Assembly: GCA_039714415.1 (NCBI GenBank) | Contig: JBDLJL010000002.1 | Location: forward strand, 14,269 to 78,268 | Reading direction: 5' to 3' | From: Bacteroidota bacterium | GTDB taxonomy: Bacteria > Bacteroidota > Bacteroidia > Bacteroidales > NBLH01 | Length of the DNA stretch: 64,000 bases | Shown: piece after piece, positions 1 through 64,000 of the stretch | How positions within the stretch are numbered: position 1 is the first letter of the stretch | Layout of the letters: each line of letters begins with the position of its first letter | The notes under the pieces: model-generated | Seen by the model: the letters and a program-made list of their open reading frames with translations, nothing else | What the model was told of the DNA's origin: nothing | Databases searched by the model: none | Position numbers and translations under genes: made by a program

Positions 1-981
1 AGGCAAATTTTTATTTTAGTGGATGAAAATACCAGGCAGTTTTGTTATCCACAGGTTGAGGAATTTCTGCCGAAAAACATTCAATTAATAAGCATTAAAA
101 GCGGCGAGGAGAATAAAAATATTGAGTTGGTTAAGAATATTTGGGAATCTTTGAGCAAGAATGGGGCAGACCGAAAATCATTATTGATTAATTTGGGTGG
201 TGGTGTTATTGGTGATATGGGAGGATTTGCAGCTTCAACATTTAAAAGGGGAATAGATTTCATTAACTTACCAACTACCTTATTATCACAGGTTGATGCA
301 TCGGTTGGGGGAAAAACAGGCTTTGACTTTTTGGGCTTAAAAAATGAAATAGGCTGTTTTAATTCACCCAAAAAAGTAATTATTTATCCTGGGTTTTTAA
401 AAACGTTGGATGAAGATAATGTTAAGTCTGGTTTTGCTGAAATGATAAAGCATGCATTAATTTATGATTTTCAGCATTTAGAAAAATTGAAAGAGATTAA
501 CTTAAATAAAGATGAAATTAATTATGATGAACTTCTTGAACTGATAAAAAAATCAGTTGCGATAAAAGAGCATTTTGTAAATAATGATCCCTACGAGGCT
601 AATATCCGCAAAGCACTAAATTTTGGTCATACTTTTGGTCATGCTGTTGAAAGCTATTTCCTGAATACTGATAAAGAATTATTACACGGTAAAGCGGTGG
701 CTTTCGGAATAATTTTCGAATTATTTCTTTCAACTAAAAAATGTGCTTTCCCCATGAATCAACTTGGTGAAGTTGCTGAATATATTACTGGAATATATGG
801 CAGGTTGGAATTTTCAAAAGAAAATTATGAAGCTTTCTATCAATTAATGCAACATGATAAAAAAAATGATAAGGCTGAAATTAACTTCACTTTACTGTCA
901 GAAATCGGAACCGCTGAAATAAACCAAACAGCAACAAAAAAGGAAATTTTTGAGGCTTTTGATTTTTACCTGGGCTTATAA
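1..981 (+). CDS. aroB: 3-dehydroquinate synthase, 5' end cut by the window edge (frame is open from base 1)
   Basis: Contains GGGVIGDMGGFAASTFKRGIDFINLPTTLLSQVDASVGGKTG and the HTFGHAVE metal-binding region typical of AroB. There is no stop upstream of the listed GTG at 19. Confidence 0.85.
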   Translation, partial: RQIFILVDENTRQFCYPQVEEFLPKNIQLISIKSGEENKNIELVKNIWESLSKNGADRKSLLINLGGGVIGDMGGFAASTFKRGIDFINLPTTLLSQVDASVGGKTGFDFLGLKNEIGCFNSPKKVIIYPGFLKTLDEDNVKSGFAEMIKHALIYDFQHLEKLKEINLNKDEINYDELLELIKKSVAIKEHFVNNDPYEANIRKALNFGHTFGHAVESYFLNTDKELLHGKAVAFGIIFELFLSTKKCAFPMNQLGEVAEYITGIYGRLEFSKENYEAFYQLMQHDKKNDKAEINFTLLSEIGTAEINQTATKKEIFEAFDFYLGL

Positions 982-1072
982 TAACTGATTGTATTGTTGG
1001 TATTGCCATGATTAAAGGGCTTCATTTAATTGATAAAATTCCTTAACTTTGAAAAAACTCAAATTGAATAAA

Positions 1073-2161
1073 ATGAGAGAATTTAATACATCGGGGCCTA
1101 ATATTCCACATCAGCATTATACAATAGAACGTAAGGGTTTAATAAGTAAAGGTATAAGCTTAGTCGAAAAGTAAAGGTATTTTACAATCTGGGCACCCCG
1201 TCAAACAGGTAAAAGCACGTATTTTAGGCAACTTGCAAAAGAATTAGAAAAAAAGGATTATAAAGTTGCACATATTAATTTTGAAAATTACAGAAACGCA
1301 TCGCTTAATAGTTTCTTATTGAGCTTAATAAGACACCTTAAAGAATCATGGGGTATAGATTTTTCAGAAATAAAAGAAATTGCACGTATTTTTGAGCTAA
1401 TACAAAATTATAAAGAAGAAAAATGTATATTAATTATTGATGAGGTTGAGGGTATTAACAATGAATATTTTGGTGATTTTTTGCATTCAATCAGAAATGC
1501 ATATCATTCACGGGAAAATCATTGTTTAAAAAGTGTAATACTGGTTGGCGTTTCCAATATTGTTGGTGTTGTAAGTGATAATGCTTCACCGTTTAATATT
1601 GCAGATAACCTTGATGTACCTTATTTTACTGCCGAAGAAGTGCACGAACTTCTTCGACAACATGAAACAGAAACAGGCCAGTTATTTGATGAAAACAATA
1701 AATTGAAATTGAACAAATTAATAGCCGGGTATAAAGAATATGCTAAAAGAAGAGGCTTTAATGTTTTCAGGGAAAAAGATAACGATGGAAAATATAGATC
1801 AATAAAAGAAAGTGCATTAATATACAGTTTTGAAACATACATACAGGCATTTTTACAGGTAGTTGAGGGTAAAAGCTACAGGGAGGCTGATACAGGACTT
1901 GGAAAAAGTGATTTAACCATAAATGTACAATCAGAGGAATATTTAATTGAAAGCAAAGTATATTATTACGAAAACCAGTTTCTAAAAGGAAAGAAGCAAC
2001 TGGCTTATTATTGTAAAAGCCTTGGCTTGGATAAAGGTGTTTATCTTGTTTTTTGCCCAAATAATATAGAATATCCTGATTCTATTAAAGAAAAATTTGA
2101 AATGATAGAAAATGTTGAAATTTCGACATTTTTAATTTCTTACGATGAGACAAAGTGGTAA
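1073..2161 (+). pseudogene. AAA-ATPase-like / PD-(D/E)XK nuclease family gene interrupted by one in-frame TAA (1172-1174)
   Basis: The ATG at 1073 opens MREFNTSGPNIPHQHYTIERKGLISKGISLVEK, then TAA. The same frame continues RYFTIWAPRQTGKSTYFRQLAKELEK (Walker A) into the listed ORF 1319-2161, which ends with a D..E.K nuclease-like motif (DLTINVQSEEYLIESK). Confidence 0.7.
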
Positions 2162-2196
2162 GCATTTCTTCAAAATTTATAAAATAAAATAAAATT

Positions 2197-3162
2197 ATGA
2201 TTATAGTTACAGGCTCAGCCGGGTTTATTGGAAGTGCATTTGTGAGTAAACTAAATGCAGAAGGATTTAAGGATGTGGTTTTAGTTGATGATTTCTCAAA
2301 TCCTGAAAAAAATAAAAATATTGAAAATAAAACTTTTACAGAAAAAGTTGACAGGAATGACTTTTTTAATTGGTTAGATAAAAACCATAAATATGTACAG
2401 TTTATATTTCATATTGGTGCCCGTACAGATACAACAGAGTTTGATGTATCCGTTTTTGATGAACTTAATTTGGGTTATACCAAAAATGTATGGAAAGCTT
2501 GTGTTGAATATGGTTTGCCTTTAGTATATGCATCTTCAGCAGCTACTTATGGCATGGGTGAGCATGGTTATAATGATAATCATGAAATTGTAAATCAATT
2601 AAAACCGCTTAATCCTTATGGGGATTCTAAAAACGATTTTGATAAATGGGCATTAGCACAGGAAGACAAACCCTATTTCTGGGCCGGGCTTAAGTTTTTT
2701 AATGTTTACGGGCCAAATGAATTTCATAAAGGACGTATGGCCTCAGTCATTTTTCATGCACACAAACAAATTTTAGAAACAGGTAAGATGAAACTTTTCC
2801 GTTCACACAATCCTGATTATAGGGATGGCGAACAGATCAGAGATTTTGTTTATGTAAAAGATGTAGTTAAAGTATTGTTCTTCTTTTTAAATCATCGTAA
2901 AGATTCCGGATTATATAACCTGGGAACAGGAAAGGCCAGGACATTTCTAGACCTTGTAAAAAATACATTCAGATCCATGGGAGTAAAAGAAAATATTGAG
3001 TTTGTTGATACCCCTGAAGATATTCGCGATAAATACCAATATTTTACAGAAGCAAATATGGAAAAACTGATAAATATTGGCTATCCTGAAGGTTTTTCCT
3101 CTTTAGAAGAAGGAATAGAAGATTATGTGAAAAATTATTTAATAGGTAAGAATTATTTGTAG
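2197..3162 (+). CDS. hldD: ADP-L-glycero-D-manno-heptose 6-epimerase
   Basis: MIIVTGSAGFIGS Rossmann start, YASSAATYG, FFNVYGPNEFHKGRMASV and RDFVYVKDV are colinear with the HldD/RfaD sequence as I recall it. Confidence 0.8.
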   Translation: MIIVTGSAGFIGSAFVSKLNAEGFKDVVLVDDFSNPEKNKNIENKTFTEKVDRNDFFNWLDKNHKYVQFIFHIGARTDTTEFDVSVFDELNLGYTKNVWKACVEYGLPLVYASSAATYGMGEHGYNDNHEIVNQLKPLNPYGDSKNDFDKWALAQEDKPYFWAGLKFFNVYGPNEFHKGRMASVIFHAHKQILETGKMKLFRSHNPDYRDGEQIRDFVYVKDVVKVLFFFLNHRKDSGLYNLGTGKARTFLDLVKNTFRSMGVKENIEFVDTPEDIRDKYQYFTEANMEKLINIGYPEGFSSLEEGIEDYVKNYLIGKNYL

Positions 3163-3371
3163 AGGATAATCAGTTCACAGTTTTTAGTAGAAAAAATACT
3201 TATAAGTAATATGTTTACTTGCAATTGTGAACTGATGGTCACATTATATAAAAGGAAAGTGAAAGTTAAGAGTAATTTAAGTTTGAAATAAAGTCATATT
3301 TCCAAATATACTGAGAAGTTCAAACACAGTATCATTTCATCTTCTAATTTTCACACCTTCACATTTTCAAA

Positions 3372-3707
3372 TTAATTTAACACTTCTTCAAGCTGCTTTT
3401 TAAAGTCAGGCATTTTTTCTTGTATGGCTTTCCAGACTTCATCAGGATCAAATCCAAGGTATTGACTAATGATATTTGGCTTACTTTCCTGAATTTTATG
3501 CCAATCAACCGTATGGTGAATTTCTTTTATTTCCTGGCTGATTTTCATATCCATTTCGGCGATAACCACAAGGTTCATTTTTACAGCATCCCAAACTAGA
3601 TCATTTGAGGTCATATCATGAACACTGCTCATGTCTTCAGTGAATTTTTGAATTTTATTAATTGCTTCGTGTAAGGTTTTTATTTTCAATAATTCTATTT
3701 CCTGCAT
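3372..3707 (-). CDS. DUF86/HepT-like small protein with degenerate RX4HXY motif
   Basis: 111 aa, colinear with DUF86 proteins (AVKMNLVVIAE ... DWHKI ... DPDEVWKAIQEKMPDFKKQLEEVL). The catalytic position reads SKPNIISQY instead of R....H.Y. Confidence 0.55.
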   Translation of the reverse strand: MQEIELLKIKTLHEAINKIQKFTEDMSSVHDMTSNDLVWDAVKMNLVVIAEMDMKISQEIKEIHHTVDWHKIQESKPNIISQYLGFDPDEVWKAIQEKMPDFKKQLEEVLN

Positions 3708-3717
3708 ATGGTCAAAT

Positions 3718-5472
3718 TTATTTTGATGGAATTATCTTCAAATTTAAATCATTAAGCTGAGCATTATCGATTGGTGCGGGTGCATCAATCATAATATCCC
3801 TGCCTGCATTATTTTTAGGAAAAGCAATAACATCCCGGATTGAATCCGAACCATTCAATAAGGCTACCCATCTGTCAAGGCCAAAAGCCGCACCGCCATG
3901 TGGTGGGGCGCCATATTTAAAAGCTTCCATTAAAAAGCCAAATTGAGCTTCGGCTTCTTCTGGTGTAAAGCCAAGTAAGTCAAACATTTTGTGCTGTAGT
4001 TCATTGTCGTATATCCGTATAGAGCCACCGCCAACTTCCACGCCATTAATTACAAAATCATATGCATTTGCCCGAACCTTGCCCGGATCTGTTTTCATTA
4101 ATTCAAGATCTTCTTTCTTTGGTGATGTAAAGGGATGGTGCATCGCATGAAAACGTTTTGAATCATCATCCCATTCTAAAAGCGGGAAATCTACAACCCA
4201 AAGAGGGACGAAATCATCTTTTTTACGTAATTCTAATCGATCACCCATTTCAAGCCTTAATTCATTTAATGCATTTAAACTGTTAGACTTTTCACCGGAA
4301 ATTACTAATAATAAATCACCCGGTTTTGCATTAAAAACCTGTGCCCACTCGCTTAAATCTTCCTGGCTGTAAAATTTATCTACTGATGATTTAAAAGTGC
4401 CATCTTCATTATATTTTGCATAAACTAACCCTTTTGCACCAATTTGCGGTTTTTTTACAAAATCAATTAGCTTATCCAGTTGCTTTCTTGAATAATTTGC
4501 TGCACCATCTACACAAATACCACCTACATACTCCGCATCATCAAAAACTTTAAAGCCTTTATTCTGGGTAACCGAATTTAATTGATGTATTTTCATTCCA
4601 AAACGTAAATCAGGCTTATCAGAACCATAAGAGTTCATTGCTTCTTCGTAGCTCATTACCGGGAAATCACCTTCAAACTCAATTCCTTTAATGGTTTTGA
4701 AAATATATTTAGCCATTCCGGAAAACATGTTAATCACATCATCCTGTGTAACAAACGACATTTCGCAGTCAATTTGAGTAAATTCAGGCTGGCGGTCGGC
4801 ACGGAAATCTTCATCGCGGAAGCACTTAACAATCTGATAGTATCGGTCTAAGCCACCTACCATAAAAAGTTGTTTAAAAACCTGTGGCGATTGTGGCAAA
4901 GCATAAAATTCACCTGCACTTAATCGGGAAGGTACAACAAAATCCCGTGCACCTTCAGGGGTTGATTTAATTAAATAGGGTGTTTCTGCTTCAATAAATT
5001 TATTTTCATCAAGATAATCGCGTACAGCTTTAGAAACTTTGTGTCTTAATATTAAAGCATCACGAACAGGGTTTCTGCGGATATCTAAGTATCGGTATCT
5101 CATCCTCAATTCTTCACCACCATCCGATTCATTTTCAATAGTAAAAGGTGGTGTTTCTGATGCTTTGATTATATCCAGTTTTTCAACAATTATTTCAATA
5201 TCGCCGGTTTCCATATCCGGGTTTTTACTGCTTCGTTCAACCACATTACCTTCCACCTTAATGACAAATTCACGGCCAAGTTTTGTTGCAGCTTCAGCAA
5301 GTTCAGCATTGTTTTCAAGGTCAAAAACCAATTGTGTAATACCATATCGATCACGCAGGTCAACAAATGTCATTCCCCCTAGTTTTCTGATCTTCTGTAC
5401 CCATCCGCTAAGGGTAACTTTATTATTTTGATTTTCAATTCTTAATTCACCGCAATTATGTGTTCTGTACAT
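3718..5472 (-). CDS. aspS: aspartate--tRNA ligase (start taken at ATG 5472, [11 protein letters not shown]; the listed 5487 start is TTG)
   Basis: Class II aaRS motifs are present ([31 protein letters not shown]), and the N-terminal OB fold begins [11 protein letters not shown]. Confidence 0.95.
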
Positions 5473-5476
5473 ATTC

Positions 5477-5511
5477 TCAAGTTTCAAGTTTCAAGTTTCA
5501 GGTTCCAAGTT
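5477..5511. repeat. Tandem heptamer array (TCAAGTT x3, then TCAGGTT, CCAAGTT) immediately upstream of the aspS start
   Basis: Read directly: tcaagtt tcaagtt tcaagtt tcaggtt ccaagtt. Confidence 0.85.
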
Positions 5512-5679
5512 CAGACTGATATGCCTTTTAATCTTTTTACCTAAATCTTGTTTAAATCTATTTGACCTTTGTTGTTTGGTTCTTTCGGCTGCGAAAATAT
5601 AAAAAAATCATTAATATTTAGGATTTTGATTTGCTTAGCAGGTTAAATCCTTATCTTTGGTTTTAAATTACTAAATATT

Positions 5680-6126
5680 ATGTCCGATATATTTTTCTCC
5701 GATGAGTATTTTATGAAAGAGGCTTTGAAAGAAGCAAATAAGGCTCTTGATGCTAATGAAGTGCCTATTGGTGCGGTCATTGTTTCAAACAACAAAATTA
5801 TTGCCCGAGGGCATAACCTGACTGAAACCCTGAACGACCCTACAGCCCATGCTGAGATGCAGGCATTTACTGCCGCTACAGAATACCTTGGGGCAAAATA
5901 TCTGAATGAGTGTACGCTTTATGTAACATTAGAACCTTGTACAATGTGTGCCGGAGCAGCCTATTGGTCACAAATTGGAAAAATTGTTTATGGTGCATCA
6001 GATGAAAAAAGAGGTTATCAAAAGCTTAAAACCGATATTCTGCACCCAAAAACAGTGGTCGTTTCAGGTGTTATGGAAAACGAATGTACCACCCTGGTTA
6101 AAGATTTTTTTAAATCCAAACGCTAA
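5680..6126 (+). CDS. tadA: tRNA adenosine(34) deaminase
   Basis: Contains the HAEMQA and LEPCTMCAGA zinc-binding deaminase motifs. Length is 148 aa. Confidence 0.9.
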   Translation: MSDIFFSDEYFMKEALKEANKALDANEVPIGAVIVSNNKIIARGHNLTETLNDPTAHAEMQAFTAATEYLGAKYLNECTLYVTLEPCTMCAGAAYWSQIGKIVYGASDEKRGYQKLKTDILHPKTVVVSGVMENECTTLVKDFFKSKR

Positions 6127-6262
6127 AACACAGTCTAGAAATATTTTATCAGTCATGTCAGGAATAACATTTAATTCCTCAGCTGTTCGGTAAAGTTCCC
6201 GGATGGCTTTTTCCCCTAAATTCAATGAATATTTATTAATAGATAGATCAGTATTTAAACAA
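6099..6262. repeat. Left copy of the direct repeat flanking the cytochrome island (last 9 codons of tadA plus the mqnD 3' fragment)
   Basis: Aligns by eye with 28480-28650. Identity is roughly 80-85 percent over the first 120 nt and decays toward the island side. Confidence 0.8.
6130..6262 (-). pseudogene. Orphan 3'-terminal fragment (about 45 codons) of an mqnD-like gene, with the stop codon lost
   Basis: The translation LSINKYSLNLGEKAIRELYRTAEELNVIPDMTDKIFLD matches the C-terminus of the intact gene at 28510-29340 (YVNEYSLDLGENGKKAIRELYRTATELNVIPKMTDKIFLD). It is part of the left direct repeat. Confidence 0.8.
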
Positions 6263-6416
6263 TACTTTTTCACCTAATTCCTGATTGCTTGAAATTTTTA
6301 ATAGGTTCTGAAAAGTTAGATTCTGTACTTTTGGATACTTAACAAGATTTATTTTGTCCAGATTTATTTAATATTTAATATTGTATAAAGTAAATATATG
6401 AACGTGTTCCAAAAAA

Positions 6417-7424
6417 ATGAGTAAAATTTTTCTTAGAACAGTAATTCTTGGGGGTTTCTTATTTTTCGGTTTTAATATTGTATTCTCACAGGATACAATT
6501 AAAAATGAAAAACACACCTATGTAAGATGGGTAAGTCAATTCCCATCTGTCAAAAAAGAAAAACAGGAATTTTCTAAACGCATTTCGAAGGTTATTTTTG
6601 GAAAAGAACCTCTTTTTTTAAAAAAGCCGTTTAATGTGATCGCTAAAAACCCAAATGATTTCTGGATATTGGATCAGGGAAGAGGAGGTATTGTTCATAT
6701 AAAAAAAAGTTCTGCTGAAATCCCCAGGTTTATTTTAAAAGAATTAGAAGGCTTTACTTCGTTGGTTGGGGTTTCTTCAATTGATGATGGGAAAATTTTA
6801 ATTACAGATTCTCATTTAGATAATGTTTACCTGATAGATTTATTAAAAAAGAAAATAATACCATTAAATGAGGCTCTTATACTAAAACGCCCAACCGGTA
6901 TTGCTTATTCTAAGATTACTGACGAAATTTGGGTGGTAGAAACTGGTTCACATAGTATTTGTGTATTAAATCGAGAAGGAGAGATTCTAAAAAGAATAGG
7001 TCAAAGAGGTAAAGGTCCCGGCGAATTTAATTTCCCTACATTTATATGGATTGACAAGTTAGGTAATGCATATATAGTGGATTCTATGAATTTTAGGATT
7101 CAAATATTTAATAAACAAGGTGAGTTCGTAACTACATTTGGCCAAATTGGAGATGCTTCAGGCTATTTTTCACGACCCAAAGGAATTGCTACAGACTCTT
7201 TTGGAAATATTTATGTGGCCGATGCTTTATTTCATGTGGTTCAAATTTTTGATAAATCTGGTAGATTTTTATACCGATTTGGTCAACAAGGAAATGGCAA
7301 AAGTGAGTTTTGGATGCCTACGGGAATATTTATTGACGAAAAAAACTATATTTATGTGGCAGATAGTTATAATTCCAGGGTACAGGTTTTTCAATTAGTT
7401 ACAAGTGAAAAAGGGGAAAAGTAA
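6417..7424 (+). CDS. Secreted NHL-repeat (6-bladed beta-propeller type) protein
   Basis: It has a signal peptide. Repeated units of the form G.G.GEF.FP..I..D..GN.YV.DS.N.RIQ.F occur, for example GKGPGEFNFPTFIWIDKLGNAYIVDSMNFRIQIFN. Confidence 0.8.
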   Translation: MSKIFLRTVILGGFLFFGFNIVFSQDTIKNEKHTYVRWVSQFPSVKKEKQEFSKRISKVIFGKEPLFLKKPFNVIAKNPNDFWILDQGRGGIVHIKKSSAEIPRFILKELEGFTSLVGVSSIDDGKILITDSHLDNVYLIDLLKKKIIPLNEALILKRPTGIAYSKITDEIWVVETGSHSICVLNREGEILKRIGQRGKGPGEFNFPTFIWIDKLGNAYIVDSMNFRIQIFNKQGEFVTTFGQIGDASGYFSRPKGIATDSFGNIYVADALFHVVQIFDKSGRFLYRFGQQGNGKSEFWMPTGIFIDEKNYIYVADSYNSRVQVFQLVTSEKGEK

Positions 7425-7451
7425 TTAATAGAGGTTAGCTTAAGTTTCAGC

Positions 7452-7487
7452 GACCAACAAGTGGGTTATTTAACCCATTTATTGGTC
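7452..7487. promoter_or_regulatory. Composite palindrome GACCAA-caag-TGGGTTA-tt-TAACCCA-ttta-TTGGTC between the NHL gene and the 12-heme cytochrome gene
   Basis: Read directly. It is not followed by a T run, so it may be either a protein-binding site or a weak terminator. Confidence 0.4.
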
Positions 7488-7694
7488 AAATACCACAAAT
7501 AATTAATAACTGAATAGCTGCTTTTTTAAATACGGAATTAATGATTGGCGAAGATAAAACTTTTTTTACTATTCATAATCAAGTGATTGAAGTTCAAGAG
7601 TTTTTTTTTAATATATTTATTTCATGACAACTATTAAAATCTATTGATTAGGCATTATATATGTGTAATGCTGTTTAGTTTAAAGGTGTATATA

Positions 7695-9401
7695 ATGAAA
7701 AAATTAACAATTAATATATTCTTTATTTTAATATTGTCATCAGGGTTCATAAGTGCTCAATCAGTTATTAGCAGTCTTCATAATTTATCAGTAAGTGGTT
7801 CCGGGACAGTGAAAGCCACTGCAGAATCAGAAGTCTGTTTATTTTGTCATACACCACACAGTTCAAACCCATTAGGACCTTTATGGAACAGAAATGATCC
7901 TGGCTCTACTTATATTATATATGACAATACAATAAGTAGTACTTTTATCGCTATTCCCGGACAACCTGATGGAAGCGCTTTACTTTGCCTTTCATGCCAT
8001 GATGGAACAATTGCCATGGGTAATGTTCTTAGTAGAAGTACAGAAATTGCTATGGCTGGTGGATTTACAACAATTCAGGGACAAAAAAACCTTACAACTG
8101 ACTTATCAGATGACCATCCTGTATCATTTGTTTATAATTCTGCCTTAGCTGCTGCCGATGGTCAGTTAAAATTTCCGCCGGAACATCCCGTAATATTAGA
8201 TAATAATAGTAAGCTACAGTGTACATCTTGTCATGATCCACACAAAAATACATATAAACAGTTTCTGCGGGTATCCAACCAATTCTCAGCATTATGTTTT
8301 AATTGTCATGATAGAAATTATTGGTCAGCATCCAGCCATCAAAGTTCAGTTGCAACATGGAGTGGTGCAGGTATAAACCCGTGGGCACATATTGAAACCC
8401 CTTATCCTAATGTAGCTGAAAATGCATGTCAAAATTGTCATAGCCCACATACTGCTTCTGGCAAAGCTCGTTTGTTGAAATCTGGTTTTGAAGAAAACAA
8501 TTGTTTGGATTGCCATAATGGTAATGTGGCTGCTACCAATATAGAAACTGAATTTAATAAAGCATATCGTCATAATGTATTTGCTTACAACCAGCTTCAT
8601 GATCCACAGGAAAATGCTGATCCTGATGTGATGCATGTTGAATGTGTGGACTGTCATAACCCTCATGCTGTTAATAATTCCACGGCAAATGCGCCAAATG
8701 CAAATGGGTTTTTAGCAGGAGTACGTGGAATTAATCAAGCTGGAATTCCGGTTAATGTGATCCAGTATGAATATGAATTATGTTATCGTTGCCATGCAGA
8801 TAATGCAGTAGTTGCCAGTCCAACTAACAGACAAATTGATTTAAACGACAATAATGTACGTCTTGAATTTGATGTAGCTAACCCATCATATCACCCCATT
8901 GGTGGCGCTGGTCAGAATACTAATGTCCCAAGTTTAATATCTCCATTAAACGAATCCAGTATTATTTATTGCACAAGCTGTCATGCAAGTGATGGAACAA
9001 GCTCACCTGCAGGGCCACATGGTTCAATTTATCCCAGTATCTTGAAATATAGATATGAAACAACAGATTATACCATTGAATCATCTTCAAACTATGAACT
9101 TTGTTACTCCTGCCATAGTCGCGCTTCTATTTTGAATGATGAGTCGTTTATACATTCCGTGCACCTTTTAGATCCTAATAATAGAAATAATCAGACAACT
9201 TGTAATACTTGTCATGACCCGCATGGAATAGACAATAGTCAGGGTAATAGCACTAATAATTCTAATTTAATAAATTTTGACCTTACTATAGTTTTACCAA
9301 ATGGCACAGGAACATTGGAATTTGTTGATACCGGTACTTTTAGTGGTTATTGTGTTTTGCGTTGCCATAATAGGGGGCATAGTGCTGGAATGAGTTATTA
9401 A
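7695..9401 (+). CDS. Secreted multiheme c-type cytochrome with 11 CXXCH plus 1 C-terminal CX3CH (start taken at MKKLTINIFF)
   Basis: Motifs in order: CLFCH, CLSCH, CTSCH, CFNCH, CQNCH, CLDCH, CVDCH, CYRCH, CTSCH, CYSCH, CNTCH, then CVLRCH. The N-terminal CH..H...PLWNR / LCLSCHDGT paired-CXXCH style is present. Confidence 0.88.
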   Translation: MKKLTINIFFILILSSGFISAQSVISSLHNLSVSGSGTVKATAESEVCLFCHTPHSSNPLGPLWNRNDPGSTYIIYDNTISSTFIAIPGQPDGSALLCLSCHDGTIAMGNVLSRSTEIAMAGGFTTIQGQKNLTTDLSDDHPVSFVYNSALAAADGQLKFPPEHPVILDNNSKLQCTSCHDPHKNTYKQFLRVSNQFSALCFNCHDRNYWSASSHQSSVATWSGAGINPWAHIETPYPNVAENACQNCHSPHTASGKARLLKSGFEENNCLDCHNGNVAATNIETEFNKAYRHNVFAYNQLHDPQENADPDVMHVECVDCHNPHAVNNSTANAPNANGFLAGVRGINQAGIPVNVIQYEYELCYRCHADNAVVASPTNRQIDLNDNNVRLEFDVANPSYHPIGGAGQNTNVPSLISPLNESSIIYCTSCHASDGTSSPAGPHGSIYPSILKYRYETTDYTIESSSNYELCYSCHSRASILNDESFIHSVHLLDPNNRNNQTTCNTCHDPHGIDNSQGNSTNNSNLINFDLTIVLPNGTGTLEFVDTGTFSGYCVLRCHNRGHSAGMSY

Positions 9402-9443
9402 TTATGAAAAAAGCTGTATGAAATAAGTCTCGATTTTTTCGGG

Positions 9444-9512
9444 TCGGTTCTTCCGCAGAAGCGGAGGCTATATGGCAAATAGAATAATGAAAAAATAAAC
9501 AGATGAAACAAG
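9444..9512. repeat. About 70-bp intergenic element, copy 1 (GGTTCTTCCGC ... GGCTATATGG ... AAAAAATAAACAGATGAAA)
   Basis: Matches 26441-26513 by eye at roughly 75 percent. A shortened third copy lies at 9566-9616. Confidence 0.7.
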
Positions 9513-9607
9513 CATGTAAAAAATAATTATTTATTTACACACACGAAAATGATTATTTTTTTCATGCGGTTCCATCCGACAAATTGAAATAATTAAAAAA
9601 TTAACGG

Positions 9608-11080
9608 ATGAAAAAATTCTTTTCTTTTAGATTCAAAATGACCATTGTACTGCTGGTTGTCATTGTATCAATTTCATTTGTTTCCTTTTTTCTTTATAAT
9701 CGTTATCTCACTAAAAAAATATATAGTAATGCCGAAGAAAATATAGTTAGTATCCTGCATTTAGTTAAGGATCAGTACTATCTGTCAAAGCATGATACAT
9801 CAAGCACATTTAATATACTAAAAAAAATTGAAGAGCATAATTGGGTTCTAAAAACATGTTTAGCAAATTCTAAAGGAAATATTTTGTATACCTCTAAAGC
9901 AAAATATCCCTTGTGTGAAATACCAGACACAAAAAAGTTATTATCCCTGACAAAAGAAGTTACTTTGGAATCACATATATATAATAATGAACCATATACC
10001 CGGATATATATGAAAATGGAAAATTCACCGAGCTGTTATGAATGTCATAGTTCGGAGATAAAAACAATTGGATATTTGGTATATGATATTTCTATGACTG
10101 GGGCAGAAAAGAATAAAGTGTTTTTATTAAAATTTACTCTTTTTAATACCATTTTTTTGGTTTTAATCATTGGACTGGTTATTAGCTTGATGCATTATAA
10201 ATTTGTTCGAAAATCATTAATGCATTTTCAAATTAAGATAGAAAAGATAAATAGAGGTAATTTGGATGAACGCATTGTTATTCCGCATACAAAAGAACTG
10301 GGACAACTTGGAGAGCATTTTAACAAGATGTTAGATAAGTTTCAAAAAACCCGAAAAGAACTTTTATTTTGTCATAAAAAAGAATTACGAAACAATAAAA
10401 AGCTTGCAACAGTTGGTGAAATGGCTGCCAGGTTAGCACATGAAATTAGAAATCCAATAACCGGAATAGCTAATGCGATAGAAATTATTGCTGATGAGAT
10501 ACCTGATAAGCAGAACAGGCCTATTTTGGAAGAAATTCAACGACAAGCAAATAGGGTTAATGATGCGATTTCGAAACTTCTTATATATTCCCGTGCTTCG
10601 GAATTGGATACAAAGGATTGTAATATTAATGAGTTGGTTAAATCTTTGGCGTTCTTTTTAAAAAATCAGAATCACAATAAAAGAATTAAATTTTTAGCAG
10701 ATTTGGAGGATGATATTCCGAACTTTTATATTGATCAGGGAAAAATTGAAAATGCACTTTTAAACCTGGGTTTAAATGCTGTACAAGCAATAAAAAAACA
10801 GGGCATAGTTACCTTTAAAACAAATTATGATGCTGCTAAAAATATCATAATGGTTAATGTTCAAGATACCGGATCAGGAATTTCGAATGAAATATTACCA
10901 AAAATTTTCAGCCCCTTTTTTACGACACGAACTGAGGGAACAGGTTTAGGCCTGGCAATTGTTAAGGATATTGTTGAAAAGCATCAAGGTAAGATTTGGG
11001 TTGAAAAAAACATAAAAAAAGGCAGTGTATTTACAATTTTATTGCCCATTATTGAGAAAGAAGAACTAATAAATATCTGA
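9608..11080 (+). CDS. Sensor histidine kinase with a periplasmic CXXCH (putative c-heme) sensor domain, HAMP, HisKA and HATPase_c
   Basis: Two TM segments flank a domain of about 150 aa containing SPSCYECHSSEIKTIGYLVYDIS. The H-box is AHEIRNPITGI and the G-box is GTGLGLAIVKDIVEKHQG. Confidence 0.85.
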   Translation: MKKFFSFRFKMTIVLLVVIVSISFVSFFLYNRYLTKKIYSNAEENIVSILHLVKDQYYLSKHDTSSTFNILKKIEEHNWVLKTCLANSKGNILYTSKAKYPLCEIPDTKKLLSLTKEVTLESHIYNNEPYTRIYMKMENSPSCYECHSSEIKTIGYLVYDISMTGAEKNKVFLLKFTLFNTIFLVLIIGLVISLMHYKFVRKSLMHFQIKIEKINRGNLDERIVIPHTKELGQLGEHFNKMLDKFQKTRKELLFCHKKELRNNKKLATVGEMAARLAHEIRNPITGIANAIEIIADEIPDKQNRPILEEIQRQANRVNDAISKLLIYSRASELDTKDCNINELVKSLAFFLKNQNHNKRIKFLADLEDDIPNFYIDQGKIENALLNLGLNAVQAIKKQGIVTFKTNYDAAKNIIMVNVQDTGSGISNEILPKIFSPFFTTRTEGTGLGLAIVKDIVEKHQGKIWVEKNIKKGSVFTILLPIIEKEELINI

Positions 11081-11118
11081 TCATGCTGTGAAACTATTTC
11101 TAATTTTAACCTAAACAC

Positions 11119-12492
11119 ATGAAGTTATTGAAAATATTGGTAATTGATGACGAAAAATTAATTCGCTGGTCTTTTGAAAAACAACTAAGCTCAAAAGGAT
11201 ATAAGGTATATACAGCTGAAACGGGTGAGGAAGGAATGAAATTATTTGAATTACATTATCCGGATTTGGTATTTGTAGACAGCCGTTTGCCGGGAATGCA
11301 GGGGTTAGAAGTAATATCCAGAATTAAATCTATAGATGATGATGTTATCCTAATTTGTATGACTGCATTTGGATCAATTGAAATGGCTGTTGAGGCAATG
11401 AAATTAGGGGCATTTGAATATTTAAAAAAACCGTTTTCTTTTGATGAAATTGATATAATAATTAACAACGTAAATAAGAAGATTAATATAGATAAGGAAA
11501 TTCAGTTGCTTAGAAGACAACAAACTGATAAGTTGACCTTTGACGATATTGTTTGTGAGTCAGAAAGCATCAAAAATATTATTGACCTTTTGAAAAAAAT
11601 ATCAAAAACAGATGCTACGACTATTTTACTTTTAGGTGAAAGTGGAACAGGGAAAGATATATTTGCCAGGGCTATTCATAATGAGAGTAATCGAAAAGAT
11701 AAATCTTTTGTTGATATTAATTGTTCATCATTACCGGAAACTTTATTGGAAAGTGAACTGTTTGGTTATGAGAAAGGTGCGTTTACTGATGCAAAAAAAC
11801 TTAAAAAGGGACTTTTCGAAATTGCAGAAAACGGCACTGTTTTTTTAGATGAAATTGGTGAAGTAAATCTTGCTACACAAGTTAAACTATTAAGTGTGCT
11901 TGAAAACAGATATGTTCGTCGCTTAGGAGGGACTCAGAACATTCCTGTAAATGTACGTATCATTGCAGCAACAAATAAAAATTTAGAAGAGGCTATTGCT
12001 GAAAAGACTTTTAGGGTTGATTTGTATTATAGGTTAAAGGTGTTTCAAATTACTTTACCCCCTTTAAATAAACGCAAAGAAGATATTGTTGCCCTAACTA
12101 ATTATTTTTTGGATATTTTTAATGCTCAATTTCGTAAAAAGATTAAGAGTATCGCCCCTAAAACAAAACAAATATTAATGCATTATAACTGGCCGGGAAA
12201 TGTAAGAGAATTAAAAAACGTCATGGAACGTGCAATTATATTGGAATCAAATGATAAATTAACTGCTAAAAACCTACCTGTTGAAATAAGAAACATCCAA
12301 CCTACCATTGAAAAAGTTAAAAATATCTATCATTTTGAAATTCCGGATGAAGGTATTTCATTAACAGAGTTGGAGAAACAGGTTATTATCCAGGCTTTAA
12401 AAAAAGCAGAGAATAACCAAACTAAAGCTTCAAAATTACTTGGAATTTCAAGGGATACCCTAAGGTATAAACAAAAAAAATACAAGATATAA
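11119..12492 (+). CDS. Sigma54-dependent response regulator (NtrC family: REC, AAA+, Fis-type HTH)
   Basis: The REC domain carries DLVFVDSRLPGMQG. Walker A is GESGTGKD, the sigma54-contact loop is GAFTDA (a variant of GAFTGA), and the C-terminal HTH is KASKLLGISRDTLRYKQKKY. Confidence 0.9.
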   Translation: MKLLKILVIDDEKLIRWSFEKQLSSKGYKVYTAETGEEGMKLFELHYPDLVFVDSRLPGMQGLEVISRIKSIDDDVILICMTAFGSIEMAVEAMKLGAFEYLKKPFSFDEIDIIINNVNKKINIDKEIQLLRRQQTDKLTFDDIVCESESIKNIIDLLKKISKTDATTILLLGESGTGKDIFARAIHNESNRKDKSFVDINCSSLPETLLESELFGYEKGAFTDAKKLKKGLFEIAENGTVFLDEIGEVNLATQVKLLSVLENRYVRRLGGTQNIPVNVRIIAATNKNLEEAIAEKTFRVDLYYRLKVFQITLPPLNKRKEDIVALTNYFLDIFNAQFRKKIKSIAPKTKQILMHYNWPGNVRELKNVMERAIILESNDKLTAKNLPVEIRNIQPTIEKVKNIYHFEIPDEGISLTELEKQVIIQALKKAENNQTKASKLLGISRDTLRYKQKKYKI

Positions 12493-12500
12493 ATGATCGC

Positions 12501-12537
12501 AGGGGCATTTAACCCAAACATTAGGGGCATTTACCCC
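12501..12537. promoter_or_regulatory. Two direct copies of AGGGGCATTTA(A/C)CCC spaced 22 bp apart, a candidate upstream activator site
   Basis: Read directly at 12501-12515 and 12523-12537. They lie about 230-250 bp upstream of the -24/-12-like box at 12753. Confidence 0.35.
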
Positions 12538-12752
12538 ACCTCATATTGAATTTATTTATCCATTCCTTTTTAGTTTATTTAACATGATAAAATAATCTTG
12601 TTAAAATTTATTGATTGCCAGGCGATTATCAGTTATATTAATTCAAATAAATTCACAATTAGTTAATATCAAAATATTATTTAAAAAGAGTTAACTTTCC
12701 AAATTGTCTTAAATATTTTTTAATTATCACATGTTCAGTCATATAGCCCTTT

Positions 12753-12768
12753 TGGTATATTGTTTGGA
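12753..12768 (+). promoter_or_regulatory. Weak -24/-12 (sigma54-like) box TGGTAT-ATTGT-TTGGA upstream of the tetraheme cytochrome gene
   Basis: GG and TTG have the canonical spacing, but the -12 element reads GG instead of GC. The box lies 45 nt before ATG 12813. Confidence 0.3.
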
Positions 12769-12812
12769 TTAATTAATATGCCTTCTATTTATTAATTAAA
12801 ACTATAACTAAT

Positions 12813-13439
12813 ATGAAAAAAATTCATTTAATTCTCTCTCTGTTTTTTTTATTTGCTTTTGCAAATTTCAGTTTTGGGCAAATTATTGGCTCAGGACATG
12901 ATTTTTCAGGTAATGCCTGGGCAAATAATAGGATTTGTATTGTTTGTCATACCCCTCATAATGGTACAGCTATGGCAAATGCGCCTTTGTGGAACAGGGA
13001 ATTGTCTGCAACAGCAACTTATACCATGTATAGTTCACTAACTTTTGATGGTGCTGCCTCGGCTGTTGACCCTATTGCTACTTCATCTTCAAACTCAAGG
13101 TTATGCCTCAGTTGCCACGATGGTACTGTAGCACTAGAAAACTTTGGAGGGGTAACAACCGGAACAACATTTATTACCGGTAGTGCAAACATAGGGACCG
13201 ACTTGAGTAATGATCATCCTATTTCATTTACCTATGATGATGCATTGTCAACTACAGATCCCGGATTGTGGCAACCAAGTACAACAGCTGCCTTAGGGGG
13301 GACAATTCAATCTGAAATGTTGTTTGGAGATCAGTTAGAATGTGCTTCTTGTCATAATGTGCATGATAATACCAATGGTTTCTTCTTAAGAATGGACAAT
13401 ACTGGTAGCGCCTTATGTTTAACTTGTCATAACAAATGA
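12813..13439 (+). CDS. Secreted tetraheme c-type cytochrome, paralogous to the N-terminal module of the 12-heme protein
   Basis: Motifs are CIVCH, CLSCH, CASCH and CLTCH. It shares GSGHDF..CIVCHTPH...APLWNR and LCLSCHDGT..DLSNDHPISF with 7695-9401. Confidence 0.88.
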   Translation: MKKIHLILSLFFLFAFANFSFGQIIGSGHDFSGNAWANNRICIVCHTPHNGTAMANAPLWNRELSATATYTMYSSLTFDGAASAVDPIATSSSNSRLCLSCHDGTVALENFGGVTTGTTFITGSANIGTDLSNDHPISFTYDDALSTTDPGLWQPSTTAALGGTIQSEMLFGDQLECASCHNVHDNTNGFFLRMDNTGSALCLTCHNK

Positions 13440-13464
13440 TAATGCTGAGGATTTAATTTTCTGG

Positions 13465-13491
13465 AAAGGCGGTTTTGAATCGCCTTTTTTT
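13465..13491 (+). terminator. Intrinsic terminator or attenuator after the tetraheme gene
   Basis: The stem is AAAGGCG / CGCCTTT with a 9-nt loop, followed by a T run. Confidence 0.55.
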
Positions 13492-13510
13492 CTTTTAAAA
13501 TTTATTTAAT

Positions 13511-14584
13511 ATGAACAATAAAATAAAAACATCAATTTTACTCATCTTTTTTTTTATTTTTCTGACTTCTTGCATAAAAGATGCAAGTTCCAGCTTAACA
13601 CAGGAAGATTACATTTTTTTCCCTTCACCACCTGATACTGCAAGAATTCAGTTTCTGACCAGTATAAATAGTTCACTTGATATTGAGGGGGATCAATCAG
13701 GTATAAATAAACTTGTTTTTGGGGAAGCCAAACCTAATTCAATTGTTAAACCATATGGTGTAGTAATGCATAATGGTAAAATATATGTATGCGATACAGG
13801 CATAAAAGGAATTGTAATTATTGATTTGGCTTTGAATACCTTTGAGTATTTTATTCCCGAAGGTAAAGGTAGGTTAATGCTGCCACTGAGTTGTTTTGTG
13901 GACAATGACGGTAAATTGTTTGTAGCAGATGGTAACCGTAAACAAATAGTTGTTTTTGATAAAACAGGCAAATATATTCATGCGTTTGGTGAACCTGAAA
14001 ATTTTAAGCCGACAGATGTATTTGTAACAAAGGATAAAATTTGGGTAGCCAATGTAAAAAACCACCATATAAATGTTTATAAAAATGATTCAACTTTCCA
14101 GTCGTTATATTATTTCCCTGAAATTGAACATGGATCAGAAGCCTTTCTAAATCAACCTACAAACATAAAAGTGGTAAATGACAAAGTTTATGTTACAGAT
14201 TTTGGAAGCTTCAAAGTCAAAATGTATCACTCGGATGGAAGTTTTATCGGGTCAATTGGTAGTTATGGAAAAGGTCTTGGGCAATTTGTTAGGCCAAAAG
14301 GAATTGCACTTGATAGAGAATCAAACCTTTACGTTGTTGACGCTGCTTTTGAAAATATTCAGATTTTTAACAAAAATAAACAACTTTTAATGTTTTTTGG
14401 TGGTGGTTATAGTGGTGCAGGAAGCATGTCATTACCGGCAAAAGTTGATATAAATTATGAAAACATAAAGTATTTTGAGCCATATGTAGATCCTCTGTAC
14501 CAAATTAAATATTTAATACTTGTAACAAATCTTTATGGAGGCAACAAGCTAAATATTTATGCCCGTGTTGAGCCTAAAGGATAA
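13511..14584 (+). CDS. NHL-repeat lipoprotein
   Basis: The lipobox is LTSC. NHL units include GKGLGQFVRPKGIALDRESNLYVVDAAFENIQIFN and LFVADGNRKQIVVFDKTGK. Confidence 0.75.
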   Translation: MNNKIKTSILLIFFFIFLTSCIKDASSSLTQEDYIFFPSPPDTARIQFLTSINSSLDIEGDQSGINKLVFGEAKPNSIVKPYGVVMHNGKIYVCDTGIKGIVIIDLALNTFEYFIPEGKGRLMLPLSCFVDNDGKLFVADGNRKQIVVFDKTGKYIHAFGEPENFKPTDVFVTKDKIWVANVKNHHINVYKNDSTFQSLYYFPEIEHGSEAFLNQPTNIKVVNDKVYVTDFGSFKVKMYHSDGSFIGSIGSYGKGLGQFVRPKGIALDRESNLYVVDAAFENIQIFNKNKQLLMFFGGGYSGAGSMSLPAKVDINYENIKYFEPYVDPLYQIKYLILVTNLYGGNKLNIYARVEPKG

Positions 14585-14597
14585 ACCAATACCTTGA

Positions 14598-15440
14598 ATG
14601 CAAAAGAACAGTGGAAAATATTTATTCTTTCTTTTTGTTTTAATAAGCTCTTATTTTATAGCTTGTTCACCACAAAAAAGTTATAAGGTATTATCGTTTT
14701 TATTTGATGGTGTTCCGGAACCTTCGCCTGATAAGTTGGTTGAATTAAATGATACAGTTTATCAGACTGATAGTGTTGTAATTGCTTCAAATAGGATTTC
14801 GCAACCATTAATGTTTTACCATTCCCCTTATAAGAAAAAAGAATGTACTATTTGTCATGATCGAAATTCCATGGATAAAACGGTTGAACCCCAACCTAAA
14901 CTTTGCTATAAGTGTCATGACAACTATAATGATAAATTCGAGTTTATTCATGGCCCGGTAGGTGGTGGGTATTGTACTTCGTGTCATAATGCTCATAAAT
15001 CCAAATCTGATCATTTACTTTTAAGGTCTTCTCAACAGTTGTGCATACACTGTCATGATTCTATTTTGGTTTTTAAAAACAGGTATCATTTAAACAATGA
15101 TATATCAAATTGTATAGAATGCCATAACCCTCATGGTGGTGAAAACAGGTACATGCCTGAAAAAGGTTCCTGTTATAAATGTCATGAAAAATACAATGAA
15201 AAATTTAGCTATCTGCATGGCCCTGTGGCCGGTGAATATTGCACAACCTGTCATAGCCCGCATATGACTAAAACAAAAAAACTATTAATAATGCAAGGTT
15301 CTTCATTGTGTTTAAATTGCCATAACAAAGAATTGATTTTTGAAAGTGATCATCATAAAAATGTAGATAAGACTTGTATTGATTGTCATGATCCACATGG
15401 AGGTGAAGACAGGTTATTTATAAAAAATAAAACTCAATGA
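14598..15440 (+). CDS. Nonaheme c-type cytochrome lipoprotein (1 + 4 + 4 CXXCH, two c7/c3-like tetraheme units)
   Basis: The lipobox is IAC. Motifs are CTICH, CYKCH, CTSCH, CIHCH, CIECH, CYKCH, CTTCH, CLNCH and CIDCH. An internal duplicate is visible: CYKCH..YN.KF...HGPV.G.YCT.CH. Confidence 0.88.
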   Translation: MQKNSGKYLFFLFVLISSYFIACSPQKSYKVLSFLFDGVPEPSPDKLVELNDTVYQTDSVVIASNRISQPLMFYHSPYKKKECTICHDRNSMDKTVEPQPKLCYKCHDNYNDKFEFIHGPVGGGYCTSCHNAHKSKSDHLLLRSSQQLCIHCHDSILVFKNRYHLNNDISNCIECHNPHGGENRYMPEKGSCYKCHEKYNEKFSYLHGPVAGEYCTTCHSPHMTKTKKLLIMQGSSLCLNCHNKELIFESDHHKNVDKTCIDCHDPHGGEDRLFIKNKTQ

Positions 15441-15444
15441 ATAA

Positions 15445-17406
15445 TTGATGGGTAGGAAGCTTATATATATCATTTTATTTTTATTATTCTATGCAGATGG
15501 TATAGCTCAAAAGCCTATTGTTTCATTGGGGACATGGAAGCTAACTAAACTATATGGCGACTTTAATTTACACAGTTTTTATAGAGGAAATGAACGATCT
15601 TTTAATCAAAATTATGAATTTCATCAAAGTGGTTATTTTTCAGGGGGGCTGTGTTTAAAAACGAGAAGTTATTTTTGGGATCCTAATTTTATAACACTTG
15701 ACGTAAATGCTGAGTATAGTCCTGAAACAGGCAATGAATTTTACCTTAATATTCCTGATCGTTCAGAAGTAAGAACTCTAAAAAGACTGGATTTAAGAAC
15801 CTCAATATTCAAAAAGAATAGTCTTTCACTAAATGCTTTTGCTAATTTAAACCAAAGTATTAATAACCGGGAACTTTTAACCAGCCTAAAATCAGAAAAT
15901 AAAAGATGGGGCGGGATGTTATCATACAGGAACAAGGCACTTCCATTTACCCTTACATATAAAGAAAATTTGTGGGATCAGGAAGAAATTGCTTCAAGAA
16001 GAGTGTTCAAAATGAATCAGAAAAACTTTATGGCCAGAACTTCAAAATCCTTTTCTGATTATGATTCACACGAATTAAATTATGCTCATAATGTATATTC
16101 CCGGCAGGATGGTGATATGCAACCTATTGAAAACAATATTGATCAGATATTTTTGAAAAACAGGGTCTATTTTGATACTCAAAAGAAATATGTTTTCAGA
16201 TCGTTGATTACGGATTTTATTCAAAAAGGGAATAATGAATATAAAAGATTCCAGGTAAATGAACAATTGTTCTTAAAATTACCCCAAAAACTCTCATTAA
16301 CTGCTAATTATCAATATTACAATTTACAACAAACATCACAAAGTTTAAATCAAAACAGGCTTAAGGCCACCCTTGGCCATCAATTATTTTTAAGTTTAAA
16401 TACAAATGTGTATTATGAATATTTCAAACTTAGGCATTCCTTTTATGATGAGGCAAATACCCGGGCTGGAATAGACCTTACTTACTCAAAAAAAATACCT
16501 AAAGGTCATTTTACCCTTGCCTATAAATACTACAGGCATTACCAGGTCATGGATGCCCAAAATACTTTCATTAATGAAATAAATGAAGAACATGTTTTAT
16601 CAGATGGTCAAATTGTATTATTAAACAGACCTTATATTGATCCTGCAACAATTATTGTAAAAGATATTACCGGGACAATTATATTTCAACGTGATTTCGA
16701 CTATATTTTAATTGAAAGGAATAATTTTATTGAAATTCAACGTTTACCTGGTGGTCAAATTCCTAATAATGAAATTGTATACATTGATTATACCGCTGTT
16801 CAACCAGGCTCATATCAGTATGATGCCAATAATAATGCCTTATCAGCAAACATTATCTTATTTAACCGATTAATCGAACTGTATTTCCGGGCTTCAAAGC
16901 AAGAGTATTCAAGCTTAATAAACGTGGATCATATTACCTTAAATCGCTATACACAAACTTTAGTAGGTGGTAAAGTTGATGTTGGTTTTGCAATTGCCGG
17001 AATTGAATATGATAATTACAATAGCAATATTATTCCCTACCGTATGGTAAGATATTATATCAATCTTCAAAAAACTTTCTATAAAAGGCTTTTATGTTCT
17101 TTAAATGGGAATATTAGGGATTATGAAAAAACAACAGATAAAATACCACAACAATTTTCTGATATTTCGGGGAAAATCATTTATCGGTTTAAATTAAGAT
17201 CAAAAATCTCTTTGGAAGGAGCTTACCGAAAACAACAAGGTGATGGAATTGATTTGGATTTATTTACAGGAAGGAGTGAGTTTGAAACAAAATACCGGCA
17301 AATGATTTTTAAAGTTGGTATGAATATGTATCGTCGGAATAATATCGGTAATAAAACTGTTTTTAACAGTGTTTATGGTAAAATTATAAGAAAATTTAAA
17401 TTATAA
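15445..17406 (+). CDS. Putative outer-membrane beta-barrel (porin-like) protein of the cytochrome conduit
   Basis: It has a signal peptide (LFYADGIAQ), is 653 aa and is rich in Y/N/R/K. Alternating hydrophobic strands run to the C-terminus (IFKVGMNMYRR ... TVFNSVYGKIIRKFKL). It lies 4-8 nt from the flanking cytochrome genes. There is no recognisable enzymatic motif. Confidence 0.5.
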   Translation: MMGRKLIYIILFLLFYADGIAQKPIVSLGTWKLTKLYGDFNLHSFYRGNERSFNQNYEFHQSGYFSGGLCLKTRSYFWDPNFITLDVNAEYSPETGNEFYLNIPDRSEVRTLKRLDLRTSIFKKNSLSLNAFANLNQSINNRELLTSLKSENKRWGGMLSYRNKALPFTLTYKENLWDQEEIASRRVFKMNQKNFMARTSKSFSDYDSHELNYAHNVYSRQDGDMQPIENNIDQIFLKNRVYFDTQKKYVFRSLITDFIQKGNNEYKRFQVNEQLFLKLPQKLSLTANYQYYNLQQTSQSLNQNRLKATLGHQLFLSLNTNVYYEYFKLRHSFYDEANTRAGIDLTYSKKIPKGHFTLAYKYYRHYQVMDAQNTFINEINEEHVLSDGQIVLLNRPYIDPATIIVKDITGTIIFQRDFDYILIERNNFIEIQRLPGGQIPNNEIVYIDYTAVQPGSYQYDANNNALSANIILFNRLIELYFRASKQEYSSLINVDHITLNRYTQTLVGGKVDVGFAIAGIEYDNYNSNIIPYRMVRYYINLQKTFYKRLLCSLNGNIRDYEKTTDKIPQQFSDISGKIIYRFKLRSKISLEGAYRKQQGDGIDLDLFTGRSEFETKYRQMIFKVGMNMYRRNNIGNKTVFNSVYGKIIRKFKL

Positions 17407-17414
17407 CCATTATT

Positions 17415-19610
17415 ATGGAAGGATTTCTGTTTTCACTATTAATATGGGCTTCAAGTTTGAATCCTAATTTGGCAAATCAGGCCAATGTAAATGATATTTC
17501 CTTTTCTGAAACAAGCTATAATTATTTGGCTCAAAATACTTTAGTTGAAAATAATTGTATAGAATGTCATGAGGATGTTTTGGAATTAAAGAGAAAACAC
17601 AAAGCTGCTACAGAGGGCTGTGATAAATGCCATACGCCTAATGGAAAAGAACACCCGCTTGAGGGTGTTAAAGGCTTTTCCTTAAGCCAAAAGATTCCTG
17701 CACTGTGCTTATCTTGCCACGATAGCTTAAATTTCAAGAAAAACTTACATCAACCATCAAAAGATGGGAAATGTATTGATTGTCATTCACCACATAGCTC
17801 AAAATACAAGAACTTGTTAATTGAAAAAAAGAGTGCGAATTTGTGTAAAAAATGCCATGACCTGGAGATAAAGGAAAAGGATGTGGTACACAATCCTGTT
17901 AAAGGTGGTAGGTGTCATAAATGCCATGATCCTCATCAATCTGATTTTGATTCGTTTTTGAAAAACGACATGCCCGCTTTATGTTACCGGTGCCACGATG
18001 GCGTTGCCGAAGAAATGAAATTAAAAAGGCTGCATGCCCCTGCCAAAGAAGATTGCTTCAAATGCCATGATCCGCACAATTCTAAAGAAAGTTATTTGCT
18101 TAATGATACCATCCCTACATTGTGCTATTCATGCCATACAGATATAAAAACGAAAAAAAATATACACCAACCTGCCGGTGATGGAAAATGTAAGGACTGT
18201 CATGCCACCCATGGTTCCAAAAATAAGAAGTTGTTAAAACAAAAGAAGTCAGTAAATCTGTGTAAGGAATGCCACCAACTGGAAATAAAGGAAAAGGATG
18301 TGGTACATAATCCCGTTAAAGGTGGTAGGTGCCATAAATGCCATAATCCGCACCAATCCGATTTTGATTCGTTTTTGAAAAACGATATGCCATCTTTATG
18401 TTACAGGTGCCATGATGGTGTTGCCGAAGAAATGAAATTAAAAAGGGTGCATACAGCAGCCAAAGAAAATTGTTTAGGCTGCCACAATCCGCATAATGCT
18501 AAAGAGAGTTATTTACTTCCTGACACTATTCCAAACTTATGTTATTCTTGTCACCAGGATAAGAAAACGAAAAAAAACATTCATAAATCTTCTGTTGACG
18601 GAAAATGTAGTAGTTGTCATGTTACCCATGGTTCAAAAAACAAAAATTTGCTAAGAGAGAAGAAATCAGTAAATTTATGTAAGGAATGTCATCAACTGGA
18701 TATTCCTAAAGGAAATGTGGTACATAATCCTGTTAAAGGTGGCAGGTGCCATAAATGTCATGATTCGCATCAATCTGATTTTGATTCGTTTTTGAAAAAC
18801 GATATGCCCGCTTTATGTTTCCGTTGCCATGATGGTGTCGCAGATGCTTTAAAAACTGATAACGTTCATAAACCAGCAAAGGAAGACTGCTTTAAATGTC
18901 ACGATGCGCATAATAATAAAGAAAGTTATTTACTTCCTGATTCTGTACCAAGTTTATGCTATAGTTGTCATAAAGATTTTCAAAAAAGTATAGAAGGTAC
19001 AGCATTAGTGCATCAGGCAGTAAAAAATCAGAAATCATGTTCAAATTGTCATTCACCACATGGTTCTGCTGAGAATAATTTTTTGAAGGCAAAAGAAAAA
19101 GAGCTATGTTTAAATTGTCATAATAAAACATACAAAACAGAATCCGGAATCATTGTAAATGTTAAAAAGCAAATAGAAAACGGTAAATCTGTACATGGAC
19201 CCGTTAATAACGGATGTGTAGTTTGTCACGACCCGCATTCTTCAAAAAACCCTAACTTAATGGTCGCAAACTTTCCGGTTGGTTCATATGCTGTAGCAAA
19301 CAAAGAAAATTTTGCATTATGTTTTAATTGCCATGATATTGAGATTCTTAAAAATGAACGAAGTAAAACAGTTACCAATTTTAGGGATGGTGATTTGAAC
19401 CTTCATTTTTTACATACCAATGGCAACCGGGGAAGAAACTGTACGACATGTCATAATATGCACGCCTCTAAAAATGAGCATTTAATAGAGGATAAAGTTA
19501 TGTATGGTAATTGGAAAATGCCCATGAAATTTATAAAATTAGAAAATGGAGGATCTTGTTTTCCGGGATGTCATTCAGAAGAAAAATATGACAGAACAAG
19601 AATATGGTAA
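17415..19610 (+). CDS. Giant multiheme c-type cytochrome, 26 CXXCH plus 1 C-terminal CX3CH
   Basis: The 26 CXXCH motifs were counted in the 731-aa translation, plus CFPGCH at aa 715-720. The sequence contains almost nothing but heme-binding units. Confidence 0.9.
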   Translation: MEGFLFSLLIWASSLNPNLANQANVNDISFSETSYNYLAQNTLVENNCIECHEDVLELKRKHKAATEGCDKCHTPNGKEHPLEGVKGFSLSQKIPALCLSCHDSLNFKKNLHQPSKDGKCIDCHSPHSSKYKNLLIEKKSANLCKKCHDLEIKEKDVVHNPVKGGRCHKCHDPHQSDFDSFLKNDMPALCYRCHDGVAEEMKLKRLHAPAKEDCFKCHDPHNSKESYLLNDTIPTLCYSCHTDIKTKKNIHQPAGDGKCKDCHATHGSKNKKLLKQKKSVNLCKECHQLEIKEKDVVHNPVKGGRCHKCHNPHQSDFDSFLKNDMPSLCYRCHDGVAEEMKLKRVHTAAKENCLGCHNPHNAKESYLLPDTIPNLCYSCHQDKKTKKNIHKSSVDGKCSSCHVTHGSKNKNLLREKKSVNLCKECHQLDIPKGNVVHNPVKGGRCHKCHDSHQSDFDSFLKNDMPALCFRCHDGVADALKTDNVHKPAKEDCFKCHDAHNNKESYLLPDSVPSLCYSCHKDFQKSIEGTALVHQAVKNQKSCSNCHSPHGSAENNFLKAKEKELCLNCHNKTYKTESGIIVNVKKQIENGKSVHGPVNNGCVVCHDPHSSKNPNLMVANFPVGSYAVANKENFALCFNCHDIEILKNERSKTVTNFRDGDLNLHFLHTNGNRGRNCTTCHNMHASKNEHLIEDKVMYGNWKMPMKFIKLENGGSCFPGCHSEEKYDRTRIW
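17697..18947 (+). repeat. Three tandem in-frame 417-bp (139-aa, hexaheme) repeat units inside the 27-heme gene
   Basis: CTGGA(G/A)ATAAAGGAAAAGGATGTGGTACA recurs at 17862 and 18279, and its diverged counterpart CTGGATATTCCTAAAGGAAATGTGGTACA lies at 18696 (period 417). Long stretches are near-identical at nucleotide level. Confidence 0.85.
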
Positions 19611-22600
19611 AATATTTAAATGGAATATATATGAAACGTGTTTATAATGTGTTGATTTCTATGCAGACAATGGCTGCATTGCTTATTTTGTATATAATTG
19701 CAATGGCGGTAGCCACCTTTATTGAAAATGATTATGGTGCCCCTGTTTCAAAACACTTTGTTTATAATGCCTGGTGGTTTGAACTTATCCAGTTTCTACT
19801 GGTTGTTAATATGGTTGGAAATGTTTTTAAATATAAGTTGTATAAAAAACAAAAGTTAAGTATCCTTTTATTTCACATTGCTTTTATTATTATTCTCATT
19901 GGTGCAGGTGTAACCCGTTATATAAGTTTTGAAGGGACAATGCATATTCGTGAAGGAGAATCAAGCAACAAGATTCTTTCAGGAACATTATTGCAAATGC
20001 ATCTGTCCTCCGGTGATTTGCAGGAAAATTATAATACAGAATTGTTTATAAGTCCCGCTGTAAATACAGAGTTTTATCATGAGTTTGAGATAAATGGGAA
20101 AAAAGTTGAAGTAGAATTGAAAAATATAATCCCGAACCCAAAAGAAACTGTGGTTGAAGTTATAGATGGAAAAGCAATAATTGATATGGTATTTGCTTCA
20201 AAACAGAATATGGACAACCATTTTCTAAAAGAAAAAGCAATATTAAGTCATGGTGGGTTAAGCTTTACATTAAATGATGAAAGCAATGGTCAATCAGTAA
20301 AATTTTATACAGAGAATAAAAAGCTTTACCTGTTATCATCTTATAATTTAAGCGTGTTGGCAATGACAGGTAGTGAACTTGATACTGTTCTAATAGCAGG
20401 CGAAAAACACGAAATTCAGCTAAAGCAGTTGTATTCAATACAAAATCAGAAATTTGTTGTTACTAATTTTTATGAAAAAGCAAGAATTTCTTATGTGCCT
20501 GGCGATATGAGAAATGGTATGCAATTTTTTGCTTTGGAATTTGATATAAAAAGCGGTGTTTCAACAAAAAAAGCTGAAATAATTAGTGCTTATGGTGCGG
20601 TAGGCTACCCTGCATCAATACAAATTAATGAAATAAATGTTGACCTTGCTTACGGTGCACAGGAAATGATTTTACCTTTTGAATTGAAATTAAGAGATTT
20701 TCAACTTGAAAGATATCCGGGTTCTGAAAGTCCGTCTTCTTATGCAAGTGAAGTAACTTTATTAGATGAAAAGAATAGTATTGATATGGATTATCGCATT
20801 TTTATGAATAATGTGCTTGATTATAAAGGCTATCGTTTTTTTCAATCATCTTATGACCGTGATGAGAAGGGAACCATTTTATCAGTAAGTAAAGATAAAA
20901 CAGGAACAATGATTACCTACCTGGGATACTTTCTTCTATCACTTGGTATGCTTTGGTCATTATTAAATAAAAACAGTTATTTTATTGAACTTCTAAAAAG
21001 AACCGGGGACATTAGGGATAAGAGAAAAGGGATTGCGACCGTTATTTTGATTTTATTATTATTTGGTACTCAAAATTCTTTTGCCCAGAACACCCGACAG
21101 CATATAGATGCTGCCCATGCTAAAGAATTTGGAAAACTATTTGTTCAGGATAATGGTGGCCGTATCAAACCTTTTAACACGCTGACTAATGAACTTTTAA
21201 GAAAAATTTCAAGAAAAGAAGAGCTGCTGGGGTTAAACTCAAATCAAGTTTATTTGGGTATGATATTTAACCCGGTGTTCTGGAAAGATGTTAAAATGAT
21301 AAAAATCAAAAACCAGGAGTTAAAAGATTTGTTGGGTGTAGTGGGCTCATATGTGTCATTTAATGATCTGGTTAACCTGGAAAAAAATGAATACAAGTTA
21401 AAATCATATGTTGAGATGGCTTTTAATAAGGAGCTATCCCAAAGGAGTAAGTTTGACAAAGATGTAATTACAGTAGATGAACGTTTAAATATTTCTTATC
21501 AGGTTCTTTCTGGTGCATACCTCAAAGTTTTTCCTATACCCGATGAAATAAATCACAAATGGTTAAACCCTTCTGGAAATAAACATATTAAAGATAGTGT
21601 TGACAGGCAGTTTGTGGCCGGTGTGTTTTCAGCATATTTTAATGCGGTTGTGGCATCTGAAAAATCTGGTGATTGGGCTAAGCCAAATGAAATTCTAAAA
21701 AGTATTAAAGATTTTCAGATGAAATATGGTTCAGAAATTATTCCATCAGAAACTAAACTTAAGTTAGAGGTTCATTACATTAATGCTGATATTTTTAATA
21801 GAATTTACATGTACTATGGAATCATTGGGTTCGTTTTTTTAATTGTTTTATTTGTGGGCATTTTAAAGCCAAAAATGAATATAAAAATATTCACAACCCT
21901 TGCCAGTATTTTGTTGGGGGTTCTCTTTTTGTTCCATACTTATGGTTTAGGTTTACGATGGTACATTTCTGATCATGCCCCCTGGAGCAATGGATATGAA
22001 TCTATGATTTATATTGCCTGGGCTACAATGCTTGCCGGCTTTTTGTTCATGAAACGTTCACCAATAACGCTGGCGGCTACCTCATTATTGGCATCTATCA
22101 CCTTGATGGTGGCCCATTTAAGTTGGATGAACCCTGAAATAACCAACTTAGTACCTGTATTAAAGTCGTACTGGTTAACTATTCATGTATCCGTTATAAC
22201 AGCAAGTTATGGATTTTTGGCCTTGGCTGCATTGCTTGGGTTTTTAAGCCTAATTCTAATTATTTTACAAACTAATAAAAATAAGGAACAAATAAACCTG
22301 ACCATTGAGGAAATAACAAATGTTAACCATATGGCAATTATTGTGGGATTGTATTTGTTAACTATTGGTGCATTTTTAGGTGGGGTGTGGGCTAATGAAT
22401 CCTGGGGCAGGTATTGGGGCTGGGACCCTAAAGAAACATGGGCTTTAATAACAATAATTGTTTATTCTTTCGTAACCCATACTCGCTTAATACCATTTTT
22501 GAACAATAGGTATACTTATAACCTACTCTCTTTATTAAGTTTTTCTTCAGTTTTAATGACCTATTTTGGTGTTAACTATTACTTGTCCGGATTGCATTCT

Positions 22601-22732
22601 TATGCCTCTGGCGATCCTGTTCCTGTTCCAGCTTATGTTTATTATATCTTAGCTATAATTTTTATAATTTCAATAGTAGCATTTTTTAAAAATTCAAAGA
22701 CTAAAGAAGAAAAGGTTTCCATATCAGTATAA
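19604..22732 (+). CDS. ccsBA: Fused System II cytochrome c synthetase CcsBA (ResB-like N-terminus plus CcsA C-terminus); alternative start at 19631
   Basis: The ResB-type N-terminus is SMQTMAALLILYIIAMAVATFIEN. The C-terminal WWD motif is WGRYWGWDPKETWAL, with multiple TM segments. ATG 19604 overlaps the stop of the 27-heme gene (ATGGTAA). Confidence 0.85.
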   Translation: MVKYLNGIYMKRVYNVLISMQTMAALLILYIIAMAVATFIENDYGAPVSKHFVYNAWWFELIQFLLVVNMVGNVFKYKLYKKQKLSILLFHIAFIIILIGAGVTRYISFEGTMHIREGESSNKILSGTLLQMHLSSGDLQENYNTELFISPAVNTEFYHEFEINGKKVEVELKNIIPNPKETVVEVIDGKAIIDMVFASKQNMDNHFLKEKAILSHGGLSFTLNDESNGQSVKFYTENKKLYLLSSYNLSVLAMTGSELDTVLIAGEKHEIQLKQLYSIQNQKFVVTNFYEKARISYVPGDMRNGMQFFALEFDIKSGVSTKKAEIISAYGAVGYPASIQINEINVDLAYGAQEMILPFELKLRDFQLERYPGSESPSSYASEVTLLDEKNSIDMDYRIFMNNVLDYKGYRFFQSSYDRDEKGTILSVSKDKTGTMITYLGYFLLSLGMLWSLLNKNSYFIELLKRTGDIRDKRKGIATVILILLLFGTQNSFAQNTRQHIDAAHAKEFGKLFVQDNGGRIKPFNTLTNELLRKISRKEELLGLNSNQVYLGMIFNPVFWKDVKMIKIKNQELKDLLGVVGSYVSFNDLVNLEKNEYKLKSYVEMAFNKELSQRSKFDKDVITVDERLNISYQVLSGAYLKVFPIPDEINHKWLNPSGNKHIKDSVDRQFVAGVFSAYFNAVVASEKSGDWAKPNEILKSIKDFQMKYGSEIIPSETKLKLEVHYINADIFNRIYMYYGIIGFVFLIVLFVGILKPKMNIKIFTTLASILLGVLFLFHTYGLGLRWYISDHAPWSNGYESMIYIAWATMLAGFLFMKRSPITLAATSLLASITLMVAHLSWMNPEITNLVPVLKSYWLTIHVSVITASYGFLALAALLGFLSLILIILQTNKNKEQINLTIEEITNVNHMAIIVGLYLLTIGAFLGGVWANESWGRYWGWDPKETWALITIIVYSFVTHTRLIPFLNNRYTYNLLSLLSFSSVLMTYFGVNYYLSGLHSYASGDPVPVPAYVYYILAIIFIISIVAFFKNSKTKEEKVSISV

Positions 22733-22792
22733 TGCCTGAAAAGAAAATGATTAAAGTTTGCTTTAAAGGCTTGTGCCCGAAAACGTAAGTTT

Positions 22793-22836
22793 CGGTATAG
22801 CCTAAAGTTTTAATAACTGAACTTTACGCTATACCG
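22793..22836. terminator. Long hairpin (17-bp stem with 1 mismatch, 10-nt loop) between the convergent ccsBA and 22890-23588 genes
   Basis: CGGTATAGCCTAAAGTT ... AACTTTACGCTATACCG. Confidence 0.5.
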
Positions 22837-22889
22837 GGACTGTCTTTTAAGATGAGAGCAATGGATAAGACGGGCTTTATGGATAAGTA

Positions 22890-23588
22890 CTATTTTGCTA
22901 CTGCTTCTTCAATTAATATTTCATATGAATATCCGTATCCAAAATCTCTGTCCAGAACAACTTTTCCTTCAATAGTTACAATATCCCCAACTTTAAATTC
23001 CTGGTTTGAAGTAACAACTAAATCAAATTTTCCGTTATAATCTGTTCCGTCCTGAAGGTGGATCCAGTTTTTTTTCATAATTGCGGCATTATATTTTGTA
23101 ACCTGCCCCCTTATTTTTACAGTTTTGCCTGCAATTTTTTCTTTAGATGAAAATAATTCAGAAATTGTTATCCCACCTTCGGCAGGATCTATTTTAACTT
23201 CATTTCTTACCACGGTTGATTTTACAGTAGAAGTATAAGTTGTTGCCTGGGCTACATTTTTGGTATCAGCAGGGCTGGTTGCCACTTTTTCCAGGAAAAA
23301 GACCGATTCAAAGTTTCTCCCCAATTCTTTACTATGAAAATCTTTCATTTCCATGCCACCTTCGTAATAGTAAGTTCCGCCTATTTCTGCCTGCATTTTT
23401 GGTACAGCCAGCCAGTTATCCATATCATTTTCTTTTACACGAAGGTAAGTATATGAACTTGTTTGAATCACTTCCTGAAGGACTACTTTATGAATTCTTG
23501 AATTATTTGTATTTGATTGTTCCTGATTTTGATCCTGGCAGCTTGAAATTAATAAGATTAAACCAATTTGAATTAAAAAAAGTCTCAT
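22890..23588 (-). CDS. Lipoprotein of unknown function, with a possible OB-fold-like C-terminal half
   Basis: The lipobox is ISSC. The C-terminal segment KTVKIRGQVTKYN...WIHLQDGT...DIVTIEGKVVLDRDFGYGYSYEILIEEA resembles periplasmic OB-fold proteins, but this is not a secure match. Confidence 0.35.
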   Translation of the reverse strand: MRLFLIQIGLILLISSCQDQNQEQSNTNNSRIHKVVLQEVIQTSSYTYLRVKENDMDNWLAVPKMQAEIGGTYYYEGGMEMKDFHSKELGRNFESVFFLEKVATSPADTKNVAQATTYTSTVKSTVVRNEVKIDPAEGGITISELFSSKEKIAGKTVKIRGQVTKYNAAIMKKNWIHLQDGTDYNGKFDLVVTSNQEFKVGDIVTIEGKVVLDRDFGYGYSYEILIEEAVAK

Positions 23589-23777
23589 ATTATTTCTTTT
23601 TAATGATTATTAATTAAGGTTATAAAATTATCTATAAAATTCTTTAATAACTACTATTATGCTTGTTAAAATCACTGTTATAAAATATTTTGTAACATAC
23701 AAAAATTAGAAATCCCAGGAATTATTTCCGGACAACTTTATAAGATCTTATTAAGCCTCCCTTTTTTTTAAAGAATA

Positions 23778-23812
23778 GGGCTATATGACCCTATTGTTGG
23801 GTTATATGACAT
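23778..23812. promoter_or_regulatory. Direct repeat GGGCTATATGACCC / GGGTTATATGACAT with 21-bp period, a candidate activator site
   Basis: Read directly. The reverse complement GTCATATAGCCC also occurs at 12738-12749. Confidence 0.35.
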
Positions 23813-23922
23813 AATTCAATTAAGCTAAAAAATGGTTTTAAATCCACTTCGCAAATTTTTATTCATCCTGAATAGCTTAATACATAGGGCTTGTGGCTAC
23901 CTGTGATTTTAAATTAAATTAT

Positions 23923-23938
23923 GGGTATAGTATTTGGT
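23923..23938 (+). promoter_or_regulatory. Weak -24/-12-like box GGGTAT-AGTAT-TTGGT upstream of the FeS/NrfD operon
   Basis: It matches the box at 12753 at 12 of 16 positions. It lies about 140 nt before ATG 24080. Confidence 0.25.
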
Positions 23939-24079
23939 TTTACCGAAATTTATAATCAGAACTTATGAAAACATTTATAATTTCTTTTAATAGTTATGCA
24001 CATATAAAATTGAATAAAAAGTAAAACAATATAGTCAATTAATAGATAGAAACTTAATTATTTCAAAATCAAATAAATT

Positions 24080-25075
24080 ATGCCTAAAGGTGAAAAAAAC
24101 AAAGAATCCTCCCGAAGAAAATTCTTGAGGTCAGGACTTGCAATAGGCGCAGGTACAGTAATTGGTGGAGGATTATTATCGTCTTGTTCAAAATCAAATG
24201 CACAAGATAATACGAACAATAAAAATGTTGAAAAGATTAAACTACTTACAACAGACGGTAAAATTGTTGAAGTAGAAAGAACAAAGCTTAGCCCAATAAC
24301 ACCAAGCGAACCGGCTGTTGGTGATGAAGCAAGAAAAGGGATACCGGGAAGAAAATTTGTAATGGTAATTGATCTTTCCAAATGTGCAAATGCCGGGAAA
24401 TGTACTACTAATTGTCAAAGTGGCCATAAACTAGAGCCCGGTCAGGAATATATGAGTGTATTTTTGATGAAAGACCATCAGTATAGTGATCCGTACTGGT
24501 TTCCTAAAAACTGCTACCATTGTGACAATCCATCTTGCGTAAAAGTTTGTCCTGTAGGTGCCACTTTTAAACGATCAGATGGATGTGTATTGGTAGATGC
24601 TGACAGATGTATTGGATGCAAATTTTGTGTTTCTGCTTGTCCATATTCAGCCAGGATATTTAATTGGAAAGCAGCAATTTCTGAACTTAATGCAGAAAAG
24701 GCTGAAGTAGAAAAAGAGAAAGAATTTTCACCGGAAACAGGTCTCCCTCATCAAATGGGAACGGTTACTAAATGTGATTTCTGTCCGGATAGGAGTAGGG
24801 AAGGGAAATTGCCATACTGTGTTACGGGTTGTCCAATGGGAGCCATATACTTTGGTGATGAAAATGAAGATGCTATATCAAATGGTACTGAAACTTTGCG
24901 TTTCAGAGAAACCATTGAGAATAAGGCAGGGTATCGGTATATGGAAGAACTGGGTACGAAACCAAGGGTTTACTATTTACCTCCGGTTGACAAAACTTAC
25001 CCATATGAAAAGGGCTTGAAAAATCTTACTGAGGAACAATTATTAAAATATAAAAACATACTCGATAAATCATAA
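24080..25075 (+). CDS. Tat-exported 4Fe-4S cluster protein (NrfC/PsrB/ActB-FeS-like)
   Basis: The twin-arginine signal is SRRKFLRSGLAIGAG. Ferredoxin-type cysteine groups include CYHCDNPSCVKVCP, CIGCKFCVSACP and CDFC...CVTGCP. Confidence 0.85.
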   Translation: MPKGEKNKESSRRKFLRSGLAIGAGTVIGGGLLSSCSKSNAQDNTNNKNVEKIKLLTTDGKIVEVERTKLSPITPSEPAVGDEARKGIPGRKFVMVIDLSKCANAGKCTTNCQSGHKLEPGQEYMSVFLMKDHQYSDPYWFPKNCYHCDNPSCVKVCPVGATFKRSDGCVLVDADRCIGCKFCVSACPYSARIFNWKAAISELNAEKAEVEKEKEFSPETGLPHQMGTVTKCDFCPDRSREGKLPYCVTGCPMGAIYFGDENEDAISNGTETLRFRETIENKAGYRYMEELGTKPRVYYLPPVDKTYPYEKGLKNLTEEQLLKYKNILDKS

Positions 25076-25080
25076 TAGCT

Positions 25081-26427
25081 ATGAAAATGAACACAGTAAA
25101 TAAACAATATAAGGAAGTTTTAGGTGATTTTCTTCCTAATTTAGGAAAACCAGACAGAAAATGGATTATCCAGGTAATTATTTTGTTACTAATAATAGGA
25201 GTAGGGCTGCTCGCTTTTGCCTACCAGCTTATTGAGGGGCAGATTGTAACCGGAATGCGCGATAATGTGGTTTTGGCTGTTTATATAGTAAATTTTATAT
25301 TTTTTATAGGTCTAAGTTATGCTGGGGCTTTAATTGCCGGTATTTTTCATTTAGGGGGTATAAACTGGGGTCGCCCCTTGCTCAGGATACTTGAAATTAT
25401 TACGCTTACATCTTTAATTGTTGGACCGGTTTTTATATTGGTATGTATAGGACGTCCGGAACGTTTTTTATATATGTTTATCTATGCACGGTTTCAGTCA
25501 CCTCTTATTTGGGATGTTATTGCTATTGTATCTGACTTGTTTTTTTGTATTGTATATTTAAATTTCACTTACATAAAAGATTTTGCAAAGCTTCGTGATT
25601 GCTCAGAATTGAAAGTTTCCAATTGGAGGAGGAAAATTTATACAATTTTTGCATGGGGTTATAATAATACAAAAAAGCAGGAAAAACTACTCAACCAGGC
25701 GCAAAATATAATGGCCGCTATCATTATACCAACTTCAATTATTGCTTATTCCTTATTAGCATGGCTTTTTGGTATGAATCAGCGTCCCGGGTGGCACAAC
25801 AGTATTTTTGCCCCTTATTTTGTACTAACCGCTGTTTATTCAGGGATTGCCCTTTTAATAATAATTATGTGGTACTACAGGAAATATTTTAAACTTGAAA
25901 AATATATTACCAAAGAACATTTTAATTATTTGGGATTTACCTTGCTTATTCTGGCTCTTTTCTACGGTTATTTTTCATTTAGCGAATATATTACGGAGTG
26001 GTATAATTCTCAAAAAACAACGAGTATCCTGTTGGATAAGTATTGGGATTTTTCAGAATATGGCTTTATGTTTTTGGTCTCAAATATTTTGGCAGCTATT
26101 CTACCCATAATTATTATAGGGTTTCCGAAATTTAGATCTGTTAATAGTATTACCATTAGCTCGGCTTTAATTTTATTTGCTCTATGGCTTAAAAGATATT
26201 TGATTGTGGTTCCATCGCTTGAAACGCCATATATCCCTATTCAGGATTACCGGGAGGAGTGGATACATTATTCTGCTACCTGGGTAGAGTGGGCTTTAAC
26301 CTTGGGGGGAATTTCTTTTTTCATCCTTGTATTTGTTTTAATGTCAAAACTTGCCCCGATTATTCCTGTATCTGAAATGGAAGAAAAGGCCAGGGGGATC
26401 AGGATTTTTTATAAAACAAGGGAATGA
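25081..26427 (+). CDS. NrfD/PsrC/ActC-family integral membrane quinol-interacting subunit
   Basis: 448 aa with about 10 predicted TM helices. It starts 5 nt after the FeS gene, and the N-terminal region is NrfD-like (AVYIVNFIFFIGLSYAGALIAG). Confidence 0.75.
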   Translation: MKMNTVNKQYKEVLGDFLPNLGKPDRKWIIQVIILLLIIGVGLLAFAYQLIEGQIVTGMRDNVVLAVYIVNFIFFIGLSYAGALIAGIFHLGGINWGRPLLRILEIITLTSLIVGPVFILVCIGRPERFLYMFIYARFQSPLIWDVIAIVSDLFFCIVYLNFTYIKDFAKLRDCSELKVSNWRRKIYTIFAWGYNNTKKQEKLLNQAQNIMAAIIIPTSIIAYSLLAWLFGMNQRPGWHNSIFAPYFVLTAVYSGIALLIIIMWYYRKYFKLEKYITKEHFNYLGFTLLILALFYGYFSFSEYITEWYNSQKTTSILLDKYWDFSEYGFMFLVSNILAAILPIIIIGFPKFRSVNSITISSALILFALWLKRYLIVVPSLETPYIPIQDYREEWIHYSATWVEWALTLGGISFFILVFVLMSKLAPIIPVSEMEEKARGIRIFYKTRE

Positions 26428-26440
26428 TTATTTTAAACTT

Positions 26441-26513
26441 GCGGTTCTTCCGCTATGACGGAACAGGCTATCTGGAAACTAAAAATAATTAAAAAATAAA
26501 CAGATGAAAATCA
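26441..26513. repeat. About 70-bp intergenic element, copy 2, running into the start codon of 26504
   Basis: GCGGTTCTTCCGC ... GGCTATCTGG ... AATAATTAAAAAATAAACAGATGAAAA matches 9444-9512 and 9566-9616. Confidence 0.7.
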
Positions 26514-27373
26514 AAAATATAATATTCAGTATTGCATTTATGCTGTTTTTAATAAACAATATGGCTATTGCCCAAGATAAAAAAAAGGACAATAAGCCCA
26601 AAAAGGTAAGGTTAAAATTAGAATACCTAAAATTAGAAGATGGTACAAAAGTATTGAGTTCAGTCTTGTATTGGAAAGATGGTAAGGACATCAACCCGGT
26701 TATTGATCAGGAAGTATCCTTTATTGCAGAAGATGATTCATCAGAATTGAAATTGGGAACTATATTGTCTAATAAAGAAGGTAAAGCAATTTTACATATT
26801 GAAAAAGACTTTAAATTTCCTGAAAATAAAAATGGCTTTACTGTTTTTACTGCGAAAATGAAAAAAAGCGATAATTATAAAAGGGCTAAAAAGTCAGTTG
26901 AAATAAAAGATGCAGATCTTGATTTTTCTCTGGATATTATTGATTCTGTCAAATTTGTGCAAGTCAAAGTTACAACTTTAGATAGTGTTGGTCAAACCAT
27001 TCCTATAAAAAGCTCTGAGGTATACGTATATGTAAAAAGGCTATATAGTTTATATCCTGTAAAGAAAGGTTATACGAATGAAAATGGGCAATTCAAAGTT
27101 GAATTCCCTACTGATATGCCTGGAGACTCTGTTGGAAATTTAAGAATAATTGTAAAAGTTCTTGATAGTGATGAGTATGGCACTATAGAAAAAGCAAAGG
27201 AAGCCCGGTGGGGAACTATTGTGTCTTTCAATGATGAAGATACTCCAAGGGCATTATGGGGTGTTGAAGCCCCTCTATGGATGATAATAGCCATATTTGT
27301 TGTGCTTGCAGGTGCGTGGTTTAATTTTGGCCTGGCAATTTATAAAGTGAACAAAATGAGAAAAGCCAATTAA
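26504..27373 (+). CDS. Signal-peptide protein with beta-rich (Ig/CarboxypepD_reg-like?) body and a C-terminal TM anchor; function unknown
   Basis: The signal peptide ends at AQD. The C-terminal helix is PLWMIIAIFVVLAGAWFNFGLAIY. It sits between the NrfD-like gene and the monoheme cytochrome gene. Confidence 0.45.
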   Translation: MKIKNIIFSIAFMLFLINNMAIAQDKKKDNKPKKVRLKLEYLKLEDGTKVLSSVLYWKDGKDINPVIDQEVSFIAEDDSSELKLGTILSNKEGKAILHIEKDFKFPENKNGFTVFTAKMKKSDNYKRAKKSVEIKDADLDFSLDIIDSVKFVQVKVTTLDSVGQTIPIKSSEVYVYVKRLYSLYPVKKGYTNENGQFKVEFPTDMPGDSVGNLRIIVKVLDSDEYGTIEKAKEARWGTIVSFNDEDTPRALWGVEAPLWMIIAIFVVLAGAWFNFGLAIYKVNKMRKAN

Positions 27374-27485
27374 TAACCGGTTTTAAGTTAAAGCTTAATG
27401 GCCAGTTCTGAGTTGGTTTATCAAGCTTAAGTAAAATTGAACTATATTTTATTATTTTATTTATTAATTATTAAAAAGAATTGTT

Positions 27486-27905
27486 ATGAAAGTGTTAAAA
27501 AAAATGAAGTTTTTATTTATGAGTATCTTGTTTGCTGGTGGAGGTTTTATACTAATTTCTATGACAAATGATATTCAGGATGACTGGCCCGTACCGGCAG
27601 AATATAAGAACATGAAAAACCCGATGGCTGGTAAGGCTGATGCAAGTAATGTTGGTAAAACCCTGTATAAAGAACATTGCGAATCATGCCATGGTAAAGA
27701 AGGTTATGGTGATGGTAAAAAATCCGGTGAACTAGATACGGAAATGAGGGATATTACATCTGCAGAAGTTCAAGGTCAAACAGATGGTGAATTATACTAC
27801 AAAAGCTTTATTGGTAGAGACGAAATGCCAAATTATGAAAAGAAAATACCTTCCAAAGATGACCGATGGAGAGTCGTTAACTATTTGAGAACGATGAAGG
27901 AATAA
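27486..27905 (+). CDS. Membrane-anchored monoheme class I cytochrome c
   Basis: It has a single CESCH, a downstream methionine region (GRDEMPNY) and an N-terminal TM helix. Confidence 0.8.
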   Translation: MKVLKKMKFLFMSILFAGGGFILISMTNDIQDDWPVPAEYKNMKNPMAGKADASNVGKTLYKEHCESCHGKEGYGDGKKSGELDTEMRDITSAEVQGQTDGELYYKSFIGRDEMPNYEKKIPSKDDRWRVVNYLRTMKE

Positions 27906-27930
27906 TTTTTTTCGAACTTATAGTAATTAG

Positions 27931-27960
27931 AAAAGGGGAATAAGTAGCCCCTTTTTCTAA
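27931..27960 (+). terminator. Intrinsic terminator after the monoheme cytochrome gene
   Basis: AAAAGGGG-aataagtag-CCCCTTTT followed by TCT. Confidence 0.6.
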
Positions 27961-28073
27961 TTATTAGGGATTTGTTTTATGCAGATATGGGATTAATCAC
28001 TTTCAAAGCGTTGAAAATAAGTTTAACTCTTTTAACCTGCATAATAAAGCAGGTTAAAAAACAAAATTGATTA

Positions 28074-28469
28074 ATGGCAAAAATAACAATGGCAATTCAG
28101 TTTGACAGATTAGATGATGTTATTCATAAGAATGACAGATCTCAATTTGATGTAACAAATCAAAATAACCATCAAACTGGAGTAAAAAGAATATCAAAAG
28201 AAGACGAATCTAAAATTTCTGAAATCAATAAAATAATAATTGAGATTGAAGAAAAATTTGAAGTTAAATGTGATAAATATTATTTGGGTAACAATATAAT
28301 AGAAAGTTTTTTTGATGTTTATTATGCTAGTTCTGGAGAATCTGGAAGCTCTGAGATAAAATTAAAAGAAATATATAGTTTCCTTTCTTTTTTAAGAAAT
28401 AAATACCTTAAAGTTAATATCCAGTGGTGTGTCTTAGATCCTAGTAATAATAGTGATGATTTTGTTTAA
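28074..28469 (+). CDS. Hypothetical protein, the last gene inside the island
   Basis: 131-aa ORF with no recognisable motif, preceded by an 11-bp-stem hairpin at 28030-28059. Confidence 0.35.
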   Translation: MAKITMAIQFDRLDDVIHKNDRSQFDVTNQNNHQTGVKRISKEDESKISEINKIIIEIEEKFEVKCDKYYLGNNIIESFFDVYYASSGESGSSEIKLKEIYSFLSFLRNKYLKVNIQWCVLDPSNNSDDFV

Positions 28470-28479
28470 GAAAATTGCG

Positions 28480-28650
28480 TAAAGATTTTTTTAAATCTAA
28501 ACGCTAAAATTAGTCCAGGAATATTTTATCCGTCATTTTAGGGATAACATTTAATTCAGTAGCTGTCCTATAAAGTTCCCGGATGGCTTTTTTCCCATTT
28601 TCACCCAAATCCAATGAATACTCATTTACATACAGTTCAATATGTTTGAA
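28480..28650. repeat. Right copy of the direct repeat (relic of the last 9 tadA codons plus the true 3' end of mqnD)
   Basis: cgt AAAGATTTTTTTAAATCTAAACGCTAA reproduces the tadA tail (KDFFKSKR-stop). The remainder is the 3' end of the intact mqnD. Confidence 0.8.
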
Positions 28651-29340
28651 CATTATATCCTCATCCATTTCCTGGGCATATTGTTTAATAAAAGGTAAAC
28701 CGGCAGTGGGGTTTTCATAAGCATATTCAAGGCTTTTTCTTAGCACACGGTTTACTTTTTGCTGTACCTCAAGTGACAATTTCCTGTTTATAACAATTCC
28801 ACCTAATGGAATAGGCAATTTTGTTTTAGTTTCCCAAAACTCACCAAGGTCAATTATTTTTTTCAAGCCTTTTTGCGCATAAGTAAAGCGGTTTTCGTGA
28901 ATAATTAATCCTGCATCCACTTCGTTTGATAAAACAGCCTCTTCAATATCTGAAAACAAGTATTCTTTTTTATTTTTAGCATCGGGATAAGCAATGCTCA
29001 ACAATAAATTTGCAGTTGTATATTTACCAGGTATTGCAATAGAAATATCTTTTATTTCATCCGGATAAATTTTGTTTTTACTTAATAAAAGAGGGCCATT
29101 GTTATTTCCTAATGCACTACCCGAATCAAGTAAGACATAATTATCAGAGATATATGCATAAGCATGATAACTAAGTTTGGTTATATCAATCTCATGATCA
29201 AAGGCAGCTTTGTTAAGCTCCTCTACATCTGCAAGTACCAATTCAAATTCAAGCCCTTCTGTATCAATACGGTGATGCACCATGGCATCAAAAATAAAGG
29301 TGTCGTTAGGGCAGGTTGAAAATCCGAGTTTTAGTTTCAT
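28510..29340 (-). CDS. mqnD: 1,4-dihydroxy-6-naphthoate synthase (futalosine pathway); start taken at MKLKLGFSTCPNDTF
   Basis: LGFSTCPNDTFIFDAMVH, DITKLSYHAY and SGSALG are typical of MqnD. Confidence 0.75.
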   Translation of the reverse strand: MKLKLGFSTCPNDTFIFDAMVHHRIDTEGLEFELVLADVEELNKAAFDHEIDITKLSYHAYAYISDNYVLLDSGSALGNNNGPLLLSKNKIYPDEIKDISIAIPGKYTTANLLLSIAYPDAKNKKEYLFSDIEEAVLSNEVDAGLIIHENRFTYAQKGLKKIIDLGEFWETKTKLPIPLGGIVINRKLSLEVQQKVNRVLRKSLEYAYENPTAGLPFIKQYAQEMDEDIMFKHIELYVNEYSLDLGENGKKAIRELYRTATELNVIPKMTDKIFLD

Positions 29341-29548
29341 ACTTCTGTTTTTTAATTTTAATGTGTTGTCTGCAAAGCCAGGGTGTGGCTCATTATCAAA
29401 CAGTTTGTCATAACAAATATTGCTCACTTTAAATTGAAAAGCCACGCCCTGGCTATAAGATGTTTAATTCCTCTTTTTTGCGTTTTAAATCTTAAAGGGA
29501 TTCTTATGTATATCTATGCTATCAGTTTATTAAGGCCACCTCTAAAAA

Positions 29549-30226
29549 TTAATTTATACTTTTTAAAAGCTCTTTACAATAATTATTTAATTTATTTATC
29601 GCCAGTGGTATATCCCAATTATCCTTATTTCGTTCCTCAACATAATTTGAAATAGATCGAATTTGAACAAAAGGCACATTTTCCATAAGGCAAACATAAA
29701 ATACTGCAGCCCCTTCCATGTTTTCAATATCTGCATCAAACTTTTTCTTTAATTTTTCAATTTCTTTTTTGTTACCATTTACTGTATTTACAGTTATTCC
29801 ATTAACTTGTTTTAACTCAATTGACAATATGTTCTTATAACCTGAGTTTTTTAACTTTCCATCCTTAAAGGGGAATTTGTCTGGTTTCATGAAACCAGAA
29901 TCAAAAAGCGTGGAAAATGAATCCTTTGAACGTACGCCAAGATCAGCAAACTCTTCAGTTTCAATTTGTACTACTTCGCCAATATTTAATTGGTCAGTAA
30001 GACTGCCGGCAATTCCTGTATTAAGAACTAAATCATATTTTTTTTTATTTAATGAATTGGTTAAAGAGTAGATAGTGAATGCTATACCTATTCCTGATAT
30101 CAATATGTCAATTGAATTTTCCTTTATTTTTTTACTGTAAAATTTTTCATCAATTTGGGTAAATTGAAATTCATCAATTATTTTCTCAATTTCAAAGATT
30201 GTGGCTGATATGATTAAAATTTGCAT
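29549..30226 (-). CDS. mqnB: Futalosine hydrolase (PNP/UDP-type nucleosidase); start taken at MQILIISAT
   Basis: MQILIISATIFE, SGIGIAFT, NTGIAGS and NMEGAAV are present, and it is adjacent to mqnD. Confidence 0.65.
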   Translation of the reverse strand: MQILIISATIFEIEKIIDEFQFTQIDEKFYSKKIKENSIDILISGIGIAFTIYSLTNSLNKKKYDLVLNTGIAGSLTDQLNIGEVVQIETEEFADLGVRSKDSFSTLFDSGFMKPDKFPFKDGKLKNSGYKNILSIELKQVNGITVNTVNGNKKEIEKLKKKFDADIENMEGAAVFYVCLMENVPFVQIRSISNYVEERNKDNWDIPLAINKLNNYCKELLKSIN

Positions 30227-30281
30227 ATTATTTTTACAGTTTAGATAAATTGCCAATATTTGTACTTTAAAACAAAGATAA

Positions 30282-30917
30282 ATGGAAATTATTAATAACG
30301 GACAAGGTGATCATAACAGTTTTGGATATTCCAGGATTGACCGGTTTGATGATAAAACAACTGAAAAGTTATCACATCATTATGAAGAAATTTTAAAATT
30401 AATTGGGGAAGACCATGAGCGTGAAGGGTTGGTAAAAACACCATTACGTGTTGCAAAAGCAATGCAGTTTTTGGTACAGGGTTATAATCAGGATCCTGAG
30501 GGTATCATCAAAAGTGCGATATTTCAGGAAGAGTACCGGGAAATGGTTATTGTAAAGGATATTGAGTTATATTCAATGTGCGAACATCATATGTTGCCAT
30601 TTTTTGGGAAGGCGCATGTTGCCTATATTCCGGATGGCTATGTTACAGGTTTAAGTAAAATCGCCAGGGTTGTTGAAGCTTTTGCACGCAGGTTACAACT
30701 ACAGGAACGATTGACATGGCAAATAAGGGATTGTATTGAAAAAACATTGAACCCACTTGGTGTAGCAGTTGTTATTGAAGCGCAACACATGTGCATGCAA
30801 ATGCGTGGTGTTCAGAAACAAAATTCGGTAACTACTACTTCAGCATTTACGGGTGCTTTTTTAAGGAAAGCAACACGTGAAGAGTTTATTCATTTGATTG
30901 GAGCGAAGCTGCATTAG
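30282..30917 (+). CDS. folE: GTP cyclohydrolase I
   Basis: Contains [19 protein letters not shown] and QERLT. Confidence 0.9.
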
Positions 30918-30923
30918 AAATAG

Positions 30924-30995
30924 GTCATTGGTATATTGGTCACTGGTCACTGGTCACTGGTCACTGGTCATTAGGTCATTCGCTTCGCTGTCATT
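30924..30995. repeat. Heptamer tandem array (CACTGGT x4 perfect at 30941-30968, degenerate units on both sides)
   Basis: Read directly: ggtcattggtatattggt cactggt cactggt cactggt cactggt cattaggtcatt... Confidence 0.9.
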
Positions 30996-31183
30996 AATTG
31001 TCATTTTATATCGTATTTGGCTTGGCTGAAATGTAGTATTTCTGATTGTCATTATGTAGTCATTTGCTTTGCTGTGATTTATCGTGCTACTAGTAGCTTA
31101 ATGGTGAATGACATAGCGGACTGTTTATTCAAAGTGTAATAGATCAATTTTATCAAAGAGCTTAAATGTAATTTGTAAAGATT

Positions 31184-32293
31184 ATGATTAAAACTAAAAA
31201 ATCCGGTGCAAAATATTCTGCTATTGTTGCTATAAGTGAGAACCTGAAGAAGCAAAAAGCAGAGGGTAAAGATATTCTTTTCCTGAACAGGGGAATTAAT
31301 GCAGTTGTGAATATAGATTTGAGTGAGATTATACCGATGATTGACTTTAACTCAGCTGATATTCAGGTGTATCCACCAAACAAAGGGCGTTTAGAACTTA
31401 GGGAAGCAATTAATAAGGCATTTTTTCATAATTCTACTGATGTTGAAAATATTTTTATGACAAATGGTGGGATAAGTGCCCTTGATTTGATTTTTAAAAC
31501 ATTGGAAGTTGAAAAGGTATGGTTACCTTTATTTTACTGGGGTGCATACAAAAATGTATTAAAAATTAACAATATTGGTTTTGATTTTTATGAAAACCTT
31601 GAATTTATTGAAAATAATATTGAACAATTTAAAGACAGTGCTGTCATTTTTTGTGACCCTAATAACCCATTAGGAAATAAATTAAATGATAAAGAGCTTC
31701 TTAATCTTGTTGAAAAATTACAAAAAGCTGATGTTGTAGCAATTTGGGATAGTCCTTATCGTAAATTGTTTTATAATTGGGAAGATGATGATTTCTATAA
31801 CAAACTTACTAAGTTCGACAATGTAATTATCTCTGAAAGTTTCAGTAAATCAGTCGGTTTAAGTGGGCAACGACTTGGTTTTATACATTGCAGCAATAAA
31901 GAATTTAATGAAGAGTTAAATATTAAGCTGTTATTTGCTACTAATGGGATTAATGCCTTTTCGCAAGTATTGGTAGAAAAGCTTTTAACAACTGAAAAAG
32001 GAAAATTAGCGGTAATGAATTTTAAAAGAAAAACGACCACTGATATAAAGAAAAATATTCAATATTTAATTGACAATAAGTTTTTGGCTACTGAGTTTTA
32101 CCAGGATACAAAGCCTATGGGGATTTTTGTTATTGCCAATAAAAGTTATGATGAACTGCTGGAAAATGGTATTGGTAGTGTTCCGTTAAATTATTTTACC
32201 ATACTTCCGGATGAAATTGCAAATAAATATGCCCGGATTTGTGTTTCGGTGCCACATGTGGAATTTGTTAATTTTTTTCAAAATTTAGAGTAG
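31184..32293 (+). CDS. Class I/II PLP-dependent aminotransferase
   Basis: Contains the SFSKSVGLSGQRLGF lysine motif and the NPLGN motif. Confidence 0.7.
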   Translation: MIKTKKSGAKYSAIVAISENLKKQKAEGKDILFLNRGINAVVNIDLSEIIPMIDFNSADIQVYPPNKGRLELREAINKAFFHNSTDVENIFMTNGGISALDLIFKTLEVEKVWLPLFYWGAYKNVLKINNIGFDFYENLEFIENNIEQFKDSAVIFCDPNNPLGNKLNDKELLNLVEKLQKADVVAIWDSPYRKLFYNWEDDDFYNKLTKFDNVIISESFSKSVGLSGQRLGFIHCSNKEFNEELNIKLLFATNGINAFSQVLVEKLLTTEKGKLAVMNFKRKTTTDIKKNIQYLIDNKFLATEFYQDTKPMGIFVIANKSYDELLENGIGSVPLNYFTILPDEIANKYARICVSVPHVEFVNFFQNLE

Positions 32294-32447
32294 AATTACT
32301 ATTTGATACACAAGAAATGAATCTTTTAACATTTATTAAGACTCGTTTAATGAATTTAACATAAACTGTATTTACATTTGTATCATCAAAAACAAACAAA
32401 AAGTTTTTTCATAACAAGTTTAGGTTAATTAATTAGGTTTAAAGTAC

Positions 32448-32476
32448 AGGGCGGAGTGGTTACCGCCCTTTTTTTA
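32448..32476 (+). terminator. Strong intrinsic terminator 155 nt downstream of the aminotransferase stop
   Basis: AGGGCGG-agtggtta-CCGCCCT followed by T7. Confidence 0.65.
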
Positions 32477-32789
32477 TGTCAAAAATTTGAACAAATAGAA
32501 TATTACCCAAATTGATCCATCCTCACTCACAGCCCGTCCCGCTTTTTTTGCGGGAATTGAGAAATATTAAGGTTTTCACTACACCCATTAGGTGAAAACC
32601 AACTATTTCTATATCGGGGTTATATCTAAGTAAAGTGCTATTTCGCTACACTCATACCGCTCAACTTAGATATTATTCAATTCACTAATTCCAATAATGT
32701 TGTACATTTAAATTAAACAAGTATATATTTTAATACTTCATTTTACTTTTTTTGTTATTTTTAAGCAGTCAGAATAATTCATAAAATTC

Positions 32790-33560
32790 ATGAAACATAT
32801 AGTTTTTTTAATTTTTTTGGTTTTTTTCGCTCAAATTTCTTTTTCACAGGAAATTGGCTCTTTTAAAGATCCTCGCGATGGCAACATTTATGGCATTGTA
32901 AGAATATCAGGCCAGGTATGGATGTCGGAAAATCTCAACTTTCAAATGCCAGGTGCTACATGTTATGGGTACAGTAAATCCAATGGCGATTCTTTAGGGC
33001 GATTATATACATGGGATGCTGCGGTTGAAGCATGCCCTGAGGGCTGGCATTTACCAACTGATGACGAATGGAAAATTATGGAGAAAAATTTAGGAATGAA
33101 TGAGATATTGCTTGATAGAAGTTCTTTTAGAAATGCCCCGAAAATGTATAATGCTGCAATAACAAATGGAAGCTCAGGATTAAATTTAGAAAAGTCAGGT
33201 TGGAGGGGGGCAAATGGTAAATTTTATCATTTAAATAAGCGAGGGGTTTATTGGACAGCATCAATAAATAGGCAAAATGAGGGATGGTTTAGGTTTATTG
33301 ATGAGCATAAAGCCGTTTATAGAAGATATGAACGAAAGAATTTTAGTTATTCTGTGCGCTGCATAAGTAATTCTAACCATGAGCAAACATTTACTAATAA
33401 TGATAAAGAAATAAATGATAATGATACAGAATTACTCGATAATGGGAAATATGCCTTGAATAGTATCGCAGAACTTGAAGAGCTATTAAAAAAGGCTATA
33501 AGAGAAGAGGAATACTTTGAGGCTGCGATAATTAAAAAAGAAATAGACAATAGAAATTAA
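32790..33560 (+). CDS. Fibrobacter succinogenes major paralogous (FISUMP) domain protein with a C-terminal UVR-like helix
   Basis: GQVWMSENLN, GRLYTWDAA and CPEGWHLPTDDEW are present. The C-terminal segment is EEEYFEAAIIKKEID. Confidence 0.65.
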   Translation: MKHIVFLIFLVFFAQISFSQEIGSFKDPRDGNIYGIVRISGQVWMSENLNFQMPGATCYGYSKSNGDSLGRLYTWDAAVEACPEGWHLPTDDEWKIMEKNLGMNEILLDRSSFRNAPKMYNAAITNGSSGLNLEKSGWRGANGKFYHLNKRGVYWTASINRQNEGWFRFIDEHKAVYRRYERKNFSYSVRCISNSNHEQTFTNNDKEINDNDTELLDNGKYALNSIAELEELLKKAIREEEYFEAAIIKKEIDNRN

Positions 33561-33572
33561 TAAAAAGTTTAA

Positions 33573-34961
33573 CTATACTGCTTCACCCATTAAAGTTGCT
33601 GATGTACAATTAACAACTTTTACATCAACATAGTCCCCAATCTTTTGATTTGTACGGTCGAAAACAATTACTTTATTTTGCGAATTTCTGCCAAATAAGC
33701 GTTTATCTGATTTTTTTGAAACCCCTTCAACTAAAACTTCAAATGTCTTTCCTACATCTTTTTGATTGCTTTTTAACGATAAACTGTTTTGTAGCTGGAT
33801 AATTTCTTCCAAACGTCGCCCTTTTACATCTTCAGTAAGGTCGTCGGTTAACTTCCTGGCGGCATAAGTGTTTGGTCTTTCAGAGTATTTAAACATGTAA
33901 GAATAATCAAAACCAGTCCATTCCATAATTGATAGGGTTTCTTTGTGTTCTTCTTCAGTTTCGGAACAAAAACCGGTAATAAAATCTGATGAAATGGCAC
34001 AAGCTGGAATAATTCTTTTAATTGCTTCTATTCTGCCCATGTACCATTCCCTGGTATAACCACGTTTCATTAAGTCCAATATTCTTGTACTACCTGATTG
34101 AACCGGTAAATGAATATATTTGCAAATGTTATCGTATTTTGCAATTGTATGCAATACCTCGTCAGTCATATCTTGTGGATATGATGTAGAAAAACGTACA
34201 CGTAACTTGGGGGCAAGTTTTGCTGTCATTTCCAAAAGTTGAGCAAAATTAACCTCACCATCTTTCCAATTATATTTATCCACATTTTGTCCAAGAAGGG
34301 TTACCTCTTTATAACCTTTTTGTATTAATTCCTTCACTTCATTTAAAATAGTTTCCGGATCACGGCTTCTTTCCCTGCCCCTGGTAAAAGGTACCACACA
34401 ATAGGTACACATATTATCACAACCACGCATAATTGAAACAAATGCAGAAACACCATTTTTATCTAAACGTACAGGACTAATTTCAGCATAGGTTTCTTCC
34501 CGTGATAGAAGAACATTGATTGCTTGCTGACCACCTTCTGCTTTTTGCACCAGGGCTGGTAAATCACGATAGGCATCCGGACCAACAACCAAATCAACCA
34601 GTTTTTCCTGTTCCAATAGCTTTTCTTTTAATCTTTCGGCCATACAACCTATAATTCCAATCAATAGGCCTTTATTTTTCTTTTTTAGATGTTTAAATTG
34701 CCCTAATCTGTTAAATACCCTTTTTTCTGCATTTTCCCTAATAGAACAAGTATTTATTAATATCAGATCCGCATTTTGATAATCTTCGGTGTAAGCAAAC
34801 CCGTTTTTATTGAGGATTGAAACTACTACCTCACTATCTGCCACATTCATCTGGCAACCATAGGTTTCGATATATACATTTGAGTGACCTAAAGCATATT
34901 TTCCTTTTAAATCTGCTTTAGGGTCATTTATCTTTTTTAAATCAACTGTTATCATAATCAA
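33573..34961 (-). CDS. miaB: tRNA (i6A37) methylthiotransferase
   Basis: IETYGCQMN, the radical-SAM motif [11 protein letters not shown] and a C-terminal TRAM domain are present. Confidence 0.9.
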
Positions 34962-35157
34962 ATATCATAGGAATTTCTGCAAAAGTAATTTATTATCTCA
35001 CAAAATAAAAGACAAGTTACTCTTTAATTTGCTAATGATAAAGAAATTTTGAAGAGCCTAAGGAAAATTAATAAAAATTTTGCAATTTTGTAACTCTATC
35101 AAGTTTTTAAGAAATAACAAGAAAGTTATAGACTAATTTTTAATATCTGGTATTTCA

Positions 35158-35185
35158 TAATTACTAATTACCAGTGACTAATTAC
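35158..35185. repeat. Heptamer array TAATTAC TAATTAC CAGTGAC TAATTAC
   Basis: Read directly. It belongs to the same word family as 30924-30995 on the opposite strand. Confidence 0.8.
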
Positions 35186-35262
35186 CTGATTTTTAAAGGT
35201 AAAATAAGTTCAAACGGGTAGCATAGCAAATTAAAAGGAAATACTTTAAAAATACAAGAAAC

Positions 35263-36012
35263 ATGTCAGGACATAGTAAATGGTCAACCATAAAAAGGAA
35301 AAAAGGTGCAGCAGATGCCAAAAGGTCAAAAATTTTCTCAAGAATAGCCAAAGAAATAACAATTGCAGTTAAAGAGGGTGGAAGTTCCGACCCGGAAATG
35401 AACCCAAGGCTAAGAACAGCAATGAATAATGCCAAGGGTGCAAATATGCCTAAAGATGTTGTTCAACGTGCTGTTTCAAAAGCTGAATCAGGTAGTGAAA
35501 ATTATTCTGAAGTTACTTTTGAAGGAACCGGCCCTGGTGGTGTTGCGGTTTTTGTTGAATGCCTAACCGATAATAACCAAAGAACAGTAAGTAGTGTCCG
35601 TTCTATTTTTAATAAACGGGGTGGAGCCTTGGGGAAAAATGGATCTTTAAGCTATTTGTTTGACCGCAAGGGTATTTTTAATATTATTCGCAAAGACCAC
35701 GATATTGAAGAGCTGGAACTGGAACTTATTGATGCCGGTCTTGAAGAGATTGAAGATGCAGAAGACCATTTAATTTTAACCACGGTCATGGAAGATTTTG
35801 GCAATATGCAAAAGAAACTTGAGGAAATGGATATTGAAGCAGAAAGCTCTGAACTGCAAAGAATACCTAATGCTCGAAGAGAATTGGATGTTTCAACCTC
35901 ACAAAAAGCATTAAGAATGATTGAAGCCCTTGAAGAGGATGACGATGTTCAAAATGTATATCATGATCTTGAAATGACTGATGAGTTGGAAAAAGCACTT
36001 CAGGAAGAGTAA
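35263..36012 (+). CDS. yebC: YebC/PmpR family DNA-binding regulator
   Basis: MSGHSKWSTIKRKKGAADAKRSKIF is the canonical N-terminus. Confidence 0.9.
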   Translation: MSGHSKWSTIKRKKGAADAKRSKIFSRIAKEITIAVKEGGSSDPEMNPRLRTAMNNAKGANMPKDVVQRAVSKAESGSENYSEVTFEGTGPGGVAVFVECLTDNNQRTVSSVRSIFNKRGGALGKNGSLSYLFDRKGIFNIIRKDHDIEELELELIDAGLEEIEDAEDHLILTTVMEDFGNMQKKLEEMDIEAESSELQRIPNARRELDVSTSQKALRMIEALEEDDDVQNVYHDLEMTDELEKALQEE

Positions 36013-36220
36013 GTTGTTTAATTTATTTGTTATTTTACACATTTTTCGGGCTGTGCAGGCCTTAATAGCGAACTTTTTGAACTGAACACTGACAGTGTTA
36101 ATATGTAAATATGTAAAACCTTATATTTCGGATTAAAAAGGATAAGGTTTCCATTTGAAATGGGAATAAATATGTAAAAATTTGCGTTCGAAATGGTAAC
36201 TTTGTGCTTTCCTGATGAAA

Positions 36221-37210
36221 TTACTCATAAAAATTCTTCCGAAAAGCATGAAATTCCTTTCTATTTAATATCAGTCGTTTCCAAACTGCTGTTAAAAAAC
36301 CGGAACCATAGCCAAATAATTGGACAAAAGAGGCAAGAACGGATAAAAAAGCAACTTTAATTGATTTATTACTTATTAAGGAATCGACAAAAATCAATAA
36401 AATATAGAGTAGGACAGGGGTTATAAAAAAACATTTTACAAAACCAAGTAACACCATTAAAATTGCCCCAATCATAAAAGCAGATGGAAACAGATGTACA
36501 ACTTTTAATGATTTTGGATGCCGCATAAATAGATTTATCCGTGCTATGCCTGAGTTATATACCTGCTTGTAAAATTTCCTGAAATCGGTTCGGCGTTTAT
36601 GATAAACAAATGCTTCTTTAATTAATTTGGTGCTAAATCCATTTTTTAGAATTTTCAAGCTCATATCTACATCTTCACCAAAGCGCATATTAGAAAAACC
36701 CTGAGTTTGTTCATAAACTTTTCTTGAATAGCCCATGTTAAAACTGCGCGGTTTAAATTGTTCCATTTTTTCGTTACCACCTCTTATTCCGCCTGTTGTA
36801 AAAAAAGAAGTCATTGAATAGCTAATGGCTTTTTGGATAGGGGTAAAACTTTTATGGGCAGCATCAGGCCCACCGTATGCATCAACATAGTTTGTCTCAA
36901 GAGATTTGTTTACAATATCAAAGTAGTTTGGCGGTATCAGGCAGTCTGAATCAAAAAAAATAAAATAATCGAAATTGGCTTTTTCCATTCCATAGTTTCG
37001 GGCAGAAGCCGGGCCACCATTTTCTTTATAAAAATAGTTTATTTCAAAATCGCTTTTTGAATCTTTTACAATTTTATCGCATTTAAGTTTCGAACCATCT
37101 TCTACAATAATAAGCTCAAAATTTTTATTGTTTTGTAATATTAAGGTATCCAATAATTCTTCTACTTCTTCAGGGCGATTATAAACCGGTATGATAATGC
37201 TAAATTTCAA
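36221..37210 (-). CDS. Family 2 glycosyltransferase with C-terminal TM segments
   Basis: Contains FSIIIPVYNRPEEV, and FFDSDC supplies the DxD motif. Confidence 0.8.
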   Translation of the reverse strand: MKFSIIIPVYNRPEEVEELLDTLILQNNKNFELIIVEDGSKLKCDKIVKDSKSDFEINYFYKENGGPASARNYGMEKANFDYFIFFDSDCLIPPNYFDIVNKSLETNYVDAYGGPDAAHKSFTPIQKAISYSMTSFFTTGGIRGGNEKMEQFKPRSFNMGYSRKVYEQTQGFSNMRFGEDVDMSLKILKNGFSTKLIKEAFVYHKRRTDFRKFYKQVYNSGIARINLFMRHPKSLKVVHLFPSAFMIGAILMVLLGFVKCFFITPVLLYILLIFVDSLISNKSIKVAFLSVLASFVQLFGYGSGFLTAVWKRLILNRKEFHAFRKNFYE

Positions 37211-37673
37211 TTTGTATGTTTTTATTAATTATTATTTCAGCAACTTTCTTGTCAATAGGTAATGTCATATCTTCAACTTCTAAATTTTTAATTGCCTGCC
37301 ACCTAAAACTTTGGCTTTCATTTTTTGGCTTATTGAAATCAAATGATTTTTCCGACACTTTAAATTTAATTTTATCTTTAAATTTGGCAAGATAATATAT
37401 GCTAACTACCTGATATTCTTTTTTAAACTTGGCTTGTTGAAAAAAATCTGTGGTATAAAGATGATTTAATACTTCTATTTCCTGACCAAATTCTTCAATT
37501 GCTTCTCGTTTCAAACAATCAATTGTTCCTTCGCCAAACTCCATTCCGCCACCCGGAAATTTTGTCATTTTCATTCCAAATTGAAACTCATCGCTTAATA
37601 AAACCTCATTTTTTTCATTAACAATAATTGCATAAACTCTTATAGTAAATTTGTTTATGAGGTTTTCTGGCAT
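37200..37673 (-). CDS. NUDIX hydrolase
   Basis: The Nudix box is GGGMEFGEGTIDCLKREAIEEFG. Confidence 0.75.
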   Translation of the reverse strand: MPENLINKFTIRVYAIIVNEKNEVLLSDEFQFGMKMTKFPGGGMEFGEGTIDCLKREAIEEFGQEIEVLNHLYTTDFFQQAKFKKEYQVVSIYYLAKFKDKIKFKVSEKSFDFNKPKNESQSFRWQAIKNLEVEDMTLPIDKKVAEIIINKNIQIEI

Positions 37674-37677
37674 GTGT

Positions 37678-38580
37678 CTACAAATTTTTGTTTACAAAGC
37701 TAAAAATTTTTTCACTCTCATCAGGGTTAAACCAATTAATTTCTTTATCACGGTTAAACCAGCTTAATTGTCTTTTTGCGTACCTTCTACTATTTCTTTT
37801 TATTAATTCAATCGCCCTGTCTAATGAATATTCCCCTTCAAAATAGGGAAATAGTTCTTTGTAACCAACAGTATTTAATGAATTTAGGTTTTTTAAAGGA
37901 AGAAACTCCCTGGCTTCCTTAACAAGCCCATTTTCGATCATATTATCAACTCTTTGATCAATACGTTGATATAAAACACTACGTTTTATGTTTAAACCTA
38001 TTTTTAAAACAGAAAAGTCTCGTTTTTTTATGACTTTTTTCCTGAATGATGAATAGGGTTGACCAGTCATCATCGTTATTTCAAGTGCTTTGAGTAAGCG
38101 CTTATGGTTTTTTAAATCAGCAACCTCATAATAGTCCGGATCTAATTTTTTTAATTCAAAGCGTAGGCTTTCTATTCCCTCATTTTCATATTTTTCAATC
38201 AAATGGTTTCTTATTTCCATATCTATTTCAGGCAAATCGTCAATCCCCTGACAAACAGCGTCAACATACATCCCTGATCCACCTAATAAAATAAGTGGGT
38301 TTTTTACCTTGAAAAGCCTGCTTAGTAAATCAATCACTTCAAATTCAAAACTGCTGGCATTATAATAGTCATGTATTGATTTATTTCCAATAAAATGATG
38401 TTTTACCTTTTGTAATTCCTCGTTAGTTGGAACAGCAGTCCCAATTTTTAATTCGTTATAAAATTGTCTTGAATCAGCAGAAATGATTTCTGTATCAAGC
38501 TTTTGTGCGAGGTGTATTCCTAAATCAGTTTTACCAATTCCGGTTGGGCCTACAATTACTATGAGTGTGTTTTTTGTCAT
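37678..38580 (-). CDS. miaA: tRNA dimethylallyltransferase
   Basis: The P-loop is VIVGPTGIGKT, and SADSRQFY and RRYAKRQLSWF are present. Confidence 0.9.
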   Translation of the reverse strand: MTKNTLIVIVGPTGIGKTDLGIHLAQKLDTEIISADSRQFYNELKIGTAVPTNEELQKVKHHFIGNKSIHDYYNASSFEFEVIDLLSRLFKVKNPLILLGGSGMYVDAVCQGIDDLPEIDMEIRNHLIEKYENEGIESLRFELKKLDPDYYEVADLKNHKRLLKALEITMMTGQPYSSFRKKVIKKRDFSVLKIGLNIKRSVLYQRIDQRVDNMIENGLVKEAREFLPLKNLNSLNTVGYKELFPYFEGEYSLDRAIELIKRNSRRYAKRQLSWFNRDKEINWFNPDESEKIFSFVNKNL

Positions 38581-38653
38581 TCCTTGATTTTTTGTTCTGG
38601 GTTTTAATCTACAAACCCGCTACTCGTAACACGTAACCCGAAACATGTTTTGT

Positions 38654-39718
38654 TTACAATTTCAATAGAAATTCAAGAGTATCCACATTATCTGCATAAT
38701 CCCAAAGCTGTGGTTTTTGAGCTTCACCAAATCCTACTTGGTTTGGTAAATCTTTTTCATTGCTAACAACGCATTGAATATTATCCTGGTCAATTTCCAA
38801 TCGTTCTTTTACCGATTTTAATTTAGCATATCTTTCATAAAAAACTACAGAAATTGGCGACGACATTCCTATATCTTCTTTTAAAATCATGAAACCATTC
38901 TCAAGGAAATCAATTTTATTCATTAGATAAATAGATCGGTTGTAGGTGTAGTTATTTGCATATTTATTATGGTTAATGATATCTTTATAATGATACATCG
39001 CTTTGAAAAAACGGTCAATATCAAATTTGTCAGGTATATATAATTTTGATACATTTCGGCAACCTAATCCAAAATAAAGAAAAATATCTTCTGCTAATTG
39101 ATTTAATTCCTCTGCACTTTCATTTCCGGTAATGACTGCAACAGAATTTCTGTTTTTCCTTATTATATTTGGATATTTTCCAAAATAGTATTCAAAATAA
39201 CGTGAAGAATTTGTGCTACCGGTTGCAATAACAGCATCAAAATTTGTTAAACGATCTTCAGTAAATTGGACAAAATTTTTAAACTCCGGTTCAATATTTA
39301 TTAATAATTCAACAACACCTTTAATTAATAAATCATCTTTGCTGGATTGTTTAATGATCGCTTTATGTCCTGAAACTAAGGTGCTTAATAAATCATGGAA
39401 CCCAACAAGAGGAATATTTCCTGCCATTATTATTGCAACATTCTTACTTGTTTTATAGCTTTCTATATCAGCGTATTTGTTTAGCCATTTTTTTGTGTTT
39501 TTTTCAGTCAAACTTTCTGCAATTGCATTAATTGCATAATTCAGGTTTGTTGTCGTAAACCATTCATTTGTGTCAGAAGCCTGCTGAATAACATTTTTGA
39601 AATTATTGACAGATTCCTGTTTTTGATCTTTTTTTAACGAAAGCTTAAGTTGCTTCCCTAGTTCAGTAAATGCGATAATTCTATTAATTAAGCTCATTTT
39701 TGATAAAATTTTGCACAA
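38654..39718 (-). CDS. LuxC-like acyl-CoA reductase family protein
   Basis: Colinear with Bacteroidota acyl-CoA reductase annotations as I recall them (RIIAFTELG ... NEWFT ... KWLNKY). Confidence 0.55.
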   Translation of the reverse strand: MCKILSKMSLINRIIAFTELGKQLKLSLKKDQKQESVNNFKNVIQQASDTNEWFTTTNLNYAINAIAESLTEKNTKKWLNKYADIESYKTSKNVAIIMAGNIPLVGFHDLLSTLVSGHKAIIKQSSKDDLLIKGVVELLINIEPEFKNFVQFTEDRLTNFDAVIATGSTNSSRYFEYYFGKYPNIIRKNRNSVAVITGNESAEELNQLAEDIFLYFGLGCRNVSKLYIPDKFDIDRFFKAMYHYKDIINHNKYANNYTYNRSIYLMNKIDFLENGFMILKEDIGMSSPISVVFYERYAKLKSVKERLEIDQDNIQCVVSNEKDLPNQVGFGEAQKPQLWDYADNVDTLEFLLKL

Positions 39719-39750
39719 AGGTTATATTATTCACATCAATTCACAAATTT

Positions 39751-39782
39751 CTTGACCGTTTAATTTTAAAGTCGTACTTTTG
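39751..39782 (+). promoter_or_regulatory. Bacteroidota-type sigmaA promoter for gap (TTG ... TACTTTTG)
   Basis: TACTTTTG at 39775-39782 fits TAnnTTTG. A TTG lies 20 nt upstream, and the box is about 43 nt before the ATG. Confidence 0.45.
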
Positions 39783-39824
39783 TATCCGTTTTTGAAAAAT
39801 TTTATTCATTAAATATATATTATT

Positions 39825-40832
39825 ATGTCAAAAATCAAAGTAGGAATTAACGGATTTGGGCGAATCGGAAGAAACGTTTTCAAAATTATTTTGGAAAACA
39901 CCAATTACGAAATTGTTGGTATCAATGATTTAACTAGCAATAAAGTACTTGCCCATTTATTAAAATATGATTCAACCCAAGGAAAATTCAACGGAACTGT
40001 TGATTTTGATGATCAGGGTATCATTGTTGACGGAAAAAAAATTGTAGTTAGCGAGGAAAGAAATCCTGCTAATATCCCATGGGGTGGTGGTACACCTGAT
40101 GTTGTAATAGAAGCTACTGGTGTTTTTACTAAGAGAGAAAGCGAAAGAGGCGGATATGGTGATCACCTTAAAAATGGAGCGAAAAAAGTTATTTTAACTG
40201 TACCTGCAAAGGATCAGATTGATAACATGATTGTTCTTGGTGTTAATGATGGCGATTTAAAAGCTGAAGATACTTGTGTTTCAAATGCTTCTTGTACTAC
40301 TAACTGTTTGGCACCTGTTGCTAAAGTACTAAATGATAATTTTGGTATTGAAAACGGTTTAATGAATACTATTCACTCATATACTAATGACCAGGTTATT
40401 TTAGATGGCCCCCACAGTGATTTACGTAGAGCTCGTTCTGCAGCGGTCTCGATGATTCCAACTACTACTGGAGCTGCAAAAGCTGTAGGTAAAGTAATCC
40501 CTGCATTAAGTGGTAAACTTGATGGTATGGCAACCAGGGTTCCTACTCCAACCGGTTCATTGGTTGATTTAGTGGTAAATTTGAAAAAAGAAACTACCGT
40601 TGAAGAAATTAATGCTGCGATTAAAAAGGCTGCTGATGGATCAATGAAAGGTATACTTGAATATTGTGTAGACCCAATTGTATCAGTTGACGTAATCCAT
40701 AATTCGCATTCATCAATTTTTGATGCTGGGAGTACTATGGTAATTGGTAAAACAGTTAAGGTATTATCTTGGTATGATAATGAGTGGGGTTATTCATTCA
40801 GAGTTGTTGATTTAATTGGAAAGTTATTCTAA
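39825..40832 (+). CDS. gap: Type I glyceraldehyde-3-phosphate dehydrogenase
   Basis: INGFGRIGR, the SNASCTTNCLAP active site and WYDNEWGYS are present. Confidence 0.95.
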   Translation: MSKIKVGINGFGRIGRNVFKIILENTNYEIVGINDLTSNKVLAHLLKYDSTQGKFNGTVDFDDQGIIVDGKKIVVSEERNPANIPWGGGTPDVVIEATGVFTKRESERGGYGDHLKNGAKKVILTVPAKDQIDNMIVLGVNDGDLKAEDTCVSNASCTTNCLAPVAKVLNDNFGIENGLMNTIHSYTNDQVILDGPHSDLRRARSAAVSMIPTTTGAAKAVGKVIPALSGKLDGMATRVPTPTGSLVDLVVNLKKETTVEEINAAIKKAADGSMKGILEYCVDPIVSVDVIHNSHSSIFDAGSTMVIGKTVKVLSWYDNEWGYSFRVVDLIGKLF

Positions 40833-40853
40833 TAAATAGAGTAATGCAATAAT

Positions 40854-40883
40854 AAAAAAAACCGGCTTTAGCCGGTTTTTTTA
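40854..40883. terminator. Bidirectional intrinsic terminator between gap and the convergent gene
   Basis: An A run, then ACCGGC-ttta-GCCGGT, then a T run. Confidence 0.7.
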
Positions 40884-41552
40884 TTCCATATCATTTATCA
40901 TCTTATCAATTTCATCCTTAAATGCAAGGGCATTATCATGTTCTGAACCATCACCTTCGTCAGAAAACTGAGTGTTTAATTTTTCCAATTGGTTAAAATA
41001 TTCTTCTTTTAACTCAATATCTTCTTTAATATTTTCAAGATTATAGTTGTCAGTCATAGCTTCAGAAAGTGTCTCAGTTGAATTGTCATCTAGAGATTTT
41101 AAACGTTCAGTATGAGCTTTCATTTTATCTGTTTGTTCTCCTTTTTCATTTGCAATTATTAACTTCTCCTTTGTTTTTATATATTCAGATTCTATTTTGG
41201 TGAATAATTTAAGTTTTGATTCTCTTAATTGAATCTGATTAAGATAAGCATTTACAATATTGTCACATTTCTCAACCATGTCTGATTCCATTTTTTCAGA
41301 ATATTTCTTTTTTATTTCTTCATATTCCTCAAGTGCTGTTTCTGCATATTGTTTTCTATAATATGTTAAATTAGCGTTTGGAAAAAACTCGGCATAAGCA
41401 TCAATGATAGCCGTTGCTGCCCATTCTTTGATATCGTGAATTTCCTTTTCAGCCAATCGCTTATCTTGCTTGGCTTTTTGTAAAGCGATACTTACCCTTT
41501 CTTCAAGAGATATTTCCTCGCTTTTTCTACTTTTAAATATATTCCAACCCAT
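40881..41552 (-). CDS. Hypothetical coiled-coil-rich acidic protein
   Basis: 223-aa ORF with heptad-like E/K-rich sequence and no catalytic motif. Confidence 0.4.
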   Translation of the reverse strand: MGWNIFKSRKSEEISLEERVSIALQKAKQDKRLAEKEIHDIKEWAATAIIDAYAEFFPNANLTYYRKQYAETALEEYEEIKKKYSEKMESDMVEKCDNIVNAYLNQIQLRESKLKLFTKIESEYIKTKEKLIIANEKGEQTDKMKAHTERLKSLDDNSTETLSEAMTDNYNLENIKEDIELKEEYFNQLEKLNTQFSDEGDGSEHDNALAFKDEIDKMINDME

Positions 41553-41656
41553 AATTAACCATAATTATAAAAACTAAAAGTAACAATTAATCTTCATTCA
41601 GGTATATCAGATTTGATTAAACCAGCTTTTTTTTTTGATTAATAAAGCTGTTTTGG

Positions 41657-42406
41657 TTATGAGTTATTCATAAAACCCTGCTCATTAATAACATCTAAAA
41701 AGCTTTTTGAAAAATGTATATTATCTCTTTTAGTATATCTCTTTTCGGTAAATACCTGGGCTAGATTTTCTGTCTGGTTAATTTCTATTAACTCTTTGGT
41801 TAAAGGCAACTCCTCTTTTTCTTTATATATTTCATTAATTTTTTCATCATTAAAATCATTATATTTTTCATAATGAACGACACCTTCAATAGGAAGACGA
41901 TCCGTTAAACCAGGGGTTTCATCAGGGTAGCCAATAACTAAAGTAGTAACAGGTACAACATTTTTGGGAATATCTAATATGTTTATTATTTTATCAGCCA
42001 TATAAGTTGTTGTACCAAGATAGCAAATTCCCAAACCATGGCTTTCAGCGGCTACAGCAACATTTTGTGCAGCAATCAAAGCATCTATTGATGCCGTGTA
42101 AAAAGAAAGAAAGTTATCGTAGCCTGGTTCAGCGTTTCTTAACTTACACCATTTATTAAAACGATTAAAATCTGCACAAAATGTTAATATTAAAGGTGCC
42201 TGTTTTACCATATCCTGTTTAAAATGAACTTCCCATAACTGGTTTTTAATTGCTTCTTCACGAGTAACAATTATACTATAAACCTGCATATTCCCAGTTG
42301 TTGAGGCTTTTGTTCCAGCTAATAGAATTTCATCAAGAGTTTGTTTATCTACAGACTTATTACTATATTTTCTTATTGTTCGGTGGTTGAGGATTGTTTG
42401 TATCAT
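41657..42406 (-). CDS. NfsA-like NADPH-dependent nitroreductase family oxidoreductase
   Basis: LNHRTIRKYSNKSV and ASTTGNMQVYSIIV are present. Confidence 0.75.
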   Translation of the reverse strand: MIQTILNHRTIRKYSNKSVDKQTLDEILLAGTKASTTGNMQVYSIIVTREEAIKNQLWEVHFKQDMVKQAPLILTFCADFNRFNKWCKLRNAEPGYDNFLSFYTASIDALIAAQNVAVAAESHGLGICYLGTTTYMADKIINILDIPKNVVPVTTLVIGYPDETPGLTDRLPIEGVVHYEKYNDFNDEKINEIYKEKEELPLTKELIEINQTENLAQVFTEKRYTKRDNIHFSKSFLDVINEQGFMNNS

Positions 42407-42664
42407 ATGGAAATATTTATAATTTTACGCAATATTATAAAACGATATTGTATTTTTAAAGGTATTTTAACATTAAAAAACATTTGATGTGCAATAAAAT
42501 TGGTCTTAATATTGTTAGATAAACAAATATAATTAAGACTTGTTTGTTTAAATTAAAATTTTTTGTATGAAATAAGCATAATATAAATAATTATTAAAAG
42601 AAATTAAAAATAATTTTTAACTTGCAGTTTTATACAACCATTAAATCAATTTAAAAAATTTCGT

Positions 42665-42799
42665 ATGAAAAAGAAGGTATTATTAGTGGTATTAGTTGTT
42701 GGGTTCATTGCTGTTTTAAGTTCTTGTAAAGGGTATCGTCATGCGACTCCATGTCCAGCTTATACTATGGAACAACCAGCAACAAACCCTCAAGCCTAA
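42665..42799 (+). CDS. Candidate 44-aa small lipoprotein (below the ORF-track cut-off)
   Basis: Translation is MKKKVLLVVLVVGFIAVLSSCKGYRHATPCPAYTMEQPATNPQA. It has a classic lipobox (LSSC) and an A-rich leader. Confidence 0.35.
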   Translation: MKKKVLLVVLVVGFIAVLSSCKGYRHATPCPAYTMEQPATNPQA

Positions 42800-43023
42800 A
42801 TTAAGCATAAGACAAACTTCTTTAATTACTCCTCATTATATAGATAGGGGATTTCTATCAATATTGAAGTTCAAATCCTTTCGCTACTGCGGAAGCATAA
42901 AATATTTTAGAACCCCGGTCCATCGACTGGTGGATGAGAACATTGCATAGTAAACTTATGAATTCCATCAAAAAGTTTAAAGAGTAGGAATAATTTAAAA
43001 TTTTGCAATAGGGTTGAAATTCG

Positions 43024-43836
43024 TTGCCACCTAAAGTCGGACAAGTTTTTAGAAGTTACCAAAATATTAAATTTGTTTTTGTTGAAGTGAAAAAAAGTAT
43101 AGCACTATATCTATTTATTTTGTTTTTTTCTTTTCAATCATTTGCTCAGGGTGAAATTGATGATGAAAAGAAAATTTTTTTCAGAAATGAAAAAACCTGG
43201 GGGTTTTTTATATTTTCAAATGGTTGGGGTGGAAATTACCGTTATGGAAGGAGAATAAATGCTTTCAGGAAATTTATTTGGGAAATTGATTTAAATTATA
43301 TCAGGCATCCAAAGGAAATTAAGCTTACTATAGACCCGTATAGTGCTTCAAGTTTTGTCTATGGAAAAATGAACGTGCCCATAGAATTGCGTGGTTCTGT
43401 TGGATTTCAAAGAGAACTTTTCAGGAAAATTGATAAAGGCGGAGTTTCTGTTAGGTTTGTTTATAACGCAGGACCAACAATTGTATTATTGAAACCTATT
43501 TATTACGAGGTGACAGATACCAGTGGTTATATTAATATTGAAAAGTTTAGTCAGGGAGTCAATATCTACGGACGAGCATCCTTTTTTAAAGGCTTTTCTG
43601 AAATAAAAATAGATCCGGGTATTTTTTTAAAGGCAGCTTTTAATTTTGAGTTTAGTAAAAAAGACAATAAGGTAAAGGCTTTGGAAGTGGGTGTTACTGC
43701 GAGTGCTTTTTTGAATGAAGTGGAAATAATGGCAGCACAAAATTCCCGTTACCTTTTAAATATATTTATAAGCTATCGTTTTGGTCAAATTATACGTGGT
43801 GCACATATGGAAAATGTGGAAATGACTGAACAATAG
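43024..43836 (+). CDS. Hypothetical secreted, possibly outer-membrane protein (alternative GTG start at 43087)
   Basis: A signal peptide appears after VKKSIALYLFILFFSFQSFAQG, and the sequence is beta-rich. Confidence 0.4.
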   Translation: MPPKVGQVFRSYQNIKFVFVEVKKSIALYLFILFFSFQSFAQGEIDDEKKIFFRNEKTWGFFIFSNGWGGNYRYGRRINAFRKFIWEIDLNYIRHPKEIKLTIDPYSASSFVYGKMNVPIELRGSVGFQRELFRKIDKGGVSVRFVYNAGPTIVLLKPIYYEVTDTSGYINIEKFSQGVNIYGRASFFKGFSEIKIDPGIFLKAAFNFEFSKKDNKVKALEVGVTASAFLNEVEIMAAQNSRYLLNIFISYRFGQIIRGAHMENVEMTEQ

Positions 43837-43860
43837 AATAAATGGTATCCTGATATAATA

Positions 43861-43894
43861 AAAAAACTGTCCGGTTGTCGAACAGTTTTTTTTT
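43861..43894. terminator. Bidirectional terminator-like hairpin between convergent genes
   Basis: AAAAAACTGT ... ACAGTTTTTTTTT. Confidence 0.5.
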
Positions 43895-43910
43895 GCAAAA
43901 TACCATCCTG

Positions 43911-45404
43911 TTATTTAAATTTAAACCAATGTGTAAAATCATCAGGGGTTTTACGGTGAAATTCTTTGTGAAACCACTCATTTATTTTTCGATCTAAGTA
44001 GTAGTCTTTAATCCAATCTTCGTGTTTAATTATCACCTCCTTAATTGCATTGATTACATACATTAGTTCTTCATCTGTCATGGATGGATGTATGGAAACA
44101 CGTACCCAACCTGGTTTATTGCTGGCATCACCAGAATCTAATTGTGAAGTAATTTTTGCAGACATTTCTCTAGTTACATCCAGGAGAAAATGTCCATATG
44201 TTCCGGCACAAGAACAACCGCCTCTGACTTGTATACCATAACGGTCGTTTAGTAATTTTACCATTAGATTGTGGTGAACATTTGTATGGTAAAATGAAAT
44301 TACACCTATCCTTTCTTTGTGTTCGCCACTTAATATATGTAATCCGGGAATTTTTTCTATTTCAGAAAATGCCTTTGCTAAAAGTTCTTTTTCACGTATT
44401 TGAATATTGTTGGTACCGATTTGCTCTTTTAACTGTATAACCAAAGCAGCTCTAATTGTTTGTATGAATCCCGGGGTTCCGCCATCTTCCCTTGTTTCAA
44501 TATCGTCAATATAGCGTTTCTGTCCCCATCGGTCAGTCCATTCTACTGTACCGCCGCCTGGTTGGTCTGGCACTTCATTTTTATAAAGATTTTTGTTAAA
44601 AACTAATATTCCGGCACTTCCCGGACCACCTAAGAATTTATGTGGTGAGAAGAAAATAGCATCTAAAGCTGCTTCCGGGTCTTCCGGGTGCATATCAATA
44701 TCAACATAAGGTGCTGATGCTGCAAAATCTATAAAGGCGTATCCGCCATGGCGATGCATAATTTTAGCTAATTCGTAGTAGGGTGGTTCAATCCCTGTGA
44801 CATTCGAAGCAGCAGAAAATGCTCCATATAAATATTTCCTGGTTTTATACTTTTCAAGTGCTTTTTCTAAATTTTTCGGATTAACCATTAAGTTTTCACC
44901 TGGCTCAATTACAACCACTTCTGCAATGGTTTCTAACCACGCAGTATGGTTTGAGTGGTGCTCCATGTGGGTAACAAATACCACAGGACAACACTCTTCT
45001 GGAATTTCTTTGATTGATTCCGGATTTTTAAGGTACTCTTTGATTTGTTCTGGTATTTTTAATCCTAAAATACGCATGAATTTGTTCACAGCAGATGTCA
45101 TACCTTGTCCAAGTGTTAGAAGTACATCATCTTCATTAGCATTCACGTGTTTTTTAATTAATTGTTGGGCTTTGTGGTAGGCATGTGTCATGGCTACGCC
45201 TGTTTCACTTGCTTCTGAGTGTGTATTGCCAACCAGGGGACCAAAAACATTTTTAATTTTATCTTCAATTGGACCATACAGCCTTCCGCTGGCAATCCAG
45301 TCTGCATAAACTAAGTTTTGAGTTCCATAAGGTGATTCAAAAGTGGCGTCAATACCAACAATATTTTTTCTAATCTTTTCAAAATGTTTTTCTAATGATT
45401 CCAT
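43911..45404 (-). CDS. Class V PLP-dependent aminotransferase / cysteine desulfurase-like enzyme
   Basis: The lysine motif FSPHKFLGGPGSAGILV and the SNVTG motif are present. Confidence 0.7.
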   Translation of the reverse strand: MESLEKHFEKIRKNIVGIDATFESPYGTQNLVYADWIASGRLYGPIEDKIKNVFGPLVGNTHSEASETGVAMTHAYHKAQQLIKKHVNANEDDVLLTLGQGMTSAVNKFMRILGLKIPEQIKEYLKNPESIKEIPEECCPVVFVTHMEHHSNHTAWLETIAEVVVIEPGENLMVNPKNLEKALEKYKTRKYLYGAFSAASNVTGIEPPYYELAKIMHRHGGYAFIDFAASAPYVDIDMHPEDPEAALDAIFFSPHKFLGGPGSAGILVFNKNLYKNEVPDQPGGGTVEWTDRWGQKRYIDDIETREDGGTPGFIQTIRAALVIQLKEQIGTNNIQIREKELLAKAFSEIEKIPGLHILSGEHKERIGVISFYHTNVHHNLMVKLLNDRYGIQVRGGCSCAGTYGHFLLDVTREMSAKITSQLDSGDASNKPGWVRVSIHPSMTDEELMYVINAIKEVIIKHEDWIKDYYLDRKINEWFHKEFHRKTPDDFTHWFKFK

Positions 45405-45641
45405 AACTTAGTAATTGGTAATTAGATGATTAGTAATTATATAAAATTAATCCCGGCTCAGGTTTAAATATTCTGTGATACATATTTTCTAGTATTTTAC
45501 ATTAAATATCAAGTAATTAGAAATTGGTAATTAAAAATGAATGTTGCTTTTATTTAAATGCTAATTACCAGTATACTAATTACTTGCTAAATATGGACAA
45601 GGTGATTTTTTAAAATATCCCAGACAATCTAAACTAGAGCG

Positions 45642-46379
45642 TTAATCCCTTCCTGACAGTAAGGCTAACAGTTTTAAAATTTCAAGATACAACCATACAA
45701 GTGTAACTGTCAATCCAAAAGCACCATACCATTCCATTACTTTAGGTGCACCTTGTGCCGAAAGTCGTTCAATCATATCAAAATCAAGAATAAGGTTAAG
45801 GGCTGCTATACCAACAATAAAAACTTGTATACCTATACCTAACATGCCCATATTGGCCAGTGATACACCGCCACCAAACATTCCAAAAACAATATTTAGC
45901 AAATAGAATATGGCGATACCACCAGTTGCGGCAACAATTCCTTTTTTGAATTTTGAACTGGCTTTAATCAAACCTGACCTATATGCAAAAAGCATGGCAA
46001 AAGCAACTCCAAATGTTAATACAATGGCTTGAAATGCAATGCCTGGGTACATTTGGTTAAAAAATGCTGAAATCCCACCTAAAAATAATCCTTCCAGAAT
46101 AGCATATATTGGAGTAGTAATGTGTGACCATTGAGGTTTAAATATGGTTAGTATAGCAACTGCAAAGCCACCAATTGCGCCAAACATTCCATACGATAAA
46201 CTACCTGTTGCAAGGGCATGATTCCATGTAAAATATGCAGAAAGGGAAACTAGTAATAATGCTAAAATGGTTTTATGTATCGCACCATTTATCGTCATAA
46301 CTCCCTGATCTGTATTTTCATATACTCTGCTTAATGCATTTTTCCCCAATGCAGGGTTTGATGATTGTCCTATTTTCAT
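45642..46379 (-). CDS. Bax inhibitor-1/YccA family membrane protein
   Basis: It has 7 TM segments, an N-terminal SSNPAL motif, and a C-terminal pattern typical of the family. Confidence 0.75.
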   Translation of the reverse strand: MKIGQSSNPALGKNALSRVYENTDQGVMTINGAIHKTILALLLVSLSAYFTWNHALATGSLSYGMFGAIGGFAVAILTIFKPQWSHITTPIYAILEGLFLGGISAFFNQMYPGIAFQAIVLTFGVAFAMLFAYRSGLIKASSKFKKGIVAATGGIAIFYLLNIVFGMFGGGVSLANMGMLGIGIQVFIVGIAALNLILDFDMIERLSAQGAPKVMEWYGAFGLTVTLVWLYLEILKLLALLSGRD

Positions 46380-46404
46380 TTTTATTAATTGTTTGATGTT
46401 ATTT

Positions 46405-47097
46405 TTATATATAATAGCTAACTTCTTCCTTTAACCAGGAAGCCATTTCTTTGTTATATTCGTTTACTGAATTAATAAATTTTGATACTTTGGTTTTTAA
46501 AATATCATTACGTTTGGAAATTTGTAATAATGCCCTGCTTAGGCCTCTTTTTATATGGAAATTATTTTCTTTTGCAATTTCCGGTAATATATTAAAAAAA
46601 GTTTCAAATTCACTGTCTGATAGTTTTTTATTTAACAAGGCAGATCTAGATAATATCAAAAGTCCTGTTAACCTGATATAAATATCTTTGTTTTTGCACC
46701 ATTCTTTAGCAAGATTTAAGCTATCAGGAATTTCGTATAATAAATTCAGTGATGCCTGTTCAGCTAACTCTGAAGTGTTGACCCCTGTGATATAATTACT
46801 TATCTGCTCTTTTGAAAGTTTATCAGGCTGGGCAATCATTAGCGAAAGAATTTTAGCCTCCCTACTTGTTTTTTGCCATAAAAAAAGTGCAAATTCATGA
46901 TCATCATGGTATTCTTTAGCAAATTCTTTTAGCTCTTGAAGGGCAATTCCAAAATTTCTTTTATACTTAAGCCCCATGCGGTTCATACTATCAACAGCCG
47001 GTCCGTTTTCCCTTGTTCTGAATTTTCTAAGTAATAATTTATATTTATTTGCAACTTCTTCCACAATAAAACTGTCTAAATAATAGTGCTTTTGCAA
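46405..47097 (-). CDS. DNA alkylation repair (AlkD/HEAT-like repeat) family protein
   Basis: The pattern is helical-repeat, and LFLWQKTSREAKILSLMIA matches family members as I recall them. Confidence 0.55.
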   Translation of the reverse strand: MQKHYYLDSFIVEEVANKYKLLLRKFRTRENGPAVDSMNRMGLKYKRNFGIALQELKEFAKEYHDDHEFALFLWQKTSREAKILSLMIAQPDKLSKEQISNYITGVNTSELAEQASLNLLYEIPDSLNLAKEWCKNKDIYIRLTGLLILSRSALLNKKLSDSEFETFFNILPEIAKENNFHIKRGLSRALLQISKRNDILKTKVSKFINSVNEYNKEMASWLKEEVSYYI

Positions 47098-47186
47098 AAG
47101 TAAATTTTTTATTGTAAGAATAGAAACTGATTCTTGTTAAAATAGATTAAATTTAACACTTAATATTAACCTTAAAATTAACAATT

Positions 47187-48083
47187 ATGAATAAGTTGAA
47201 TTTTCTAATATTCCTATTAATATCAGGAATATTTTTGCAGGCTTGTAAGAAGGATGAACCAGAACAGGAAAAAATATTTGACCATGGAAATCTGGATATA
47301 TCAAAAATTCCTGCTGAATGGATTAATAGTGCAAAAGATAAACTTCATATTGCTTATGGGCATACTTCACATGGTTCGCAATTAATTACTGGTATGACTG
47401 GCCTAATGGAATGGAAAGGTGACCAGTATAAATGGAATAATGGAGATATGGATGGTGCATTGGATATTAGGGACCAGATTATGGGTGGTGATTTAGGTCA
47501 TAATGGAAGCCTGGCATGGGAAAGTGCAACACGCTCGTTGTTAGATGATACTGAACGAATGGGAGATATAAACGTAGTAATTTGGTCGTGGTGTGGTGGT
47601 GTTTCTGATAATACTGAGGCAGGAATAAATATTTATCTTAATGCCATGGATCAATTAGAAAAAGATTATCCAGATGTTCAATTTGTTTATATGACGGGTC
47701 ACTTGGATGGAACGGGAGAGGAAGGTAATTTGCATATCCGAAATGAACAAATTCGAAAGTTTTGTAATGATAACAATAAAATTTTATATGATTTTGCCGA
47801 TATTGAATCTTATGACCCTGATGGCAATTATTATGGTGATAAATATGCAACAGATGGTTGTAATTATGATTTTAATAATGATGGTAGGACAGATCAAAGT
47901 GGAGATCCAGCACTTCCTATAAATGGGGATGGTAATTGGGCAATTGACTGGCAAAATTCACATGAGCTTAATGTCGATTGGTTTAATTGTTATGCAGCTC
48001 ATACCCAGCCATTAAATGCAAACCGAAAAGCTTATGCTGCATGGTATTTATGGGCAAGGTTGGCGGGATGGGATGGTAATTAG
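47187..48083 (+). CDS. Hypothetical lipoprotein
   Basis: The lipobox is LQAC. No motif could be assigned. Confidence 0.4.
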   Translation: MNKLNFLIFLLISGIFLQACKKDEPEQEKIFDHGNLDISKIPAEWINSAKDKLHIAYGHTSHGSQLITGMTGLMEWKGDQYKWNNGDMDGALDIRDQIMGGDLGHNGSLAWESATRSLLDDTERMGDINVVIWSWCGGVSDNTEAGINIYLNAMDQLEKDYPDVQFVYMTGHLDGTGEEGNLHIRNEQIRKFCNDNNKILYDFADIESYDPDGNYYGDKYATDGCNYDFNNDGRTDQSGDPALPINGDGNWAIDWQNSHELNVDWFNCYAAHTQPLNANRKAYAAWYLWARLAGWDGN

Positions 48084-48299
48084 CTATCTAAGGCCATGGT
48101 TTCATATTACATTCCCGCATTTAAATGCTTTGTACTGAGCTTGTTGAAGTGACTGGTAATTAGTCATTGGTATTTAAAATAAATGAATTCAAACACCTAA
48201 TACATTTATGATTAATAACCAATATACCAATGACTTTTAACTTTATAGAAAATTTAAATGCAAAAAAATGCACTTATTCTAAAATCCAGCCTTATTATA

Positions 48300-49328
48300 T
48301 TATAATACCCTCAGTACAAAATAAAGAATAAAAGCTATATTTAGAAGCAAAAGAAATGAAAGTGCAGAATTTAACTGATTATGCACTTTTTTTGATAATG
48401 AAAAAATATTATGAATGATATTAAGCCTTTCTAAAGATATTATTATACAATTCTTATTTTCTATAGAACTGTCTGAATCTGAAATAAAAAAATCAAAGCC
48501 TGCTATTCCCTCTAAGTTTTTATCTGTTGTCACTAAAGCTGTTTTGGCTTTGTTGCTCAGCTTATTAATAATTTCTTTTTGTTCATCAAAATTCAAATTT
48601 GTATAGCTTTTGTCAAAAGGCAACTTATCGGTATTTTCATTTTCCGGTTCTGAATCAAGGTAAACCAAGTTACCAAATTGGTTCAAATTTTTTACCACAT
48701 CTATTACTTTTTTATTCCATTTTTCCTTAAATGTGAATTTTCCTATCAGAACATTATTTTTCACTAAATATAATGAAGAACCGTCGTTTTTTTTAATAAA
48801 TTCTTTTACAAACGAATAAGCCCCCAACATCAATATTTTGTTATTTTCATCAGTAACTGAGATTCCCTCTTTTTGTTTTTGATTTATGGAAATTCCTTTA
48901 TCTAATGGTTTTTTTTTGAGCTTTTTTTGCAAAACTTTGGTGTAGGGCGAATCCCATAATTCAGCAAGTTGTGACGCCGTTTCAATAACTGATTTTTTAC
49001 TAATTGTTGAGCGATGTTCTACATTTATTAATTTGTACTTTCCCTGGCTGATTAAACCTTGTTTAGAAAATATAATAGTTTTTACTTTTTCTAAGCCTGC
49101 TATTTGTTGTAAATTAATATTATTAAAACCCATTTCTATCAACAAACGGATTTTCTTTTTGTTAAATATCAAGCAGACAATTCTGTTGAAAACTAGATTA
49201 ATTGCCAATAAGATTATTATAATGTTGATTATAAGTGAATTACTTCCAGACATAAAAAAACGAACAAGTGAATAAACACCCAGAGCCACAAAAACAATTG
49301 AAAGCAGTATGTTTATTTTATTATTCAT
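48300..49328 (-). CDS. Degenerate P-type (P1B-like) ATPase remnant protein lacking all catalytic motifs
   Basis: Colinear with the P/N domains of heavy-metal ATPases. LEKVKTIIFSKQGLIS replaces ...DKTGTLT, SEP replaces TGD, and TTDKNLEG replaces GDGxNDxP. It has 2 N-terminal TM segments and 1 C-terminal TM segment. Confidence 0.5.
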   Translation of the reverse strand: MNNKINILLSIVFVALGVYSLVRFFMSGSNSLIINIIIILLAINLVFNRIVCLIFNKKKIRLLIEMGFNNINLQQIAGLEKVKTIIFSKQGLISQGKYKLINVEHRSTISKKSVIETASQLAELWDSPYTKVLQKKLKKKPLDKGISINQKQKEGISVTDENNKILMLGAYSFVKEFIKKNDGSSLYLVKNNVLIGKFTFKEKWNKKVIDVVKNLNQFGNLVYLDSEPENENTDKLPFDKSYTNLNFDEQKEIINKLSNKAKTALVTTDKNLEGIAGFDFFISDSDSSIENKNCIIISLERLNIIHNIFSLSKKVHNQLNSALSFLLLLNIAFILYFVLRVL

Positions 49329-49353
49329 TATACAATCATCATTATTTATTTAA

Positions 49354-49986
49354 TTACCCATTCCAGTTTCCCGGATCCTGGCGCCACTTTTCCAGAGTTT
49401 GTATCTCATCTGCTTCTACATAATTTGTTTCAACAGCAATATCAATTAATGTATGATAATCTGTTAAGGTTTTTAAAGAGCATTTGGCTTTATCAAAATT
49501 ATCATCTGCCACTTGGAAACCATAGCTAAAAATAGCCAACATACCTAATACATTTGCACCGGCTTTCCTTAATGCTTCAACAGCTTTTAGGCTACTTCCA
49601 CCCGTTGAAACCAGGTCTTCTATTACAACGACATTTTGTTTTGCTTCCAGAACACCTTCAATCATATTGGTTAAGCCATGCTTTTTTGATGAAGCACGGA
49701 CATATACAAATGGGATGTCTAAAAGTTCAGCAACTAAAACTCCATGGGCGATTGCACCAGTTGCTACTCCTGCAATAACATCAGGCATACCAAATTCTTC
49801 CTTTACCATATCCGCAAAAGCTTTCTTTACTATTTCACGGGTTTTTGGGAATGATAAAATTTTTCGGTTATCGCAATAAATTGGCGATTTCCAACCTGAA
49901 GCCCAGGTAAAAGGATTTGCCGGGTTAAGCTTTATTGCATTAATTTGTAATAATTCTTTGGCTATTAATTTTTTAATATCACTCAT
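49354..49986 (-). CDS. pyrE: Orotate phosphoribosyltransferase (ATG start at 49986)
   Basis: The PRPP-binding motif is VVVIEDLVSTGGS. Confidence 0.9.
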   Translation of the reverse strand: MSDIKKLIAKELLQINAIKLNPANPFTWASGWKSPIYCDNRKILSFPKTREIVKKAFADMVKEEFGMPDVIAGVATGAIAHGVLVAELLDIPFVYVRASSKKHGLTNMIEGVLEAKQNVVVIEDLVSTGGSSLKAVEALRKAGANVLGMLAIFSYGFQVADDNFDKAKCSLKTLTDYHTLIDIAVETNYVEADEIQTLEKWRQDPGNWNG

Positions 49987-49992
49987 AATCAA

Positions 49993-50598
49993 ATGTATAA
50001 AGTTTATTTTGAAGACCGAATTATCGTTATTAGTTCAGAAAAAATATCTGTCAATAAAAATAACGATGAAAAATTTATTCGCTACAAAAATAAAAAGTCA
50101 TTTTACAAAGCGGTAAAAGAATTCAGAAAAGATACAAAAATTTTAATATTGCATGTTCAAACAACAAGTTCTAAAAAAGTATTAAAACAGCTGAAGAAAA
50201 AGTTTAAAATTATTGATGCTGCAGGAGGTTTAGTTTTTAACAATGATGGCCATGTATTAATGATAAAACGAAATGGAGTTTGGGATTTGCCTAAAGGGAA
50301 AATTGAAACGGGAGAAAAAAGATCGGAAGCGGCAATTCGTGAGGTAGAAGAAGAATGTGGTATTACAGGTTTATTTATAGAAAAGAAAATAGGGAAAACA
50401 TACCATACATATATTTTTAGAGAAAAAAATATGTTTAAAACTACTCATTGGTTTTTGATGAAATATAGTGGAGAAGAAAAGCTTATCCCCCAAACGGAAG
50501 AAGATATTACCGAAGTAAAGTGGAAAAGTACTGATGAGGTAAAAAAAATAATCCCAAATACTTATAAAAGCTTGGTGGAAATCTTGAGGGAGGTTTAA
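49993..50598 (+). CDS. NUDIX hydrolase with an N-terminal extension
   Basis: The Nudix box is GKIETGEKRSEAAIREVEEECGI. Confidence 0.75.
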   Translation: MYKVYFEDRIIVISSEKISVNKNNDEKFIRYKNKKSFYKAVKEFRKDTKILILHVQTTSSKKVLKQLKKKFKIIDAAGGLVFNNDGHVLMIKRNGVWDLPKGKIETGEKRSEAAIREVEEECGITGLFIEKKIGKTYHTYIFREKNMFKTTHWFLMKYSGEEKLIPQTEEDITEVKWKSTDEVKKIIPNTYKSLVEILREV

Positions 50599-51449
50599 TT
50601 TTTCACTTTCATTTGCTTTAAACGACTTTTTGATAAATTGATAGCATTTATTACATTTTTTTTGAAAGCCCCTTCACCATATTTCTCCAAGTAAGGGATG
50701 CAAGCTTTATAATCCGGAATTGTCTTCCTAATCTCTTGTTTATAATTCTTATAATCGACATGTGTTGGCTTTACTAAACGTTTATAGTTTTCATTAGCCC
50801 TATCAAATACGGCTGAGGCCATGTTGAAATAAATAAATCCGATTTGCATATTTACTTTTGCATTGTCGGGCTCCCGGCTTAGAATATTATTAAACAGCTC
50901 TAAAGCTTCATCTTCCTTTTTTGTTTTTGACAGAGCTACACCTTTAAAGTATAAAGATTTAGGATGCTCTGGTTTAAGGCTCAGTATTTCATCAGCTGTG
51001 ACAATGGTCTCTGGGTATCTCTTATTGTTGAAATAAAAGTAAAGCAGTTTTATTGTATATTTTTCATATTTTCCTTCTATATTTCTTGCTGCTAATAGAA
51101 CTTGTTCTGTTGTTTTATAATCTTTATACTTTTTTGCTAACTTCAATTGCTGATCGATTAAAAAAATATCGGTAGATCCATTATTTATAGCAATGTTATT
51201 GTATTTCATTGCCAGTTCTTCGTCTTTTAATTGAGTAGCACACATACTTGAAACTGATGCAGTCCAAATAACTTTTGATTTATCCTCGCTTCCAATAGCT
51301 AAGGCTTTATCGTAATACACTAATGCCTTTTGAAAGTTTTGGCTATCTACCTCTTTCTGCCCCTTTTCATTAAGTGATTTAAATGTTTCCTGGGCATTAC
51401 CGCTAACTACGGCTACGATAAATATTATTAGAAAAAAACATTTTTTCAT
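50595..51449 (-). CDS. TPR-repeat secreted protein
   Basis: It has a signal peptide and TPR-like helices (ALVYYDKALAI, LELFNNILSREPDNAKV). Confidence 0.55.
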   Translation of the reverse strand: MKKCFFLIIFIVAVVSGNAQETFKSLNEKGQKEVDSQNFQKALVYYDKALAIGSEDKSKVIWTASVSSMCATQLKDEELAMKYNNIAINNGSTDIFLIDQQLKLAKKYKDYKTTEQVLLAARNIEGKYEKYTIKLLYFYFNNKRYPETIVTADEILSLKPEHPKSLYFKGVALSKTKKEDEALELFNNILSREPDNAKVNMQIGFIYFNMASAVFDRANENYKRLVKPTHVDYKNYKQEIRKTIPDYKACIPYLEKYGEGAFKKNVINAINLSKSRLKQMKVKN

Positions 51450-51649
51450 CCATTTATATTTAATTATTTTTAATTGTCAGATGGAACATCCACATTCTAC
51501 AACATGCACACCCAAAGTAAATGACCCCATATAATCATACTCCCCGAAAAATCTAGGCTGTGTGTGTTAAAATTGCCATCATGGATGTTTCATCTAATTT
51601 TTTATATATGATAGTGGTAAAAATTTTAGATCTAACTCATTAAGGAATA

Positions 51650-53125
51650 TTATTTTACTATGACCTTAATAATCTTAGCATTACGTCCTTCACCAACATG
51701 TAAAATGTAAGTGCCTGATTTTACTTTATAGTTAATCATATTATTAATCACCATACCTTTTTCACAGCTGCGACCTGTTAGGTCGAACAAAGTGTATGCA
51801 GCATCATTAGTTTCTAAACCTGTTAGGTTAATATAACCGTAGGATGGGTTTGGAAATACTGTGATAGAATTAGCTTTAAAAGCCGGCTCAATAATACCTG
51901 TATTAGGATCAACAATTGGATAAGCAGTTGGATGATAAACGTATAATTCCCTGCCGGTAGTGCCATCATCTGCTTCCATGTAAATATTACCATCAAAAAG
52001 TGTCAAGTGATCAACATCTGTTATTGCATCAGTTACTCTTTCAATATTAACACCATTGGTTCGGTACAACCTTCTTGGAGTTTTATTATCAACAACAATA
52101 GTATCCTGACCTGTAAAATAAAGACAATCACCATTTGCTATAAAGTTTCTTGGATCCAGGAAATGAGATCCCATAGTACCTGTACCCCAATAATCTATTT
52201 GATAATCAGTCATCCTTGTGAATGTGTTTCCTTGTGGGTCAAATACATATAATTGACTTTCGCCGATAACATTGTTTCCCTTACAGTATATTTTATCATT
52301 CCATACATAAAAATTGCCAAAATAATCACTTCCGCTAAGTTCATCATTAACTACATCTACCCTACGAGTATTTTCTTTAGTGCCATCAGTTTCCCAAAAC
52401 TGATTCCAGGCAATAAAATATGCTTTATCACCAAATGTTACAAACTCAGTAATTTTAGCATCTACAGAATCAGGTGTGTCATCCATATCAAAATTAAAAT
52501 CTGTTAAGCGTGTAACTCCACTTGAAGGATCTAGTAATAACAACTCTATACCTTTATCAGGATCTTCATCTGTTATTTTGCCATACAATAGAAAGTTATC
52601 ACCAAAAGGGATAAATTTTCCTGTTCCTGCTATATTCTCTTGATGTGCCAGAGTGGTTTCGGTTGTTCCATCCCATGAATGGATAGCTTTATTATCTGTA
52701 TCTGTCTGTTTATCCATAAAATAAACCATACCTGCATGTACAACCGGCATCTTCCAATCAAAATCGCCTGCCTTTACACCAGTGTCGGTAGTTTCGTCAA
52801 TTCGATAAATGCCATATGTAGTACCATCTGTAGCACAAAAATATATTTCGTTATTAAATACAGTAAAAGCACCGGCCATACTATGGCCTCCTGTATTAAT
52901 TTCAACCTCACGGACGTTATCAGTTGTTCCGTCACTTACAAAAACTACATTGTAAGCCCCGTCAGTAGAATTATTACCCCTGAAAATAATTTTCTCATTA
53001 TTGGCGGCCATCTCACTAATAAGAGTGGATTCTGCTCCGCTTCTAATATCTTTCACCAGTTCTACTTGTGCAAAACTTAAAGAAACTGTAAGGCTAAACA
53101 TTAAAATTGAATAAAATTTTTTCAT
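51650..53125 (-). CDS. T9SS-sorted beta-propeller-like surface protein (ELWxxDG-type repeats)
   Basis: Repeated motifs VFVSDGT, FWETDGT, LYRTNG and ELYVY occur. The C-terminal Por tail is ITVFPNPSYGYINL ... GTYILHV ... KVIVK. Confidence 0.6.
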   Translation of the reverse strand: MKKFYSILMFSLTVSLSFAQVELVKDIRSGAESTLISEMAANNEKIIFRGNNSTDGAYNVVFVSDGTTDNVREVEINTGGHSMAGAFTVFNNEIYFCATDGTTYGIYRIDETTDTGVKAGDFDWKMPVVHAGMVYFMDKQTDTDNKAIHSWDGTTETTLAHQENIAGTGKFIPFGDNFLLYGKITDEDPDKGIELLLLDPSSGVTRLTDFNFDMDDTPDSVDAKITEFVTFGDKAYFIAWNQFWETDGTKENTRRVDVVNDELSGSDYFGNFYVWNDKIYCKGNNVIGESQLYVFDPQGNTFTRMTDYQIDYWGTGTMGSHFLDPRNFIANGDCLYFTGQDTIVVDNKTPRRLYRTNGVNIERVTDAITDVDHLTLFDGNIYMEADDGTTGRELYVYHPTAYPIVDPNTGIIEPAFKANSITVFPNPSYGYINLTGLETNDAAYTLFDLTGRSCEKGMVINNMINYKVKSGTYILHVGEGRNAKIIKVIVK

Positions 53126-53164
53126 AGTTTTAGTTATTAATAATATTAATTTATGATTTTAACT

Positions 53165-54283
53165 TTATTTCTCAAGAGCTTTAATAATTGTATCTTCAAA
53201 CTCTGCCCCTCCCGGTCCCGGAGTATAAACATTTACAATTTTTCCATCTTTACCAATAACCATGTACCGTGGTGCTCCTGTTATATTATATTTCTCAATA
53301 AAATCTGTTTTTTCTTCACTGGCAATCATGTTGGTTAGTTCCATCATATTGTAATGAGGGAGAGAGTATTTCCAATGTGAGTATTCATTGAATTTGTCAA
53401 TAGATATACTGACAAATGCAATATCGCTTTGTGTCTTGTATTTATTATATACTTCAAGGTATTTAGGCATTTTCTTAATGCACCATGCACACCATGTGGC
53501 CCATACATCTATCACTAATACTTTACCTTTAAAATCAGCCAAAGTATGTATATTACCCCTGTCATCGGGTAATTTAAAATCGGGTGCTGGTTTACCTACT
53601 CTTAAATGATTGTATTTTTCATATATTTGTATTAATTCATCTCTTGATTCTGAAGGAGACATAGCCTTAATCAATGGCAGTATAGGATCTAATCCTTCAG
53701 TGTAGCCATAAAATCGGAATACAAAGCCAATTTGAGGCAAATAAGCCTGTTTCAACTGTTCGCTACCCTCTTCATATACATACATAAGATCTTGATAGTA
53801 CAAATCGTTAAAAGAGTGAAGCATGCTTGTGTTTATCTTTCCGCCACCGGTAGCACTTCTAAAATCTTCGCCAGCCAACAGATGTTTTAAAAAGAAATAA
53901 TCTTTTGTGACAAATGATAGTGGTTTTGTGCTTACTGAGAATGAAACTATCGGTGCTTTAAAGTCAAGCTTCTGAATTTTGTTGCAAATGGGTTTGTCTG
54001 TTTCATTAAATTCACCTTGACGTTTTATATGACGGCTTAATGATTTAATAAAGAACAGTTCATTTAACTCAAAAGCCATTTTATCAGCATCGGTTTGTTG
54101 GTTTACAAACTCTTTTTTAATGGTTTCGTAGTTAGACTCAATAGAAACTAAACTTGTATTCATTTTATACGGTTCCCATTTTGCAGACATCAACTCAAGA
54201 ACTTTTGTACTGTCAACCTGTGCAAAAACTGACAGATTAAAAATAACAAGTACTCCCAATATTGAATATTTTATACTCTTCAT
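53165..54283 (-). CDS. TlpA-like thiol:disulfide oxidoreductase with an N-terminal extension
   Basis: Contains the thioredoxin motif VIDVWATWCAWC. Confidence 0.7.
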   Translation of the reverse strand: MKSIKYSILGVLVIFNLSVFAQVDSTKVLELMSAKWEPYKMNTSLVSIESNYETIKKEFVNQQTDADKMAFELNELFFIKSLSRHIKRQGEFNETDKPICNKIQKLDFKAPIVSFSVSTKPLSFVTKDYFFLKHLLAGEDFRSATGGGKINTSMLHSFNDLYYQDLMYVYEEGSEQLKQAYLPQIGFVFRFYGYTEGLDPILPLIKAMSPSESRDELIQIYEKYNHLRVGKPAPDFKLPDDRGNIHTLADFKGKVLVIDVWATWCAWCIKKMPKYLEVYNKYKTQSDIAFVSISIDKFNEYSHWKYSLPHYNMMELTNMIASEEKTDFIEKYNITGAPRYMVIGKDGKIVNVYTPGPGGAEFEDTIIKALEK

Positions 54284-54326
54284 ATATTTTTTTTTATATT
54301 AATGATGAACCTCAACAATAGGCTCA

Positions 54327-55499
54327 TTATTCTTTTAATAACACTATTTCTTTTATATTCCCTTCTGCGTCTTTAATTGTAATGTTTGCCTTATCGCCTT
54401 CCATTTGAACTATCTTACTGGTTATCGCTTTACATGGGTCAATAACTGAAACATCTTGTCCGTTGATAGTTATAACCTGCTCACCACCTTTTAGTTGATC
54501 TTTTATACTACTCCACACAACACCAATCACCAAATTGGTATCACTTACTGATATTCCGGCATTCCATATTTTATCATCAACTTCAACAGGCGATTGATTA
54601 AATGACTCGTAATAAAAAAGCTCATTAGGATAATCGATGGTTACAATACCATATTCCAATATTTTTGTGCCAAGTCGTGAACGTCTAGCTGTAGTGGTTA
54701 TGGTTCTAACATTAAGGAACTTACCTGTGCCTATGGTTAAATAAGGTATTTGCAAACGTGTTTTATGACTTTTATCTTCAATACCACCAACACCCATATA
54801 TGAAGCTCCAAAACCGGTATCAATAACCGACATTACATCGTCAAACCCTATTTTGTTATAACTTGCTGAGCACAGTTCATAAAAACCGTTTGAGCCTGAA
54901 TCAAACACTACATCATCCATCTCTATCCTGTTTAATCCAACCTGTATAAGAGGTAATCTTTTGTGTAGTATCTCTTTGCGATTACGAGATAAAATAGAGA
55001 AACTATCTATGCTATTGGTTAATATCACTATTTTTTTACGCGAATCTATTCTAAGAACACTATGTTTTAGAATATCATTACCAATAATTCCATCAACTCC
55101 ATAACATTCGAATGGTGAGCCGGCCTCTAATATCAAAGCAGATAATTCATTAAACTTAAGAAGTTCATTAGGTCCAAGACTAACAGAAGGGACTATCATC
55201 TTATCGAAACTTGATTTGCGACCTGTAGCATCTTTTGCATAACTCACATCGGTTTTTGTGTTGTCCAATTTATTGGCTAATTCTGAAGTTATTAATGTTA
55301 CTTCAGAACCTGTATCAAGAATAAAGTTGCCATTGTAATTCCCGACCTTTGCCGGAATAATAATTTTCCCTCGTAAATCTTTATATGGTATTTCAACATG
55401 GTACGATTGCGCATAACCGGCATTGCTAAATACAGCCAAACACATAATTACAAATGTGTATCTCCACCACTGTACCATAGTTCTATTTGTTTTTTTCAT
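54327..55499 (-). CDS. Retropepsin/pepsin-like aspartyl protease with a C-terminal PDZ-like domain
   Basis: It has two Asp motifs, FILDTGSEVTLI and VVFDSGSNG. The C-terminal segment is GGEQVITINGQDV. Confidence 0.55.
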   Translation of the reverse strand: MKKTNRTMVQWWRYTFVIMCLAVFSNAGYAQSYHVEIPYKDLRGKIIIPAKVGNYNGNFILDTGSEVTLITSELANKLDNTKTDVSYAKDATGRKSSFDKMIVPSVSLGPNELLKFNELSALILEAGSPFECYGVDGIIGNDILKHSVLRIDSRKKIVILTNSIDSFSILSRNRKEILHKRLPLIQVGLNRIEMDDVVFDSGSNGFYELCSASYNKIGFDDVMSVIDTGFGASYMGVGGIEDKSHKTRLQIPYLTIGTGKFLNVRTITTTARRSRLGTKILEYGIVTIDYPNELFYYESFNQSPVEVDDKIWNAGISVSDTNLVIGVVWSSIKDQLKGGEQVITINGQDVSVIDPCKAITSKIVQMEGDKANITIKDAEGNIKEIVLLKE

Positions 55500-56271
55500 A
55501 ATACTCTAAATACATTTTTTTGCCTTCTAAATCAAATAACATTCTTTTGTATTGCGATTTATTTCCCGACGATAGTAGATCTATCATGCGTGCACATTGG
55601 TCTTTAGTACTTAAATCGAGAATTAATCTTTGACACCCTGAATATATAATTATATAGCTAAATGATTTGGGGAAATAGTTCGCGTTGATAAAATCATTTT
55701 CAATAATATCAATCATAGCAGTTATATCTAAGTTGGTAGCATGTTGCAACATTTGCAATATTTTGATTTTTTTATCCAGGTTATCAACTTTTATTGTGCT
55801 AAAAGCATCTTGTACTTCTTTAAAAGAATATCCTGCAGGCACTTCCAATGTACTTGTATAAGATAAAATAAATCCCTTGGCATAATTAAAACCATCTGTT
55901 TCAATTTTATCTCTTAATTGTTCTGTATCAGAAGTCTCATTAAATAGTTCCCAATTTGCTATTAGTTCCTGATAAGATTTCAATTGAAAGTCGTTTATAT
56001 ATTGCATAAACATTTTAAGGTTGTCATTGGCATAACGCTCTTTAACAGGGAAAGTACATAAATATGCATCAGCCACTTGTTCATGGTTTAATTTAATTCC
56101 TTCGTAAGTAGTACTGTCCAATTCTGTAAGAAGAGTTATTAGAAAGGCTGTATCACGATCTCCGCTAATGAAACGCTTTTCATATTTCTGCATTTGTTTA
56201 TACGATTCATTGTTTTCTGTATTGCAAGCACTTAGACCTATTGCAATGATTATAATAATTAGTATCTTCAT
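55483..56271 (-). CDS. Hypothetical lipoprotein (overlaps the downstream gene by 17 nt)
   Basis: The lipobox is LSAC. No motif could be assigned. Confidence 0.4.
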   Translation of the reverse strand: MKILIIIIIAIGLSACNTENNESYKQMQKYEKRFISGDRDTAFLITLLTELDSTTYEGIKLNHEQVADAYLCTFPVKERYANDNLKMFMQYINDFQLKSYQELIANWELFNETSDTEQLRDKIETDGFNYAKGFILSYTSTLEVPAGYSFKEVQDAFSTIKVDNLDKKIKILQMLQHATNLDITAMIDIIENDFINANYFPKSFSYIIIYSGCQRLILDLSTKDQCARMIDLLSSGNKSQYKRMLFDLEGKKMYLEYYEKNK

Positions 56272-56322
56272 TTTTCTTTTTTTTGTATTTAGAACTGAGT
56301 ATTCTGTTTTTAGTACTGTACT

Positions 56323-57981
56323 CTATTGCTGTAACTCATGCGCCAGTTTTATTGCATTATACGCATTAATTATTCCATTCCAGCTACAAATTTCTTCAAA
56401 AGCAATTTTCTTGCGTGGTATCATCATCTTCGGATCTTTAGGTTTCTCAACTTCTTTTCCGGTCATGTTGGTAACACCTTTACGCAACACTTCTATAAGT
56501 TCTTGTACACTTAAATCGGGGAAATACGACCAAACTAAAGCAGCAATGCCGGTAACTACAGGGGCTGCCATACTGGTACCGTTCATCTTTTTATAATTGT
56601 CGCCAACTATAGTTGAATATATGTCAACCCCAGGGGCAAATACATCAACTGCTGTAGCTCCGTAGTTTGATGTGATGGCAGGATTTCCATAAGCATTTAC
56701 AGAGCCAATTGTAATGAAATTAGTAAGTACTTTTTTAGTTGTAATATATTTTACTGGGTAGATATAGTCTTCATCTATATTTTGATAACTGTTTCCAGCA
56801 GCATGAACAATCAAAACACCTTTCTTTTCTGCCTTTTTTAGGGCTTTGTCAACCCACTTTTTATTTGTCGATATTGGTTTACCAAAACTGAGATTAATAA
56901 TATTAGCACCATTATCAACAGCGTACAGAATAGCAAGGGCTACATCTTTGTCATATTCATCACCTTCAGGTATTGCTCGTATGTTCATAAGTTTTACATC
57001 GGCAACACCTTTCATTCCGAGCTTATTATTGCGGTCAGCTCCAATAATACCTGCAACATGAGTACCATGATCGGTGTGTGTTGCATCTATATTATTATTA
57101 CCATAATACTTATCTTTAATATTGTTAATATCGTCACCTATAATATCACGATTATACAATCCTTCTGCAAGCAATTTATCATATGATGTTTGTGTTTTTT
57201 CTGTTAATCTTTGACGGCTTTCAAGCATGTGGTTCCAATTTGCATCAGCCCCGTGAGTCCTTTTTTTAAACCCAAAGCCCATTGCGTAATAAATGAAGGC
57301 TCTAAGTTTATTAATAGACTCAGTTTCTGCAGGTGAGATTGAATTAAACTGATCAAACGAAAAATTGGTTTTTGCAGTATTGTACTTAAGCTGCATGGCT
57401 ATAGTAAATGTATCTGCATAAGCCACTATGGATTTCATTGCTTCATTGCTTTCATAAGCCTTTCCTATTTTTGAATTTTTAATGACCTTGTACCTGAAAT
57501 AAAGGTATTCATCCATTTGTTTTATTGGTACTTGGGTAGAGTCAATTCCGTACTGTTCAAATTCATTTATCAAACGAAAAAACTCCCGGTCGGCTTCCAA
57601 TGACGATTTAACCAAATTTTTTCCGTTGACATTACCTAAGAAGTTCCATCCATTAACATCATCAATATACCCATTTTTATCATCGTCAATACCATTACCA
57701 GGTATTTCATCTTCATTAACCCAAAGTACATTTTTTATATCTTCATGTTGAAGGTCAACACCACCTTCAATAACAGCTACTACAATTTCTTTCTTCTTCT
57801 CAATCCCTTGCTCTTGAATATATTCATAGGCTTTTTCAATTGAAGCTCCAATATATTTACCATCGGCAGCCTGAAATTCCCAATTTACAGGTATCCTGTC
57901 TTTTTGCTTATTTTTAGGTTGAGAATAAACCTTAACAGCAACACTTGTTAATAGTAATAATGATATTATTATTTTGTTCAT
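56323..57981 (-). CDS. Subtilisin-like S8 serine peptidase
   Basis: HGTHVAGIIGA and GTSMAAPVVTGIAALV are present. The Asp-motif position reads VAVIEGGVD. Confidence 0.85.
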   Translation of the reverse strand: MNKIIISLLLLTSVAVKVYSQPKNKQKDRIPVNWEFQAADGKYIGASIEKAYEYIQEQGIEKKKEIVVAVIEGGVDLQHEDIKNVLWVNEDEIPGNGIDDDKNGYIDDVNGWNFLGNVNGKNLVKSSLEADREFFRLINEFEQYGIDSTQVPIKQMDEYLYFRYKVIKNSKIGKAYESNEAMKSIVAYADTFTIAMQLKYNTAKTNFSFDQFNSISPAETESINKLRAFIYYAMGFGFKKRTHGADANWNHMLESRQRLTEKTQTSYDKLLAEGLYNRDIIGDDINNIKDKYYGNNNIDATHTDHGTHVAGIIGADRNNKLGMKGVADVKLMNIRAIPEGDEYDKDVALAILYAVDNGANIINLSFGKPISTNKKWVDKALKKAEKKGVLIVHAAGNSYQNIDEDYIYPVKYITTKKVLTNFITIGSVNAYGNPAITSNYGATAVDVFAPGVDIYSTIVGDNYKKMNGTSMAAPVVTGIAALVWSYFPDLSVQELIEVLRKGVTNMTGKEVEKPKDPKMMIPRKKIAFEEICSWNGIINAYNAIKLAHELQQ

Positions 57982-58005
57982 TTTAATTAAACATTTTAGA
58001 GATTC

Positions 58006-59046
58006 TTAATATTTTATCCCCTCAGCAATTTTCGGTAAATCAATGCCATAAGCATCTTTCATGTGATTAACCACTAAACTATAACGCTGATTAATCAAGG
58101 GATATGTTGCGGGTGGGTATTGCACTTCAAATTCATCTTTTGTAAAACGCATGCCCATGCGGATATAGCACTTAAAATCAAAATTAGGAACTGCTAAACT
58201 ATAAAGTGAATACTGTTTTCTCAGTGTCCTAAAATGCCATAAGTAGATATTGAGATCTTGACGTATAATGGTACGTGGTTCTACCCGGTGAACAAACCCT
58301 CTGTTCATAAAATTATCAGGGTCAGTAAGGTCATTATCAGAGTACGTTATTTTAGTAGTATAATCAACTCCATTTTTAAAACCTGCAGGCTCCTCTATTA
58401 GTTCACGGTCAATGCTCTTTTCAATGTACATATATATTCCGGCATTACGGCAGGCCCTGATAACTTCCTGCTCATCTTCACTTAGCTCGCTCCCACTATG
58501 CCATTTCACTAGAGTCTCAACATCTGAAGGATACTCAAGTCCACCAGGATAGGAAAGACTGTGCGGGAAGTTAGGTTGATTAGAATAATAAGCTATATAC
58601 CAAAAGTCGAAACCAGAATTGTGGTACGCCATAATTTGCTCAGCTTGTGCACCCTGACGAAAATTATCAACTATATAAAAATACATAGGAAGTACCTTAT
58701 TGGCAATTTCCGGATTATAGTAGTAAAATATCTCATCAACTAAAAAATCAATATAAACAGGAGCCATTTCATCACTCATCTCATTAAACGTGTAAATGGT
58801 ACCACTGAGACCTGTCCATTTTTTATTAAAATCAGCCTCTGTATACGACTTGTAGATGGGTATTACTTCAAATGTTTTATTTAACTCAATTAGTTTTGTG
58901 TCCCAGGGGTTATCTCCCTCAGGAAAATCGAACCTCGATATTATATCTAACTGATTTGATGGCACTATATCCTCCTCTACATACCCGCATGATGTAACAA
59001 TGACAGCTAATATCACTGTGAAAATAAATATTATAATGTATTTCAT
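58006..59046 (-). CDS. Hypothetical PUL-associated lipoprotein
   Basis: The lipobox is TSC. It lies immediately downstream of SusD, and no HExxH motif is present. Confidence 0.4.
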   Translation of the reverse strand: MKYIIIFIFTVILAVIVTSCGYVEEDIVPSNQLDIISRFDFPEGDNPWDTKLIELNKTFEVIPIYKSYTEADFNKKWTGLSGTIYTFNEMSDEMAPVYIDFLVDEIFYYYNPEIANKVLPMYFYIVDNFRQGAQAEQIMAYHNSGFDFWYIAYYSNQPNFPHSLSYPGGLEYPSDVETLVKWHSGSELSEDEQEVIRACRNAGIYMYIEKSIDRELIEEPAGFKNGVDYTTKITYSDNDLTDPDNFMNRGFVHRVEPRTIIRQDLNIYLWHFRTLRKQYSLYSLAVPNFDFKCYIRMGMRFTKDEFEVQYPPATYPLINQRYSLVVNHMKDAYGIDLPKIAEGIKY

Positions 59047-59077
59047 AATAAAACTTGTTTAAACTAAATAAAACTTA

Positions 59078-60604
59078 CTAATTGCCACCCCTTATTGATG
59101 CTAAGGGATTTTGAACCAGTTCCGTATTTTTCAATAATGCTTCGTCAGGAATTGGTAAAGTATAACCATTATCATTTTTTTGTAAGGTATATGTAATTAC
59201 TCCGTTTTCATCATACCACTTATGGTTTATTGAAGGCATTCCATAACGTCTTAAATCAAACCAACGGTGGCCTTCAAAACATAGTTCACGACGGCGTTCG
59301 TCTCTCACAGCCTGTAATAATTCTTCGGAAGATAAACCTGTTAAAGGTATAAAAGTACTGTTTACAAAACGATTGCTTTGTAACTCGTTAATTAGCTGTA
59401 AAGTTTTACCGCTATTGTTTAACATAGCATAGGCTTCTGCTGCATTCAGATAAGCTTCTGACAAACGGAAACTACGTGAAAATCCTTCATTTGATGGCGA
59501 TCTGAATTCGTTCACCTCAATTTTACCCATTGGGACTTTATATCTTTCTCCCGGATAATCAGATATCATATATAAATTAGACCTAAGGTCGTTAACATTA
59601 TACAATGCCGTTAGATTATCGGAAACTTTATATAGTGCCTTATCATCACCAGAAACTGCCGTTGCAGTGGTAAGACTCTGATACCATGATAAATAAAAGG
59701 CATCCTTATTTTGTCCATATAACCATATTACTTCACTATTATTATAATAATCGTTAAAATTATAATATGGTTCAAAATCAGTAGGTTCTGGTACATTATT
59801 TAGGTTAAATAATGAGAAATTACTGTTACTAATTACTTTCTCAGCATAAATTGCTGCATTATTCCAATCTTCAATATATAAATATATGCGCGACAATAAA
59901 AGCTGTACCATTGGCAGGCTAATTCTATAATCAGGTTTCCATTGGTCTGCTTCATCATTTAGGAGTATTACCTTTTCAGCCTCTTTCAAATCAGACAAGA
60001 TACTTTCATACACTTGCCCTACTGTATTGCGTGGTTGAGCATCAATATCAAGGTCACTATTCAGTTTCAGTGGAACTCCCAATGCTTTTTTATTATAATT
60101 GTAGGGTTGTCCATATGTATTTACCAAGTGGAAATAATAAAACCCCCTGAGAGCTAAAGCTTGTCCTAGTACATTATTTTTTTCTTTTTGTGTACCCGAC
60201 ACTTTATCAACATAATCAAGTACAGCATTACATCCCATTATACCACGATACAAATTTTTCCATGAGTTGTAATATGTTTCGCTAAAGTATTCTGCCATCC
60301 AAAAGGTTGTAAACATATCGGGTTGCCAACTATAAGCGGCAAATGTACACTCTTGCAGGTTTGATTGTGGCAGGTTCTCTTCTGAAACGTAAGCCACGTA
60401 CTCTATATCATCAGATAAAACACTTAGAACAGTTTCAAAAAGTATATTTCCTGAGTTTCTAGGATATGCTTCGCCCAACAATAACTCGTTTAACGATTCA
60501 ATTTTGTCAGGTACAATTTCTGATTCTGATTGAGGCTCCAAAAATTTCTCACAACCTGTAAATATTGTTATGATTAAAAAAGCTAATATTATTATATTCT
60601 TCAT
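59078..60604 (-). CDS. susD: SusD/RagB family nutrient-binding lipoprotein
   Basis: The lipobox is FTGC. The length, the TPR-like core (RGFYYFHLVNTYG), the C-terminal segment ERRRELCFEGHRWFDLRR and adjacency to SusC all fit. Confidence 0.85.
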   Translation of the reverse strand: MKNIIILAFLIITIFTGCEKFLEPQSESEIVPDKIESLNELLLGEAYPRNSGNILFETVLSVLSDDIEYVAYVSEENLPQSNLQECTFAAYSWQPDMFTTFWMAEYFSETYYNSWKNLYRGIMGCNAVLDYVDKVSGTQKEKNNVLGQALALRGFYYFHLVNTYGQPYNYNKKALGVPLKLNSDLDIDAQPRNTVGQVYESILSDLKEAEKVILLNDEADQWKPDYRISLPMVQLLLSRIYLYIEDWNNAAIYAEKVISNSNFSLFNLNNVPEPTDFEPYYNFNDYYNNSEVIWLYGQNKDAFYLSWYQSLTTATAVSGDDKALYKVSDNLTALYNVNDLRSNLYMISDYPGERYKVPMGKIEVNEFRSPSNEGFSRSFRLSEAYLNAAEAYAMLNNSGKTLQLINELQSNRFVNSTFIPLTGLSSEELLQAVRDERRRELCFEGHRWFDLRRYGMPSINHKWYDENGVITYTLQKNDNGYTLPIPDEALLKNTELVQNPLASIRGGN

Positions 60605-60616
60605 ACTTTTAAATTA

Positions 60617-63600
60617 TTAAAATCCAATTTTTAAACTTAATGAATAAGTCTTAGGCCTTACCGATCTGCTACCTGATTCAGGGTCAAAACCTTCTAAATC
60701 TTTACTAGCTATTACAAACAGGTTACTTGCAGCAGTACTAAGCGACATGTTTTCAAATCCTGCTTTTTTATATATTTCTTTGGGTACATTCCAAGTTAAT
60801 GATAAGTTATTAAGTCGTATAAATGATGCATCTACTACTCTGATATCAGAAAAACCCCACATTGCAAATTCGGTGTGATCCGGACTTCCTCCATATGGCA
60901 TATTTGGTAAAATAACTCCGTTTGTGGGAAGTCCTGGGATAGTGGTATTTAATTCATCGCCGGGCTGCTGCCAACGTTCAGTAAGTTCTTTATCTAAGTT
61001 AGTAGTTGGTTCCGGCATAATACCGTTTAACATAGGAACATAAGGATTTGGTAAACGCATTTTATGTCCAAGCTGAGCCGACAAATGTGTTGCTAATGTT
61101 AAACTCTTAAACCTTAAAGAACTTGATATTCCACCTGCAAAACCGGGTTCTTTTTTACCTGAATAGATTAGGAAATCTGTGGGATCAATGCTCTTGTCGG
61201 AAGACATGTAATTACCTGTATTGGGATCTACTTCCAATGCATTAATTTTTTCATCGTTATATGGGTTCAAATCAAACATAGGATAACCGGTTTCCGGATT
61301 TAACCCTACATAAGAGTATGACCAAAAACTAGATAAGTCATAACCTTCTTTTAATACATATTGGTTTGATCCACTTACATATACAGAAGCTCTTTTCATA
61401 TTTTCAGGCACATAAGAATACTGTGATTTATTTATGTTCATACCTGTATTTATACTAATGTTCCAATACCAGTTTTTAGTACTAACTGGTTGAAAAGAGA
61501 CTGTTACCTCGTATCCCTGATTTGTTATTTCTGCTCCGTTAATAGCTAAGGCATCCAGACCATTGTACTGAGCCACTTGTTGTAAAGCTATAACCGAAGA
61601 TCTTCGTCCGTAATACTCCAGTGATGTTGTAAACTTCTTAAATAAGCGTAAATCCAAACCAATATTCCAACTTTTTGTTTTTTCCCAATTAAGATATGGA
61701 TTTGGCAATTGTATAATATTAGATTGATATTGTCCATATACCGGATTAAAAGAACCTGAATTTGTTATCATCTCAGGACTTCTATTTGTGAGTACATTTC
61801 CTTGCATCCCATAAGAAAAGCGCCACTTGGCCTGATTAAGCCAATCCAGCTTATCTTTAATGAAGTTCTCCTCATGCATTGACCATGCAAACCCAACAGA
61901 CCATGTGGGGTCAAAACGATTGTTGACATCTTGACCAAAACGATTAGATTCATCTGTACGTACATTGGCATTCATAGTATACTTGTCGTTATATGAATAA
62001 GCTAATGTTGCAAATAGTGAAATAAAATTTTGGGTTTGTTGATTTCGTTTCCATCTTTTATTATAAAGATCGTCAAGTATACCAAACCCTTCATAACTTG
62101 TTGATGAATTTAAAGGAACTAACTCGTCAGGAAGCGCAGGGCGAACTAATATTTGACCACGTCCGGGTAAATATCCCCATATCATATTACCCTCTTCAAA
62201 ATTTTCAGTAGAACGCACCTCGTGACCAAGCATGGCATTAATACGGTGCATATCATTTATAGGATGACTAAATAGTAATTTATTTTGAATATTATATGAT
62301 GACTGATCTCCTACTGTAGTTTGCATTACACCTCCATGTGGTAAAATAGCTGCTTGATATTCGGGACTACCCGGCAGGTATTCTCCATATAAATATCCTC
62401 TGTATCTGTTAGCTACAAAAAAGGTCTCCTCTCCTGCATAATTCTCTGTACTTCTATTATTTAGCGAATAACCTCCGACAATCTCATATCTAAACATATC
62501 ACTGATTTGCCATCTCAAGTTCAATGATGTATTTAAACGTACTGATTGTGCCGTAGAGTAGCCATTATCACGTTCATTTATAATATTATAACCCAATCCA
62601 TATTCTTGAGTGTTTCCGTTATAACGATAATATGATCGTTCTTGGTAATAAACCTGATCCCCATTTTGTTCATAAAATGGTATAGCCCTACTGGTGTTAA
62701 GAGCATAAGTGCGTGGGTTTACCCCGATTCCAAAGCCACTGTTATTATTTGACGAACCGGCAACGTTAAAGCTGACCTTTAATTTTTCTGATGGATCAAT
62801 ATCTACACGTAAACGTCCTGTAATACGCTTTGCAGCATCACCTATTTCAACTCCCTGGTCATTTGCAAATGAAAAAGATGAAATATACTTCACAGTTTTA
62901 CTTCCTCCCGATAGGGATAGGTTATGGCTCTGACTTAATGAGTTTTGTGTAAGCTCTTCAAACCAATTTGTGTTAACAGTTTCCAAATATGTTAGTTGCT
63001 CTTTAAAGTAATCCATGGTTATATCCTTATCCAGGTACATTCTCATTAGCCCTTCGTAAGTATATGGTTGTTTCAGTGGTACAACACGATAAAGAACACC
63101 TTCATTAAAAGCATCTTTACTAATATCAATACGCTCTTGAGAGTTCATCATATTATACATGCCGTAGTTGGGAGCACTTCTAAATGAAAAATTTGAACTG
63201 TAATTGATTGACATTTCACCCTTTTTTCCTCTTTTTGTAGTAACTATGACTACTCCATTTGAAGCTTTTGAGCCGTATACAGCTGTTGCTGAAGCATCTT
63301 TTAAGACTGTTACCGATTCAATATCATCAGGGTTTAACCACGATACCTGGTTACCTATTATATTTTCCAAATCACCCAATTCTGATGATATATCCAAATC
63401 AACAAAATCAGGTTGAATAATACCATCAACTACCCATAGTGGCTCGGTGTTTCCCAAAATAGTAGACGTTCCTCTAATTTTAATTTTGGGTGATGACGTA
63501 ACTCTTCCAGAAGGTCTGGTTATTATCATTCCTGCAACTTGTCCCTGTAACATCTCATCAATAGTATTAACGGCTATGTTTCTAATATCTTTCATTTTAA

Positions 63601-64000
63601 CTACTGTAGTCGCCCCAACCAAATCGCGTCGCTCAACAATCTGGTAACCTACGGCCACCACATCGTCAAGCATGGTTGTTTCTTCATATAATGTTATCTT
63701 AAGCAGGAATTTATTTTTAATCTTAACTTCTTGCTTTTTATATCCTATAAATGACAATACTAATATGTCAGCATCTTTGGGCACCTCAATAATAAAATAA
63801 CCGACATCATTTGAACTAGTTCCAAACTTGTATTCTTTTGACCAAATATTAACAAAAGGTAATGGTTTTCCTTGTTCATCATAAACATAACCTCTTATAG
63901 TTCTTTTTTGATTAGGTTGCTGAGTATTTTTTTCGGGTGCTTTTTTAATAAGGATTGTATTATTCTCTATTTTAAAAGTAAACCCGTTTGAATTAAGTAA
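60617..64000 (-). CDS. susC: SusC/RagA-type TonB-dependent transporter; the N-terminus runs past the window end
   Basis: The TonB-box and plug region reads DVVAVGYQIVERRDLVGA and ITRPSGR. The C-terminus ends ...LSLKIGF. The frame stays open from 63785 to 64000, covering the CarboxypepD_reg-like region. Confidence 0.9.
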   Translation of the reverse strand, partial: LLNSNGFTFKIENNTILIKKAPEKNTQQPNQKRTIRGYVYDEQGKPLPFVNIWSKEYKFGTSSNDVGYFIIEVPKDADILVLSFIGYKKQEVKIKNKFLLKITLYEETTMLDDVVAVGYQIVERRDLVGATTVVKMKDIRNIAVNTIDEMLQGQVAGMIITRPSGRVTSSPKIKIRGTSTILGNTEPLWVVDGIIQPDFVDLDISSELGDLENIIGNQVSWLNPDDIESVTVLKDASATAVYGSKASNGVVIVTTKRGKKGEMSINYSSNFSFRSAPNYGMYNMMNSQERIDISKDAFNEGVLYRVVPLKQPYTYEGLMRMYLDKDITMDYFKEQLTYLETVNTNWFEELTQNSLSQSHNLSLSGGSKTVKYISSFSFANDQGVEIGDAAKRITGRLRVDIDPSEKLKVSFNVAGSSNNNSGFGIGVNPRTYALNTSRAIPFYEQNGDQVYYQERSYYRYNGNTQEYGLGYNIINERDNGYSTAQSVRLNTSLNLRWQISDMFRYEIVGGYSLNNRSTENYAGEETFFVANRYRGYLYGEYLPGSPEYQAAILPHGGVMQTTVGDQSSYNIQNKLLFSHPINDMHRINAMLGHEVRSTENFEEGNMIWGYLPGRGQILVRPALPDELVPLNSSTSYEGFGILDDLYNKRWKRNQQTQNFISLFATLAYSYNDKYTMNANVRTDESNRFGQDVNNRFDPTWSVGFAWSMHEENFIKDKLDWLNQAKWRFSYGMQGNVLTNRSPEMITNSGSFNPVYGQYQSNIIQLPNPYLNWEKTKSWNIGLDLRLFKKFTTSLEYYGRRSSVIALQQVAQYNGLDALAINGAEITNQGYEVTVSFQPVSTKNWYWNISINTGMNINKSQYSYVPENMKRASVYVSGSNQYVLKEGYDLSSFWSYSYVGLNPETGYPMFDLNPYNDEKINALEVDPNTGNYMSSDKSIDPTDFLIYSGKKEPGFAGGISSSLRFKSLTLATHLSAQLGHKMRLPNPYVPMLNGIMPEPTTNLDKELTERWQQPGDELNTTIPGLPTNGVILPNMPYGGSPDHTEFAMWGFSDIRVVDASFIRLNNLSLTWNVPKEIYKKAGFENMSLSTAASNLFVIASKDLEGFDPESGSRSVRPKTYSLSLKIGF

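Follow-up and report, generated by a model that had tools for sequence, protein, structure and literature searches.

The window, by which we mean the whole 64-kb stretch of DNA analysed here, contains a 22.2-kb island of respiratory (multihaem cytochrome) genes inserted between the convergent housekeeping genes tadA and mqnD, and the junction of these two genes is present twice, in imperfect direct repeats at both borders of the island. A related genome has the junction once and lacks the island at this site. The locus is a further case of "insertion with long target duplication", a kind of event that is already known. Homologous, Campbell-type recombination of a circle carrying a copy of the junction is the origin of the duplication that we prefer, with moderate confidence. 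The features of the locus are as follows:

5680-6126, plus strand: tadA (tRNA adenosine deaminase), intact (PF14437/PF00383, E 2e-37), ending in KDFFKSKR and the stop codon
6099-6283: left repeat copy, composed of the tadA tail, a 3-nt spacer and an mqnD 3′ fragment
6130-6283, minus strand: mqnD 3′ pseudogene fragment of about 50 codons (translation and codon table)
6284-28479, plus strand: inserted island of 22.2 kb (Pfam and NCBIfam scans), absent between tadA and mqnD in relative E
28480-28674: right repeat copy, composed of the tadA tail relic, a 2-nt spacer and the 3′ end of the intact mqnD
28480-28507, plus strand: tadA tail relic (last 28 nt, KDFFKSKR and stop), 27/28 identical to 6099-6126
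28510-29340, minus strand: mqnD (futalosine-pathway menaquinone biosynthesis), intact (PF02621, E 2e-77)

Direct repeats and gene relics at the island borders

The repeat copies are in direct orientation, and each includes the last 28 nt of tadA and the 3′ end of mqnD. The BLASTN comparison of the two junction regions that was proposed in the initial annotation gave a significant match: 6099-6216 and 28480-28596 are identical at 101 of 118 positions (86%, one gap, E 1e-32, pairwise blastn). When the pair was searched against the whole window (E 2e-30), no further copy was detected besides these two. Since a more sensitive blastn search extends the match to 6283 and 28674 (149/196 identical, 76%, E 3e-36), the repeat measures 185 nt on the left, where a 9-nt deletion relative to the right copy can be noted, and 196 nt on the right. 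The direct repeats are thus real and far beyond chance, and are longer than the approximately 165 bp first estimated. Identity between the copies falls off gradually, from 86% to 63%, and the decay toward the island interior that was described earlier is seen in the mqnD part, where the outer 87 nt are 84% identical, versus 63% for the inner ~80 nt (Fisher P = 0.003). No identical run exceeds 22 nt, a 9-nt indel is present, and there is no sharply bounded, near-identical att core. A 5-nt ATTGC match at both island ends was judged to be due to chance.

Translation and alignment agree with the earlier assignment of an intact tadA and a stop-less mqnD fragment to the left border, and of a tadA relic and an intact mqnD to the right one. 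The left fragment carries the 9-nt deletion in frame; on the minus strand it encodes ...INKYSLNLGE---KAIRELYRTAEELNVIPDMTDKIFLD and, because the stop is lost, reads on into CVLAF... Its outer part is 84–88% identical to intact mqnD genes, and its inner part 61–64%. Compared with the resident mqnD, the outer 26 codons show a pN/pS of 0.17 (about 12 differences), and the pS of the outer part is 0.21 to relative E versus 0.43 to the resident copy. These codons therefore appear to resemble true orthologues, not a decaying in situ duplicate (P = 0.02 against that null, with about 12 differences). The left copy is a mosaic of an allele-like outer 87 nt, closest to relative E, and a decayed inner part, and is too short for a firm breakpoint. 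In the neighbour-joining tree of mqnD tails intended to place the fragment, bootstrap support was at most 41%.

The single difference in the tadA tail relic, TCC to TCT, is synonymous, and the relic's TAA (28505-28507) is located 2 nt from the stop of the intact mqnD (28510-28512). Together with 28477-28479, the relic forms a hairpin just 3′ of the mqnD stop (−10.7 kcal/mol on the mqnD strand, z = −2.6). A simple terminator scan found nothing at this hairpin, and terminator and promoter scans at both island junctions gave nothing above shuffled sequences. TadA of the window shares 92% identity with its counterpart in relative A and 87% with the one in relative E; for MqnD the value is 91% with both relatives. 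A TadA identical to that of the window is present in the protein collection; exact-protein look-ups of the window MqnD and TadA matched nothing.

Gene content and composition of the island

The genes of the island follow in this order:

Genes 1-4: NHL propeller, multihaem cytochrome, histidine kinase and sigma-54 response regulator
Genes 5-7: cytochrome, NHL propeller and cytochrome
Gene 8: 653-aa protein that matches no family and may be an outer-membrane barrel
Gene 9: 731-aa DmsE-family multihaem cytochrome (288.6 bits versus the family cut-off of 192.2)
Genes 10-11: fused ResB/CcsB cytochrome c maturation protein, then an OB-fold protein (minus strand)
Genes 12-13: NrfC/DsrO-like FeS protein and NrfD-type membrane subunit
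Genes 14-16: 289-aa protein, mono-haem cytochrome c and 131-aa protein

The cargo is likely a module for electron transfer, extracellular or periplasmic. Its predicted function can be compared with that of porin–cytochrome and DmsE–MtrA-type extracellular electron transfer clusters having an NrfCD-type quinol module, with which it shares doubled-CXXCH multihaem cytochromes (among them the 731-aa DmsE-family protein), a CcsBA maturation protein dedicated to the cluster and a pair of NrfC/NrfD-like proteins. It differs from them in that no family could be assigned to the 653-aa protein presumed to be the outer-membrane component, and in that the window cluster also comprises NHL propellers together with a two-component system of the sigma-54 type. 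The 131-aa ORF was considered as a tadA remnant, and this was rejected: its homologue (48% identity) is found inside the island of relative A.

The comparison of composition suggested by the initial annotation revealed no difference between the island and its flanks in GC, GC3 or tetranucleotides, and thus no foreign signature. Divergence among the island proteins of the window, relative A and relative C is about the same for each pair. The event is old and the island native to the lineage.

The earlier observation that the island contains no integrase, transposase or conjugation gene was upheld by Pfam scans, in which no integrase, transposase, relaxase or conjugation domain was found in any island ORF; recombinase, transposase and transfer domains were likewise absent from the other window ORFs scanned. 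No recombinase gene is present among the called genes of the homologous loci in relatives A, B, C and D. The tRNA and Rfam scans were empty, and the plasmid and phage collections searched with island proteins gave no match. A transposon or composite IS signature is also missing: there is no transposase, none of the inverted-repeat pairs reported lies at the ends of the island, and the duplication is 196 bp, where such elements leave a short one.

Empty and occupied sites in relatives

A scan for MqnD in genomes and metagenomes yielded 160 loci, most of them too distant (mqnD followed by an epimerase) or too short, and only L001 and L081 were informative. The empty site is found in relative E (L182), which has the order epimerase–HepT–aspS–tadA and then mqnD–mqnB–folE–aminotransferase...miaB. 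Its gene products are 86–91% identical to those of the window, with the exception of MqnB (75%). The tadA and mqnD stops of relative E are 3 nt apart, and the 196-bp junction segment is single-copy. Positions 5677-6283 of the window align to 10034-10651 of relative E, and 28480-29340 to 10456-11317; the overlap is 196 bp, so that both repeat copies align to one segment, 10456-10651. In L001, tadA and mqnD are also joined directly, about 21 nt apart. The postulated insertion that duplicated an ancestral convergent tadA/mqnD junction is therefore supported by a relative that is syntenic on both sides. An inversion, considered for the orientation of the epimerase versus distant relatives, was dropped because these relatives have no aspS or tadA near mqnD.

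In relative A, the tadA–mqnD site is occupied by the same island, with only 84 nt from tadA to the first NHL gene. A relic of the tadA 5′ end, about 72–105 nt long and with in-frame stops, lies about 110–215 nt from its mqnD stop (E 5e-19 to 9e-17). In relative D, tadA is followed by an mqnD fragment, decayed and at least 245 nt long, and then by the first NHL gene. This fragment has a 9–10-nt deletion in the same place as that of the window, which could be recurrent, the site being a slippage-prone T/C-rich run. Genes of the island's right end (cytochrome c and NmrA-like) are located upstream of tadA in relative D. This order is the topology expected of a circle or tandem joint and could equally represent a split cluster; the contigs of relatives A, D and F stop before the full architecture is visible. 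The same NmrA-like tail is found upstream of tadA in relative A. The copy upstream of the relative D tadA has 77% protein identity to the copy at the right end of the relative A island, and the upstream copy of relative A differs in its C-terminus from A's own right-end copy. The order in relative F is CcsBA–OB232–tadA–(223-aa ORF)–mqnD, which places island genes directly upstream of tadA.

A homologous island is found at other loci in relatives B and C; tadA or mqnD relics were sought at its borders there and were not found. The contigs of relative C and of relative E, with its empty site, stem from one sample series. The NrfC/NrfD modules are tandemly multiplied in relatives A and C. Because the islands of B and C occupy unrelated loci, the neighbourhood of menaquinone (futalosine) genes in the window is probably a coincidence, as the initial annotation had allowed.

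Origin of the duplication

Campbell-type integration (single-crossover, or insertion–duplication), known from suicide plasmids, produces the order homology–insert–homology in direct orientation and is reversible via the repeats. The window has this topology, with direct homologies around the insert, truncated inner copies and intact outer genes (tadA on the left, mqnD on the right). It differs from such integrations in that no vector, replicon or circular form was observed, nor a tandem array or a polymorphic empty site in the organism itself, the donor homology is diverged, and the event is natural and ancient. In the reading that we prefer, a single crossover, probably RecA-dependent, would have joined a circular intermediate to the chromosome at the tadA/mqnD junction, with no part played by an island-encoded recombinase. 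The circle would have carried the island and its own junction copy, derived from a close relative and comprising at least the complete tadA gene together with some 250 nt from the mqnD tail. The product would be tadA–mqnD fragment–island–second tadA–mqnD, in which the second tadA and the mqnD fragment, being redundant, may have decayed differently by lineage. Thus, of the second tadA, 28 nt would be left in the window and the 5′ 72–105 nt in relative A; of the mqnD fragment, about 155 nt would be left in the window and at least 245 nt in relative D. The original length of the duplicated segment was probably 700 bp or more. The repeat, the empty site, the relics and the lack of mobility genes are observed directly; from them we infer a circular intermediate, the involvement of homologous recombination and one ancestral event common to these lineages. 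The diverged junction copy assumed in the initial annotation is supported by the codon data of the left fragment (pN/pS 0.17, P = 0.02). Among the options proposed there, an old event and capture by homologous recombination agree best with the different relic in relative A, the junction shared with relative D and the composition common to island and flanks; integration by a site-specific mechanism found no support.

The most substantial competitor, which we consider clearly less probable, is an intragenomic tandem duplication followed by loss. The island would first have been upstream of tadA (aspS–island–tadA, convergent with mqnD), unequal crossover would have doubled the segment from the island through tadA to the mqnD tail, and lineage-specific loss would have followed, with no circle and no horizontal step. 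A purely intragenomic origin is possible because the window, A and C island proteins are about equally diverged and the composition is native. The island genes upstream of tadA in relative F (CcsBA, OB232), the order in relatives D and A (island right-end genes–tadA–island left end), which is the new joint that a tandem duplication creates, and the tandem multiplication of NrfC/NrfD modules in A and C also point in this direction. However, near-precise deletion of the first copy would be needed to restore aspS–tadA as in relative E, the NmrA-like copies of D and A are only 77% identical, those of A differ at the C-terminus, and the outer left fragment is more like a selected, diverged allele than a neutral resident copy, albeit at P = 0.02 only.

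Two other explanations appear unlikely, to a similar degree. Integration by a tyrosine or serine recombinase, since lost or acting in trans, would make the repeats attL and attR, and insertion at gene 3′ ends with the ends restored, flanked by direct repeats, is indeed typical of integrative elements. NBU-type elements of Bacteroidota, for example, insert at tRNA 3′ ends in an integrase-dependent manner. Unlike such islands and integrative mobilisable elements, the window has no integrase, mobilisation genes or tRNA target; no recombinase gene was found in the window island, the A–D loci or the scanned rest of the window, and the repeat is far longer (196 bp, and by inference at least 700 bp originally), with graded identity, a longest identical run of only 22 nt and an extent that varies between lineages. 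One-step insertion at widely staggered breaks would create, by repair filling, a true 196-bp target-site duplication with recipient-derived, initially identical copies. Both copies do align to a single empty-site segment, and the published class of insertions with long target duplication is not tied to one mechanism (PMC2853133), but the tadA 5′ relic of relative A and the longer mqnD fragment of relative D imply a much longer original duplication, and the contrast between the allele-like outer and decayed inner left copy is left unexplained. Chance similarity or an assembly artefact, which might be suspected in AT-rich sequence on a metagenome-assembled contig, is highly improbable. It is refuted by the repeat statistics (E 1e-32, pair unique in the window), the protein-level colinearity with MqnD and TadA, the alignment to relative E and the relics in the same architecture of the independent assemblies A (ERZ25074835) and D (ERZ23498512); moreover, an assembler would not collapse or mis-join copies that are 86% identical.

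Insertions with long target duplication have been described previously (Nobusato et al. 2000; Furuta, Abe and Kobayashi 2010, PMC2853133); the published cases are restriction–modification units of <20 kb, compared within species, with repeats >90% identical (PMC2853133). As in these cases, the block in the window is absent from a syntenic relative, the direct repeats both match a single-copy target at the empty site, they are tens to hundreds of bp long (>30 bp) and overlap gene 3′ ends, and no mobile element is present. In contrast, the window insert is 22.2 kb long, respiratory, and from uncultured Bacteroidota; Pfam scans of the island ORFs revealed no restriction–modification genes; the repeats are 76–86% identical, and the relics in relatives point to a much longer original duplication. 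The size limit and the restriction–modification genes of the 2010 survey, beyond which the island falls, are screening criteria and not mechanistic features (PMC2853133).

Extending the Campbell-type reading, we suggest with considerable reserve that the island may be a recombinase-free mobile unit whose attachment region is a portable junction copy (the whole tadA and the mqnD tail). Such a unit might cycle between empty, integrated, tandem and circular states by host recombination alone, the outer homology being kept "young" by repeated exchange with functional genes of the host while the inner one decays. The relative D contig would then represent a circle or tandem joint, and E-type empty sites would be excision products.

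The duplication accounts for the otherwise puzzling mqnD pseudogene fragment and tadA tail relic in the annotation. The locus is a well-documented natural example of a large metabolic block that entered a chromosome without a dedicated recombinase and left a long target duplication, and it falls outside restriction–modification systems and cultured model bacteria. Among the relatives, the site is empty in one and occupied in others that keep differing relics, one contig shows a permuted joint, and some genomes have the island elsewhere; together they form a ready system in which to ask how islands move by host recombination alone. The locus also illustrates the reshuffling of respiratory capacity among sediment Bacteroidota.

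Direct repeats at the tadA/mqnD junction and the empty site

The 22.2-kb island (6284–28479) lies between the convergent genes tadA and mqnD of a Bacteroidota metagenome-assembled genome (source contig, 82.9 kb). As the initial annotation had proposed, it is flanked by direct repeats. Pairwise blastn aligned 6099–6216 with 28480–28596 at 101/118 identical positions (86%) with one gap (E 1e-32), and the right region is the sole other copy of the left region in the whole window (E 2e-30). A more sensitive alignment widened the pair to 6099–6283 and 28480–28674 (149/196, 76%), so the length initially annotated was slightly short. A 9-nt deletion is present in the left copy relative to the right copy. 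The pieces also correspond to those first described, the left mqnD piece being a stop-less fragment beside intact tadA and the right tadA piece a relic beside intact mqnD:

5680–6126: tadA, intact; its last 28 nt lie inside the left copy
After tadA, opposite strand: mqnD 3′-end fragment in the left copy, about 50 codons, stop codon lost
Right copy: tadA tail relic, 27/28 identical to the tadA tail; its stop is 2 nt from the mqnD stop
28510–29340: mqnD, intact (PF02621, E 2e-77)

The decay of identity toward the island interior holds as well: in the mqnD part of the repeat, the outer 87 nt (junction side) are 84% identical vs. 63% for the inner ~80 nt (Fisher P = 0.003).

The empty tadA–mqnD site proposed earlier as a check was found in relative E (L182, a 49-kb contig). 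Its gene order (epimerase – HepT-like – aspS – tadA – mqnD – mqnB – folE – aminotransferase ... miaB – YebC – glycosyltransferase) is that of the window flanks on both sides, with a protein identity of 86–91% (MqnB, 75%). In E, tadA and mqnD are convergent with stops 3 nt apart, and the island is absent. In the nucleotide alignment, window positions 5677–6283 match E 10034–10651 and 28480–29340 match E 10456–11317; both flanks align over E 10456–10651, and thus 196 bp that are single-copy in E are duplicated in the window, one copy on each side of the insert. Compared with this empty site, the window carries an insertion that has duplicated 196 bp of the target. In L001 (MqnD 84%), too, tadA and mqnD are about 21 nt apart. 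The counterpart of the HepT-like gene (toxin-type nucleotidyltransferase-binding) is a 111-aa ORF at 3372–3707, between epimerase and aspS; no partner antitoxin gene was noticed beside it.

Most differences between the left mqnD fragment and the resident gene across its outer 26 codons are synonymous (pN/pS 0.17; bona fide orthologue pairs, 0.18–0.73). Such a ratio would be improbable if the copy were fully neutral (P = 0.001) or if just one copy of the pair were neutral (P = 0.02). At synonymous sites, this outer part is nearer to E (pS 0.21) than to the resident mqnD of the window (pS 0.43). These values favour the earlier suggestion that the element carried its own, diverged copy of the attachment region. 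The inner part is just 61–64% identical to every intact mqnD, while orthologues there mostly share 72–93%. Given the allele-like outer and decayed inner parts, the left copy is a mosaic, young outside and old inside. The outer part may have been refreshed when the fragment later recombined with an intact junction; few sites bear on this, and the tree of the tails gave no resolution.

The 28-nt tadA relic of the right copy is unusually well preserved. Together with three adjoining bases (28477–28504), it folds into an interrupted hairpin of 10 bp, with AAUUUUC after it, directly past the mqnD stop (−10.7 kcal/mol, z = −2.6; 4/200 shuffles fold equally well); the matching left-copy sequence folds weakly (−3 kcal/mol). 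The relic may have been kept as a terminator, at which the folding only hints; a simple terminator scan gave no support to this idea.

Content and composition of the island

The following features are located within 6284–28479:

Two NHL beta-propellers
Four doubled-CXXCH multihaem cytochromes, the 731-aa one above the DmsE-family cut-off
Histidine kinase and sigma-54 response regulator
653-aa protein without a family match
Fused ResB/CcsB cytochrome c maturation protein
OB-fold protein
NrfC/DsrO-like iron–sulfur protein and NrfD-type membrane subunit
289-aa protein, mono-haem cytochrome c, and 131-aa protein

Neither the island nor the scanned rest of the window contains an integrase, transposase, relaxase, or transfer gene; for the island, this agrees with the initial annotation. 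Searches for tRNA genes and Rfam matches returned none, and the plasmid and phage collections contained no relatives of the island proteins. The comparison of composition that had been proposed as a check showed no foreign signature: GC content is 32.6% in the island vs. 33.0% in the rest of the window, GC3 is 25.5% vs. 25.9%, and tetranucleotide usage does not differ.

Within the gene of the 731-aa cytochrome, three tandem 417-nt units (17736–18869; 74–82% identical) show that a 139-aa haem-binding module has been triplicated internally. An AT-rich conserved element of ~45–100 nt abuts the start codons of the histidine kinase gene, the 289-aa protein gene, and one gene outside the island (9529–9614, 26404–26510, and ~51443–51487, minus strand; copies 80–96% alike). 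It also occurs upstream of the 319-aa protein gene of relative D (L174 547–606) and could act as a common leader or promoter.

Rearrangements around tadA in related contigs

Relative A (L163, an ENA contig of 48.9 kb; TadA 92%, MqnD 91%) has an orthologous island between tadA and mqnD, plus some extra genes. It is without the window-type repeat, and tadA is just 84 nt from the first island gene. A relic of the tadA 5′ end (72–105 nt, with a start codon and in-frame stops) lies ~110–215 nt from the mqnD stop and shares 84–86% identity with true tadA genes (E 9e-17 to 5e-19); the mqnD-side copy in A thus formerly contained the beginning of tadA. Directly before this relic (L163 ~14110–14385) is a ~270-nt element with ~25-nt inverted-repeat ends (TTAAGGCCACCTCTAATAATTACTT...), which looks like a miniature inverted-repeat element; the 15-mer of its end has one copy in the window (29530–29544, between mqnD and mqnB).

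Relative D (L174, a 6-kb contig) has the order NrfD – 319-aa protein – cytochrome c – NmrA-like – tadA – decayed mqnD fragment – NHL1, the last being the left-end island gene. The genes upstream of its tadA are right-end island genes elsewhere, and A has a stretch homologous to this region upstream of its own tadA (86–87% identity, NmrA-like C-terminus included). The mqnD fragment of D spans at least 245 nt, with a 9–10-nt deletion in the same place as that of the window. A ~135-nt insertion with a GC-rich hairpin (L174 ~4092–4226; CCCCTGATAGGGG) breaks the tadA frame of D past about codon 19. Either the gene has lost its function in D or this insertion represents a small mobile or intron-like element.

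In F (L175–177 and L081; TadA 91%, MqnD 89%), the order is CcsBA – OB232 (OB-fold protein) – tadA – 223-aa secreted protein – mqnD. This single Ser-rich protein gene, of which the window has no homologue, occupies the junction in both F and G (L175 2263–2934; L081 ~2515–3190; L179 2715–3386); the junction was thus also struck by a different, small insertion. A distinct, unrelated 8.5-kb cluster lies between aspS and tadA in G (L178 1475–9862), so the other side of tadA is likewise an insertion hotspot. This cluster encodes a phosphonate-binding protein, histidine kinase, sigma-54 regulator, EB_dh-family protein, DUF5777, YceI, and OB-fold protein. In more distant relatives, mqnD is followed by epimerase. 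Close relatives show five different arrangements, which makes the surroundings of tadA a place of recurrent rearrangement.

Mechanism and age of the insertion

According to the tadA 5′ relic of A and the longer mqnD fragment of D, the original duplication comprised at least the whole tadA and ~250 nt of mqnD, ~700 bp. This estimate presumes that the relics of A, D, and the window descend from one event, as the shared deletion and the shared junction architecture suggest. The duplicated segment would then have been trimmed differently in each lineage after insertion. This arrangement would follow from one homologous crossover joining the chromosome to a circle that bears the island and a junction copy, and homologous recombination is, by a modest preference, the probable mechanism. 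The long duplication, graded identity, and missing recombinase gene are unlike an att core; of the Campbell-type or site-specific insertion considered initially, the homologous option is favoured and the site-specific one is unlikely. The same topology would come from an unequal crossover that made a tandem copy of island – tadA – mqnD tail, with the redundant parts lost afterwards; we regard it as possible but rather doubtful, and it is the main rival to homologous recombination, which ranks first.

Among described classes, the nearest is insertion with long target duplication. It was established by comparing restriction–modification loci and consists of gene blocks without a mobile element, with long direct repeats aligning to a single copy in the empty genome (PMC2853133). 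The window has these structural features; however, it is outside the limits of that survey (<20 kb, restriction–modification genes present) on both counts (PMC2853133). Its working mode resembles that of Campbell-type insertion-duplication. An integrase-type island and a transposon were rejected, since their defining features were tested and absent. The initial reading of an insertion duplicating the junction is thus supported, and its mechanism is narrowed toward homologous recombination. Conceivably, though with low probability, the island moves without a recombinase via a portable copy of the host junction, the D contig being the sole direct hint of this.

The same island gene set occurs at unrelated loci in B and C, and no tadA or mqnD relics were found at the island borders there. 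Because the neighbourhood is not conserved in B and C, a functional link to the futalosine genes is an unlikely explanation, and their proximity may indeed be a coincidence, as was first suggested. Tandem paralogous NrfC–NrfD–(~300-aa protein) modules number two in A (L163 2013–9890), three in C (L169 1–9985), and one in the window, which indicates repeated local duplication inside the island. Between the window, A, and C, the island proteins diverge to about the same degree in each pairing (e.g., NHL1 67–77%, NrfD 86–89%), and A, a genus-level relative, shares the insertion site. Together with the host-like composition, this indicates that the event is old, one of the options initially listed, and that the island belongs to the lineage's own gene pool rather than being a recent distant import.

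Follow-up and report, generated by a model that had tools for sequence, protein, structure and literature searches.

The omcE nanowire clusters of Desulfuromonadia hold a tetrahaem cytochrome, two beta-propellers, multihaem cytochromes and a large barrel, and lie beside resB/ccsB. In its published minimal form the cluster consists of OmcE, two multihaem cytochromes, two beta-propeller lipoproteins and the large barrel. Such clusters have been reported from five phyla, Bacteroidota not being one of them, and porin-cytochrome-like clusters have been noted several times in Bacteroidota MAGs.

The window analysed here, i.e. the whole stretch of 64,000 nucleotides, belongs to an uncultured marine Bacteroidota genome (MAG) and carries haem proteins together with an outer-membrane barrel and regulators. 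With a probability of about 0.6, we read the region as a Bacteroidota version of the omcE-type cluster for cytochrome nanowires and extracellular electron transfer, with several accessories. Homologies, the barrel fold, conserved synteny and the promoter/enhancer pattern were computed directly.

An earlier note on this DNA had described a coherent multihaem respiratory module on a 22-kb island. The module is supported: all the ORFs are present, and the count of 51 CXXCH and 2 CX3CH motifs in the structural cytochromes (c12, c4, c9, c27 and the monohaem protein) is exact. One extra CXXCH is found in the sensor kinase, and none in the 40 other window ORFs of at least 110 aa. Pfam/NCBIfam confirmed NHL, Paired_CXXCH_1, ResB with Cytochrom_C_asm, Fer4_11 and NrfD. 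Two details of the ORF set had to be changed, as the 232-aa ORF (22890-23588) runs on the minus strand, and c12 probably starts at ATG 7695 and not at TTG 7644, because a conserved promoter-like element occupies 7650-7664. The genes do form a cluster, flanked by housekeeping genes; a compositional island was rejected, GC being 30-37% over the whole window.

Seven of the genes form a conserved core:

6417..7424, + strand: NHL1, NHL beta-propeller of six blades; Sec-type signal peptide, lipobox absent
7695..9401, + strand: c12, 12-haem cytochrome (11 CXXCH + 1 CX3CH)
12813..13439, + strand: c4, OmcE-like tetrahaem cytochrome (4 CXXCH), candidate for the nanowire subunit
13511..14584, + strand: NHL2, NHL beta-propeller lipoprotein (Pfam NHL + DUF5128; lipobox LTSC)
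14598..15440, + strand: c9, nine-haem lipoprotein, paralogue of c27
15445..17406, + strand: predicted outer-membrane beta-barrel, 653 aa, some 29-30 long strands joined by very short loops
17415..19610, + strand: c27, 27-haem MtrA-like wire (26 CXXCH + 1 CX3CH)

The order of this core (c4, NHL lipoprotein, small multihaem lipoprotein, barrel, MtrA-like wire, second NHL, 12-haem protein) is invariant in 83/83 related loci, one of them from a cultured flavobacterium, with barrels that are 38-69% identical. Aestuariivivens sp. NBU2969 is among the carriers.

c4 matches end to end the two OmcE subunits with solved nanowire structures, 7tfs_A (8e-30, 49% identity) and 9yuq_N (1.5e-27, 45% identity), the latter verified to be the OmcE nanowire of Desulfuromonas soudanensis. 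Since 7tfs_A and 9yuq_N are 44% identical, c4 is as near to these proven filament-forming proteins as they are to each other. All eight haem ligands are retained, and four CXXCH plus four further histidines, the same conserved features as named in the OmcE preprint, are kept in 42-43 of 43 orthologues. The envelope-spanning look on which the earlier note had based an extracellular electron-transfer system stands; the OmcE homology had been missed, and with it a nanowire-type cluster replaces a plain Mtr/Pcc-type conduit as the best reading. Directly 3' of the gene the following element was found:

13463..13489, + strand: terminator-like hairpin (12 pairs) followed by a T-run

A comparable hairpin is present in 22/42 distinct related loci, which fits a subunit produced in excess; it is possibly an attenuator giving surplus c4.

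Conservation within the cluster is highest for c12, for which over 7000 homologues at 58-77% identity were found. It is composed of an N-terminal OmcE-like tetrahaem domain of ~205 aa followed by eight haems. Positions 7-206 of its family profile match the OmcE structures (7tfs_A 1.5e-43, 9yuq_N 1.2e-32), and it is 36% identical to c4 across the full length of c4. It also has a Pfam MtrC-MtrF_II-IV domain (59.9 bits). The AlphaFold2 model of c12 has a pLDDT of 40.

The 653-aa protein has no sequence match in Pfam, NCBIfam or PDB, and belongs to a family of 2022 representatives in which the C-terminal residue is aromatic in 67/81. It contains a highly conserved inserted domain of ~60 residues (about 386-453). 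Its AlphaFold2 model (pLDDT 90, pTM 0.72) has MtrB as the best Foldseek match in the PDB (6r2q_B, E 1.4e-8, TM 0.46), with TonB-dependent, LptD and usher barrels ranking next. The model supports a genuine large outer-membrane barrel, as the earlier note had proposed. c27 is built at 27 aa per haem with three tandem six-haem repeats of 139 aa, mutually about 75% identical. It belongs to the DmsE family (TIGR03508, 288 bits), and its sole PDB sequence match is MtrA (6r2q chain A, 1.7e-15). Its orthologues follow a haem series of 9, 15, 21 and 27, i.e. steps of 6 haems. c9 shares 30-34% identity with c27 modules; the orthologous upstream cytochrome carries 5 haems (42 loci) or 9 (11 loci).

The same proteins could form a plain Mtr/Pcc/PCC4-like porin-cytochrome conduit, in which an MtrA-like wire sits inside the barrel with its terminal haem exposed at the surface. 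There would be no filament, and c4, c12 and the NHL propellers would be a non-polymerising relay or scaffold, periplasmic or surface-bound. The MtrB match of the barrel, the MtrA and DmsE-family matches of c27 and its haem spacing, as expected for molecular wires, all agree with such a conduit, as do lipoproteins that appear to face the periplasm. Furthermore, OmcE-like tetrahaem proteins are numerous, and many are not known to polymerise and may not do so. We nevertheless consider it unlikely, though well short of negligible, given the nearness of c4 to the proven filament-forming proteins, its complete set of ligands, a hairpin that suggests surplus subunit, and an entire gene set mirroring the omcE nanowire cluster.

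In Bacteroidota, an acidic motif after the lipobox serves as a surface-export signal for lipoproteins. In the orthologues of NHL2 the lipobox is conserved, the residues after it are basic or neutral, and an acidic export signal was found in 0/39; NHL2 is thus predicted to face the periplasm. No acidic export signal was found in c9 either, so neither lipoprotein is obviously 'distal', and the earlier placing of distal components is unsupported. The cluster components other than NHL2 and c9 carry plain Sec signals, and a recognisable surface-export signal was found on no component, which leaves room for an all-periplasmic location. NHL1 (Pfam NHL 2.2e-24, also DUF5128) is 30% identical to NHL2, and 2/50 of its orthologues have a lipobox. 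The 12-haem gene is always paired with NHL1, which is present in 16/16 loci whose flanks reach 8 kb or more on each side (the long-flank set).

A redox system confined to the periplasm, used e.g. for electron storage or for reducing or detoxifying a soluble compound, would accommodate these signals. The barrel would then be an import channel, and the propellers may be enzymes, as NHL/SGL-type propellers include enzymes and Pfam matches here include SGL, arylesterase and Vgb lyase. We find this very improbable: the barrel is MtrB-like, has about 30 strands joined by minimal loops and gives no plug-domain match, and a place at the cell surface is indicated by the OmcE homology and the conserved architecture of the cluster. 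The genes following the core are:

19604..22732, + strand: CcsBA (fused ResB-CcsA), system II cytochrome c synthase, 1042 aa
22890..23588, - strand: 232-aa lipoprotein with a weak C-terminal OB-fold match
24080..25075, + strand: Tat-exported (SRRKFL) FeS protein, four clusters, PsrB/NrfC/ActB-C-terminal type
25081..26427, + strand: membrane subunit of the NrfD family, nearest to ActC (alternative complex III)
26504..27373, + strand: exported protein of 289 aa, C-terminal transmembrane helix
27486..27905, + strand: membrane-anchored monohaem cytochrome c, c552/ActE-like (1 CXXCH)

The FeS protein has a lipobox following the Tat signal and matches Fer4_11, a DsrO-like family (6.6e-47), PsrB (2vpw_B, 3e-29) and ActB (6f0k_B, 3e-17). 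The NrfD subunit has full-length ActC-type matches (6btm_C 1.1e-41, 6f0k_C, 8k9e_C, 6lod_C) and presumably holds the menaquinol site; the quinol-side FeS/NrfD module of the earlier note is supported. This module resembles those of periplasmic reductases, which favours the periplasm-only reading, but no catalytic reductase subunit (molybdopterin, NrfA-type or sirohaem) was found anywhere in the window, which argues against it. The monohaem protein matches Cytochrome_CBB3, c552 (1.8e-14) and ActE (6btm_E, 2.1e-7). No PDB or family match was obtained for the 289-aa protein, whose gene always accompanies those for FeS protein, NrfD and cytochrome c; the same four-gene block is found in L053, L069, L072 and L079, and it adjoins the core in two differing arrangements among related loci. 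A dedicated CcsBA was also confirmed, with ResB and Cytochrom_C_asm in one protein (PF05140 + PF01578; TIGR03144). The 232-aa lipoprotein (PF01336 at 1.7e-4, under the family cut-off) is a frequent companion, linked in 9/16 long-flank loci, and its gene is often duplicated beside CcsBA.

Regulatory genes and elements were located as follows:

9608..11080, + strand: sensor histidine kinase, two transmembrane helices (HAMP, HisKA, HATPase_c)
11119..12492, + strand: NtrC-type sigma54-dependent response regulator (Response_reg, Sigma54_activat 7e-68, HTH_8)
7463..7476, + strand: palindrome GGG-N8-CCC 5' of the 12-haem gene, putative sigma54-activator enhancer site
7650..7664, + strand: sigma54-like -24/-12 element AGGCATTATATATGT, 31 bp 5' of ATG 7695
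12502..12537, + strand: two tandem GGGGCATTTANCCC palindromes, 22 bp spacing, putative enhancer for the regulator
12753..12767, + strand: sigma54-like -24/-12 element TGGTATATTGTTTGG, 46 bp 5' of c4
23778..23813, + strand: palindrome GGGCTATATGACCC and a degenerate second copy, 5' of the FeS gene
23923..23937, + strand: sigma54-like -24/-12 element GGGTATAGTATTTGG, 143 bp 5' of the FeS gene

The domains of both proteins bear out the kinase and sigma54 activator of the earlier note. The kinase CXXCH lies in the periplasmic loop, which makes the protein a candidate c-type haem sensor, and its position is kept in 13/13 orthologues spanning the region. Palindrome matches number 5 against 0.99 expected, and 5 was reached in 0/100 shuffles. 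One or two palindromes 5' of c4 occur in 11 related loci, every one encoding the regulator, and none was found there in related loci without it. Likewise, the GGCAY-N5-YTG element 5' of c4 is present in 13/15 loci with the regulator vs 0/28 without. The sigma54-like elements of this window depart from the consensus (TGGTAT...TTGG). The related locus L001 has a site comparable to the 7463..7476 palindrome, the 15-mer of 7650..7664 unchanged and in the same place (it occurs once in our window), a tandem palindrome pair matching 23778..23813, and GGTATAGTATTTG as counterpart of the FeS-gene element. In this genome and L001 the FeS/NrfD block and the core thus have the same enhancer and -24/-12 elements. 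Judged from these patterns, the kinase and regulator appear to control three promoters, and the alternative-complex-III-like quinol module would belong to the same regulon as the core.

Linkage of the accessories is looser. Among the 16 long-flank loci, adjacency to the core was found for the two-component system in 4, for CcsBA in 6 and for the FeS/NrfD module in 3. As only the seven genes are invariably linked, the 'complete 22-kb pathway' of the earlier note fits this genome and a close relative, and not the family. The survey of related genomes returned the core every time, and the 131-aa ORF at 28074-28469 beside the system in no other locus, so this ORF is probably unrelated.

For the nanowire-type cluster we infer the following localisation, filament formation and contacts, with a tentative direction of electron flow. 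At the inner membrane, a small alternative-complex-III-like module (the Tat FeS protein, the ActC-like NrfD subunit, the 289-aa anchor protein and the monohaem cytochrome c) would trade electrons with menaquinol. c9 and c27 would carry them over the periplasm and then through the roughly 30-strand barrel, at or past which c4 would build a haem filament. c12 may be an adaptor at one filament end, via its OmcE-like first domain, and NHL1 and NHL2 may be assembly or scaffold factors. The dedicated CcsBA would provide haem attachment. The periplasmic c-type haem of the kinase would signal to the sigma54 activator and from there to three promoters, those of the FeS module, of c12-kinase-regulator and of the stretch from c4 to CcsBA.

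The same machinery might run inward, with Fe(II), Fe(0), reduced minerals, cathodes or partner cells as electron donors and the quinone pool or periplasmic acceptors as the destination. Quinol oxidation is the best-known role of ActC-type complexes, which speaks against this direction. In addition, OmcE filaments have been characterised from Fe(III)- and electrode-reducing bacteria, and related isolates of Marinilabiliales are reducers of Fe(III) and Mn(IV). On the other side, alternative-complex-III-type modules are present in Fe(II) oxidisers, and the described clusters nearest in composition, those of Desulfuromonadia apart, are tied to uptake: the uet cluster of the cathode-oxidising Tenderia and the NHL-cytochrome clusters of the iron-corroding Desulfovibrio ferrophilus, both similar to the core by description. 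Inward flow is rather doubtful on balance.

The earlier note knew of no equivalent with this composition, a view that has to be given up. Besides these two similar gene sets, the omcE cluster of Desulfuromonadia has the same composition as the seven-gene core, the barrel, propellers and large cytochromes being likened by description. The closeness of the gene set to the Geobacter cluster for conductive nanowires suggests that a phylum not known for it can wire itself electrically to minerals or other cells. In addition to the tetrahaem protein there are three multihaem cytochromes here vs two in the published minimal cluster. Particular to the Bacteroidota version are the OmcE-like domain opening the 12-haem protein, the lengthening of the wire by 6-haem steps, the apparent haem-sensor kinase/sigma54 control, and an alternative-complex-III-like module that seems to share the regulon.

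All ORFs are present where the earlier note placed them, and every protein family it named was confirmed by domain searches. Its count of 51 CXXCH and 2 CX3CH haem motifs was borne out as well. The 64-kb window has 40 other ORFs of 110 aa or more, and none of them contains a CXXCH; the pattern is not a chance effect.

Features of the cluster, with the haem motifs of the cytochromes
6417-9401: NHL1 (beta-propeller gene) and c12 (12-haem cytochrome; 11 CXXCH and 1 CX3CH; gene start most likely at 7695)
12813-19610: c4 (tetrahaem cytochrome; 4 CXXCH), NHL2 (propeller lipoprotein), c9 (nine-haem cytochrome; 9 CXXCH), barrel, c27
15445-17406: barrel, 653 aa, within the previous segment
17415-19610: c27 (27-haem cytochrome; 26 CXXCH and 1 CX3CH), within the same segment
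22890-23588, minus strand: 232-aa lipoprotein, weakly matching an OB fold
24080-27905: FeS/NrfD block, encoding an FeS protein, an NrfD-type subunit, a 289-aa protein and a monohaem cytochrome (1 CXXCH)
28074-28469: 131-aa ORF
28510-30256, minus strand: mqnD and mqnB (futalosine hydrolase)

Two details of the earlier description did not hold. The 131-aa ORF, which had been counted as part of the module, has neither a signal peptide nor a family match and is absent from all related loci. Furthermore, the 22 kb had been called an island; GC is flat across the window, and the stretch is thus a gene cluster and no compositional island. A horizontally acquired compositional island was rejected, since GC is flat and aspS adjoins the cluster in a distantly related locus as well. 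In the window aspS (3718-5487, minus strand) flanks the cluster, and the same is seen in L083, where the barrel is 38% identical; this adjacency points tentatively to a stable place in the chromosome and not to recent transfer. An Rfam search of the whole window gave zero matches. At the far end, a run of exported proteins and lipoproteins (approximately 56300-64000, minus strand) ends in a 1127-aa ORF that leaves the window, and judging from N-terminal sequences only it resembles a polysaccharide utilisation locus of the SusC/SusD type.

The identity of c4 carries the interpretation of the cluster. In a sequence search of the PDB it matched 7tfs_A, which we take to be the OmcE filament of Geobacter sulfurreducens, with an E-value of 8.3e-30 over residues 34-208, and 9yuq_N with 1.5e-27 over residues 21-208. 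The homology is thus full-length, as expected for an OmcE-type subunit, with identities of 49% between c4 and 7TFS, 45% between c4 and 9YUQ, and 44% between 7TFS and 9YUQ, so that c4 stands as near to either reference as they do to one another. The latter structure is OmcE of Desulfuromonas soudanensis, and a preprint gives 41% identity for the two OmcE references (bioRxiv 10.1101/2025.10.22.684050), close to the 44% found here, so our assignment of 7TFS fits. OmcE homologues conserve four CXXCH motifs and four further histidines (bioRxiv 10.1101/2025.10.22.684050). The four CXXCH motifs of c4 together with H29, H49, H135 and H184 are kept in 42-43 of 43 orthologues and align with the OmcE references; the ligation taken as the OmcE criterion was bis-His, one His being donated to the neighbouring subunit. 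By sequence, c4 is an OmcE homologue.

Between c4 and the gene that follows it in the operon lies a strong, terminator-like GC-rich hairpin with a T-run (13463-13489), and it is present in 22 of 42 distinct related loci. Such a hairpin fits a predicted excess of the c4 subunit over its partners, and it may be an attenuator setting the subunit stoichiometry. Total counts from the sigma70 and terminator scans were not above chance.

For the gene order we used 83 related loci, three (L001-L003) together with 80 from metagenomes (L004-L083), the ORFs of which were labelled by BLASTP against the window proteins. The order c4, NHL2, a five- or nine-haem lipoprotein, barrel, wire, NHL1 and c12 is invariant in the 83 loci, where wire denotes c27 and its orthologues. 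In the window and the other loci with a two-component system, NHL1-c12 is found upstream, with the kinase and regulator between NHL1-c12 and c4. Apart from the barrel gene, these seven core genes fall into three paralogue pairs that mirror each other on its two sides: c4 is 36% identical to the first domain of c12, NHL2 30% to NHL1, and c9 30-34% to c27. Compact loci, e.g. L002 (7617-15541), read c4-NHL2-c5, barrel, c9-NHL1-c12, where c5 is the five-haem counterpart of the c9 of the window, and c9 stands for a nine-haem wire. The mirrored pairs suggest duplication of an ancestral triplet, with perhaps one triplet for each face of the outer membrane. The cluster is expanded in two loci (L080 and L081), where 20- and 21-haem cytochromes, another c4-c5 pair and further NHL genes are added.

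Linkage of the accessory genes was counted in the 16 loci having at least 8 kb of flank on each side.

Linkage to the cluster in the 16 long-flank loci
Both NHL genes: 16 of 16
232-aa lipoprotein: 9 of 16
CcsBA (fused haem lyase): 6 of 16
Kinase and regulator: 4 of 16
FeS/NrfD block: 3 of 16

These low accessory counts make the full 22-kb arrangement specific to the window genome and L001, a close relative from a Bacteroidales MAG with a barrel 63% identical to that of the window. The complete pathway that had been proposed for the 22 kb consequently stands for these two genomes and not for the other related loci. As a side observation, the 232-aa lipoprotein often occurs as two tandem copies adjoining CcsBA.

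The c12 family profile matches OmcE over positions 7-206 (1.5e-43), after which eight further haems follow. The protein also scores above the cut-off of a Pfam model for MtrC/MtrF domain II/IV, and its alignment holds 16 invariant non-motif histidines for 12 haems. It is the most conserved protein of the cluster, with 58-77% identity among the best 120 of more than 7000 matches. An AlphaFold2 model from a 52-sequence alignment reached a pLDDT of 40. The preprint raises the question of a tip or stopper for the filament that would be 'similar to OmcE', and the OmcE operons examined there encode no candidate (bioRxiv 10.1101/2025.10.22.684050); in the Bacteroidota cluster a protein with an OmcE-like domain is always encoded.

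The wire, c27, carries 27 haems at 27 residues per haem. It contains three tandem repeats of 139 aa with six haems each, approximately 75% identical (417 bp, 76-77% at the DNA level). Orthologues have 9 (30 loci), 15 (9 loci), 21, 26 or 27 haems, and this 9+6n series of 9, 15, 21 and 27 indicates that the wire is as long as its number of repeat copies makes it. Ten loci form a class of their own, with 11 haems. The sole PDB sequence match of c27 is 6R2Q chain A (333 aa; 1.7e-15), which is MtrA of the Mtr complex; in the PDB sequence file this chain bears the misleading name 'Cystathionine beta-synthase'. Against the DmsE family TIGR03508, c27 scores 288 bits with a cut-off of 192, a score inflated by the repeats. 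The gene beside the barrel thus encodes an MtrA/DmsE-family wire.

The barrel protein (MEN8118802.1, 100% identity at NCBI) matched no family in Pfam or NCBIfam, and its family profile found no PDB chain at E-values up to 10, MtrB included. An AlphaFold2 model from a 58-sequence alignment agrees with the putative outer-membrane barrel of the earlier note (pLDDT 90, pTM 0.72) and goes against its first refuting condition, that the protein is no barrel. The modelled barrel consists of about 29-30 long antiparallel strands connected by loops of 2-7 residues, and an inserted domain of about 60 residues (approximately 386-453) contains the most conserved peptide of the family. When the model was compared with the PDB by Foldseek, MtrB of the Mtr complex ranked first (E 1.4e-8, TM 0.46-0.47, 9% identity), followed by TonB-dependent receptors, LptD and ushers. 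At 50% clustering the family comprises 2022 representatives at E-values up to 1e-3 and 551 at E-values up to 1e-30, all of them without annotation.

Lipoproteins of Bacteroidota are exported when acidic residues follow the lipobox cysteine. The lipoboxes of NHL2 and the small cytochrome are well conserved, and the cysteine is followed by basic or neutral residues in place of acidic ones; lacking this export signal, the two proteins are predicted to face the periplasm. Ordinary signal peptides were found in NHL1, c12 and c4.

The NrfD-type protein is closest to ActC, with 6btm_C matching at 1.1e-41 (residues 7-439 of the query against 17-449 of the chain) and three further ActC structures also found; it is thus an ActC-type quinol subunit. 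The FeS protein of 331 aa is similar to PsrB/NrfC and, in its relation to ActB, to the C-terminal half only. For the monohaem cytochrome the match was to c552, with a weak one to ActE, and for the 289-aa protein no match was found. A full alternative complex III is ruled out: a gene for the pentahaem ActA and a second NrfD-type gene (ActF) are absent from the block, and the N-terminal half of ActB is missing, full-length ActB being about 950-1040 aa. With these subunits absent, the block encodes a minimal quinol:cytochrome c module that is ACIII-like, not ACIII. The earlier note had also allowed for a known reductase operon; a nitrite, sulfite or polysulfide reductase operon is ruled out, since no catalytic reductase subunit was found in the window.

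In L053, L069, L072 and L079 the four-gene block also adjoins the core, though arranged differently, and this recurrence, together with the regulatory elements in common, links the module to the core. Beside the module lie the futalosine-pathway menaquinone genes mqnD and mqnB, a neighbourhood that may be coincidental.

The kinase carries one further CXXCH beyond the 51, a single motif in a periplasmic loop. It is found at the same position in 13 of the 13 orthologues covering the region, so a c-type haem sensor is well supported. Upstream of c4 are two GGGGCATTTANCCC palindromes, 22 bp apart, with similar sites upstream of c12 and the FeS gene. The search gave 5 palindrome matches, with 0.99 expected, and none of 100 shuffled sequences gave 5 or more; for the degenerate form, 4 of 4 matches fall within the control regions of c4, c12 and the FeS gene. 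Palindromes occur upstream of c4 in 11 loci, each encoding the regulator, and in none of the regulator-less loci.

A search with the canonical sigma54 consensus TGGCAC-N5-TTGCW, allowing up to two mismatches, gave 21 matches where 26 were expected, and hence neither enrichment nor a site of use. The -24/-12-type element GGCAY-N5-YTG was instead found by comparison of related loci. Of the 15 loci that encode the regulator, 13 carry it upstream of c4, as against 0 of the 28 that lack the regulator. The three elements of the window deviate from the consensus, and L001 has a conserved counterpart of each at the corresponding position.

Sigma54-like elements of the window
7650: AGGCAT...ATGT, upstream of c12
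12753: TGGTAT...TTGG, upstream of c4
23923: GGGTAT...TTGG, upstream of the FeS gene

The arrangement is that of a sigma54 two-component regulon, i.e. -24/-12 elements with putative activator sites upstream. Conservation of these promoter and enhancer elements in L001 supports the earlier claim of self-regulation, and on the predicted elements the FeS/NrfD operon is in the same regulon as the cluster in this lineage.

Homologues were found in Bacteroidales, 'Bacteroidota', Draconibacterium and MAGs mislabelled as 'Chlorobi'. A cultured carrier is Aestuariivivens sp. NBU2969 (Flavobacteriaceae, GCA_019931125.1; locus L084), having the whole core and CcsBA. Uncharacterised porin-cytochrome-like clusters have been noted in Bacteroidota, namely in an anode-enriched MAG (PMC8258643) and humic-lake MAGs (PMC6344600), and in a Lentimicrobium MAG encoding proteins of 61 and 20 haems (PMC13013709). 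Reduction of Fe(III) and Mn(IV), with no known mechanism, has been observed in Marinilabiliales isolates (PMC5760507). Among the papers searched, nothing relevant turned up on OmcE in Bacteroidota, and none of the papers on such clusters was found to link those of Bacteroidota to OmcE.

The observation in the earlier note is therefore confirmed and its interpretation partly supported. The cluster is best read as a putative OmcE-type cytochrome-nanowire, or extracellular electron transfer, cluster not reported before in Bacteroidota, with its own haem lyase, a predicted quinol module and a predicted haem-sensing sigma54 switch. A wider joint reading is tentative, and we give it roughly one chance in five: that Bacteroidota, from cultured marine Flavobacteriaceae to sediment Bacteroidales, are a large unrecognised reservoir of OmcE-type nanowires with c12 as end-piece and a length-tuned wire. 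The OmcE-like first domain of c12 would then co-polymerise with c4, and the eight further haems of c12, with its spare histidines, would join the filament to the barrel-embedded wire or to mineral. The wire itself would be tuned in length by six-haem modules, giving 9, 15, 21 and 27 haems.

Nanowire structures have been solved only from Geobacter, Desulfuromonas and two archaea, and secretion, anchoring, start and stop of the nanowires are the open questions of the field (bioRxiv 10.1101/2025.10.22.684050). A close OmcE homologue with companion genes is now found in Bacteroidota, which are dominant in marine sediments, bioreactors and anode biofilms. If the joint reading is true, the start, end and anchoring of cytochrome nanowires become directly testable. 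The OmcE-fusion c12, the modular wire of 9+6n haems and the haem-sensor/sigma54 switch are handles absent from the Geobacter clusters. Experiments are within reach, as the cluster is present in the cultured Aestuariivivens sp. NBU2969.

Comparison with known systems was made partly by sequence and partly by description. In Desulfovibrio ferrophilus (DFE_0448-0451 and DFE_0461-0465; by description), multihaem cytochromes are likewise encoded beside NHL-repeat propellers, and a porin gene is not described. These clusters are implicated in extracellular electron exchange and reported on cell-surface nanofilaments, and deletion of single cytochromes did not abolish Fe(III) oxide reduction (PMC5815863, PMC9769857). 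Geobacter Pcc (OmaB-OmbB-OmcB) and Ext as well as PCC3 and PCC4 of Fe(II) oxidisers, also compared by description, share a porin with periplasmic and other multihaem cytochromes. The wires of PCC3 are further like that of the window in having very many haems, repeats within the protein and few residues per haem, and PCC4 subgroup II shares an Fe-S protein. PCC3 and PCC4 have a five-helix dihaem-b-like inner-membrane protein, and neither NHL propellers nor an OmcE-like subunit (PMC5566968).

With MtrCAB (6R2Q) the cluster shares a large barrel and a densely packed multihaem wire, which in the window the barrel would likewise sheathe. The window barrel has no sequence similarity to MtrB, lies outside the MtrB family by that measure and has approximately 30 strands compared with 26; the fold alone resembles MtrB. 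A surface decahaem lipoprotein of MtrC/OmcA type was not found, the best TIGR03507 score being 50.6 bits with a cut-off of 209, and c12 has no lipobox. Unlike MtrCAB, the window thus has no MtrC-type surface lipoprotein, and its lipoproteins look periplasm-facing; it has NHL propellers and an OmcE-like subunit, and on the quinol side an ActC/FeS-type module in place of CymA. From alternative complex III (6BTM, 6F0K), ActC, the C-terminal half of ActB and, weakly, ActE are matched. An unrelated 289-aa protein stands in the place of ActD, and the module is predicted to be co-regulated with the cytochrome cluster, not with an oxidase.

The uet cluster of 'Candidatus Tenderia electrophaga', compared by description, shares a tetrahaem cytochrome, a barrel, two NHL proteins, an 11-haem cytochrome and its own CcsA/CcsB, all within a single conserved block. 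Genes for a prolyl isomerase, a cupredoxin and three trihaem cytochromes of c7 type are found in uet alone, and it belongs to Gammaproteobacteria and is tied to electron uptake from cathodes (bioRxiv 10.1101/2022.05.06.490989).

In the omcE cluster itself, OmcE is joined by a pair of multihaem cytochromes, a pair of beta-propeller lipoproteins and one large beta-barrel of the outer membrane; the cluster is known from Thermodesulfobacteriota, Pseudomonadota, Aquificota, Campylobacterota and Nitrospirota, Bacteroidota not being among them (bioRxiv 10.1101/2025.10.22.684050). In Aestuariivivens (L084, 14829-21658) the cytochrome core is separated from CcsBA by sugar-modification genes, for a DegT aminotransferase, a PglD-like acetyltransferase, a family 2 glycosyltransferase and WbqC, and these recall the glycosylation genes after Geobacter omcE clusters. 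The osc genes, the assembly cluster accompanying OmcS, may also be relevant here. Compared with the omcE cluster of Desulfuromonadia, the window shares the tetrahaem OmcE, propellers, multihaem cytochromes and barrel, of which only c4 was compared by sequence, as well as a ResB/CcsB-type haem lyase nearby. The gene set is thus found in c4, NHL2, c9, barrel, c27, NHL1 and c12, with two deviations. Besides OmcE the window has three multihaem cytochromes and the omcE cluster two; of its two propellers one is a lipoprotein (NHL1 is not), whereas both are in the omcE cluster. Additionally, c12 of the window starts with an OmcE-like domain, its transbarrel-type wire grows by six-haem modules up to 27 haems, and the haem-sensor/sigma54 regulon and the ACIII-like module are added to the set.

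Follow-up and report, generated by a model that had tools for sequence, protein, structure and literature searches.

A predicted heme-c sensor kinase and its NtrC-type partner regulator in a putative OmcE-type nanowire gene cluster of Bacteroidota and Calditrichota

Within a 64,000-nucleotide stretch of a Bacteroidota genome assembly (referred to as the window), a sensor histidine kinase and a neighboring NtrC-type response regulator probably form a two-component system dedicated to an OmcE-type nanowire cluster. This assignment draws on the anatomy of both proteins, the homology of the kinase sensor domain to known heme-c sensors, the invariance of its CXXCH motif, the synteny of the surrounding genes, conserved DNA boxes and promoter-like elements, and the OmcE homology of the target gene. 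The genes and protein features concerned are given below, with the rest of the cassette beyond the OmcE-like gene spanning positions 13511-22732 of the plus strand.

6417-7424, plus strand: NHL beta-propeller protein 1 (Pfam NHL, 6-bladed propeller)
7695-9401, plus strand: multiheme cytochrome, 568 aa from ATG 7695, with 11 CXXCH and one CX3-4CH
9608-11080, plus strand: sensor histidine kinase, 490 aa (ORF, Pfam, hydropathy, H/N/G1/G2 boxes)
9698-10123, plus strand: periplasmic sensor domain, aa ~31-172, predicted Cache/PDC fold (AlphaFold, Foldseek, profile, hhalign)
10034-10048, plus strand: CYECH, aa 143-147, predicted covalent heme-c attachment site (family alignment, GSU0935 alignment)
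11119-12492, plus strand: NtrC-type sigma-54 enhancer-binding response regulator, 457 aa (Pfam, motifs)
11776-11793, plus strand: GAFTDA loop, regulator aa 220-225 (motif search)
12813-13439, plus strand: OmcE-like tetraheme cytochrome, 208 aa, signal peptide, predicted primary target gene (phmmer against the PDB)
13511-14584, plus strand: NHL propeller lipoprotein 2 (Pfam)
14598-15440, plus strand: 9-heme cytochrome
15445-17406, plus strand: putative outer-membrane barrel, 653 aa (barrel nature inferred)
17415-19610, plus strand: 26-27-heme cytochrome
19604-22732, plus strand: ResB-CcsA fused heme lyase (Pfam)
24080-26427, plus strand: Tat-signal 4Fe-4S protein (N-terminal RRKFLRSG) and NrfD-type membrane quinol-interacting subunit (Pfam), a probable electron entry module and predicted second target operon

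Judged by gene content, what a previous sequence-only reading had called a conduit matches an OmcE-type nanowire cluster, a point that this reading had missed. The 208-aa cytochrome retrieves the OmcE filament structures 7TFS (E 8.3e-30) and 9YUQ (E 1.5e-27) in phmmer searches of the PDB and carries four CXXCH motifs together with H29, H49, H135, and H184, as expected of a tetraheme OmcE subunit, while the N-terminal ~200 aa of the 7695 cytochrome are also OmcE-like (7TFS, E 2e-31 over aa 15-206). The two propellers (6417 and 13511), the cytochromes (7695, 14598, and 17415), and the inferred barrel, a protein with a signal peptide for which no Pfam match was found, reproduce the composition of OmcE clusters. 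The minimal OmcE cluster of Desulfuromonadia (bioRxiv 10.1101/2025.10.22.684050; PDB 7TFS, 9YUQ) shares with the window an OmcE homologue with four CXXCH and four His, two beta-propellers, extra multiheme cytochromes, a large putative barrel, and nearby resB/ccsB-type genes. Unlike this minimal cluster, the window cluster has a two-component system inserted, a second protein in which an OmcE-like domain is fused to 7-8 further hemes, and a 26-27-heme cytochrome. Neither Bacteroidota nor Calditrichota is among the five phyla listed for OmcE clusters (bioRxiv 10.1101/2025.10.22.684050).

The order NHL protein, multiheme cytochrome, histidine kinase, response regulator, OmcE-like protein, NHL protein, multiheme cytochrome, ~650-aa protein, and multiheme cytochrome is shared by the window and four further loci (L002, L008, L009, and L010). 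These five cassette loci cover Bacteroidota and Calditrichota, and the kinase/regulator pair occupies the same position in 5/5 of the long contigs; in L002, the closest relative, the kinase is broken by a frameshift. The suggestion that the circuit is island-encoded found no support in composition or in mobility genes. GC content is uniform (0.31-0.35 across the cluster versus 0.30-0.37 elsewhere in the window), no tRNA genes were found in the 64-kb window, neither a tRNA nor an integrase gene marks the cluster borders, and the flanks are housekeeping in nature (aroB, heptose epimerase, aspS, a tadA-like deaminase, futalosine hydrolase, and folE). The cassette flanks differ from genome to genome, an observation compatible with past transfer without proving it.

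The kinase consists of TM1, a predicted periplasmic heme-c sCache-type domain, TM2, HAMP (aa 211-245), HisKA (aa 270-331, including H278), and HATPase_c (aa 376-481), with HAMP, HisKA, and HATPase_c each scoring above the Pfam cut-off and the N, G1, and G2 boxes all present. The hydropathy profile has two TM peaks and no others, one at aa ~11-30 and one at ~176-196, and Lys/Arg clusters flank TM1 on its N-terminal and TM2 on its C-terminal side. Because of these two peaks and the positive-inside charge pattern, aa ~31-172 are assigned to the periplasm, the extracytoplasmic placement needed for c-type heme attachment. The domain carries exactly one CXXCH, the CYECH at aa 143-147. Both the complete two-TM histidine kinase proposed for the ORF at 9608-11080 and the single CYECH that the sequence-only reading had quoted in its context between the TM helices were thus confirmed.

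The family to which this sensor belongs is rare, with 31 cluster representatives among 1.84 billion proteins, and has been found in Bacteroidota and Calditrichota only. In a 25-sequence family alignment, in which identity to the window protein falls as low as 19%, C, C, and H of the CXXCH are the sole invariant columns, and every member long enough to reach the aligned site has exactly one CXXCH there; since these three residues alone are invariant, the CYECH is more than a chance occurrence. No conserved distal Met, His, or Cys was found in the same alignment. The AlphaFold model of the sensor domain (pLDDT 84.2, pTM 0.77) adopts a single Cache/PDC fold, for which Foldseek ranked 3B42 (GSU0935) first, followed by the sensors of WalK, KinD, CusS, CitA, and LuxQ, and weak matches to dCache_1 and sCache_4 were obtained for 11/25 and 5/25 family members, respectively. 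In the model, the CXXCH sits in a short helix/loop insertion after strand 101-111 and before the last strand, 126-135, corresponding to the location described for sCache_heme domains, namely a short helix/loop ahead of the last beta-strand (PMC12889525).

Profile comparisons point in the same direction. The best PDB match of the family profile was 3B42 (GSU0935, E 3.7e-5), with 3B47 (GSU0582) at E 0.049 and the CXXCH motifs aligned, and hhalign of the family against the GSU0935-type sensor gave a probability of 93.1% (E 3.2e-7), again matching the CXXCH to the CQSCH of GSU0935. PF21563 was matched by 18 of the 25 family members and DUF3365/Tll0287 by seven. The window protein itself falls outside Pfam membership for both families, scoring 14.7 bits against a cut-off of 24.1 for PF11845 and with PF21563 not reported at E<=1, and among eight relatives P0028 alone passes PF21563 (28.2 vs. 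27 bits). Despite these sub-cut-off scores, the profile and fold comparisons indicate that the sensor domain is homologous to GSU0935 and GSU0582, two heme-c sensors of Geobacter, and that within sCache_heme it stands nearer to the GSU0935/PF21563 branch than to DUF3365/Tll0287 proper. The resemblance to Geobacter-type heme-c sensors claimed earlier is therefore well founded, with the DUF3365-like label to be replaced by that of the GSU0935/PF21563 branch.

Heme c has been proven in GSU0582 and GSU0935, which undergo a redox-linked ligand switch and also bind NO and CO (PMC8396549), and the recently defined sCache_heme family, which also occurs in kinases, unites DUF3365/Tll0287 with the GSU0582/GSU0935 type (PMC12889525). 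Like the kinase sensor, the domains of GSU0935 and GSU0582 (PDB 3B42, 3B47; PF21563) are extracytoplasmic, lie between two TM helices, and have a Cache/PDC fold, and the CXXCH is found at nearly the same residue number (Cys140/Cys143/His144 in GSU0935 and 143/146/147 in the kinase). The differences are that their output is a chemoreceptor instead of a histidine kinase, that sequence identity to the kinase sensor is ~10-15%, that the kinase sensor family conserves no equivalent of Met60, the distal residue of GSU0935, and that the latter, unlike GSU0935 and GSU0582, always resides inside one cassette in Bacteroidota and Calditrichota. On these comparisons the kinase represents a rare divergent branch added to the newly defined sCache_heme family, and its heme is predicted to be attached covalently at CYECH with His147 as the proximal ligand; a CcsBA heme lyase gene is encoded within the same cluster.

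The partner of the kinase proved to be a complete NtrC-type activator, in agreement with the earlier proposal. It comprises a Response_reg domain (aa 6-113; PF00072, 95.8 bits) in which D10, D11, and D54 are present, a Sigma54_activat domain (aa 144-311; PF00158, 227.9 bits) with Walker A GESGTGK, Walker B FLDE, and the R-finger region RVDLYYRL, an AAA_lid_14 (PF25601, 90.6 bits), and an HTH_8 (aa 415-455; PF02954, 54.4 bits), and matches, at 100% identity, an NCBI MAG protein that carries the label Bacteroidota bacterium. The loop does read GAFTDA instead of GAFTGA, as had been noticed, but this is not a special feature and constitutes the norm of the clade, with GAFTDA in 118 of the 120 closest regulator homologues and GSFTDA in one more.

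Conserved DNA elements accompany the cassette genes:

7463-7476, no strand: perfect palindromic box GGGTTATTTAACCC, 5' of the 11-12-heme cytochrome gene, with a conserved counterpart in L002 (8031)
7650-7665, plus strand: weaker -24/-12-like element AGGCATTATATATGTG, ~30 nt 5' of ATG 7695, with an identical 16-mer in L002 (8217)
12502-12537, no strand: tandem palindromic boxes GGGGCATTTAACCC and GGGGCATTTACCCC, 22 bp apart, predicted enhancer (UAS; cross-locus conservation)
12753-12767, plus strand: sigma-54-like -24/-12 element TGGTATATTGTTTGG, 45 nt 5' of the OmcE-like gene (position and conservation)
13463-13489, plus strand: strong intrinsic terminator, 12-bp stem and T-run, closing the monocistronic OmcE-like unit
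23778-23813, no strand: box GGGCTATATGACCC and a degenerate second copy 22 bp downstream, 5' of the FeS/NrfD quinol module
23923-23937, plus strand: sigma-54-like element GGGTATAGTATTTGG, 5' of the 24080 operon

The boxes follow the pattern TGGGT-N6-ACCCA. The pair at 12502-12537 lies directly past the regulator stop codon, and tandem boxes 22-24 bp apart are found immediately 3' of the response regulator gene in all five loci. Four of the five box-pattern sites in the window lie inside three cassette intergenic regions that make up 1.7% of its length; the regions previously proposed for ChIP or EMSA (7425-7694, 12493-12812, and 23589-24079) were well chosen, as the conserved palindromic boxes sit exactly there. 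A -24/-12-like element is located 40-72 nt 5' of the OmcE-like start codon in 5/5 loci, the counterparts of TGGTATATTGTTTGG being found in L002 (13347), L008 (13041), L009 (13020), and L010 (9032, TGGCACCAAACTTGT). Across the five loci, which represent two phyla, the spacing is exact and the -24 half keeps to the canonical form (TGGCAC, CGGCAC, CGGCAT, TGGTAT), and the -12 half reads TTGT or TTGG, never the canonical TTGC. The tandem palindromes, which from sequence comparison are predicted to be enhancer sites, lie 120-250 bp 5' of the promoter-like elements in the five loci, an arrangement that would suit the Fis-type HTH of the regulator. No enrichment in the window was detected for the canonical TGGCAC-N5-TTGCW or for the relaxed pattern (3 observed, TGGTATATTGTTTGG among them, vs. 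3.8 expected), the latter being backed by position and cross-locus conservation. The conservation of AGGCATTATATATGTG is weaker evidence because the window and L002 genomes are closely related. A hairpin and T-run occur at the equivalent place in L002, L008, L009, and L010, so that the OmcE-like gene is followed by a terminator in all five loci.

Two known systems are instructive here. In PilS/PilR, the sigma-54 promoter of the pilin gene pilA is driven by a membrane-bound kinase together with an NtrC-type activator. The likeness, in that the gene for the filament subunit is short, monocistronic, and bounded by a terminator, is an analogy only, as neither the sensor domain nor the type of filament is related to that of the window system. 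BccR (GSU0598) of G. sulfurreducens, according to the passages that describe it, induces the cbcBA respiratory cytochrome operon as redox potential drops (bioRxiv 10.1101/2021.04.15.440034). Like the window regulator, BccR is there described with REC, sigma-54 interaction, and HTH domains and a gene adjoining a cytochrome operon. BccR itself reacts to redox conditions during extracellular respiration. The same passages describe no cognate sensor for BccR, whereas the window regulator has a partner kinase; they give as its target an inner-membrane bc-type quinol oxidoreductase, as opposed to a nanowire subunit homologue in another phylum, and the likeness is at the level of the shared family.

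A circuit can be proposed on this basis. Briefly, the periplasmic Cache/PDC domain would carry one c-type heme via Cys143/Cys146, with His147 as proximal ligand, which the cluster-encoded CcsBA heme lyase could attach. The distal heme position is probably labile, as in GSU0582 and GSU0935, and the family alignment lacks a conserved distal Met, His, or Cys. The sensor domain would therefore be remodelled when the heme changes state, be it that periplasmic cytochromes oxidise or reduce it or that a small molecule such as NO binds. The signal would then travel via TM2 and HAMP into the kinase core, which would set the phosphorylation of D54 in the regulator. We infer that HTH_8 would bind the tandem TGGGT-N6-ACCCA boxes, while the AAA+ ring with its GAFTDA loop would open sigma-54 promoters of the form YGGYAY-N5-TTGK. 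The clearest target would be the monocistronic OmcE-like tetraheme gene (12813-13439), apparently switched on, with the 11-12-heme OmcE-like fusion cytochrome (7695) and the FeS/NrfD quinol module (24080) as likely further targets.

As for the signal, the redox state of the periplasmic/extracellular electron chain is moderately favored over NO. With the same architecture and regulon, the sensor heme might instead detect NO or another diatomic gas, the cassette being induced or repressed by NO from denitrifiers or by nitrosative stress. This reading, which we regard as unlikely yet worth serious attention, has a precedent: the sole characterised signalling-associated sCache_heme protein, that of P. 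azotoformans, behaves as an NO sensor and not a redox sensor. Its affinity for NO is high and it does not form a stable oxy-complex, and the authors extend NO sensing to sCache_heme domains fused to signalling modules (PMC12889525). GSU0582 and GSU0935 bind NO in both redox states (PMC8396549), and a family with no visible conserved distal ligand fits an open or labile gas-binding site. However, the Geobacter homologues also show a redox-linked spin and ligand switch (PMC8396549), and BccR is a precedent for redox-potential-dependent sigma-54 control of cytochromes. In both phyla, moreover, the pair occurs solely within a cassette of the extracellular-electron-transfer type, whose products have no evident NO chemistry, and nor, nir, hcp, and nrf were not identified among the window genes scanned. 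Far less plausible is that the CXXCH binds no heme at all and serves as a periplasmic thiol/disulfide or metal-binding switch in an ordinary Cache sensor. The position of the window protein under the Pfam cut-offs of both heme-sensor families would agree with such a switch, but the His that follows the second Cys shows the same invariance as both cysteines, profile alignments with significant scores pair the motif position by position with the CQSCH that binds heme in GSU0935, and the motif is located in a family-specific insertion, with a heme lyase in the same cluster.

The promoter side of the proposed circuit faces an alternative of its own, in which GAFTDA weakens or abolishes the contact with sigma-54, the regulator works at the palindromic boxes in the classical manner, by activation or repression, and the GG-N10-TTGK elements are fortuitous or belong to another promoter class. 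The non-canonical -12 half, the lack of enrichment of the canonical pattern, and the absence of rpoN from the 46 window ORFs scanned, large ones included, speak for it, as does VfmH, a GAFTDA protein of Dickeya that did not pull down RpoN (PMC10714721). On the other hand, GAFTDA is listed among the motif variants expected to keep activator function and is carried by DVU2106 (PMC4641369). The 118/120 GAFTDA homologues retain Walker A/B, the R-finger region, and the lid, which would be costly if unused. The canonical -24 half and exact spacing in five loci and two phyla, together with boxes at an enhancer-like distance, also argue against sigma-54 independence. The promoter motif of the Bacteroidetes sigma-70-type is TAnnTTTG, and by eye the five-locus elements do not fit it. 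Taken together, we consider a sigma-54-independent regulator improbable.

Control of cytochrome-nanowire production is largely unknown, and the physiological role of these nanowires outside Geobacter is debated (PMC12954529). The locus described here offers a compact conserved candidate circuit consisting of sensor, activator, enhancer, promoter, subunit gene, and terminator, and hence a testable model for the regulation of electron-conducting filaments, and it places OmcE-type clusters in two phyla beyond the current survey (bioRxiv 10.1101/2025.10.22.684050). Because its genomic context argues for a redox role, the kinase branch is a useful test case for the redox-or-NO question in sCache_heme. 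More tentatively, the kinase may be a nanowire feedback sensor, the heme of which would be in redox contact with the multiheme chain of the cassette, report “electron back-pressure” (acceptor found or not), and tune the OmcE-like subunit via a sigma-54 switch with a deliberately weak -12. If this is true, a nanowire gene cluster with its own built-in regulatory circuit would have been described for the first time, and OmcE-type nanowires would extend to Bacteroidota and Calditrichota.

The kinase gene (9608-11080) and the regulator gene (11119-12492) have exactly the coordinates and description given by the sequence-only reading. The kinase comprises 490 aa with two hydropathy peaks (aa ~11-30 and ~176-196), each flanked on its cytoplasmic side by a Lys/Arg cluster, which places aa ~31-172 in the periplasm. 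The periplasmic CXXCH proposed earlier is indeed found there as a single CYECH at aa 143-147 (window 10034-10048). On the cytoplasmic side, the HAMP, HisKA and HATPase_c domains make up a complete kinase, with H278 and boxes N, G1 and G2 in place. On contig L002 (GCA_016937695.1), which belongs to the closest relative, a frameshift within an A7 run (~10640) of the HAMP region breaks the kinase (~10600-10760) into ORFs of 217 aa and 236/248 aa. The identical split recurs in L003-L005 (altogether two MAGs and two Logan assemblies); it could stem from a sequencing error in the homopolymer, mark a pseudogene or be a site of slippage.

Relatives of the sensor domain (kinase aa ~31-172) are rare. 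Word-indexed homology searches returned 2-3 of them, and an exhaustive HMMER profile search of 1.84 billion cluster representatives was required to retrieve just 31; a search for related loci with a 3-sequence sensor alignment yielded nothing beyond one already known MAG. Every relative of sufficient length carries a single CXXCH in the same place, and a 25-sequence alignment, in which identity to the window protein falls to 19%, has no invariant columns other than the C, C and H of the motif. The best PDB match of the family profile is 3B42, the periplasmic sensor of the chemotaxis protein GSU0935 (E 3.7e-5), followed at a distance by 3B47 from GSU0582 (E 0.049), with the CXXCH columns of the family and both matches lining up; hhalign gave a probability of 93.1% for the relation to the GSU0935 type. 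A confident AlphaFold model built from a deeper alignment (pLDDT 84.2, pTM 0.77) combines helices at the N-terminus with a sheet of five strands and places the CXXCH in a short helix/loop preceding the last of them. Foldseek searches with this model, from which a shallow model of single-sequence depth (pLDDT 62) was left out, ranked 3B42 first and 3B47 eleventh, the other top matches being the sCache/PDC sensor domains of the kinases WalK, KinD, CusS, CitA and LuxQ.

The sequence-only reading had rightly noted a resemblance to the Geobacter heme-c sensors; its naming of DUF3365 proved imprecise. The sensor domain alone scored 14.7 bits against PF11845 (Tll0287-like, formerly DUF3365), below the 24.1 cut-off, and the absence of Tll0287 (5B82) from the best 50 fold matches further down-weights an assignment to DUF3365 proper. 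Individual scans of the family matched PF21563 (Mcp40H-20_sensor) in 18/25 members, dCache_1 in 11/25 and PF11845 in 7/25, and one of eight relatives tested passed the PF21563 cut-off. Experiments have established GSU0582 and GSU0935 as heme-c proteins (Cys140/Cys143/His144 in GSU0935) that undergo a redox-linked high-spin/low-spin switch via distal Met60 and bind NO/CO reversibly (PMC8396549). A 2026 preprint merged these sensors with DUF3365/Tll0287 as "sCache_heme", found in kinases, chemoreceptors and c-di-GMP enzymes (PMC12889525). By sequence and predicted fold, the window domain is a divergent, kinase-linked branch of this known family, nearer to the GSU0935 type than to Tll0287, and is predicted to carry heme c. 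Unlike GSU0935 with its distal Met60, the window family has no conserved distal Met, and no conserved distal His or Cys either, in the 25-sequence alignment.

The partner is, as had been claimed, a complete NtrC-type activator with intact Walker A/B motifs: 457 aa with Response_reg (D54), Sigma54_activat (227.9 bits), AAA_lid_14 and HTH_8 domains. An NCBI MAG labelled Bacteroidota bacterium encodes a protein with 100% identity to it, and the presence of a SusC/RagA gene in the window is in keeping with that phylum. The loop of the regulator does read GAFTDA (aa 220-225), as noted earlier. This variant is no oddity, being shared by 118 of the 120 closest homologues, with GSFTDA in one more. A regulome study of D. 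vulgaris placed GAFTDA among the variants expected to maintain activator function and lists the GAFTDA-bearing DVU2106 in its Table 1 (PMC4641369), and a Dickeya study leaves the matter undecided for VfmH (PMC10714721).

The named members of the sensor family come from Bacteroidales and Calditrichota, Caldithrix abyssi MAGs among them. All long contigs retrieved (L002; L008, GCA_054013695.1; L009, an ENA metagenome contig; and L010, GCA_003695285.1, Calditrichota) share one gene order: NHL propeller, ~560-aa multiheme cytochrome (MHC), kinase, sigma-54 regulator, ~200-aa cytochrome, NHL propeller, ~190-aa cytochrome, ~650-aa Pfam-less protein and large MHC(s). The cytochromes of the window cassette carry, in order, 11-12, 4, 9 and 26-27 hemes, and on their 3' side lie a fused heme lyase, a divergent small gene and then a Tat-FeS/NrfD quinol module. 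The relevant features are as follows.

Features of the window cassette and its surroundings
7695-9401, 11-12-heme cytochrome; first ~200 aa OmcE-like (7TFS, E 2e-31), then ~360 aa with 7-8 more hemes
12813-13439, OmcE-like tetraheme cytochrome, 208 aa (7TFS, E 8.3e-30; 9YUQ, E 1.5e-27)
13463-13489, strong terminator 3' of the OmcE-like gene
15445-17406, Pfam-less protein, 653 aa, with signal peptide, Tyr/Phe/Asn-rich
17415-19610, cytochrome with 26 CXXCH and one CX3-4CH
19604-22732, fused ResB-CcsA (system II) heme lyase, 1042 aa
22890-23588, minus strand, lipoprotein-like ORF, 232 aa, weak OB-fold (tRNA_anti-codon) match
29549-30256, minus strand, futalosine hydrolase gene (menaquinone biosynthesis, futalosine route)

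With four CXXCH and four further His, the number expected of OmcE, the 208-aa protein is by sequence clearly homologous to the nanowire subunit OmcE. The 11-12-heme cytochrome probably starts at ATG 7695 (signal peptide MKKLTINIFF...) rather than at TTG 7644. A 2025 preprint defined a minimal OmcE cluster, in which two MHCs, two beta-propeller lipoproteins and a large beta-barrel protein accompany the OmcE subunit and resB/ccsB lie close by, and reported such clusters in five phyla, Bacteroidota and Calditrichota not among them (bioRxiv 10.1101/2025.10.22.684050). The window cassette fits this definition, differing in the inserted two-component system; the 653-aa protein, with counterparts of 613-661 aa at the same position in all loci, is presumably the putative large beta-barrel. 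The 7-nt overlap between the 26-27-heme cytochrome gene and the ResB-CcsA gene suggests that a dedicated maturation enzyme is co-transcribed with its heavy client load. The lipoprotein-like ORF sits on the opposite strand between both cytochrome operons, and the futalosine hydrolase gene lies a few kb away from the NrfD-type quinol module. Neither composition, tRNA genes nor mobility genes support the earlier designation of the region as an island; the neighbours of the cassette differ from genome to genome.

In the window, the cytochrome and kinase genes lie 206 bp apart; the spacer (9402-9607) contains an imperfect hairpin (CTTCCGCAGAAGCGGAGG) and lacks a box. In L008, L009 and L010 this distance is 7-18 nt and the kinase and regulator genes overlap, so the ancestral arrangement looks like a single NHL-MHC-HK-RR operon, possibly autoregulated (cf. 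the L010 boxes at 3075/3099).

Palindromic boxes (TGGGT-N6-ACCCA) occur at window positions 7463, 12502, 12524 and 23778, and position 23800 holds a degenerate copy. The pattern matches five times in the 64 kb: four matches fall within the three cassette intergenic regions (1.7% of the sequence), and the fifth (62165-62178, GGGTAAATATCCCC), within the SusC/RagA gene, is probably due to chance. All five loci have two or three boxes at 22-24 bp spacing, starting within ~10-15 bp of the regulator stop codon, and L010 has additional pairs upstream of the first cassette gene (3075/3099). A role as terminators of the regulator gene was ruled out: the boxes are tandem, with 2-4-nt loops and no T-run on the plus strand, box 23778 lies between divergent genes, and the L010 pairs at 3075/3099 precede operons that follow no gene end. 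In L008, a second kinase/sigma-54 regulator pair (19493-21518, minus strand) is located immediately downstream of the cassette, and a different palindrome (TTCGGCAATTTTGCCGAA) upstream of its first gene suggests additional regulatory input there.

The canonical sigma-54 pattern TGGCAC-N5-TTGCW, allowing up to two mismatches, gave 21 matches in the window versus 26 expected, none of them in the relevant intergenic regions, and was replaced by comparison across loci. In each of the five loci, this revealed a coding-strand YGGYAY-N5-TTGK element located ~120-250 bp further downstream than the boxes; the pattern has just three matches in the whole window.

Sigma-54-like elements
Window 12753-12767, TGGTATATTGTTTGG, upstream of the OmcE-like gene
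L002 13347, upstream of the OmcE-like gene
L008 13041, upstream of the OmcE-like gene
L009 13020, upstream of the OmcE-like gene
L010 9032, TGGCACCAAACTTGT, upstream of the OmcE-like gene
Window 23923-23937, second match, downstream of box 23778 and upstream of the FeS/NrfD operon

The distance to the OmcE-like start codon is 40-72 nt in the five loci, that of L008 being measured from the signal-peptide Met, to which its start was re-assigned. Both the spacing and the -24 half of these elements are of the canonical sigma-54 kind, and the -12 half reads TTGT or TTGG in place of TTGC in all five loci. The near-canonical TGGCAAAAAATTTGCA (TGGCAA-N5-TTGCA) upstream of the first cassette gene in L008 (7173-7188) indicates that this deviation is specific to these promoters and not genome-wide; a deliberate departure from the consensus at -12 might adjust basal silencing or the dependence on the activator. 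Bacteroidetes sigma-70-type promoters have the motif TAnnTTTG, which the elements do not match on reading, ruling out this identity. A hairpin with T-run occupies the place equivalent to the window terminator in 4/4 other loci, and element and terminator together make the monocistronic nanowire-subunit gene the best-defined predicted target.

In the proposed mechanism, the heme state of the sensor would set kinase activity, and phosphorylated regulator bound to the tandem boxes would switch on the OmcE-like gene, and probably neighbouring operons, through sigma-54. Searching the literature for control of omcE by sigma-54 or by a two-component system brought up no relevant report. That the regulator acts independently of sigma-54 is a minor rival; rpoN was not found among the 46 window ORFs scanned, large ones included. 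Another minor rival is a non-heme role of the CXXCH, the motif that lines up with that of GSU0935 and GSU0582.

The main rival concerns the signal, since the sensor heme may instead detect NO: of the characterized sCache_heme members, the signalling-associated one shows NO-sensor behaviour and the stand-alone one redox-type properties (PMC12889525). Redox state is nevertheless the favoured signal because the pair associates exclusively with an electron-transfer cassette, because the Geobacter homologues GSU0582/GSU0935 have a redox-linked ligand switch, and because BccR provides a precedent.

Taken together, the earlier interpretation was largely right, with imprecision as to family, GAFTDA loop, island status and signal. 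Kinase and regulator are both of known kinds; what is new is a rare, divergent sCache_heme kinase branch, the fixed place of this branch within a nanowire cluster of the OmcE type in two further phyla (Bacteroidota and Calditrichota), and an enhancer/promoter/terminator architecture, predicted from sequence, that is conserved around the subunit gene.
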